A stretch of 29,665 nt of DNA from a virus (taxonomy: Duplodnaviria > Caudoviricetes): IMG/VR virus record IMGVR_UViG_3300032218_003836, positions 1 through 29,665 of that record; one strand, 5' to 3'. This document shows positions 1 through 29,665 of the stretch, piece by piece (the stretch's first letter is position 1; each line of letters begins with the position of its first letter). The notes beneath the pieces were generated by a model that saw only the letters and a list, made by a program, of their open reading frames with translations, did not search any database and was not told the origin of the DNA. A program made the position numbers and the translations under genes.

Positions 1-1
1 T

Positions 2-820
2 GGTTTCGCCAGTTTCCTGCCCAGGCTTAAACCAATCACCAGCCACTTCGCCCATAATCTCCGCTTCACGCTCAGGGCTAGTAACTACACCTTGCGGAGG
101 CAGTTTCTTCGCAAGACCGGCAGCAAAATCCCGCTCTCGTTGAGCGTTCTGCGCTTCCTTTTCTTTTTCAACACGATTGGCGACAAAGGGAAGTTGTGCT
201 CGGTATTTTGCGAGCGCGACATCTTGAGCCAAATTCACATCACGTTGAGCAAGAGCTTGGCCTGCCTTTGACAAGGTATCGGACTTCACATCGCGAGCCA
301 CGTCTGGATGTTCAGCATAGAACTTCTCTGCTTGAATCTTTGCAGCACGATCGCGCTCTTCGGCATATCGCCGTTTAATCATTTCGTTCTGTTCTTTGGC
401 GTATCGCTCTTGCTCATCTGGAGACATCGCCGCTTGCTCGTTCATCATCTTGAACAACCGCTCTGAAGCGATTTTCTGCTCGGGAGTCTCTTCAACACCC
501 TTAGCCACAGCTTCGGTCTGCGTAGGCTGAGCAGGCACCTCAGTACCCGAGAACGAATCGTCCAAACCCTTGGCCCGACGCAGCGCAGCCTTCTCAGCCT
601 CGTCCTTCTTCCCGCTCTCAGCAAACCAGTCCTTGATACCACCGTAAGCGGTATCGATGCCGCGGACTGCCAAGTCTGCAAACGGCATGGCTTCTTTGGC
701 AACATTGGCCATCAAGCCAAGGTTTTGCAACTTTTCTGCCGCGGTCTGCCCAGGCACGCGTTCGATACGGTGTTGAACAGGAGCAAAAGCTTCGGTGTCT
801 GTATCAAGAATACGCGCCAT
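2..820 (-). CDS. Putative internal virion/ejection protein (3'-partial, runs off the left end)
   Basis: Not in the ORF track. ATG at 820 with GGAG upstream; I translated it by hand (MARILDTDTEAFAPVQHRIERVPGQ...) and it is open to base 2. Helical, E/K/A/Q-rich, downstream of tail genes. Contains EQKIASERLFKM. Confidence 0.7.
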   Translation of the reverse strand, partial: MARILDTDTEAFAPVQHRIERVPGQTAAEKLQNLGLMANVAKEAMPFADLAVRGIDTAYGGIKDWFAESGKKDEAEKAALRRAKGLDDSFSGTEVPAQPTQTEAVAKGVEETPEQKIASERLFKMMNEQAAMSPDEQERYAKEQNEMIKRRYAEERDRAAKIQAEKFYAEHPDVARDVKSDTLSKAGQALAQRDVNLAQDVALAKYRAQLPFVANRVEKEKEAQNAQRERDFAAGLAKKLPPQGVVTSPEREAEIMGEVAGDWFKPGQETGET

Positions 821-838
821 GGTGCGGCTCCAAACAAG

Positions 839-1528
839 CTAGGCGTTAAACGAACCGGATTCGGAAAGAATCTTGTCCACAGCTGCAACCGCGGCATTGT
901 ACAAAGCCGGATTACGTTGCTTGGTTTCGGCATTTGCGTACTTGCGATAGACATAGTTGGCCATGTCTTTGCGATCAGTATCCGTCCAAACATTGGCGTT
1001 TTTGGCGCGAGTATTGAATTCGTTCTGGATGTCGGACAGCGCGTTATCAACCTCTTGTTTCTGAGCCATCGGGCGATCGTAAGCAGCCTGCTGAAGCTTT
1101 TGCTTCTCAGCCAGGTACTCGCTCTGGGCTTGCGAGGCAAGACGCTCGGCCGCAATCTTCTGCATGCCGTACTCGCCCATCAGCTGGCCTTCCGCAATGC
1201 CGCGCGAAAGCTGGCTCTGCCGCATACCAGCAAGTGAGCCGCCGCCGCCTTGAGCGAGCTGCGCCGCGAACGCGCGACCAGACTTTTCGCGCTCGCCGGC
1301 AAGAGCTTCTTGGCCTTGCTTCTCGACTTCGCCAACAGCACCCTTGGACACATCGGCCTGCTTCCTAAGCGAACCAAGGTACTGCGCCTGGTTCTGCTGG
1401 GTCAGCGCGTCCATCTGCGCGGCAGTCGGATTAAAGACCAGCTCGTCGGAGGGTAGGTTTGAGTCTTCCGGCGTATTTTTAGGTTGCTTTTTGGCTTCTT
1501 CTTCAACATCACTATCAGTCCAGCCCAT
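839..1528 (-). CDS. Putative internal virion/ejection protein, Q/A/G-rich coiled coil
   Basis: ORF 839..1627; more likely start MGWTDSD at 1528 with GGAGG SD, which avoids overlap with the upstream gene. Composition and position resemble podoviral ejection proteins. Confidence 0.6.
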   Translation of the reverse strand: MGWTDSDVEEEAKKQPKNTPEDSNLPSDELVFNPTAAQMDALTQQNQAQYLGSLRKQADVSKGAVGEVEKQGQEALAGEREKSGRAFAAQLAQGGGGSLAGMRQSQLSRGIAEGQLMGEYGMQKIAAERLASQAQSEYLAEKQKLQQAAYDRPMAQKQEVDNALSDIQNEFNTRAKNANVWTDTDRKDMANYVYRKYANAETKQRNPALYNAAVAAVDKILSESGSFNA

Positions 1529-1546
1529 AACATCCTCCAGCAGCAG

Positions 1547-1575
1547 AGTGTAGCGACAAGTTCCTTGATTGACCA
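1547..1575 (-). promoter_or_regulatory. Candidate sigma70-type promoter TGGTCA-N17-TACACT
   Basis: Intergenic, 17-bp spacer, just upstream of the SD of 839..1528. Confidence 0.35.
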
Positions 1576-1580
1576 GATGG

Positions 1581-3647
1581 TTATGCGGTAAGTACTTGCT
1601 TTCCGCAAAGGATAACCCACTCGCCACCCTGGCCGATGATGGTGTCCGTATTTTCCAGCGCAGCGTATTCCGTTAGATCCTTGGTCCAGCGCACTTCCAG
1701 CACGTTCTCCCGACCGTGAGTAAGCGGCGTGGTAAATGCCACGCAGCCGGGATACCCGGTTGGCATCGTGCCGCAAACCTCACGGTCTTCGGTCATCGTG
1801 TTGGCGCGTCCCATGTAGAACGGAGGTCCGCTGCTGAACCAAGAGTTGCTGTCCCACGTCTCGGTGTTGTTCACCAACGGAATCTGAAGCAAGCGGTAGC
1901 GCGGGTTGCCATCAGGACTGTACTCATCGAGCAACCAGTTCTTGTAGCTGTCTGGGTTGCCAGCAGGAGCGGCGCCATTCCATTGCAGATAGGCAACCTG
2001 CTGGTGCTTGTAATCGTCGCTGCGCCAGCCTGAGTTCAAAATAACGCCAACCTTCTGGGTGTATCCAGCATCGGTCGGCCAGGTCGAGGGGTCCACACAG
2101 CTAGGGTATACGATCGTGCTGGGACTGTAGCCGTTCCACACAGCAAAGGCGTGATGCAGAACAAACCCTTCCGGCACCGGTAGCACAAAGACATCCTCGG
2201 TGACCTTGTTGGCGGGTCCGACTTCAAGATCGACATACGGCAAACCAGCGCTGGTCACAGTGAGCTTCCGCACGGACTCGCGGTATTGACCGCCCCACAT
2301 CGGCACCATGATGATGCTGTAGTGAGCATCGTTGGCCAACATCTCTTCCGGGTAGGTGTTGCTAGCTTCAAGCGGGTCAGCAAGAGCTCCATAGCCAGTG
2401 CCATAGCCGCTGCCTGCGCGTTGACGCAGGGCACGGTCAAACCCGTGCATTCCGTCCTGGACATCGTTGCCGGTGATGATGTCGTTGGGCACCACGGTCG
2501 TGTATGGAATCGACGTGCCGGTCTTAGCGCCACCATGAACGGTCGGCAGGTTCTGGATAGGCTTGGAGCCTTCTTCCTCTGGGAAGTTGCCGAAGTCACC
2601 CTGCTTGTCGCGGACCGTCAGCGGCGCTTCCAGCGTGGCGCACAGATGAAACGACACCAGCTCAAGCGGGTCGTTGGTCACGCCGGCCACACCAGTGTCT
2701 ACATGCGTCAGGAACGTTGTTCCGGTTCCCGTACTGGTCATCAAGACGAAGTTGCAAGCGATGGAGTTGACCGCGCTGGACGCCACAATCTCTTCCAAGG
2801 TAATGACATTGTTCACCGCGGTGACGTTGTAAAGCGGGTCGGCGGCAGCTGCGGCAACAAGACCTGCGGCGATTACGGGCAAAGTATTGCCAGCAAGCAC
2901 AAGGTACTCGTACACCTCACCGTTAATCGACAACTGCAAGACATCGCCAGCAATCGGAGAGCCACCCAACGTAATCGTCCACTTGTCCTTGGTGCCTGCC
3001 GTGCTGGTTTCGTAAAGGCCGGGGCACGACAACTCCCAGACATACACGTTCCACGGGCGGATAGGCAGGTTCTGCTCGGAAATCACCAGCGGGTTGGCGC
3101 GAGCCACACCGCTGCCCGCAGTGCCGCCAGTCGCGCTTTGCTGGATGCCAAACGCGTTGACGCCATCAATCTCCCACTGGCCAATCTTTTCGACGCTTTG
3201 AACATCACCCGTAAGAAAAGACGGCTGGCGCTCAAACAAACGTAGCGTCATGTTGTAGCGAGACATGTCCACGTTGGTCAGCTCGCCAAAACCACCAGCG
3301 GCGCCATAACCTGTGACCGCAAACGGCTCTGCGCGCTGATCGATCGAAAGCGAAAACTCGGTGAGCGACACCGGATACTGCGGGTCTTGCAGAGTCATGC
3401 TGTTGAACAACTGCTGGAACGGCGGCGCAAGAAACGGCCAAGACACAATCGGGCTACCGTTAGAAGCCGAAGCCGGGCCGGTCCACGGCAAGACCCACGA
3501 TAGCTTGAACCTGGACTGCGTCTCGACCACGTCCTGAAGGTTCGCCTCATCGGCAGCAGCCTGCATGGCAACAAGCGGCTCGTTCACATGCTGAGTCGTC
3601 AGCTTGACGCCGCGGGCAAAACGCTTGAATGGAAACTGCTTGGGCAT
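1581..3647 (-). CDS. Putative tail/virion structural protein (688 aa) with an inserted sheath-like beta domain
   Basis: Long ORF with GAGG SD in the tail gene cluster; beta-rich, aromatic/Pro-rich composition. Confidence 0.6.
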   Translation of the reverse strand: MPKQFPFKRFARGVKLTTQHVNEPLVAMQAAADEANLQDVVETQSRFKLSWVLPWTGPASASNGSPIVSWPFLAPPFQQLFNSMTLQDPQYPVSLTEFSLSIDQRAEPFAVTGYGAAGGFGELTNVDMSRYNMTLRLFERQPSFLTGDVQSVEKIGQWEIDGVNAFGIQQSATGGTAGSGVARANPLVISEQNLPIRPWNVYVWELSCPGLYETSTAGTKDKWTITLGGSPIAGDVLQLSINGEVYEYLVLAGNTLPVIAAGLVAAAAADPLYNVTAVNNVITLEEIVASSAVNSIACNFVLMTSTGTGTTFLTHVDTGVAGVTNDPLELVSFHLCATLEAPLTVRDKQGDFGNFPEEEGSKPIQNLPTVHGGAKTGTSIPYTTVVPNDIITGNDVQDGMHGFDRALRQRAGSGYGTGYGALADPLEASNTYPEEMLANDAHYSIIMVPMWGGQYRESVRKLTVTSAGLPYVDLEVGPANKVTEDVFVLPVPEGFVLHHAFAVWNGYSPSTIVYPSCVDPSTWPTDAGYTQKVGVILNSGWRSDDYKHQQVAYLQWNGAAPAGNPDSYKNWLLDEYSPDGNPRYRLLQIPLVNNTETWDSNSWFSSGPPFYMGRANTMTEDREVCGTMPTGYPGCVAFTTPLTHGRENVLEVRWTKDLTEYAALENTDTIIGQGGEWVILCGKQVLTA

Positions 3648-3653
3648 ATGTCC

Positions 3654-4508
3654 TCAGTGCGTCGGGCTGTAGGTTAGCGCCCGCAGGTTCCAAGTGTTGC
3701 CTTTGGTGGGATCAAGCCCCCAAGTCGAATTATTTGCTTCTGGATAACGCGGGATAGTCCACTGGAACACGATGCGCGCACCAACTGGAACGAGTACTAA
3801 GGCATCTGCCATCACAGCGAAACCATTCCAGTTCACCGGATGACGCAGTGCATCACTTGGGAACGGCGGCTTTGTGGGGTCGCTGCCAGCAGATGGAACT
3901 CCAGCTGGAGAAAAATCAAACGCATCGGAGCGCATCTTGTAAGTCAGCGACTCTTGCCGAAGCTTCTTGCGGTTCTCCAAGTCCCATCCGTCCGAAATAC
4001 AAACCTGAAGCGTAAAGTCTTGGGTTGGTTGAGCGAAACTATGGCCAGCAGGCGGCACAACCCCATACCGCCAAGAGTTCAGGTAGTTGCTTAGCTCAGG
4101 CGTAAGTAAGCCAGCCATCACAACGAAAGACCCGATAATCATCGGATGCGATGCGAGCATGGTGACTTCCCATGTCAGCAAACCACCGCTGATAGGGTAA
4201 TCTTCAAAAGTAATGCCATCGACTTGCGTGGACTTGGTCCGATAGGTGTTGGTCAATTGGCTGTGAGAAATAGGATTCGTGCCACTAAACGAGTAGTTAT
4301 ACTCTTCCAAGTATGGGCTGCCGTTCACACCAACGCTCGGAGGCGAGAAGCCCCACAGCAGCGGAGAAGGCGACCAGCGACGACGCACCAGGTCTGCGGG
4401 TACATCGTCGTAGAGCTTGGCCAGTTCCAGCAGAGACTGCTCGATGCGAGTAGGCGAAGCATCCAGCCCCGGCGCGAACTGATAGGGAAGTAGCCGGTTG
4501 CTGCTCAT
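3654..4508 (-). CDS. Putative virion structural protein (284 aa)
   Basis: ATGA overlap with the upstream gene, GAGG SD; composition similar to the 688-aa neighbour. Confidence 0.6.
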   Translation of the reverse strand: MSSNRLLPYQFAPGLDASPTRIEQSLLELAKLYDDVPADLVRRRWSPSPLLWGFSPPSVGVNGSPYLEEYNYSFSGTNPISHSQLTNTYRTKSTQVDGITFEDYPISGGLLTWEVTMLASHPMIIGSFVVMAGLLTPELSNYLNSWRYGVVPPAGHSFAQPTQDFTLQVCISDGWDLENRKKLRQESLTYKMRSDAFDFSPAGVPSAGSDPTKPPFPSDALRHPVNWNGFAVMADALVLVPVGARIVFQWTIPRYPEANNSTWGLDPTKGNTWNLRALTYSPTH

Positions 4509-5002
4509 ACTGCCTCTCCACCTGGCAACGTCACGTTAGAGTGCGCCGTGCTGGACGTATGTACGCCACCAGCGACCACGCATTTTGACGCACTTCCTGC
4601 GTTTTGAATAGAGGAAGTTCCATCAAATCTGCACCCTGCCCACGCACCCTTGCCGCCACTGGCCACCGTCACGGTCTTCAAGAATACGCACGCATCGAAT
4701 GCGACAACAGATGTCGCAGACAGCGAGACGGTATCGTTGAACACCACGCCTCGCACGATCGCATTGGTGGTGAACGTCACCGGCCCGGTGACTACAGGCC
4801 AGCCCAAGCCATCGATTCTGGAGTCTTTGCCGATCGTGTTGCCAATGTAGTTGCCTGGAGCAAGGATGCCCGCCTGAAACGGAGCTCCAGCAACCACGGG
4901 TTGCAGGCGCAGCACAACGTCGAAAATCTGCTGGCGACCTTGCATGTTTGCATAGTTCAGGTCGCTGATGCCTTTTTGTGGTAGCTCAATCTGCTGAGGC
5001 AT
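4505..5002 (-). CDS. Small tail-associated protein, probable right-handed beta-helix
   Basis: Patterns such as LAPGNY, IVRGVVF, FDACVF and AGCRF are typical of parallel beta-helix rungs; tail context. Confidence 0.5.
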   Translation of the reverse strand: MPQQIELPQKGISDLNYANMQGRQQIFDVVLRLQPVVAGAPFQAGILAPGNYIGNTIGKDSRIDGLGWPVVTGPVTFTTNAIVRGVVFNDTVSLSATSVVAFDACVFLKTVTVASGGKGAWAGCRFDGTSSIQNAGSASKCVVAGGVHTSSTAHSNVTLPGGEAV

Positions 5003-5004
5003 CG

Positions 5005-5715
5005 TTATCTCGCAGTCGGGTTGACGGCTTCAGGAAGCGAGACTGGAACCTCTTCTTCTTCCTTGTCGTGCAGTTGAAGCAATCGTTGCTTGGCGATGTC
5101 TTGCATCGGAGGCGGCGTGAACAAGCCTTCCTTTTCCCACTTGTCCCGCTGCGATGCGACTGCCTTTTCAAACGCACTAGGTTGACGCTCGCGTTGACGC
5201 AGCGCGCTAGGACCAGCGGCTACAACCATCTTGGGCTGCTTAACTTCGCCAGGCTTTTGCGCAGGAGCAGCCATCGCGGGACGCGGCGGCTCTTTGGTCT
5301 TGAAAGGCTCAGGCGTCGGCGCTTGAGGTTGCGGCGTAGGAGCGCGCGGTTCTTCAATCCGCTGCACCTGACCGCGCTCCATGCGAGCTACTAGGTCTGG
5401 GTTTTCTTTGCGAAGAAGTTGTTCAATTCCAGGATAGTCTGGCTGTGCCGACTCCAAATCAGACAGGCGATCGTTAGCTTCTCTCAAATGCTTTGGAATA
5501 AGCATGTCTTCAATCTGACCGTTCTCTCTGTACATTTGATTAAGCACATCTTTAGGCCACCTAGAACGGTCTTGGCCATACTTGGACTTATATCGTTGTA
5601 CGTTTTGAGTTGCAGAATCAACATATTGAAGATGCTTATCAACAGCCTCCTGACCCATTTCTTGCATGAGATGGTTTGCCAGCCGCTGATGAATAGGTAA
5701 CTGCTTGTCAGCCAT
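5005..5715 (-). CDS. Hypothetical protein (236 aa): helical N-domain, Pro-rich linker, C-terminal shared motif
   Basis: TAATG coupling to the upstream gene; contains MQDIAKQRLLQL. Confidence 0.65.
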   Translation of the reverse strand: MADKQLPIHQRLANHLMQEMGQEAVDKHLQYVDSATQNVQRYKSKYGQDRSRWPKDVLNQMYRENGQIEDMLIPKHLREANDRLSDLESAQPDYPGIEQLLRKENPDLVARMERGQVQRIEEPRAPTPQPQAPTPEPFKTKEPPRPAMAAPAQKPGEVKQPKMVVAAGPSALRQRERQPSAFEKAVASQRDKWEKEGLFTPPPMQDIAKQRLLQLHDKEEEEVPVSLPEAVNPTAR

Positions 5716-8700
5716 TACTTACCCCACCGCTGGCGCAGACCAACCTGCTTGATTGCGGCCTCGACTCGGCCGAGCTTTACCACTTCGCCTGGTGCATTCA
5801 TCGTGCCATGCAGCATCACCGAGCCGCGCATACCCTTGCTGCCATCAGTAGTGGCGAGCGTGTCCACAACTGGGTCATCGACCAGCAGGTTGCCCTTGGT
5901 AGAGTTGGTAGCATCGCCCCAAGTCGCCACGTTGTTAAACGTCTTAAGCAGCGGGTCAATCATCAGGTCCGGGTCGCCGCCGGTCGTGGCCGGAACCATG
6001 CGCGGGAATGCAAGAATGTCGTTTTGCGCGCTGTTGCCTGGCGGGATGCTGGCAAAGTCCAGCGCTTGGCCACTGTAGTCGCGCCAGTCCGTCGAGGTCG
6101 CCGTGTTGAGCGGACCGTAAAGCCAGCCAGGAACCACATCGTCGGTGCCATTGCCCATGTGCATCGCCGTGATGAACACACCGCGCACCGTGAACTGATA
6201 GCCGTTCACTTCAAACTCACGCGACTTCACTGCCCAATCCACCGGCTGCTGCTTGTTGGCAAGCGCCTTGTACTCAGTCGGATACCGACCGTACTGCCAC
6301 GCGTACAAGATGGCATCGTCTTCGCCAATCGAAGCGGCGTTGAGCTGGGTGTGCAGCGAGAACGTGTTGTTGGTCCCGATGTACTTGAAGCCCATGTAGA
6401 ACAGCACATCCGGCCCAACCACGCCCGCGTTGATTTGCGGCGCCGTAGTCCAAGCGCCAAGCGTGCCATCGAAGTCGATTTGAATCTGATCGCCATTAGC
6501 GTCTGGCACGCCCAAGCCAGAGTTCCAAACGCGAATCTGATGCGAGATATCTGGCGCGCCAAGAAAATAGCCACCAGTTGAGCCAAGGCGTTCAGAAGGA
6601 AACATCACTGCAAGCTCGTCTGTAGCTGCGGCCACACAAATGGGTTGCCACCGCGTGTTGTCGAACTTGAAATGCAGTTGGAAAGCCGAAGGTGGCGTGC
6701 TCACATTGGCTACCGCAACCGGCCACCAATAGGTTTGTTCAAACTGCTGAGCTGCTCCGCTCGGAGGCTGAAACCGGAACTCCGCAATCGACGGAGGACC
6801 AATGTAATATGCCGGAGCATTGGCAGGCTCGACCGGACCAGCAACGTACTTTACCCACCCGTTGACCGGCGTGCGCCAATCCTCCAGGTCGGCATCCGTG
6901 ATGTCCCCAGCAGACGCAAACTGCGAGTGCGTGGCAGCAAAGATGCCAACACCAGGCGCAAGAGCCGAGGTGACCACAGCGCTAGCGCCAGTGCCCGCAA
7001 CCTTGGCCACAGCCACAATGCTGGTGGGCTGAGCGATGAAGTTGTACTCCGGATCGCCCACCGCTTGAATCTGCGCCACAAACGCCTTGTACGTCGCGGT
7101 GAAGTCGTCACCAGCAACTACTGTGTAGTCATACTGGTTGGCGCCAACAGCGATGCGCAGGATATCGCCAGTTACGATGTAACCCGAAAGCGAGCAGTAC
7201 CATACGTCTGCAAGCGGGGCATCCATGCAGGTCGATTGGTCGATTGCGCCGCCACGTCCCAGCTTCAGCAAATAGCATGATTTATCAACCGCAATCGCAG
7301 AGTCTTTGTCATCAAGGTACGGACGAGTATCCGCGCCGCCAACCATGTACAGGTCATTGCGAACCGGCACCAGCGTCGGATTGTCGATGTTGGCCATACC
7401 CATCACATCAGAACCACTGCCAGCGTGCGTCTGGAAGTACCAAACGCTCCAACCAAAGTCCGTCGTCCAGACCAACGTGATGTCATCGCACACGCAGTAC
7501 AGCGCCTTGCGGGCATCATCCCAGCACAGCCGGGAGTTCTGCATCTGCTCACGCATGTCGATGCGGGCAGGCAGCTGAACACCCTGCAACGAGGTGTTAC
7601 CGTTGCGCTGGTAGTAATCCGTAAGCGGCATTTCCAGCGATTGCGGGTCGGTCCACAAGCGGTCGATGGGACGAGACAACCAGACCAACTGAACGCCACC
7701 AGTCCACAAGAACACACCGTTCGGGTCAGCAAAGAACACGCCCTCGTTGCCCACACACCAGGCGCGGTTGTTCACGCAGCCGTTAGTGAGAGAGATATAG
7801 GTAAGCGAGCCGACCGCCGCGGTGCCAGCACTGCCAAGCGCGGGCTGATACGCCCAACACTTGCCGCCGCTAGTGGCGATGAACACGCTCGACCGCAACG
7901 GCGCAACGCAGGTAATCGGGTCGGTCGTCGGCACAACGTATCGACTATCGGCCAGCACAGCCTGGGGCATGTGCGGGTCCGAGAACCACAGCGTGTTGTC
8001 GGTCGCGTAGATAACCCGGTCTTCATTCCAAGTGCATTGCGACGTGACGATGCCGAGGTCGCTGGTCGTCAGGTACACCGCGCCATCATTGGCCGACAAC
8101 AAACCTTCGGTCAGATTCAGCGGCGAGAACGCGCCCTGTTCGCCCATGAACGGACCTAGAATCGGACGGTCCAAACTGTCGTTCTGGCGGCGCCACTCGA
8201 TGGGGCAATCCACCGGACGATAAGTCCACAAGCCCATGCCGTCGATGCAGACCACGACGTTGAACGCCTTGGTTCCAAACGCAATGCCTGTTGACATCGG
8301 AGCAAAGATTGCCCACTTCGGCTCATGCGCCGGAATCGCCCAAGTCGAGCGGTCCTCGTTATACCTGGTCGCGTAGTTCGGATAGTCCCTGGTCAGGTCT
8401 TCTTTCTGCGAATCCTGCTCATGCAGCACAATCTCAACCTTGCGGTTGGTGTACAGGTCGTGAACGATCGCAACCACGCCAGCCAGAACGGTACCACGGC
8501 TTCCATATTGCGGGTCTTGCAATGGGCTAATGGTGCGCGGCTGACGCCCATAGAAGTTGCCAGTGAATGCATACAGCGGGTGAATCGCCAGAATCTGGTC
8601 GGTGTCCCACGGCGTGCGCACAGCGGTCGCACCGATACAAGCGCCCAAGCCATACTCGGTAGCGTTGACGCTGGTGTCGATGCGGCCAGCAGCCAAGCTG

Positions 8701-8861
8701 GTGTCGTACTGTCGCACCAGACCAAAGCCAGGACGAACCCAGAAGTCGCCATTACGCGGAATCACGTTCTGCACATAAGGCGTAGCATTGGTCTTGGCAG
8801 TACTACGCAAGTCCATGCCAGACTTAGGAGTGATATCAGCTGTCTTGTCGATGTTCGACAT
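5715..8861 (-). CDS. Tail nozzle / tail tubular protein B-like (T7 gp12 / P22 gp10 type)
   Basis: 1048 aa, directly after the adaptor. N-terminal GMD...QNV...WVRPGF and propeller-like segments (LWFSD, GCVN, GVFFADPNGVFLW) resemble this class. Confidence 0.65.
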   Translation of the reverse strand: MSNIDKTADITPKSGMDLRSTAKTNATPYVQNVIPRNGDFWVRPGFGLVRQYDTSLAAGRIDTSVNATEYGLGACIGATAVRTPWDTDQILAIHPLYAFTGNFYGRQPRTISPLQDPQYGSRGTVLAGVVAIVHDLYTNRKVEIVLHEQDSQKEDLTRDYPNYATRYNEDRSTWAIPAHEPKWAIFAPMSTGIAFGTKAFNVVVCIDGMGLWTYRPVDCPIEWRRQNDSLDRPILGPFMGEQGAFSPLNLTEGLLSANDGAVYLTTSDLGIVTSQCTWNEDRVIYATDNTLWFSDPHMPQAVLADSRYVVPTTDPITCVAPLRSSVFIATSGGKCWAYQPALGSAGTAAVGSLTYISLTNGCVNNRAWCVGNEGVFFADPNGVFLWTGGVQLVWLSRPIDRLWTDPQSLEMPLTDYYQRNGNTSLQGVQLPARIDMREQMQNSRLCWDDARKALYCVCDDITLVWTTDFGWSVWYFQTHAGSGSDVMGMANIDNPTLVPVRNDLYMVGGADTRPYLDDKDSAIAVDKSCYLLKLGRGGAIDQSTCMDAPLADVWYCSLSGYIVTGDILRIAVGANQYDYTVVAGDDFTATYKAFVAQIQAVGDPEYNFIAQPTSIVAVAKVAGTGASAVVTSALAPGVGIFAATHSQFASAGDITDADLEDWRTPVNGWVKYVAGPVEPANAPAYYIGPPSIAEFRFQPPSGAAQQFEQTYWWPVAVANVSTPPSAFQLHFKFDNTRWQPICVAAATDELAVMFPSERLGSTGGYFLGAPDISHQIRVWNSGLGVPDANGDQIQIDFDGTLGAWTTAPQINAGVVGPDVLFYMGFKYIGTNNTFSLHTQLNAASIGEDDAILYAWQYGRYPTEYKALANKQQPVDWAVKSREFEVNGYQFTVRGVFITAMHMGNGTDDVVPGWLYGPLNTATSTDWRDYSGQALDFASIPPGNSAQNDILAFPRMVPATTGGDPDLMIDPLLKTFNNVATWGDATNSTKGNLLVDDPVVDTLATTDGSKGMRGSVMLHGTMNAPGEVVKLGRVEAAIKQVGLRQRWGK

Positions 8862-8863
8862 GG

Positions 8864-9574
8864 CTACCTCTGGTATTCTTCGTTCACATACCGGGAAGCC
8901 TTGCCACTGCGGGCTTGGGCAAAGAACTCCATCATCTTGTCGGTGCGACGACGAAGCTGAAGCTCAAGCATTTGATTGGGTTGCGCCTGCTGAATGTAGT
9001 ACTGCTCAGCAGCCAACAACGCAATGATGTCGTGAAACTGCGTCAAGTTGTCCACGAACTTGTTAGCGCCTGGCGCAATCGCCGCATTCCAATCGATCGT
9101 CTCGGTGGGCAAGTACCAGATTTGAATCTGTCCGCTCACCGGAACGCTGAAACGCAGAATCTTGCCGTCCAACCAGTAGCGCTGGCCAGTCCACGCGTAG
9201 TTCGACAGCATCGCCGCACTAGCGTTGGGAATCTGGCCGAGCGTTTCCCAACTGGTCGCCGGCTGGAACGTGCCAAGGATGCCGCCCGTGTTCTGGTCAA
9301 CCAGCACAACGCGCGTCAAGCGGCTAGCAACAGCTCCTTCAGTAGGAGCTACACCAGCATCGGTGTAGAATAGGATGCCATCCAGATTGACGTTGTACTG
9401 ACCCACCAGAAGCGGGGGAGCATAATACCGCTCCCACACTTCCCAAGGCGCCAAGTTGCGGAACTCTTCGTAGGCCACCTCAAGCATGGTGGCGAGCAAA
9501 GAGTTGGGCAGACGAACCATTCCTGGGTCGTCCACCAATCGCCGCATGTACTGTGCAATCTGTCCAGCGTTCAC
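8864..9574 (-). CDS. Head-tail adaptor / tail tubular protein A-like
   Basis: GTG start with GAGG SD; N-terminal helices (YMRRLVDD, LEVAYEEF) and C-terminal FHDIIALLAA are typical of podoviral adaptors; lies between portal and nozzle. Confidence 0.65.
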   Translation of the reverse strand: MNAGQIAQYMRRLVDDPGMVRLPNSLLATMLEVAYEEFRNLAPWEVWERYYAPPLLVGQYNVNLDGILFYTDAGVAPTEGAVASRLTRVVLVDQNTGGILGTFQPATSWETLGQIPNASAAMLSNYAWTGQRYWLDGKILRFSVPVSGQIQIWYLPTETIDWNAAIAPGANKFVDNLTQFHDIIALLAAEQYYIQQAQPNQMLELQLRRRTDKMMEFFAQARSGKASRYVNEEYQR

Positions 9575-9582
9575 AGCGACCT

Positions 9583-9951
9583 CTACTTGCCGTACTTACC
9601 ACCCATCACCGGCTCTTCATCCTCGATGCTCTCGCCCAAGCCGGGGTGCTTGGCGTACATCGGGTGCGGCGGACGCATCGGGTGCTTGCCGTGCATCATC
9701 GGCTTGCCGATACCAATCATCACAGCAACGCCTTCCGGCTTGCCGCCACTCAGACCAGGCTTGCCGTGTATCATCGGCTTGCCGGCGCCTTCCTCCGAAG
9801 CGGGAGTAGTTTCGGGGGTATCGGCAGACATGTCCTCTTCCTCTTCGTAGTCATCATACTTGTGACCCTTGGAGGCGCCCATCTTGTCAGCCTTGTGGCC
9901 GTGCATGTTCTTAAGCCGTTCCTTGGCGATGTCCTGAATCGAGTGCTTCAT
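9583..9951 (-). CDS. Low-complexity His/Met/Pro/Gly/Lys-rich protein (122 aa)
   Basis: GGAG SD; fills the portal-adaptor gap; internal GKPMxHGK repeats; N-terminal IQDIAKERLKNM. Confidence 0.7.
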   Translation of the reverse strand: MKHSIQDIAKERLKNMHGHKADKMGASKGHKYDDYEEEEDMSADTPETTPASEEGAGKPMIHGKPGLSGGKPEGVAVMIGIGKPMMHGKHPMRPPHPMYAKHPGLGESIEDEEPVMGGKYGK

Positions 9952-9959
9952 AGTGTCTC

Positions 9960-11996
9960 CTACTTACTAAACTCGTCCGAGCCTTCCGGCTTGGCATTGG
10001 CAACTTCAACTTGGCGAGCCGTATCATCAGCGCTACTGGCAGGACCAGCATTACCCTGTGCGTTTGCATTGGCCGGCGGTGCCCCTACAGGCATCGGAGG
10101 CGTCTTGCCGCCACCACCCCCAGCCGCTTGGCTTTCCGGGGCTCCTGGGGCCGCTGGCGTCATCATTTGGAGGATGTCTTGGTAGTAGGCATCCACGGCG
10201 TCTTGTTTCTCGATCGGCAGCGCATAGAACTCATCCGAGCGGATGAACTGCCCAGCCACTTCCGCAAAGATGGGGAAGTTGTCGTTTGGATAGAACTTGA
10301 CCGTCTTGCGCATCACCGGCATCCCATCGGGACCAACCGGCTGACGCAAATCCTGCACTTGAAAGCCGCTCTTGATAACCGCATCCAACGCACGCTTGGC
10401 AGTAATGAAGTCCGCAATCGGCTTCTGCGCTCGCAGCGGGTCACGGTTGTCCTGAATCAGCTTGATGGCATCCGGCGGAGCAATGGCGCCCATCTGCGCA
10501 AACTGCATGATGCGCTGCTGCCGAGCTTCAACGTCGTCACGGAACAGCGTGTCGGCTTCGATGAACACCTGCGGGTCTTGCGACAGGTCGCCACTACGCA
10601 CCATCGTGCCAATCGCCGAGCCATAACGGTCAAACTGCTTGATGAACTTTTCTTGCGGGTAGTACGCCTGCATGTACAGCAGTGCAGTGCGACCGTGGCG
10701 CTCCATAATCTTCTTGATGTTGCGCTTGGTCACACCAAACTGCACTTCGTCGTTGGCCACGATTGCATCGACCGCACGGCCCGTTACGATGCCCGGCGTG
10801 CGCTTGCCCTGCGAAGTACCGTGAATACCCGTCGAATCAGCCAGAGCAGATGCAGCAGACGCCGGCAACTGCACAGCATACTGCGGAAGCGGCAGACCTT
10901 GCCATGCTTGCGGAGGCATACCAGCTCGGTGGTAAATCTTCTCACCCGCCTTGCTGGTAAACGCATCCGGCGCGATTCCCGAGTTGTGCGCAATCAGAAT
11001 CTTCGGGTTGCTCATCAAGCGAGCATTGGTCAGGATTTGGTTCCAGCTTGCGCTGTACGCGTACTGACCTGGCAGAGCCTGCTCGACCAAGCCAACGCCC
11101 CAGAAGTCGAATGGCACGCTGGTGTACTTGTGAATCTCCAACGGCATACAACGCTGCGGGGTCCAGCCAGATGCTAGCACAGCACCACCGCTACCGCACA
11201 TCAAGAACCAGTGGCCGCTACGGCAGTACACTTCCAGAACCTCGATGCGGTCTGGCGCCATGCGCTGATAACCACTCCACCAGTTCAACTGCTGAAGCGG
11301 AGGCGGCGCTTGGGCGATCACATCTTCCTTGTCCGGGAACTTCTGCCGCAGCTGCGACTTGGTGGTCACGCGCGACACAGCCAGAAAGCGGCTGTCTTCC
11401 GGGCGAGCGATGGCGGGTTCCGCGCGGATGCGGTCAGGGCCAAACACTTCTGGCTTGAGATTGGAGCCATCCATGGTCGCCAGCATTGCGCTGGTTCCAA
11501 ACATGATGCCCCAATCGATCATTTCCATCGCAGCGTATAGAAGCTCGCCACGACGGCTGTAGTAGTCCAGCGCCTGCTCATCAGCGGCAGCGCGCATCAA
11601 ATCTTCAATCGCATCGCTCGCGGCATACGCGCCCCACGATGGAAGCGTCACTTCCAGACGGGCCGAGGCGTTGCGGAACTGCGGCAGCGTGATGTTGAAG
11701 CTCACGTCGCGCACACGGTTGAAGTACGCCATTTCCATGCCGGCGCGAATCACGATGTCGCTGGGCGTATAGGCGCGGAAGTTCGTAATGACATCGCGGC
11801 ACAGCCACCAGAGGCGCTGCATCGGTGCCATTTCGTTGTAGAACTGGCTGCACATCCGAGCGATTTCCGGCGGCTTAAGCGACGGTGGATCGTTCGGGTC
11901 GTTCCAATCGTATTCAATCGACGACTGGGACTGCTGAAGCTCTGCGGGATTCCACAGGTCTTGCTGCTTGTCGTCGATAACGAGGGACGTTTGCAT
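9960..11996 (-). CDS. Portal protein
   Basis: 678 aa; segments such as IEVLEVY, FWGVGLVEQALPGQ, NARLMSNPKILI, ADSTGIH and TGRA are typical of P22/T7-like portals; disordered Pro/Ala-rich C-terminus. Confidence 0.8.
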   Translation of the reverse strand: MQTSLVIDDKQQDLWNPAELQQSQSSIEYDWNDPNDPPSLKPPEIARMCSQFYNEMAPMQRLWWLCRDVITNFRAYTPSDIVIRAGMEMAYFNRVRDVSFNITLPQFRNASARLEVTLPSWGAYAASDAIEDLMRAAADEQALDYYSRRGELLYAAMEMIDWGIMFGTSAMLATMDGSNLKPEVFGPDRIRAEPAIARPEDSRFLAVSRVTTKSQLRQKFPDKEDVIAQAPPPLQQLNWWSGYQRMAPDRIEVLEVYCRSGHWFLMCGSGGAVLASGWTPQRCMPLEIHKYTSVPFDFWGVGLVEQALPGQYAYSASWNQILTNARLMSNPKILIAHNSGIAPDAFTSKAGEKIYHRAGMPPQAWQGLPLPQYAVQLPASAASALADSTGIHGTSQGKRTPGIVTGRAVDAIVANDEVQFGVTKRNIKKIMERHGRTALLYMQAYYPQEKFIKQFDRYGSAIGTMVRSGDLSQDPQVFIEADTLFRDDVEARQQRIMQFAQMGAIAPPDAIKLIQDNRDPLRAQKPIADFITAKRALDAVIKSGFQVQDLRQPVGPDGMPVMRKTVKFYPNDNFPIFAEVAGQFIRSDEFYALPIEKQDAVDAYYQDILQMMTPAAPGAPESQAAGGGGGKTPPMPVGAPPANANAQGNAGPASSADDTARQVEVANAKPEGSDEFSK

Positions 11997-12029
11997 GTTC
12001 TTTGGTCCCCGTGAGAAAACAGCGAAACT

Positions 12030-12058
12030 AGATTACGTCAAGTTTTTGAGGATGGCAA
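12030..12058 (-). promoter_or_regulatory. Candidate promoter TTGCCA-N17-TAATCT upstream of the portal gene
   Basis: Intergenic, near-consensus hexamers with 17-bp spacing. Confidence 0.45.
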
Positions 12059-12060
12059 GA

Positions 12061-12453
12061 CTAACTCCAAGCTGTTCCAAGGTCTTGCATAGAATCCAAA
12101 ACCTCTTCGGTTTCCTTGCCCTTCTTGGACTGGTCGTAAAGACCCTTGGCCGTGTTGATGCCGCCTTCCATTTCAGAAGCGGTCGGCGCTTTCTCTTTCT
12201 TGTCAGCGGTGACAGCGCCAGCAGCGCCGCCAAGAACACCACCAACGACTGCGCCCACAGGCCCGGCAACCGCTGCGCCAGTGGCGGCACCGCCCATGGC
12301 ACCTTTGATACCGCCGGAGACGCGATCCATAGCAGATGGGCTGGTATTAGCACGCTCGGCAGCTTGCTTTTCGGCAAGTCGCTCCGCAGCAATCTGCTTG
12401 CTAAGTCCAGCGCCAGTCCACATGTCGTCATCTTCGTCGTACATCGGTGCCAT
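12061..12453 (-). CDS. Glycine-zipper protein (130 aa), possible ejection/pilot protein
   Basis: Start MAPMYDE with GGAGG SD; GAMGGAATGAAVAGPVGAVVGGVLGGAAGA hydrophobic Gly zipper; contains SKQIAAERL. Confidence 0.6.
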   Translation of the reverse strand: MAPMYDEDDDMWTGAGLSKQIAAERLAEKQAAERANTSPSAMDRVSGGIKGAMGGAATGAAVAGPVGAVVGGVLGGAAGAVTADKKEKAPTASEMEGGINTAKGLYDQSKKGKETEEVLDSMQDLGTAWS

Positions 12454-12475
12454 GAGCGGTCCTCCCTGTTTTTGC

Positions 12476-12982
12476 TTACGCGCCCAGCACGTCAACAAAG
12501 ACGTAGCAAGCGCAGTTGTTGCTGTTGGTGTACGCAACCTTCAGGGTTTCACCAGCAGCAAAAGTGGCAGCACCGATCGCGGTGGTCGAAGTGCCCTGGA
12601 AAACCAAGGTGCCAAGGGTTCCCGCGCCGATGCTGAAAGTAAACAGCGTCGTGGTGGTCAGACCATCCGCCGAAATCTTGGAAACCACAACAGCATCAGT
12701 ACCACCCGCAGGAGCGGTCAGCTTCAAGAGCGACAGCCCCTGAATGATGAAGTTGCGCGCCAAAACCTTGGTCTGGCTGCCAGTTGCAGCCGGGACTTGG
12801 AACAGGAACGTGCCGTTGCCAGCCGGAGTATCGTCCGTCGCGGGAGTAGCCGAGAAGAACGTGGACATATCCGACACCACGGAGCCCGCGGCGGGCTGCT
12901 GGTTCACGCCATACGGCGAGCCAACAGGAACAAAGTCGTCGGTCTTAAGGTAGCCGACCACACCAGGCTTAACAGTAGACAT
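12476..12982 (-). CDS. Putative capsid decoration/auxiliary protein
   Basis: Directly after the major capsid gene with AAGGAG SD; T/A/G-rich beta composition. Confidence 0.6.
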   Translation of the reverse strand: MSTVKPGVVGYLKTDDFVPVGSPYGVNQQPAAGSVVSDMSTFFSATPATDDTPAGNGTFLFQVPAATGSQTKVLARNFIIQGLSLLKLTAPAGGTDAVVVSKISADGLTTTTLFTFSIGAGTLGTLVFQGTSTTAIGAATFAAGETLKVAYTNSNNCACYVFVDVLGA

Positions 12983-13012
12983 AGTTTCTCTCCTTAGAGT
13001 TCAGAAGTTTGG

Positions 13013-14413
13013 TTAGACCGGGGCGGCGATGCCGATCAAGATACCGTTGCTCAGCGGCTCGGTGCAGACCTGCTCTGGCATCAGAGCGCGGGTCGCGCCC
13101 CACTGAGTCTCGCCCTGCAACTTGACCAGCGGATTGCTGCCCGGTCCGTTCACGCCCAGCCACACGCCCTCTTCCTTACCGCGGAACAGGCGCTCCCACG
13201 ACTCGTACCGCATGGAGATAGCCATGCCGTCCGGGCACAGTTCCGAGCACATGATCGGAACCTTGCTCACGCCGTAGCCCGAATCGTTGTCCTCTTCCGA
13301 GGGCAGCGGGGCAGCCGGGTCCATCTTCTTGATCTCGTTCTGCGGCTGCACACGGAGATGGCCGTCGAGCGTACCAATCAGCGACTGCGGCAGCGCGTTC
13401 ATGGTGTTCCAGCTCATCCACGTCGCGGTCGGGCGCTTACCCGACTTGGTGCGGATGGTGCCGTACAGCTTCAGGAACTCGATGGTCGAAAGCGTGTCGC
13501 CGCCCTGCGCGTTCGTGTTGTTCACGATCGCGAAGTTCGAGCGAATGCGCTTCGTCAGCGGGTCCGTCAGCGAACGGTCGTTGCCGAAGTGGATCTGCTG
13601 GGTCAGGTTCGAGATGACGCCAGTCGGGTCACCAACAAACGCGCCCACCGGGTCGCCCAGCGGATCGAACACGCACGGCGTGTCGATGTTGTCGCCCGAC
13701 ACGGTCGCCGCGTTGAACGCCTGCGAAGCAGCGCCCACCAGCAGCACCGCGCACGGAACGCCAGACGGCACGCCCGAGGTGTTGATGTTGGCAGCCAGCG
13801 TGATGGTCGAGGGACCAATCGCGGTGATAGCCTGCGGACCACCAGCCAGAGTGGCGTAGGTGTCCAAACGCACCAACTGCACGGTGTTGTTCGGACTCGC
13901 AACGATGTCATCGAAACGGCCGTGGTAGCCGTAGGTCGTGATCAAGTTGCTCTTCTGCCACACCAGGCCGATCGGCGAACCAGCAGCAATGTTGCCCACG
14001 CCCTGAAGACCGCCACCACCGATGAACGCGTAGCGCGTCATCTGCTTGGCGATGTCGTTCAGCATGTTGTCCAATTCGTCCGCCGGCTCCACAGCCAGCG
14101 AGCCCTTGACATCTTCCGCCGCGAGGAAACCCAGCAGGTCGATCTGGCAGCGAGCCAGAACGGTCTTGCTCTGCACGGTCAAGCGCAGGAAGCCCTGCTG
14201 GCCCGGCTTCGGCTCCACGTTGCCGATCGTCGAGACGACCGAGCCGTTACGCTTGACGCGCAGGCCGATGATCGCCACGTCGCCCGACCACGAACGGCCC
14301 TTGACGGGAAGCTTCGACCAGAACGCGGTGTCGGTCTGAAGCAGGTTGTGAATCACCTTGTCGGTGCGATCGTTGATCAACACCGCAGCAATGGTCTGAA
14401 AACTAGCTGCCAT
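13013..14413 (-). CDS. Major capsid protein (HK97 fold inferred)
   Basis: 466 aa, AAGGAG SD, strong codon bias, follows scaffold; long helix ending YAFIGGG, central insertion domain, C-terminal CTEPLSNGILIGI pattern. Confidence 0.8.
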   Translation of the reverse strand: MAASFQTIAAVLINDRTDKVIHNLLQTDTAFWSKLPVKGRSWSGDVAIIGLRVKRNGSVVSTIGNVEPKPGQQGFLRLTVQSKTVLARCQIDLLGFLAAEDVKGSLAVEPADELDNMLNDIAKQMTRYAFIGGGGLQGVGNIAAGSPIGLVWQKSNLITTYGYHGRFDDIVASPNNTVQLVRLDTYATLAGGPQAITAIGPSTITLAANINTSGVPSGVPCAVLLVGAASQAFNAATVSGDNIDTPCVFDPLGDPVGAFVGDPTGVISNLTQQIHFGNDRSLTDPLTKRIRSNFAIVNNTNAQGGDTLSTIEFLKLYGTIRTKSGKRPTATWMSWNTMNALPQSLIGTLDGHLRVQPQNEIKKMDPAAPLPSEEDNDSGYGVSKVPIMCSELCPDGMAISMRYESWERLFRGKEEGVWLGVNGPGSNPLVKLQGETQWGATRALMPEQVCTEPLSNGILIGIAAPV

Positions 14414-14425
14414 TTTTCATTCTCC

Positions 14426-15265
14426 TTAGTGACGGGTGTTGAACTGCTCGCGCACCCACTGAAGATAATTACCCTTGGTCACGGGCTCGTTGTTCATGTT
14501 GGGAACAGCGGACGCGGGACCATCAATACGCGGTGGAGCCGCGCGCTGCACCTGCGCTGCCTGCGCAGGAGCCGATTGCGATTGCACGTCGCCGTACACA
14601 TCGCGATACATGGCAACAATCATGCGCGGCTTCACACCTTCAGCCAGCATGGTCGTCAAACGGACCTCATCCCACTTGGGGCAGAAGTTCTGAAGCTTGG
14701 AGAAGTTCTCGTCGTATGCAACATTGGCCTGCGCAGTCTCAACTCCTTGCCAACGCTGGTTGTGCATCTGCACCGACTGGTTCATCTGCTCCAACTTGTT
14801 TTCCAGCGAGCGAATCTGCTCGACCAGCTTCGGATTAACCTCTTCACCCTCATCCAGCATGCGCTGCAACCAGTCGCTCTGGCTCTCGTTGGGCTTCGGG
14901 GCGCTAGCCTGCGGGTCAGCCTGCACAACTTGGCGAGCCAGCTGCGACTCCATTTCAGCCATACGCTGCTGCATCGACTCCAGATTGGCCATAGCCATCT
15001 GGTTTTCCTGCATCAGCCGCTCATACTTGGTCCACGACACCCGCTGCGGGGTGCGGTCAGCAGGAGCCGCCTGGCTGGAGGACGGAGGGGCGCCCTCCGA
15101 GCCAGACGCCTGCACCTCAGTTGAGTGGCCCGAGGTCTCTTGCGATTGGTAGGAGGACGACTCGCTAGACGACACCTCCGGCGCCGGTGCGCTGGGCGTA
15201 ACCGCAGCCTCCGAAACCTGAACGTCCTTGAAAATCTGAGCCATCGTGCCACTAGGAACAGGCAT
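14426..15265 (-). CDS. Capsid scaffolding protein
   Basis: GGAGG SD; disordered acidic N-terminus, RVSWTKYERL then coiled coil, Pro-rich tail; immediately upstream of the capsid gene. Confidence 0.7.
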   Translation of the reverse strand: MPVPSGTMAQIFKDVQVSEAAVTPSAPAPEVSSSESSSYQSQETSGHSTEVQASGSEGAPPSSSQAAPADRTPQRVSWTKYERLMQENQMAMANLESMQQRMAEMESQLARQVVQADPQASAPKPNESQSDWLQRMLDEGEEVNPKLVEQIRSLENKLEQMNQSVQMHNQRWQGVETAQANVAYDENFSKLQNFCPKWDEVRLTTMLAEGVKPRMIVAMYRDVYGDVQSQSAPAQAAQVQRAAPPRIDGPASAVPNMNNEPVTKGNYLQWVREQFNTRH

Positions 15266-15357
15266 AGTATCCTCCGTGCGAGAGCATTTAGCTGTCGCTG
15301 TTAAAATGCAAGTGTTATCGTACCTTTACCCAACTTTTTTCCCAACTTCCAATCCCT

Positions 15358-16947
15358 TTAACCAAAGAAATCAGACTCTTGCGGATCGACGGCAAAATCG
15401 AAGTTGTCCATCGACCCATTAGCCATAGCGCGCTCCAAGTCACGCATGTACGCATCGAGCGCATTTGTAGGCTCGCTTCTGGTTTCCGGCGTCTGGTTGG
15501 CCGGCAATGCTTGCACCACACCAAGCAGAGCCAAACCAAAGGCAACTGCCAAGTCGTCGTGCCCGTTCTTGGGCGCAGCAGGCTTGCCACGCTTGTCGTA
15601 ACACAGCGCGTTAAGCTGCTTGGCCAGACGATGGCAACCAATGTCCCAGCGGTTGTTACCGCTCGCGCCTTCGTAGATTTCACCGTACAGAATGCCGCGC
15701 GTCTGCACGTCAGTACGCCAGCCGTGACGAGGCAGCATGGTTGGCGACAATCCACCAAACGCCGTCATGTGGTACATCGAAATACCGGCGCCACGCAAGA
15801 AGTCGCAAAGGCCAAGACCTTCAGCAGCTGTTTCGATAACCGTCAGCGGCGAACCATACGCCTTGATGAGCTGCAAGCATGGACCTTCAAAATCACGCGT
15901 AGGCTGCCGAATCTCCTGCGTCAGCGCGATGCACCTGTCGGTGATGTCGATGATGACCAAGCCAGTCGGGTCGCCTTTTTCGTTTGAACCAGGCGCGGGG
16001 TCGATGCCGACCACATACTGGTGCGCAGGGTTGTACGGATGCAAAACGACGATGCCGCATTCGTCCGGGTCGCGCGGGTCGCCACGCGGTGTGGGAACTT
16101 GGCGGCGCAGGTATTTGTCGCCGCTCAGCAAGAACGCTTCTTCTGGCGTAGTCGGGTGCTCCTGCACCATGAACGGGCGCTTGTGAAGCGGCAGCGCACG
16201 ACGCTCACGCACCCACCAATTCGACTCGTAGCGGCCCAAGTTGTGCTGCTTGATGTACTCCTTTTCTACTTCGAGCAGGGAGCCATCGATGCCAACAGGG
16301 CTGCGGTATTCCGTGTGGTCACGCCAGCAAAAGAACACCTTGTGAAAGGCGCTCTCTGGGTCGGACCAGATGTGATAGAAGTCGTCTTCGCCACCAGCTG
16401 TGGACTCCAGCAGCAGCGTGCCTTCTGGCGCTACCTTGATAGACGCCAGCGTTTCACCAAGGTCATCGTAGTCTCGAACTTCAGACAGGTGCGCAAAGTT
16501 CAGCGGCATCGAACGAAGCACGGGCGAGTTGGCCGTCACAAACAGCATCTGCGAGCCGTTGGCAAACAGAATCTGGTGGTCGTTCTGGCGATCGATCGCC
16601 ATCAGGTCCATCAAGATTTCGTTGCCTTTGTACAGATTGTAAGCCGTAAGCGACATCTGCCTGGCGTTGAAGTCCGACTGCATACCTACAGCGCAGATAG
16701 CGCCAGGCTTGAATAGGCAAAGGCGAAGCTGCCAGACCAAGGCGATCGTGGTAATCCACATCTGGCGTCCCTTGAGAAACACCAGCTTCTGCTTGGCGCT
16801 AAGGGCTTCAAGCGCCTTTTGCTGCGGAACCGATACACGGAAATCAACCTCAGTACGGTCCTTGTTCTTGATGCGAAAACACTCAGCAAACGCGCGAGGC
16901 GACGAAACCCATTGGTCCAGCAACAAGTCGATTTCGTTATCGTTCAC
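15358..16947 (-). CDS. terL: Terminase large subunit
   Basis: FRIKNK, Walker A-like LKGRQMWITT, Walker B AHLSE, coupling motif LESTA, nuclease motifs VVGIDPA and HDDLAVA. Confidence 0.92.
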   Translation of the reverse strand: MNDNEIDLLLDQWVSSPRAFAECFRIKNKDRTEVDFRVSVPQQKALEALSAKQKLVFLKGRQMWITTIALVWQLRLCLFKPGAICAVGMQSDFNARQMSLTAYNLYKGNEILMDLMAIDRQNDHQILFANGSQMLFVTANSPVLRSMPLNFAHLSEVRDYDDLGETLASIKVAPEGTLLLESTAGGEDDFYHIWSDPESAFHKVFFCWRDHTEYRSPVGIDGSLLEVEKEYIKQHNLGRYESNWWVRERRALPLHKRPFMVQEHPTTPEEAFLLSGDKYLRRQVPTPRGDPRDPDECGIVVLHPYNPAHQYVVGIDPAPGSNEKGDPTGLVIIDITDRCIALTQEIRQPTRDFEGPCLQLIKAYGSPLTVIETAAEGLGLCDFLRGAGISMYHMTAFGGLSPTMLPRHGWRTDVQTRGILYGEIYEGASGNNRWDIGCHRLAKQLNALCYDKRGKPAAPKNGHDDLAVAFGLALLGVVQALPANQTPETRSEPTNALDAYMRDLERAMANGSMDNFDFAVDPQESDFFG

Positions 16948-17318
16948 AGCTCACCATCTTCAGGCTCAGCAGGAATGTCCAGAATCGTCTTCTTGCGCCT
17001 CCTCTCGGCTTCGATGGCAGAAGCGGCTTTCTCCAAGGCAGCGCGCACACGATCGGTCGAGCCAACCTTCTTGGGGCCAGACACCTTGGAGTTGATGTTG
17101 GCCATGGCGCTAAACACCGCTGCTGCTGCCCGATGGTCTGGCCTCTCCGCCGCTACCGCGTCCTTCAGCAGAGCCATACCAATAATGTTTAGGTCCGCTG
17201 TCGACAAGCGTGAATGGGAGCGGGTAAGCGCAAAGGATGCAAGGTCCGTGCCTTTCAGGGCCGGGAGCTCCAATGCACCATCTTCCGATTGCGCCCGCCG
17301 CAATACCATCGGGTCCAT
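16944..17318 (-). CDS. Putative terminase small subunit (start uncertain: 17318, 17534 or 17552)
   Basis: GTGA overlap with terL; helical core; position only. Confidence 0.45.
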   Translation of the reverse strand: MDPMVLRRAQSEDGALELPALKGTDLASFALTRSHSRLSTADLNIIGMALLKDAVAAERPDHRAAAAVFSAMANINSKVSGPKKVGSTDRVRAALEKAASAIEAERRRKKTILDIPAEPEDGEL

Positions 17319-17859
17319 CGCCGGCGTTGATGCTGGAGAGGAAAAGTTGCTTTCGGTAGAGAGACTGCTGCTTTGAAAGTCGCTCCCCTCGGTAGTGAAT
17401 CTTGATTTGGATGGCCCACTGGAAAATGTTGTAGTGCCATCGCTTTCTTGATTCGATGTCGGCTCGACAGCTTTGTACGAGGTGTTTTGAAAGGGTGAGA
17501 AATGCCTCTGCTTTGTGTTCTCGGTTTCGCTCATTTGGATCGCCCCCATCACCCAGCATTTCCGAAATCATCGCACGACGAATCTTGAACCGCTGATATC
17601 CTATTTTGGTTAGCGTTGGAAATCCAAGCTTTCCCCAATCAGAAACAAGTGGTTGCAACTTTTCTTCGTGCGCTCGCTTTCCAGCCAACAATCTGTAGTG
17701 CGACTCGGTAATCAGATCGTAGTATCTAAACGCAGCCCATGGACCAACATTGCACTCAAGCGCAACGAAGGTTTCTGGCAGGTATAACACATCGAGCTTG
17801 GCAATCTCCGGCGCATACCGAATGCAATGCCTGATGTACTCTGGCGTGTAGCCTTTCAT
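17110..17859 (-). CDS. Hypothetical protein; 3' part overlaps the putative terS in another frame
   Basis: ATG with purine-rich upstream sequence (GGAGGGG); protein-like composition for about the first 180 aa. Confidence 0.5.
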   Translation of the reverse strand: MKGYTPEYIRHCIRYAPEIAKLDVLYLPETFVALECNVGPWAAFRYYDLITESHYRLLAGKRAHEEKLQPLVSDWGKLGFPTLTKIGYQRFKIRRAMISEMLGDGGDPNERNREHKAEAFLTLSKHLVQSCRADIESRKRWHYNIFQWAIQIKIHYRGERLSKQQSLYRKQLFLSSINAGDGPDGIAAGAIGRWCIGAPGPERHGPCILCAYPLPFTLVDSGPKHYWYGSAEGRGSGGEARPSGSSSGV

Positions 17860-17889
17860 TACTCTCTTTGTTCCCCTCCAAAGAGCTAA

Positions 17890-18477
17890 TTACCCAATAG
17901 CCTCAATCAACTTGCTCGCCTCGAACAGAGCCTGGCGCCACTGCTGCAAGCCGTCTGCGCGATGCTGTTTACGCAAGCGAAGGTTGCGAACAAGACCGTC
18001 GCAGTAGAACCACCGAATCGCGAGCACAATGCCTGGTGCGCAGTCCTTTTGCATGTTGACCTTGGACAACACGTTACAAAACTGCTTGAGCATATCGACG
18101 CCTTCCAACGTCACCAAGTCTTCCTCTTTGTACGTGGCACAAGCAGCCAACGCCTTAAGAGCAAGCGTGCGGATTGCGGTGAACGTGTTGTCAGAAATCT
18201 TGTCGAGGTCGGCTGAAGCCAGCGGTTGCACCGGGCCGTTGCGCTTGCCCCAGCGATCGTGCCCCAGCTTGATGCCGCTGTAGTCGATCCACGAACGGAT
18301 AAGCCCCTGCACCGATACGCGTAGGTTGTTCAGCTCTTCGGTGCAACGAGAGACACCAACATCCACCTCGTCGTCTTCGCCGAGCTTAACGCCTTCTTCC
18401 AAAGCGAATACACCGCTGCTGTCTGCCGCCATGTGCAGCGTGCTTTGAGGCATCGCACTCTTGTATTTACGCGACAT
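17890..18477 (-). CDS. Hypothetical protein (~195 aa)
   Basis: Start MSRKYK with GAGG SD, overlapping the end of the upstream gene. Confidence 0.6.
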   Translation of the reverse strand: MSRKYKSAMPQSTLHMAADSSGVFALEEGVKLGEDDEVDVGVSRCTEELNNLRVSVQGLIRSWIDYSGIKLGHDRWGKRNGPVQPLASADLDKISDNTFTAIRTLALKALAACATYKEEDLVTLEGVDMLKQFCNVLSKVNMQKDCAPGIVLAIRWFYCDGLVRNLRLRKQHRADGLQQWRQALFEASKLIEAIG

Positions 18478-19003
18478 CAGTTTCCTCGCTGGGCTCTTCC
18501 TTGTCTTCCTTGTCGTTCTTGACTGCCTTGCCCTTCTTGCCGCCAAAGACGTAGTTGCCCCACGATTCACGATGAATCTTGTTCTCGCTTACCAGCAATC
18601 CCAAAGCTTCATCAACTGTATCGGTGCTGTAGCCCTTGGCGGTCATCGCCTCGACGATTTCCACGCGCCGTGCTTTTTGAATTTTCTCCAGAAAGCCAAG
18701 GATGAAATCTTTCACGTTAGCCGGCTGCGGCGGCTTGACTTGGGTGTCAAAAGTGGGGCGGCGGATGTAGTCATCATCCCACGGGCAACCTTCGTCGGAA
18801 CCACGTTCGCGCCGGAACGCATCGCGCGCGCGCCGAATCAGCAAACGCATACGCACGCGTGCATCGCCACCACGCTTGAAGCGCAGGATGTAGTCGCAGT
18901 GGGCCATCGAAAGATAGTCGTCCAGCTGCCACGACACGGGACCACCAACATCGTGGCCGCACATGCGCAGCAGTTCCAAGTCGGTTTGATCGTACTGGTT
19001 CAC
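18467..19003 (-). CDS. Hypothetical protein with C-terminal winged-helix-like domain
   Basis: FILGFLEK...RVEIVEAM..KGYSTDTVDEALGLLVSENKIHRESWGNY fits a wHTH pattern; GTGA-coupled with GGAGG SD. Confidence 0.55.
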   Translation of the reverse strand: MNQYDQTDLELLRMCGHDVGGPVSWQLDDYLSMAHCDYILRFKRGGDARVRMRLLIRRARDAFRRERGSDEGCPWDDDYIRRPTFDTQVKPPQPANVKDFILGFLEKIQKARRVEIVEAMTAKGYSTDTVDEALGLLVSENKIHRESWGNYVFGGKKGKAVKNDKEDKEEPSEETDVA

Positions 19004-19500
19004 GTTACTTCCTCCCTGTGCTTCAGTTCTTCCAGCAAATCGGTCATGAACTTCTTGGCCAACTCTTCCATCAGCTTTCTGCCTGGACCTTTCAGCGGCT
19101 CAAGTGCGCGCTGATGGCACTCGATGACAAGCGAAGGCCAACCATCAGGGTCGCGCTCTTCATATCGACGAGGCGCCCCGCGTTCCGGGGTGCCCATGCT
19201 GGCAGTACAGATGATAATCGGAATGCCCAAGTACCTGTAGCGAATAGACACGGAAATGTAGGCAAGCTCGTCTACTACCGCCAAAGCTTGGTACATCGCC
19301 GTCATTTCTTCATGGGTCCACCCAGAAGACATTTCAAGCGGTAGGCGATCTGTGCTGGCCGACTCTTGATTACACAGCTGCCATGAAATGTTGTAGTACC
19401 GCCCCGCAAATCCAGGTGCAGGCACCTCGGCATTCGCGAATACGTCGCCTTCTTCGGACGGCACTGGCGGATTTAGCTGGTCCTCAAACTCATCAAACAT
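19000..19500 (-). CDS. Hypothetical protein (166 aa)
   Basis: First gene of the leftward run; acidic N-terminus; stop overlaps next start. Confidence 0.6.
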   Translation of the reverse strand: MFDEFEDQLNPPVPSEEGDVFANAEVPAPGFAGRYYNISWQLCNQESASTDRLPLEMSSGWTHEEMTAMYQALAVVDELAYISVSIRYRYLGIPIIICTASMGTPERGAPRRYEERDPDGWPSLVIECHQRALEPLKGPGRKLMEELAKKFMTDLLEELKHREEVT

Positions 19501-19558
19501 GCAATCCGCACCTTATCGCAAGTTTGGGCGCATTGGCAAGCATGTTTATGCAAAAGGC

Positions 19559-19587
19559 TTGACAAGCCGTGCAAAGGGGCGCAATCT
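19559..19587 (+). promoter_or_regulatory. Promoter TTGACA-N17-CAATCT for the HTH/recombinase pair
   Basis: Perfect -35, 17-bp spacer, SD GGAGG follows at 19595. Confidence 0.55.
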
Positions 19588-19606
19588 TGGTCACGGAGGT
19601 AGCAAG

Positions 19607-19786
19607 ATGGACCTAGTTTCGGAAAAAGAAGCGGCGCGATTGCTGCAAGTTAGCGAAGCCACCCTGCGACGGTGGGTGCAACGCAAGATTCTGGTGGTTT
19701 ACCACACGCCGACCAAGCGGCGGCGGTATAAGCTGTCGGATATCAATGAAATACAGACGAACATTACCCCTGTGGAGGTAAAATGA
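19607..19786 (+). CDS. MerR/excisionase-like HTH DNA-binding protein (59 aa)
   Basis: MDLVSEKEAARLLQVSEATLRRW...RRRY, classic HTH_17/MerR-type pattern; GGAGG SD. Confidence 0.85.
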   Translation: MDLVSEKEAARLLQVSEATLRRWVQRKILVVYHTPTKRRRYKLSDINEIQTNITPVEVK

Positions 19787-20448
19787 CCCGCGTCGTCGCC
19801 TACATTCGCGTTTCTACCGCAGACCAGGCTGATTCTGGGTTGGGCTTGGCTGCGCAAGAAGAGAAAATCCGCGCATACGCCAAGCTTTACGACTTGGAAA
19901 TCGTGGCGATGGAAATAGACGCGGGTATTTCTGCCAAAACCATGGACCGTCCTGCGCTTTTGCGGGCGCTCGCCATGCTTGGCCGTGGAGTTGATGGGGT
20001 TTTGGTGGCCAAGCTCGATCGTTTGACGCGTAGCGTGCGGGACTTGGGCGTTATTCTGCACGAATACTTCGTGTCCACGCCGTACACGTTGTTTTCGGTG
20101 ACCGACCAGGTTGATACTCGCAGTGCCTCTGGCCGTTTGGTGCTGAACATCTTGGCTTCGGTGTCAGAGTGGGAGCGCGAAATCATCGCAGAACGCACCA
20201 AGGCGGCGATGTCGGTGCTGAAAGCCAGTGGCAAGCGGTGTGGTGCAGTGCCTTTGGGCAAGAAAGCGCTGGTTGATGGCACGCTTGTGGACTGCGAAGA
20301 GACTCAGCGGGCGATGTGGATGGCCAAGCAGCTGCGAAAGAACGGCGCTTGCTGGAGTGAGATCGTCCAGGCGCTGAACTGCAACTACCGCACGCAGACC
20401 GGTGGTCTGTTCAACATCACCAGCGCGCGCCGATACGCTATGGCCTGA
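19783..20448 (+). CDS. Serine recombinase (resolvase/invertase family)
   Basis: YIRVST catalytic Ser motif, G.SAK..DRPAL, KLDRLTRS, EREIIAERTK, then GAVPLG and a short C-terminal helical domain. Confidence 0.93.
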   Translation: MTRVVAYIRVSTADQADSGLGLAAQEEKIRAYAKLYDLEIVAMEIDAGISAKTMDRPALLRALAMLGRGVDGVLVAKLDRLTRSVRDLGVILHEYFVSTPYTLFSVTDQVDTRSASGRLVLNILASVSEWEREIIAERTKAAMSVLKASGKRCGAVPLGKKALVDGTLVDCEETQRAMWMAKQLRKNGACWSEIVQALNCNYRTQTGGLFNITSARRYAMA

Positions 20449-20457
20449 AACACCAAA

Positions 20458-20482
20458 GCCCGCCTGGGATATCCAGACGGGC
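20458..20482 (-). terminator. Intrinsic terminator between convergent genes
   Basis: Minus strand GCCCGTCTGG-ATATC-CCAGGCGGGC (one G-U pair) followed by TTTGGTGTTT. Confidence 0.65.
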
Positions 20483-20507
20483 CTTGATGTGATCCCCTAG
20501 AGGAATC

Positions 20508-20813
20508 TTAGTACTTGATGATGGGCGGTTCAAGTTCCGTGCTAACCGCCAGGCGATACGGGCCAGTCGAGTTAGCATCACCACCAATCGTCAATACCGT
20601 GGCATCCGACAAGCCGGTCACCACACGCTGCTCATTGGCCTTAACCGTGAACACCGACTGGCCACCATCGATTTTCAGGATGTGGTCCTTGGCGCCGTCG
20701 TCGTTCTTGTAGACAAGCGACTGAGCGCCAGAAGAACCAATCAAGCTATCGAAGTTAAAGCTTTGCGCCGTGTTGGCCAGCAGCGTCCCTTCCTTAGCAC
20801 AAAAGTTAGCCAT
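20508..20813 (-). CDS. Putative virion accessory protein (101 aa), paralog of the N-domain of 20837..21568
   Basis: AAGGAGG SD; beta-rich; direct sequence similarity to its neighbour. Confidence 0.65.
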   Translation of the reverse strand: MANFCAKEGTLLANTAQSFNFDSLIGSSGAQSLVYKNDDGAKDHILKIDGGQSVFTVKANEQRVVTGLSDATVLTIGGDANSTGPYRLAVSTELEPPIIKY

Positions 20814-20836
20814 GATTAGCCTCCTTGAAGCTTAGG

Positions 20837-21568
20837 TTAGGCGACGGGCAGCATGAACAGAACCAGACGGCCGTTCACATTGCCAGCATTCTTGGCGGTC
20901 AACACCTTAAAGCTAGCGCCGCTGGCCAGCGTAGCGTTAGCAACCACGCTGGTCGAAGAAAACGAAACACGACCAGCCACAGCAGCCGTGCCGGTAAAGG
21001 TAAGGATGGTAGCAGCAGCTGCGGTTTGCAGGGTCACAGCAGTCGCAATCGCCGGAGTTCCATCAAACATCATGTAGCCACCCAACACTTCATGCTTACC
21101 AACCAAACCAGTGTAGGTGGTGGTGCCATCAGCATCGGCAATATCAATCACCATCATCGAAAACGGCGACGGCGCTCCAGCAACAGTCGTCGTAACGTGC
21201 GCGCCCCTCACAAGCTTGGCATCGGTCACCGCGCCATCGGTGATACCCGCGGTTCCGATCGTGCCGCCATACGGCTTGAAGAAGGTCGCCGGCACATCGC
21301 TGCTGGTCGCCATCGCGCGGTACGCACCGATCGAACCAGCGTCGCCGCCGATCGTCAGCACTTGCCAGTTCTCCACGCCGCTGATCACACGCTGCTCGCC
21401 CGGCCTAACCGTGAACGACAAACTGTCGATCTGAAGCTTGTGGGTCGAAGACGCATCATCATTGCTGTACGCAATCGAGGTGGCGTTCACGCCAAGCAGC
21501 GCCTTGAAGTTGAAAGTCTGGGCAACGCCAGCGGCGAGCGTATCTTCCTTGGAAGCGAAATTAGCCAT
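20837..21568 (-). CDS. Putative capsid fibre/decoration protein (243 aa)
   Basis: Start MANFASKED with AGGAG SD; GITDGAVTDAKL linker is typical of phage fibre repeats; C-domain resembles 12476..12982. Confidence 0.6.
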   Translation of the reverse strand: MANFASKEDTLAAGVAQTFNFKALLGVNATSIAYSNDDASSTHKLQIDSLSFTVRPGEQRVISGVENWQVLTIGGDAGSIGAYRAMATSSDVPATFFKPYGGTIGTAGITDGAVTDAKLVRGAHVTTTVAGAPSPFSMMVIDIADADGTTTYTGLVGKHEVLGGYMMFDGTPAIATAVTLQTAAAATILTFTGTAAVAGRVSFSSTSVVANATLASGASFKVLTAKNAGNVNGRLVLFMLPVA

Positions 21569-21636
21569 AGTAAGGTCTCCTAGTTGGGTGCCGATTCTAC
21601 GGCGTGAAGCACGCTTGCCATAAATAACAACAAGCG

Positions 21637-21816
21637 TCAAGCCTTTTTCTTCATTTTCGCCAAGCGTTCCTTGGCAATCTTCTGGATGCCATCCTCTTTT
21701 TCGCCCACATGCTCAGGCAACTTGTGGTCGTGCTCCGTTTCCTTCTCCCACCGCTTGGCGATTTCAGGATGCTTGGCGTACATGAATCCGCGCTGAGCCT
21801 GAGACTTGAAAGGCAT
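21637..21816 (-). CDS. Small phage protein of the MPFKS..QR.FM type (59 aa)
   Basis: AAGGAG SD; MPFKSQAQRGFMYAKHPEIAKRWEKET resembles small proteins I recall from uncultured phages; ends GIQKIAKERLAKMKKKA. Confidence 0.7.
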   Translation of the reverse strand: MPFKSQAQRGFMYAKHPEIAKRWEKETEHDHKLPEHVGEKEDGIQKIAKERLAKMKKKA

Positions 21817-21818
21817 AG

Positions 21819-22154
21819 CTACTTCTCCTTCATCTTCTTGAGCCGCTCGCCGGCAATGCTTTGCACCCAGCTCTTGCCAGGGTTTCCGCCCCACAACAAC
21901 CAGGCTTGCCAGCCCTTGCTATCTTGGCCCCAGCCTTCGCCAGAAGCATCGACAGCGTGGCGAGCAAAGAAGCTCTTCATGCGCGCCATGGTTTCTTCGG
22001 TCACCGGCTCGCGGTTGGCCAATTGCTTGGCGCGGGCTAGGCCGACTTCAGTGCCACCGCGGTTTGAAGGCGATTGCTTCTCGCGCAGCTCAAGCCCATG
22101 GCGAGCAGCGGAAGCAACAGCAGGAGGTGGAATGTGAGTCGTGTCTTTGGCCAT
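21819..22154 (-). CDS. Conserved phage head-associated domain protein (PP..V..A..GL...GGT.VG.ARA..L...SFFARH...AW.LWGG)
   Basis: Motif set I recall from domains fused to phage head morphogenesis/prohead protease proteins; ends VQSIAGERLKKMKEK. Confidence 0.7.
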   Translation of the reverse strand: MAKDTTHIPPPAVASAARHGLELREKQSPSNRGGTEVGLARAKQLANREPVTEETMARMKSFFARHAVDASGEGWGQDSKGWQAWLLWGGNPGKSWVQSIAGERLKKMKEK

Positions 22155-22160
22155 GAAGAT

Positions 22161-22189
22161 AGGCTATGGCCAATCGCAAAGAATCTCAA
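22161..22189 (-). promoter_or_regulatory. Candidate promoter TTGAGA-N17-TAGCCT (leaderless transcript?)
   Basis: The -10 ends 6 nt before ATG 22154; no SD is present. Confidence 0.4.
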
Positions 22190-22190
22190 G

Positions 22191-22370
22191 TCATTCTTCT
22201 TTGTGTTCCGTAATCACCGGAATCGTGCGTGTAGATTCGCTTAGGCGCCCAAGCTGACAAGAATCGTAATCGATCGGCAGAGACTCCATGACCGGCTCTC
22301 GCTTGAAGTCGGAGCTCACCAGGCGATGCACTGGCATGAGCTGATGACAGGTGGGGCAGCAGTTGCTCAT
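22191..22370 (-). CDS. Small hypothetical protein with CPTC motif (59 aa)
   Basis: ATGA coupling to the upstream gene. Confidence 0.45.
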   Translation of the reverse strand: MSNCCPTCHQLMPVHRLVSSDFKREPVMESLPIDYDSCQLGRLSESTRTIPVITEHKEE

Positions 22371-22750
22371 AGTTGCGCTTGGTGCGTGAGAATCAAAAGT
22401 CGCTCTTTCATTTCGCATATCTTTTCCTCCAGCTTATCAAACCTACAAACATCGCAATCATCGGGCTCGCTCAAGTCGATCGTCCATCGCTGGCCGTGCT
22501 CACAAACTCGCATGAAGTGCCGCGGCTGCCTCCACAGGATGTGGCTCTCGCACGTCTCGCAGTTGCACGCCGGCCACAAGGTCATTGGTTGTTGCGGTGT
22601 TGCAGCTTGAATGCACCATAAGCATCCGCAACTCGGAAACGGCTTGGCCGACATCATCATCTTCTTTCGCGTTTTGGCATCGACTGCAAAGCCAAGACAC
22701 TGCGGGTCGCGCACAGCTGGCGCCCATGGATGCTGGGGGTTGCGATTCAT
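22367..22750 (-). CDS. Cys-rich putative zinc-binding protein (127 aa)
   Basis: ATGA coupling; CGCLWC, CNCETC, CEHG and CDVC motifs. Confidence 0.55.
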   Translation of the reverse strand: MNRNPQHPWAPAVRDPQCLGFAVDAKTRKKMMMSAKPFPSCGCLWCIQAATPQQPMTLWPACNCETCESHILWRQPRHFMRVCEHGQRWTIDLSEPDDCDVCRFDKLEEKICEMKERLLILTHQAQL

Positions 22751-23115
22751 TTCATCGACTCCAACGCGCGCTCGATGGCAAGTCGCGTTGTTTCCTCCGC
22801 TCGCGCCGCTACGTCCCTCGCCGCAGCACGCCCATCGCGGACGATCCATACCTCACCACCCGCAGAAGTGAAAGCCTTGTGCCAAACTTTTTGGCTCTCT
22901 TCTGCGCGGCCACCACCAGGTCGCTTGAACTCCAGCCAGATATGTTTGCCGTTGAAGCAGCAATAGACATCGGGCGTACCTGGCGTCGTGCTGGTCAAGT
23001 AAGCGCCAGAAGGTAGTTGCGTCTTAAGTACATGAACTCGCTGAACATGTATCCCAGGAGCCGCGCCAACAGCGGCAAGGAAGTTGTAAATCTCCTTGTC
23101 TTCTGAGCGGTTCAT
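22747..23115 (-). CDS. VRR-NUC family PD-(D/E)XK nuclease
   Basis: GTPDV...IWLEFKRPGG....QK.W....GG.V.IVR; ATGA-coupled to the helicase. Confidence 0.85.
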   Translation of the reverse strand: MNRSEDKEIYNFLAAVGAAPGIHVQRVHVLKTQLPSGAYLTSTTPGTPDVYCCFNGKHIWLEFKRPGGGRAEESQKVWHKAFTSAGGEVWIVRDGRAAARDVAARAEETTRLAIERALESMK

Positions 23116-24518
23116 CGAACGCCTTCCTTCATCTTTCGACGCAGTTGAGCTGTAGTCCATCCGCTGTACCTGTCGCCGTTGCCCAGCGCATAACCGTTGC
23201 GATACCGCACCTGCTCCAAGCTGCGCCAGATGTGGGCATAAGCCGCAGCCCAAGTTGGACACGGGCGAACGGGTGTGCGCAAACTCTTCTCGCGCTCCAG
23301 CCGTTCAAGCTCGGCTTTGGTGATTTCCTTCAGCTCGCCTGCAATCTGCCGAGGCGGACGACGCGCCTGAACTGGTGCTACGTCTCCACATCGTGGGCAA
23401 GCCATAGCAGGAGTAAACACAGCAAGGCATTTAGGACAATGCTGGAGTGCATCGATCTCTCCCTTCCGTTTAGCCCCTACCCTCTCGGTGAGCAGCCATT
23501 CTCGGTCGCTTTCCGGCAAGCCGTGCTTCCACACATTGGCGCCGGCATCCACAATCACCAGGTCCTTGTCCCCGCCTGGCCGCATTCCGCGTCCAATCGA
23601 TTGCAGGTACACCGTGACGCTAGTCGTCGCGCGCGCAAGGTATACTGCCGATACCTCTGGAATATCCAGACCTTCGATAGCCACGCCTACGTTACACACC
23701 ACGTCCAGCTCATGGCGCCGGAGCTTTTCCCAAATAGCCGTGCGCTCTAAAACGTAGGTGTTGCCGTCCACATGCTCAGCGCGGATGCCTGCGTCGCGCA
23801 GCGCATTGCAACAGTCGATGCTGTGCTTGACGCCTGACGCAAACAGAATCGTTCGCCGGCCTGCGCATAGCTTCTTCCAGTTCTGCGGGATTTGCCCGAC
23901 CAGACGAGTACCGCGATAAGCGGTTTCCAGCGCGGTAGCGGCATAGTCGCCGCGGTTCATTGGGATGCCCGCCAGGTCTGGAGACTCCACGCCAAACAAG
24001 CGGGTCTGCACCAAATGCCCCTGCTCTTGCAGCTCTACGATCGATGGGCCGCAGACAATGATGTCAGCAGGTAGCGGTTGTCCATCAGTGCGACAAGGCG
24101 TTGCGGTCAGCAGCAAGAAGCGCGCTTTGGGCAACTCGTCCATCAACCGCTTGGTCTGCTCGATGCCCGAATGCGCCTCGTCGATGATTACAAAATCAAC
24201 AGCCGGCACATCGCGTCTTGCAAGTGTTTGTTGTGACGCAGCAATTACCTGCGCGTCCGGGACTGCCTTGCCCGCAGTAAGCTCGGCACATTGCACACCG
24301 GCCAGTCGCAGCTTGTCCAAAGTCTGCGCGTGGATTTCCCGGCGATGCGTTGTGAACAGTACGCGCTTACCGCGAGCAACAGCAGCCTGGACGATGGCGG
24401 CAGCCATAACCGTCTTGCCCGAACCCGTACCAGCCTGAAGCACCACCCGGCGGTGTCCTGCGGCAAACGCGGCGCGGCATCGCTCGATTACGTCAGACTG
24501 GTACGGGCGCAGCTGCAT
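23112..24518 (-). CDS. Superfamily 2 (DEAH/ResIII-like) DNA helicase with C-terminal Zn finger
   Basis: LRPYQ Q-motif, GTGSGKT, IIDEAH, TATP, EGLDIP, QSIGRGMR, CPKC...CPRC; TGATG-coupled to SSB. Confidence 0.92.
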   Translation of the reverse strand: MQLRPYQSDVIERCRAAFAAGHRRVVLQAGTGSGKTVMAAAIVQAAVARGKRVLFTTHRREIHAQTLDKLRLAGVQCAELTAGKAVPDAQVIAASQQTLARRDVPAVDFVIIDEAHSGIEQTKRLMDELPKARFLLLTATPCRTDGQPLPADIIVCGPSIVELQEQGHLVQTRLFGVESPDLAGIPMNRGDYAATALETAYRGTRLVGQIPQNWKKLCAGRRTILFASGVKHSIDCCNALRDAGIRAEHVDGNTYVLERTAIWEKLRRHELDVVCNVGVAIEGLDIPEVSAVYLARATTSVTVYLQSIGRGMRPGGDKDLVIVDAGANVWKHGLPESDREWLLTERVGAKRKGEIDALQHCPKCLAVFTPAMACPRCGDVAPVQARRPPRQIAGELKEITKAELERLEREKSLRTPVRPCPTWAAAYAHIWRSLEQVRYRNGYALGNGDRYSGWTTAQLRRKMKEGVR

Positions 24519-24859
24519 CAGAACGGAACTTCGTCCTTGCCGCCAGCCGGCTTGTTGCCCACCGACTGCACGGTCTGGCAAAGCAGCACGACATCCTTGC
24601 GCTCGACGCCGTCCTTGTCCTTGTACTCGTTAGGCTCCAGCTGGCCAGCCAGCAGAACCTGGTCGCCCTTCTTGAGCTTGGCCGCAAACTCGGCAGTCTT
24701 GCCAAACGCGGTAGCGTTCATCCACAAGGTCTTCTGCTTGTCGCCATACCCAACCGAAGAAGCCACGCGCAGGCGCGTCACCGCAGTCGCCGAAGTAGTC
24801 ACCGCTTGGGCGTCAGCTGCCAAGCGACCAAGAATCGTACACTGGTTAAAGTTCGCCAT
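24518..24859 (-). CDS. ssb: Single-stranded DNA-binding protein
   Basis: N....GRL..D, AFGK.AE, L.KG..V...G.L and acidic DEVPF C-terminus; GGAGG SD. Confidence 0.92.
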   Translation of the reverse strand: MANFNQCTILGRLAADAQAVTTSATAVTRLRVASSVGYGDKQKTLWMNATAFGKTAEFAAKLKKGDQVLLAGQLEPNEYKDKDGVERKDVVLLCQTVQSVGNKPAGGKDEVPF

Positions 24860-24868
24860 TATCCCCTC

Positions 24869-25084
24869 CTAATACTCTTCAGCACGAAACGCCAAAGACA
24901 CCATGCCTTTGTGCAAAGAGAAACCTACATGCGTATCGTTCTCACACGCTTTGCAACGAACAGACATGTAGGCCATGTGTTCATCTACAATCGTGTAGAC
25001 AGGCTTGTTAAACGCATTTTTCTTGTTGCAATGCAAACACTTGACTGCAACTTCGTAATCATCAACCTCAAAGTACGCAGGCAT
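24869..25084 (-). CDS. Zinc-ribbon protein (71 aa)
   Basis: CLHC...CKAC; AAGGA SD. Confidence 0.65.
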   Translation of the reverse strand: MPAYFEVDDYEVAVKCLHCNKKNAFNKPVYTIVDEHMAYMSVRCKACENDTHVGFSLHKGMVSLAFRAEEY

Positions 25085-25086
25085 GA

Positions 25087-26406
25087 TTATTCCTTGTAAG
25101 AACTAGGGGTGAAGCTATAGCCACCAGTGTAGCCGCCGAAAGGACCAGCGATAGCGGGCCGAACCAGCTCGACGCAAAACGTCTTGTTGCCACCAGTCCT
25201 GGTCTTGTTGACCACGCCCATCTTCTGCAACTCGTTCATCAAGATGTTGGACTCCCTCCGCTGCCGGTTCGAGTTGCTGCGATTCGGCAACGCATCCCAG
25301 ATTTCAGCCATCGAAACACGAACTGGCTTGGACGCATCAAACAACGCAGGCTTCCAAGTCGCGTGCAGGTCTTCAACGATCGGCTCGGGAATCTCGTGCT
25401 CGACGTTAGACTCCGACAGCATCGCCATCTCAGCCTGGTCAAGCCACCACTTCTCGCCTTGCTCAACTATAACAGACACCTGCGCCCACAGTTGCTGGAT
25501 GTCTATCTGATGCCCCCACTTCAGGGAGCGAACAGCAATCACCCACCAACGCCGATTGCCCGTGTCGTCCACCAAAAACGTCTTGGGATTCACGCTCGCC
25601 ATCATCATCGTCCGCCGAGGAATCCGCTCAGCGTGCGTGGCATACGCACTCCGATACACATCCTCAAACTGCGTGATGAACGCCTTCATCGCAACCGCAT
25701 CCGACTTCTTGAACGTAGCATCCAACTCGCCAAGCTCGCTCAGCCAAAACGAAGTCACCTGCTGTACCGAATCCCGATTGTGGGGATCGACCACACGGCC
25801 AGTGCAAATCCAGTCCGTATCCTGCGGCGCCAAAGACTTGAACCACTCCGTCTTGCCAATGCCCTGCGGCCCCTGAAACGTCAGCACACCCTGAGGTGTA
25901 AACTTCCGCTTACCAGAAACCTCAGGCATTACCGCCTTCACCGCACTAACCAACCACCGAGTCAGCAAAATGCCAGCAATCTCCTGCTTGCCCACGTCAT
26001 CCAACACAATCGTATCGAAGAACTCCAGCAACCGGTCAACCCCGTCCCAAGGCTTGCTCAAAATCCAATCCCTCACCGGGTGATACGCTTCGGCCAACAC
26101 ATGCAAATGCCCAAGCGCCTTCTCTACCTCCAACCCCTGCCGAGCAACAATCGACTTGAACAACTCCGCCGTCGCATTCTCCCGCCGCTCCGAATCCGGG
26201 TTAAACCCAGGTACCATAATCTCCAGCGTATGCCGCATCAAGTTGTACCGAACACGCATCCCATACGCGTCCAACAACGCCGCTGTGTTCTCCACATGCT
26301 TGGTCGAAGGCCGCGATACACCCTGCCGATTCGGTGGCCCCATCATCGGGAACGTCACCGCAGGATGGTTCATCTGAACCGCTTCCAAATAACTGCGCCC
26401 GCTCAT
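25087..26406 (-). CDS. VapE-like (virulence-associated E) P-loop ATPase / replicative helicase
   Basis: YHPVRDW...WDGVDRL, GPQGIGKT, ELGELD, MKAFIT...D.YR.AY, FLVDDTGNRRWW. Confidence 0.9.
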   Translation of the reverse strand: MSGRSYLEAVQMNHPAVTFPMMGPPNRQGVSRPSTKHVENTAALLDAYGMRVRYNLMRHTLEIMVPGFNPDSERRENATAELFKSIVARQGLEVEKALGHLHVLAEAYHPVRDWILSKPWDGVDRLLEFFDTIVLDDVGKQEIAGILLTRWLVSAVKAVMPEVSGKRKFTPQGVLTFQGPQGIGKTEWFKSLAPQDTDWICTGRVVDPHNRDSVQQVTSFWLSELGELDATFKKSDAVAMKAFITQFEDVYRSAYATHAERIPRRTMMMASVNPKTFLVDDTGNRRWWVIAVRSLKWGHQIDIQQLWAQVSVIVEQGEKWWLDQAEMAMLSESNVEHEIPEPIVEDLHATWKPALFDASKPVRVSMAEIWDALPNRSNSNRQRRESNILMNELQKMGVVNKTRTGGNKTFCVELVRPAIAGPFGGYTGGYSFTPSSYKE

Positions 26407-26519
26407 CCAGCCTCCTGCGCACAGTCCAAGTCACCAACGGCTTGGCCGCTCCAGTGGCGGGAATGGAAAACCGCCAGCAGAGACTCCGCTGATGACCTGG
26501 ACTGAACATAGGTAAGCAT
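26403..26519 (-). CDS. Small leader ORF (38 aa)
   Basis: GGAG SD, directly after a promoter, TGA overlaps the VapE ATG; below the ORF track cutoff. Confidence 0.35.
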   Translation of the reverse strand: MLTYVQSRSSAESLLAVFHSRHWSGQAVGDLDCAQEAG

Positions 26520-26560
26520 GAAAGCTCCATTCGTATAGGCGCCGGCCAAAGCGCACGACA

Positions 26561-26589
26561 ACCCTACCGCACTGCCGCCAAGGTGTCAA
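26561..26589 (-). promoter_or_regulatory. Promoter TTGACA-N17-TAGGGT for the replication operon
   Basis: Perfect -35, 17-bp spacer. Confidence 0.6.
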
Positions 26590-26598
26590 CAAGGGGAC

Positions 26599-26874
26599 AG
26601 AGGTGATAGCAGAGGTGACAGTAAAAACTCTCTGTCACCTCAAACAAACCAGCGAAACAATTGGCAAAAGCACCCGTAGAGGTGACAAGGTGACAGACTT
26701 TTCCATAAAGACGCTCCTTGTGCAAAACACAAAAACCCTGTGCAAACCTCTCGTGTATTTTGAAAATACTATCACCTTATCACCTGTGCACAGGAATACT
26801 CTATATAGACATACAGTTACCTGAGGTGACAATAATTTTTTGCTATCACCTCTAGGTGACATGTTATCACCTCT
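26599..26874. repeat. AGGTGAYA iteron-like array (11 copies, both orientations); candidate replication origin
   Basis: Forward at 26601, 26613, 26680, 26688, 26824, 26854; reverse at 26633, 26770, 26778, 26844, 26865; AT-richer background. Confidence 0.75.
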
Positions 26875-27665
26875 GATGTGCTTAAAGGGGCTCAGCGGGG
26901 CTAGTTCCGGGTCGTCTGGGACTCCGGCGGTGCCTTAAGGGGTGGGTACCCTAAGAGCCTGACAACAACCTGACATTAGTCTGGCAATAGTCTGGGACTC
27001 CGGGAGTGGGAGAAGGGGTGGGTAGGGATAGGCGATTCATTCAGATGGGGTGATACACTTAATGCAAGCGCGAAGGCCGTCGCCTCCACACAAACAGGGG
27101 GCCTGGTCGCGCGCGTCACGCCTGGGCGCGTTGCGCGTCACGGGCTCGCGTTGCGTGCGCTGCATACGCGTTGCCATAGGTACCAACCGGCAAGCCATGG
27201 CAACAATAACGCCTTTCGTTTCGGCTGGTTGCGTTGCCATCCAAGCAAACCGTTACCACCACGGACCGGTGTCGGTAATTCTGCCAGCTTGGCTAGTTTG
27301 CTGGTGCCGGAAAGTGAACCAAAGTTCAGAAATTGAACCAGACTTCAGAGCGTGGCCGTTCGATTGAAATTGAAATTCACTTTCAACAAACCTGACCGAT
27401 CGGTCAAGTTGAGGTGTGACCCCACCTTTGTCACCTTCCTGTCAGGTTATTGTCAGAATACCTGGACTTGCGCCTCCCCACACTGCACCTCTCCGCGCCC
27501 CTTTGCTGGCATGGTAGGCGCCTCCCCTTGATGCAGCTTTCCCCAATGCGTCCCCTTGGGATGCATTTTTTTTTGCGCGCCATGCATTTTTTTTCGCCCC
27601 GTCACACCACGCTTCGCTGATTTCCTCAATGATTTCCGCACGTTTAGTCTTGTTTGCAATACCGC

Positions 27666-27694
27666 TTGACACACCACACGGCACACGGTACAGT
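27666..27694 (+). promoter_or_regulatory. Early-type promoter TTGACA-N17-TACAGT
   Basis: Near-consensus sigma70 promoter with T-tracts upstream. Confidence 0.7.
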
Positions 27695-27737
27695 GGTGTT
27701 CATCGACGCGGCGAACGTGCCGCAAGGAAGGTGTGCG

Positions 27738-27992
27738 ATGAATGACTTGACGATTGCAGATAGTTGGCGGAGCGGACGGTGGAGCGCTGGCCACGTTTAC
27801 AGTGGCGCGGAAGAACTTCCTACGCGTGATGAACTCGTGGCGGAGCATTTGGATAATCTGCGCTTCGACTTTGACTTTCCGGACGGTGAGCTTGCGCCGT
27901 TCGCGGACGCATGGGCCGATGGTTGGCTTTCGGTTGCTAGGCGTGAGCGTGCGCTGTACTTGGCGGATGTGGCAGCGGGCGTTTACGAATAG
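27738..27992 (+). CDS. Acidic hypothetical protein (84 aa)
   Basis: AAGGAAGG SD before ATG 27738; first gene after the promoter. Confidence 0.7.
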   Translation: MNDLTIADSWRSGRWSAGHVYSGAEELPTRDELVAEHLDNLRFDFDFPDGELAPFADAWADGWLSVARRERALYLADVAAGVYE

Positions 27993-28025
27993 CGGATGCG
28001 CCGACATGGCGCGAGGAGGTGTGCG

Positions 28026-28130
28026 ATGCGTAAAGTTGACCCTTGGGTGACGTTTGACGAAGCCCTAACTTTGCTCGGTATGTTTAGTTGCGTTGCCGTG
28101 TTGGCCGTGATTCTGGTGCTGTCCTACTAG
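28026..28130 (+). CDS. Small membrane peptide (34 aa, MRKVDPWVTFDEALTLLGMFSCVAVLAVILVLSY)
   Basis: AGGAGGT SD; hydrophobic C-terminal helix; not in the ORF track. Confidence 0.6.
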   Translation: MRKVDPWVTFDEALTLLGMFSCVAVLAVILVLSY

Positions 28131-28230
28131 CTGCTAGTGTGCTGGTGCAGCCTGTCAGCTGCGGCTGGTAGGCTGCCACGGTGGCACTAGCGCTACCTTA
28201 GGCGGGCGAGTCCCGCGCGGAGAATAGACC

Positions 28231-29010
28231 ATGCTTTGCGTTTACCGTGGTCCCGCTCGTGCGGGCAGTGAGTACACTGGCGAGATTGCGGCCTTCGTTC
28301 GCGATCACGGCAACAATAAAACCGGCGTAGTGGCAGGTCTTACGATTGCGCCCGTGCGCGATGGCAGGGTGGTACCCTATTGGGAAGCGCGCCGGACGGG
28401 TGCGGATTCGCAGGTATGCGGCAACTGCCCGCACCGTAGTAAACCTGCGGGAGGCAACGGGACGTGCTACATCGGCAACGGCTCGCAGGTAGGCATGGGG
28501 TTGGCTTGGCTCGAAAAAACGGACGCGCTCCCCGTGAAAACGGGCGACGACCTGGCCACCTACCAGCGGCAACTTCGACGTCGGAAAGGTGCTCGCGCTT
28601 TCCGGTCTGCGATCTGGGGCGACGCTGGCGCGCTACCTGTGGATGTGTGGCAGACCATCGAAGCGGCTGCGACCGAAGCGGGGCTGCCAGTGCTAGGCTA
28701 TACACACGCACACTTGGACGGTGTGCCACACTTGCGCGCTTCGCACGTCGCGAGCTTGGACGGCGACGCGTGCGCGCCGGACGGGTGGCGCAGCTTTCGG
28801 GTGGTCGAACCTGGCGAGCGCCCGCGTGTTGGCGAGTTCGCTTGTCCTGCCAGCTTCGAGCGCGGCCATAAAATCAGCTGCGGCGATTGTCTCGCGTGCG
28901 GCACCTTGGGCAACGCGCAGGAGCGCAGGTCCGTCAGTATCTGGCGCCACGATAACGCTGGCCAGCGTGCCGCCAAGCGTATCGGCGAGCTTCGCTTGAG
29001 CGTACGCTAG
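28231..29010 (+). CDS. Cys-rich phage protein, GP88/radical-SAM-like
   Basis: NNKTG, CGNCP...CY, WGD, GYTH, CPAS...CGDCLAC motif series; GGAG SD. Confidence 0.6.
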   Translation: MLCVYRGPARAGSEYTGEIAAFVRDHGNNKTGVVAGLTIAPVRDGRVVPYWEARRTGADSQVCGNCPHRSKPAGGNGTCYIGNGSQVGMGLAWLEKTDALPVKTGDDLATYQRQLRRRKGARAFRSAIWGDAGALPVDVWQTIEAAATEAGLPVLGYTHAHLDGVPHLRASHVASLDGDACAPDGWRSFRVVEPGERPRVGEFACPASFERGHKISCGDCLACGTLGNAQERRSVSIWRHDNAGQRAAKRIGELRLSVR

Positions 29011-29066
29011 CGCCTTGCCTAGCTGGCGCGTGCTCCTGTACGCGTCAGCGATGCAAGCACTAGCGC

Positions 29067-29095
29067 TTGACACCGCGCACGGGGCGCGGTATAGT
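29067..29095 (+). promoter_or_regulatory. Early-type promoter TTGACA-N17-TATAGT
   Basis: 11/12 match to the sigma70 consensus. Confidence 0.75.
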
Positions 29096-29138
29096 GTGGG
29101 CAGACAACGCGCCAACCTGGCGCATGGGAGACGAGACA

Positions 29139-29342
29139 ATGACGATCGACTTGAATCAATACAATCGTGCGCCGCACTGGCAACAGATGGCAATCTGTCG
29201 GCACGTTCGGGAGGTAATCGAAAGAAACGCAAGCCACGACGCCGACAAAATGCGCGACCGCGTGTGCAATGCTTTGGGCGTCAGCCACGACCTGTTTGAT
29301 CACGTTCGAGAGTCCTTGATGAACTCTGGCGCAATGGTCTAA
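29139..29342 (+). CDS. Hypothetical protein (67 aa)
   Basis: GGGAG SD before MTIDLNQ. Confidence 0.65.
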   Translation: MTIDLNQYNRAPHWQQMAICRHVREVIERNASHDADKMRDRVCNALGVSHDLFDHVRESLMNSGAMV

Positions 29343-29450
29343 AGCGTACTACTGGCGAGGGACAAGCCCGCTGGCAGGTGCAAGCCCTGCCACGCCAGCC
29401 CTGCGATAGTGCAGACACAAGCGGGCGAGTCCCGCATGGGAAGGTGTGAG

Positions 29451-29663
29451 ATGGCGAAGATGACGGAGAAGCAGGCGTTCTACAGCGACGTGATCATCAC
29501 TGCGGTCGAGAGCGGCATCGAGTACTGGAACTACGTCAGGAAGTACCGGCACGGCTGCACCAACAAGGACATTGCCAAAGCCTTCAGGCTGATTATGGGC
29601 AAGGGTGAGATCCCCTACGCGAGCAAGGGGTGTCGCGAGCGCATGGTCGCGGCCTATTGGGCC
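29451..29663 (+). CDS. Hypothetical protein (partial, runs off the right end)
   Basis: GGAAGG SD; MAKMTEKQAFYSDVIITAVESGIEYW... open to the window end. Confidence 0.65.
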   Translation, partial: MAKMTEKQAFYSDVIITAVESGIEYWNYVRKYRHGCTNKDIAKAFRLIMGKGEIPYASKGCRERMVAAYWA

Positions 29664-29665
29664 AA

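Follow-up and report, generated by a model that had tools for sequence, protein, structure and literature searches.

How short-tailed phages select the proteins that they pack into the head and inject is poorly understood. Encapsulins load their cargo through short, uncleaved, often C-terminal peptides, which are present on unrelated cargo proteins and dock inside an HK97-fold shell. In phage T4, the capsid targeting sequence (CTS) lies at the N-terminus, and the prohead protease clips it off. In the part of the source available, the CTS alone is conserved among the T4 internal proteins and directs them into the scaffolding core (PMC3012670). Partial sources also describe the N-terminal 30 residues of P1 DarB, which target a reporter to the capsid of P1 (PMC9024508), and the ejection proteins of P22, which co-assemble with the scaffold and do not need the portal (PMC12005531). 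Fusions to portal or polyvalent domains have been read as a sign of packaging and injection, in the available part of a further source (PMC5512222).

A search of the window, the whole 29,665-nucleotide stretch of a Caudoviricetes virus record (IMGVR_UViG_3300032218_003836), finds that 7 of its 34 proteins carry one copy each of a short peptide, the tag, with the consensus [M]-[Q/K]-x-I-A-x-x-R-L-x-x-[M] and the core I-A-x-x-R-L (Table 1). All seven copies are on the minus strand. Six match Q.IA..RL and the seventh (SKQIAAERLAEK) has its Q immediately before IA. An earlier note on this DNA had described seven proteins sharing such a peptide, and all seven were located at or beside the coordinates it gave; its sites are right, with three of the ranges spanning just the first 9 residues. 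The codons were compared and vary between the copies, so the tag is conserved at the protein level, as had been claimed. One copy is N-terminal, two are C-terminal, two are near a terminus and two are internal, in agreement with the earlier placement of the first five. The tag is thus independent of position within the protein, being N-terminal, internal or C-terminal.

Table 1. Tag copies, the proteins that carry them and candidate binding partners in the window.
Feature	Position	Strand	Description
2-820 protein	2..820	-	N-terminal 273 aa of a ~750-aa protein, cut by the window end
Tag QKIASERLFKM	446..478	-	Residues 115-125 of the 2-820 protein
839-1627 protein	839..1627	-	~230-262 aa; Ala-, Gln- and Glu-rich; start uncertain
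Tag MQKIAAERLASQ	1130..1165	-	From residue 155 of the 839-1627 protein
236-aa protein	5005..5715	-	Follows a 1048-aa tail protein
Tag MQDIAKQRLLQL	5071..5106	-	Residues 204-215 of the 236-aa protein
122-aa protein	9583..9951	-	Gly-, Pro-, His- and Met-rich; immediately downstream of the portal gene
Tag IQDIAKERLKNM	9904..9939	-	Residues 5-16 of the 122-aa protein (N-terminal)
Portal protein	9960..11996	-	PF16510 P22_portal, E 4.2e-9; phrog_156, E 2.1e-15; candidate partner
129-aa glycine-zipper protein	12061..12450	-	Immediately upstream of the portal gene
Tag SKQIAAERLAEK	12367..12402	-	Residues 17-28 of the 129-aa protein; variant, Q adjoining I
Putative major capsid protein	13013..14413	-	By position and conservation only; candidate partner
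Putative scaffolding protein	14426..15265	-	By position, coiled-coil-like composition and conservation only; candidate partner
59-aa protein	21637..21816	-	Widespread 37-aa core (MPFKSQAQ...LPEHV) and clade-specific tag tail
Tag IQKIAKERLAKM	21652..21687	-	Residues 44-55 of the 59-aa protein (C-terminal)
111-aa protein	21819..22154	-	Solo copy of a 100-residue all-alpha domain of polyvalent and portal-fused phage proteins
Tag VQSIAGERLKKM	21831..21866	-	Residues 97-108 of the 111-aa protein (C-terminal)

A, Q, E and K are abundant in several of the carriers, and the tag could in principle be a chance or compositional likeness among helices of that kind. However, the pattern IA.[EQ]RL, found in all seven carriers among the 34 proteins (9068 aa), has a mean of 0.02 and a maximum of 1 in 2000 residue shuffles, which answers the earlier suggestion that its frequency be set against a shuffled background. 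A position-specific scoring matrix (PSSM) made from the seven instances matches those seven alone at 10 bits or more, with no other window protein close. The replication proteins, terminase, portal and large tail proteins are without the tag, in agreement with the earlier observation on the first three. When each instance was left out in turn, every one still ranked within the top 7 of 8660 positions scored. In a control that was blind to the motif, the best 9-mer (BLOSUM62 sum of at least 26) is common to 6 other proteins; shuffling gave at most 3 when global (20 runs) and 4 when local (20 runs), so that 6 was reached in 0 of 40. With the threshold relaxed to 20 or 23, this test does not discriminate the real proteome from the shuffled ones, a result that leaves room for chance. 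The strict DNA pattern Q.IA.ERL..M (with Arg as CGN), fitted by four of the window copies, is found in just 57 stretches across the whole of IMG/VR, never two per contig. All-against-all BLASTP of the seven carriers confines their similarity to 10 to 23 residues at the tag, except for a low-complexity match between the 2-820 and 839-1627 proteins (23% over 206 aa; E 2e-4 in a 7-sequence database with composition correction off). Barring this match, the carriers have no other obvious homology, as had been stated. Chance is already contradicted by these results and by the retention of the tag in orthologues at 24-56% identity, and as an explanation it is scarcely credible.

These orthologues, belonging to the five structural-module carriers, come from relatives with 90-91% identity in the putative capsid protein. 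Their alignments keep the tag in register, as a conserved island. QKIASERLFKM is the sole conserved island in its region of the 2-820 orthologue alignment, and MQKIAAERLASQ sits within the best-conserved block of the 839-1627 family. In a complete 52-kb relative (G001), the PSSM at 12 bits or more matched 8 of all the six-frame ORFs, each of them an orthologue or paralogue of a carrier; nothing else was matched, including the 2075-aa protein. Among 33 distinct copies of the tag, A and R are present in all 33, L in 32, I in 30 and Glu in 17 (elsewhere Q, A, R, D, K and G), counts that are partly circular given that the copies were chosen with the window-derived PSSM.

On a syntenic 61.5-kb contig, where capsid identity is 54%, the tag persists on the post-portal and gp15-like proteins and is present twice on the post-tail protein; it is degenerate on the glycine-zipper protein and has been lost from the gp14-like protein. 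In an ORF set for this contig that had omitted the doubly tagged ORF, the pattern [QE].IA..RL has 2 matches; the shuffle mean is 0.03, and none of 2000 shuffles attained 2. An incomplete contig with 59% capsid identity (L012) has zero copies, and its glycine-zipper orthologue is without the core residues, so it is clear that the tag can be lost. The 17-residue N-terminus of two post-portal proteins in L012 was considered as an alternative tag and rejected, since it lies inside a recent segmental duplication. DNA of the capsid-portal block had no match among the INPHARED phages. The group may infect Verrucomicrobiota, because one relative falls in a bin titled Chthoniobacter. Inverted repeats that would make an invertible segment around the serine recombinase were not convincing.

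Five of the carriers are in the head-tail block, presumably at the internal and ejection-protein positions of a T7-like gene order, and on gene order it is plausible that they are podophage internal or ejection proteins. The 129-aa glycine-zipper protein matches phrog_6056 'internal virion protein' (E 2e-5), the sole such match among the carriers, and has Gly-zipper Pfam matches under the curated cut-offs. By position only, the 2-820 protein is T7 gp15-like, its gene preceding that of a giant protein of 2075-2316 aa in relatives, and the 839-1627 protein is T7 gp14-like, with a weak PHROG match to 'minor head protein' (E 0.0023). Apart from the glycine-zipper and 839-1627 proteins, the carriers have no PHROG or Pfam family, which includes the 2-820 and 122-aa proteins. 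In its AlphaFold2 (AF2) model, the 236-aa protein has a confident N-terminal helical domain, after which come a disordered Pro-rich linker, then the tag, then a C-terminal peptide that is conserved; the tag region is predicted as a helix (205-220) at low pLDDT. Foldseek against the PDB found nothing for this model at E <= 0.001. The portal gene has tagged genes on both flanks, and the giant protein of the relatives, the most obvious cargo, is without the tag. Neither the putative capsid protein nor the putative scaffolding protein matched a family in PHROGs or Pfam.

The two small carriers belong to families that are tied to phage heads in other phages. The 59-aa core family has a head, packaging or connector gene as its nearest same-strand neighbour in 16 of 63 loci and a portal or connector gene directly upstream in 10; other functional categories sum to 3 and the rest are without an informative match. 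From the comparison of sequences, the tag on the 59-aa protein appears as a lineage-specific tail on the conserved 37-aa core. In other phages, most tails of this family are plain Lys/Arg-rich sequences, which would suit DNA binding as much as tagging. When the C-tails were compared with proteins of their own loci (50 tails, +/-10-kb loci), the ranks were evenly spread and gave no signal in a test of low power, with flanks that rarely reach structural genes and tails of low complexity. Among the 19 proteins with longer forms of the core, the 11 scanned with Pfam had no informative family. The 59-aa and 111-aa families are adjacent in only 1 of 70 loci, that of a clade member (L078).

The domain of the 111-aa protein has 3890 representative sequences, from proteins 110-1588 aa long, and recurs in large multidomain phage proteins with known polyvalent-protein domains. 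Pfam scans of 30 of the 150 listed representatives found ART-PolyVal in 6, DUF5824 in 4, ddrB-ParB in 3, portal in 3, DUF2213 in 2, DUF5872 in 2 and S78 prohead protease, DUF1391 and MuF in 1 each (the MuF match weak and below cut-off), with two proteins having two families each and 9 having none. In the AF2 model, for which Foldseek against the PDB found nothing at E <= 0.001, the tag forms the latter half of the last predicted helix (90-110), a lower-confidence extension. The two models thus have a helix predicted at the tag, consistent with the amphipathic helix that had been claimed. The tag overlaps the family's native terminal helix, W-x-x-x-[IV]-[LAVM], in which I/V and A/L are already at the same places, so the likeness of this copy to the others is partly inherited. 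The tag is here a remodelled native terminal helix rather than a simple appendage. Therefore the earlier description of a tag appended after a self-contained domain holds for the 59-aa protein and not for the 111-aa protein.

The pattern of carriers and conservation points, at about even chances, to a docking tag that loads its carriers into the virus head, for which any binding partner is at the level of a candidate. A capsid-loading tag had been proposed in the earlier note, and the parts of that proposal that stand are a real protein-level motif, an amphipathic helix and the tail on the 59-aa protein; the T4 features do not. New support comes from the head-linked families of the two small carriers and from conservation down to 54% capsid identity. 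Such a tag would fasten the carriers to one common partner in the assembling head, and the tagged proteins would be packed into the virion and then exit with the DNA. In an amphipathic helix of one and a half heptads, the hydrophobic face would consist of I, A, L and M, and the invariant Arg would engage in a salt bridge. Candidates for the partner would be the scaffolding core, by analogy with T4 and P22, and the inner surface of the capsid, by analogy with encapsulins, with the portal and the giant internal protein as less likely choices. A complex prediction of the putative capsid and scaffolding proteins with the 59-aa protein, run without controls, gave scores of 0.17 and 0.16, below the mark of 0.32, and speaks neither for nor against binding. 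The tag would remain uncleaved, because no prohead protease family was found among the window proteins (33 searched in PHROGs, 28 in Pfam) or among the ORFs scanned in the complete relative (27 + 5 of its 68 greedy ORFs). The tag would also take the place of fusion to portal or polyvalent proteins, by which other phages deliver small effector-type domains that are solo here. It is possible, at somewhat under even chances, that it is a general, position-independent, uncleaved address helix that loads any bearer into the capsid. At a similar, tentative level, its cargo may be the core ejection proteins together with swappable solo effector domains that are covalently fused elsewhere, making this the viral counterpart of encapsulin loading.

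The helices might instead bind each other or the giant protein, without being a loading address. This is rather unlikely, as is the corollary that they build an internal head core or, after ejection, a trans-envelope channel. The A-x-x-x-L-x-x-M spacing read from the sequence would suit the core positions of a coiled coil, the carriers include gp14-like, gp15-like and glycine-zipper proteins, the untagged giant protein could serve as a hub, and the three P22 ejection proteins are thought to interact, in the part of the source available (PMC12005531). Yet one and a half heptads are short for a stable bundle, the tag is also on two small soluble proteins of unrelated accessory families, and gain and loss of copies protein by protein is awkward for an obligate multi-subunit joint. 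An improbable alternative is a role inside the host once the carriers have been injected, as a short linear motif for one host factor or the membrane. An amphipathic, basic helix in a flexible context would be suited to this, and the 111-aa domain family is found in polyvalent proteins, which a partial source takes to act early in the host (PMC5512222). However, 5 of the 7 carriers resemble structural internal proteins with differing expected roles, and there is no obvious reason why all of these, in relatives with as little as 54% capsid identity, should keep one host-binding motif.

That the tag is recognised or cut by a maturation protease, at a Glu-ending site of the T4 gp21 or phiKZ type, has still less in its favour. 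Prohead protease sites that end in Glu are known, most window copies contain A-x-E, and near-terminal copies would lose just short peptides on cleavage. However, Glu is kept in those 17 of 33 copies only, the conserved residues being I, A, R and L, and no prohead protease family was found among the window proteins or the scanned ORFs of the complete relative. It is very unlikely that the tag is a basic DNA-binding helix with which the small proteins ride in on the packaged DNA or condense it. The mostly Lys/Arg-rich tails of the 59-aa family elsewhere would agree with this, as would the KMKKKA and KKMKEK in which the two small carriers terminate, but conservation falls on I, A, L and a single R, the charge of the flanks varies (LASQAQ, LLQLHDKEEEE), and an invariant hydrophobic face is not needed for such a tail.

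If the docking reading is true, a short, transferable and uncleaved tag would be a directly testable loading rule. It would account for the swapping of accessory anti-host domains in and out of the virion without gene fusion, and would give a handle with which to pack chosen proteins into phage heads. The tagged set is also a computational list of likely virion cargo for an uncultured phage group.

The strings IAKERL, IAAERL and IAQERL were not found in the papers searched, and literature searches on capsid targeting sequences, cargo-loading peptides and internal virion protein signals turned up no comparable podophage tag. The stems 'incorporat', 'recruit' and 'scaffolding' are absent from a 2022 review of ejection proteins (PMC8954989). 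Like the T4 CTS of IPI-III and Alt, described in a partial source (PMC3012670), the tag is a short peptide common to otherwise diverse proteins, which in T4 travel inside the head. It is unrelated to the CTS in sequence, is N-terminal in 1 of 7 copies, and belongs to a podophage-like genome in which no prohead protease was found, whereas T4 is a myovirus. The T4 analogy therefore fails in two defining features, N-terminal position and removal by the prohead protease. P1 DarB is similar in that a terminal segment suffices to bring a protein into the capsid; as far as the available part of its source goes, that signal is N-terminal and described for DarB only, and here seven proteins have the tag, at any position. 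Encapsulin peptides are also short and carried by unrelated proteins, and 3 to 5 of the 7 tags are terminal, on carriers that are otherwise unrelated. However, encapsulins are not viruses and hold no DNA, their peptides are unrelated to the tag in sequence, and docking of the tag to a capsid is a proposal here. Loading of podophage internal proteins via the scaffolding protein would be shared with P22, for which the available part of the source describes no peptide common to gp7, gp16 and gp20 (PMC12005531). The 111-aa domain is one that occurs in the polyvalent proteins of Iyer et al. 2017, with ART-PolyVal, ddrB-ParB and portal domains. In contrast to those polyvalent, MuF and portal fusions, it stands solo here, with the tag in place of covalent fusion to a head protein.

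All seven peptides noted earlier were confirmed at the places given for them, each on the minus strand of the window, and the codons differ from copy to copy as had been claimed. The claim that the motif exceeds chance also stands, with IA.[EQ]RL matched in 7 of the 34 window proteins (9068 aa), against a mean of 0.02 and a maximum of 1 in 2000 shuffles. With a PSSM built from the seven copies, no further site in the window proteins reaches 10 bits, and on leave-one-out every copy ranks among the first 7 of 8660 windows. Because the motif was picked post hoc, a motif-blind statistic was also computed, this being the largest number of other proteins sharing a similar 9-mer. At a BLOSUM62 threshold of at least 26 it is 6 for the real proteome, on the tag itself, and no more than 4 for 40 shuffled proteomes; at laxer thresholds the real and shuffled proteomes are not separated. 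The carriers were said to share no other homology. Outside the tag they do lack mutual similarity, but for a low-complexity match between two Ala/Gln/Glu-rich proteins. A strict DNA pattern for Q.IA.ERL..M, which four of the window copies match, identifies only 57 stretches in all of IMG/VR and never two per contig. About 20 further IMG/VR matches are a single family carrying EQ[VT]IADERLAVMR. Very similar single peptides (SQQIAEERLKQMVKDA and NQQIAQERLKDMVKKA) are present in one protein each of unrelated large phage contigs (L049, L059 and L068; 30-172 kb, two of about 94.5 kb).

The window is a 29.7 kb fragment of a phage genome, with genes mostly on the minus strand. The families recognised in it using PHROGs and Pfam are a primase/helicase, SSB, a second helicase, a nuclease, a serine recombinase, the large terminase and a P22/SU10-type portal. 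For the putative scaffold, the putative major capsid protein and the putative large tail proteins, PHROGs and Pfam gave no match, and all of them were assigned by position, size, composition and conservation only. Five of the seven carriers are located in the head-tail block, at what we take to be the places of the internal core or ejection proteins in the T7 gene order; their assignment as such proteins is an inference from that order, not from homology.

Tag carriers and putative head proteins of the window; gp14-like and gp15-like denote comparison with T7 by position only
Feature	Coordinates	Strand	Place in gene order	Basis of assignment
Putative scaffold	14426-15265	-		position, size, composition and conservation only
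Putative major capsid protein	13013-14413	-		position, size, composition and conservation only
Glycine-zipper carrier (129 aa)	12061-12450	-	directly before portal gene	PHROG 'internal virion protein', E 2e-5
122-aa carrier	9583-9951	-	directly after portal gene	gene order
236-aa carrier	5005-5715	-	after 1048-aa tail protein	gene order
gp14-like carrier	839-1627	-	one of the last two genes before giant protein of relatives	gene order
gp15-like carrier	2-820	-	one of the last two genes before giant protein of relatives	gene order
59-aa carrier	21637-21816	-		
111-aa carrier	21819-22154	-		

Close relatives, with putative capsid proteins 90-91% identical to that of the window, are present in IMG/VR and JGI metagenomes, and one of these, G001, is a complete genome of 52,429 bp with terminal repeats. 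Other proteins match the putative capsid protein at 47-59% identity. A more distant relative (L012, 59% capsid identity) is an 18-kb contig. Between its portal and the next conserved gene, four additional genes (9596-12109) have arisen from segmental duplication, the pairs being 9596-10105/11100-11558 and 10102-11103/11555-12109; one of them has an HExxH metalloprotease-like motif. A 54% relative, syntenic with the window from the primase through the tail fibre, is a 61.5-kb contig (G004 contig C1). This most distant syntenic relative is in a MAG titled uncultured Chthoniobacter sp., a hint that Verrucomicrobiota are a possible host of the phage group, binning alone being no proof of host.

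Upstream of the large terminase, two long ORFs overlap on the minus strand of the window (16944-17552 and 17110-17859), and both halves are homologous to equally overlapping ORFs in the 54% relative (G004 C1 22121-22840 and 22353-22961). The arrangement at 16944-17859 may reflect gene overlap or programmed frameshifting in the region of the small terminase. A serine recombinase and an upstream HTH/excisionase-like gene on the opposite strand are at 19499-20448. Adjoining the recombinase are tandem paralogues (20508-20813 and 20837-21640) with a common 100-aa N-terminal domain at 49% identity. An invertible switch at 19499-21640 is unsupported, since the region has no convincing inverted repeats.

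The carriers are fast evolving, judged by sequence identity. In genomes with capsid proteins about 90% identical, orthologues of the five structural-block carriers are 24-56% identical and those of the two small carriers 78-85%, and in every orthologue alignment the tag stands out as an island of conservation. When every six-frame ORF of G001 was scanned with the window-derived PSSM at 12 bits or more, 8 ORFs matched, all orthologues or paralogues of carriers, and none of the others did, including the 2075-aa giant protein. The same PSSM has 8 matches in 7 ORFs of G002 and 5 matches in L002, two other relatives, and none in the 18-kb contig of L012. In the 54% relative, the tag is kept at the N-terminus of the post-portal protein, twice in the post-tail protein and in the gp15-like protein; it is degenerate on the glycine-zipper protein and lost from the gp14-like protein. 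Over 33 distinct copies, the core residues are A in 33, R in 33, L in 32 and I in 30, and the flanks are looser (Q at -2 and M at +8 in 19 each, E at +3 in only 17), counts with some circularity in them, the copies having been selected by PSSM. Two further peptides, both C-terminal, are invariant clade-wide: PVSLPE..N.T in the 236-aa family (window 5005-5046, minus strand) and HPGLGESIEDEEPVMGGKYG in the 122-aa family (window 9583-9645, minus strand).

The suggestion of an amphipathic helix is supported. Tag positions i, i+1, i+4, i+5 and i+8 fall on a single helix face, and AF2 predicts helix at the tag in both the 236-aa protein, where it is in a flexible tail behind a Pro-rich linker at low pLDDT, and the 111-aa protein.

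The 59-aa and 111-aa carriers are encoded between the replication and late genes, and the families of both point to the head. The 59-aa protein has a 37-residue core, MPFKSQAQ...HPEIAKRW...LPEHV, which has no Pfam family and is found in about 1700 IMG/VR stretches on contigs of 5-190 kb. Of 63 distinct loci, 16 have a head, packaging or connector gene as the closest neighbour on the same strand, including 10 with a portal or connector gene directly upstream; tail, lysis and DNA metabolism genes account for one each, and the remaining loci are without an informative match. The C-terminal tail varies across the family. The earlier note had proposed checking whether homologues elsewhere lack the tag; they do, the tag being confined to the clade, and other tails are Lys/Arg-rich or otherwise amphipathic. 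In the core loci L078-L157 the tail is usually Lys/Arg-rich.

Residues 1-100 of the 111-aa protein make up a very widespread phage domain that is not described in Pfam; at E<=1e-3 it has 3890 representatives. The domain may be N-terminal, C-terminal or internal in the proteins that contain it, which are as long as 1588 aa and include polyvalent, portal-fused and protease-fused proteins. A Pfam scan of 30 of the 150 listed homologues (P0133-P0282) identified ART-PolyVal in 6, ddrB-ParB in 3, portal in 3 and prohead protease in 1, with none in 9. According to Iyer et al. 2017 (PMC5512222), portal and MuF fusions are taken as a sign of virion packaging and injection, and solo versions of such domains exist. 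The AF2 model is confidently all-alpha (pLDDT 89, pTM 0.80), and Foldseek matched it to nothing in the PDB. The tag had been thought simply appended to this protein. This does not hold, as it overlaps the native terminal helix of the domain: 56 of the 150 homologues end with the domain, its last element being a short helix of the pattern W-[ACV]-x-x-[IV]-[LAVM]-x-x-[LM], and residues 90-110 of the window protein are modelled as one helix, confident in its first half and less so in the second, which is the tag. The clade has thus reshaped and lengthened a native helix to fit the tag consensus.

The best reading, in which we have about even confidence, is that the tag would be a short docking helix by which the tagged proteins attach to a single procapsid partner. 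That it instead serves mutual assembly of the ejectosome is unlikely, and a host-directed motif is less likely again. A processing site is more doubtful still, given that the E at +3 is present in barely half of the copies (17/33) and that neither the window nor the ORFs scanned in the complete genome G001 yielded a prohead protease. A DNA-binding tail is very improbable, and resemblance by chance is scarcely credible against the shuffles (7 matches to a mean of 0.02).

For the docking helix, precedent favours the scaffold as partner, by analogy with T4, in which the targeting sequence is described as bringing internal proteins into the core (scaffold) (PMC3012670), and with P22, in which ejection proteins are described as co-assembling with scaffold, the portal not being needed (PMC12005531). 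The inner capsid surface, the portal and the giant protein are further candidates; the portal gene has tagged genes on both sides.

Cargo-loading peptides are already known in encapsulins. Capsid-targeting peptides have likewise been described in T4 (PMC3012670) and P1 (PMC9024508). Searches of open-access papers and bioRxiv turned up no position-independent, apparently uncleaved helical tag common to the core ejection-type proteins and the solo accessory domains of a podophage-like virus. The tag differs from the T4 CTS in that it is not restricted to the N-terminus, in that a prohead protease is missing from the window and from the ORFs scanned in G001, and in that the Glu which a Glu-specific protease would need is not conserved.
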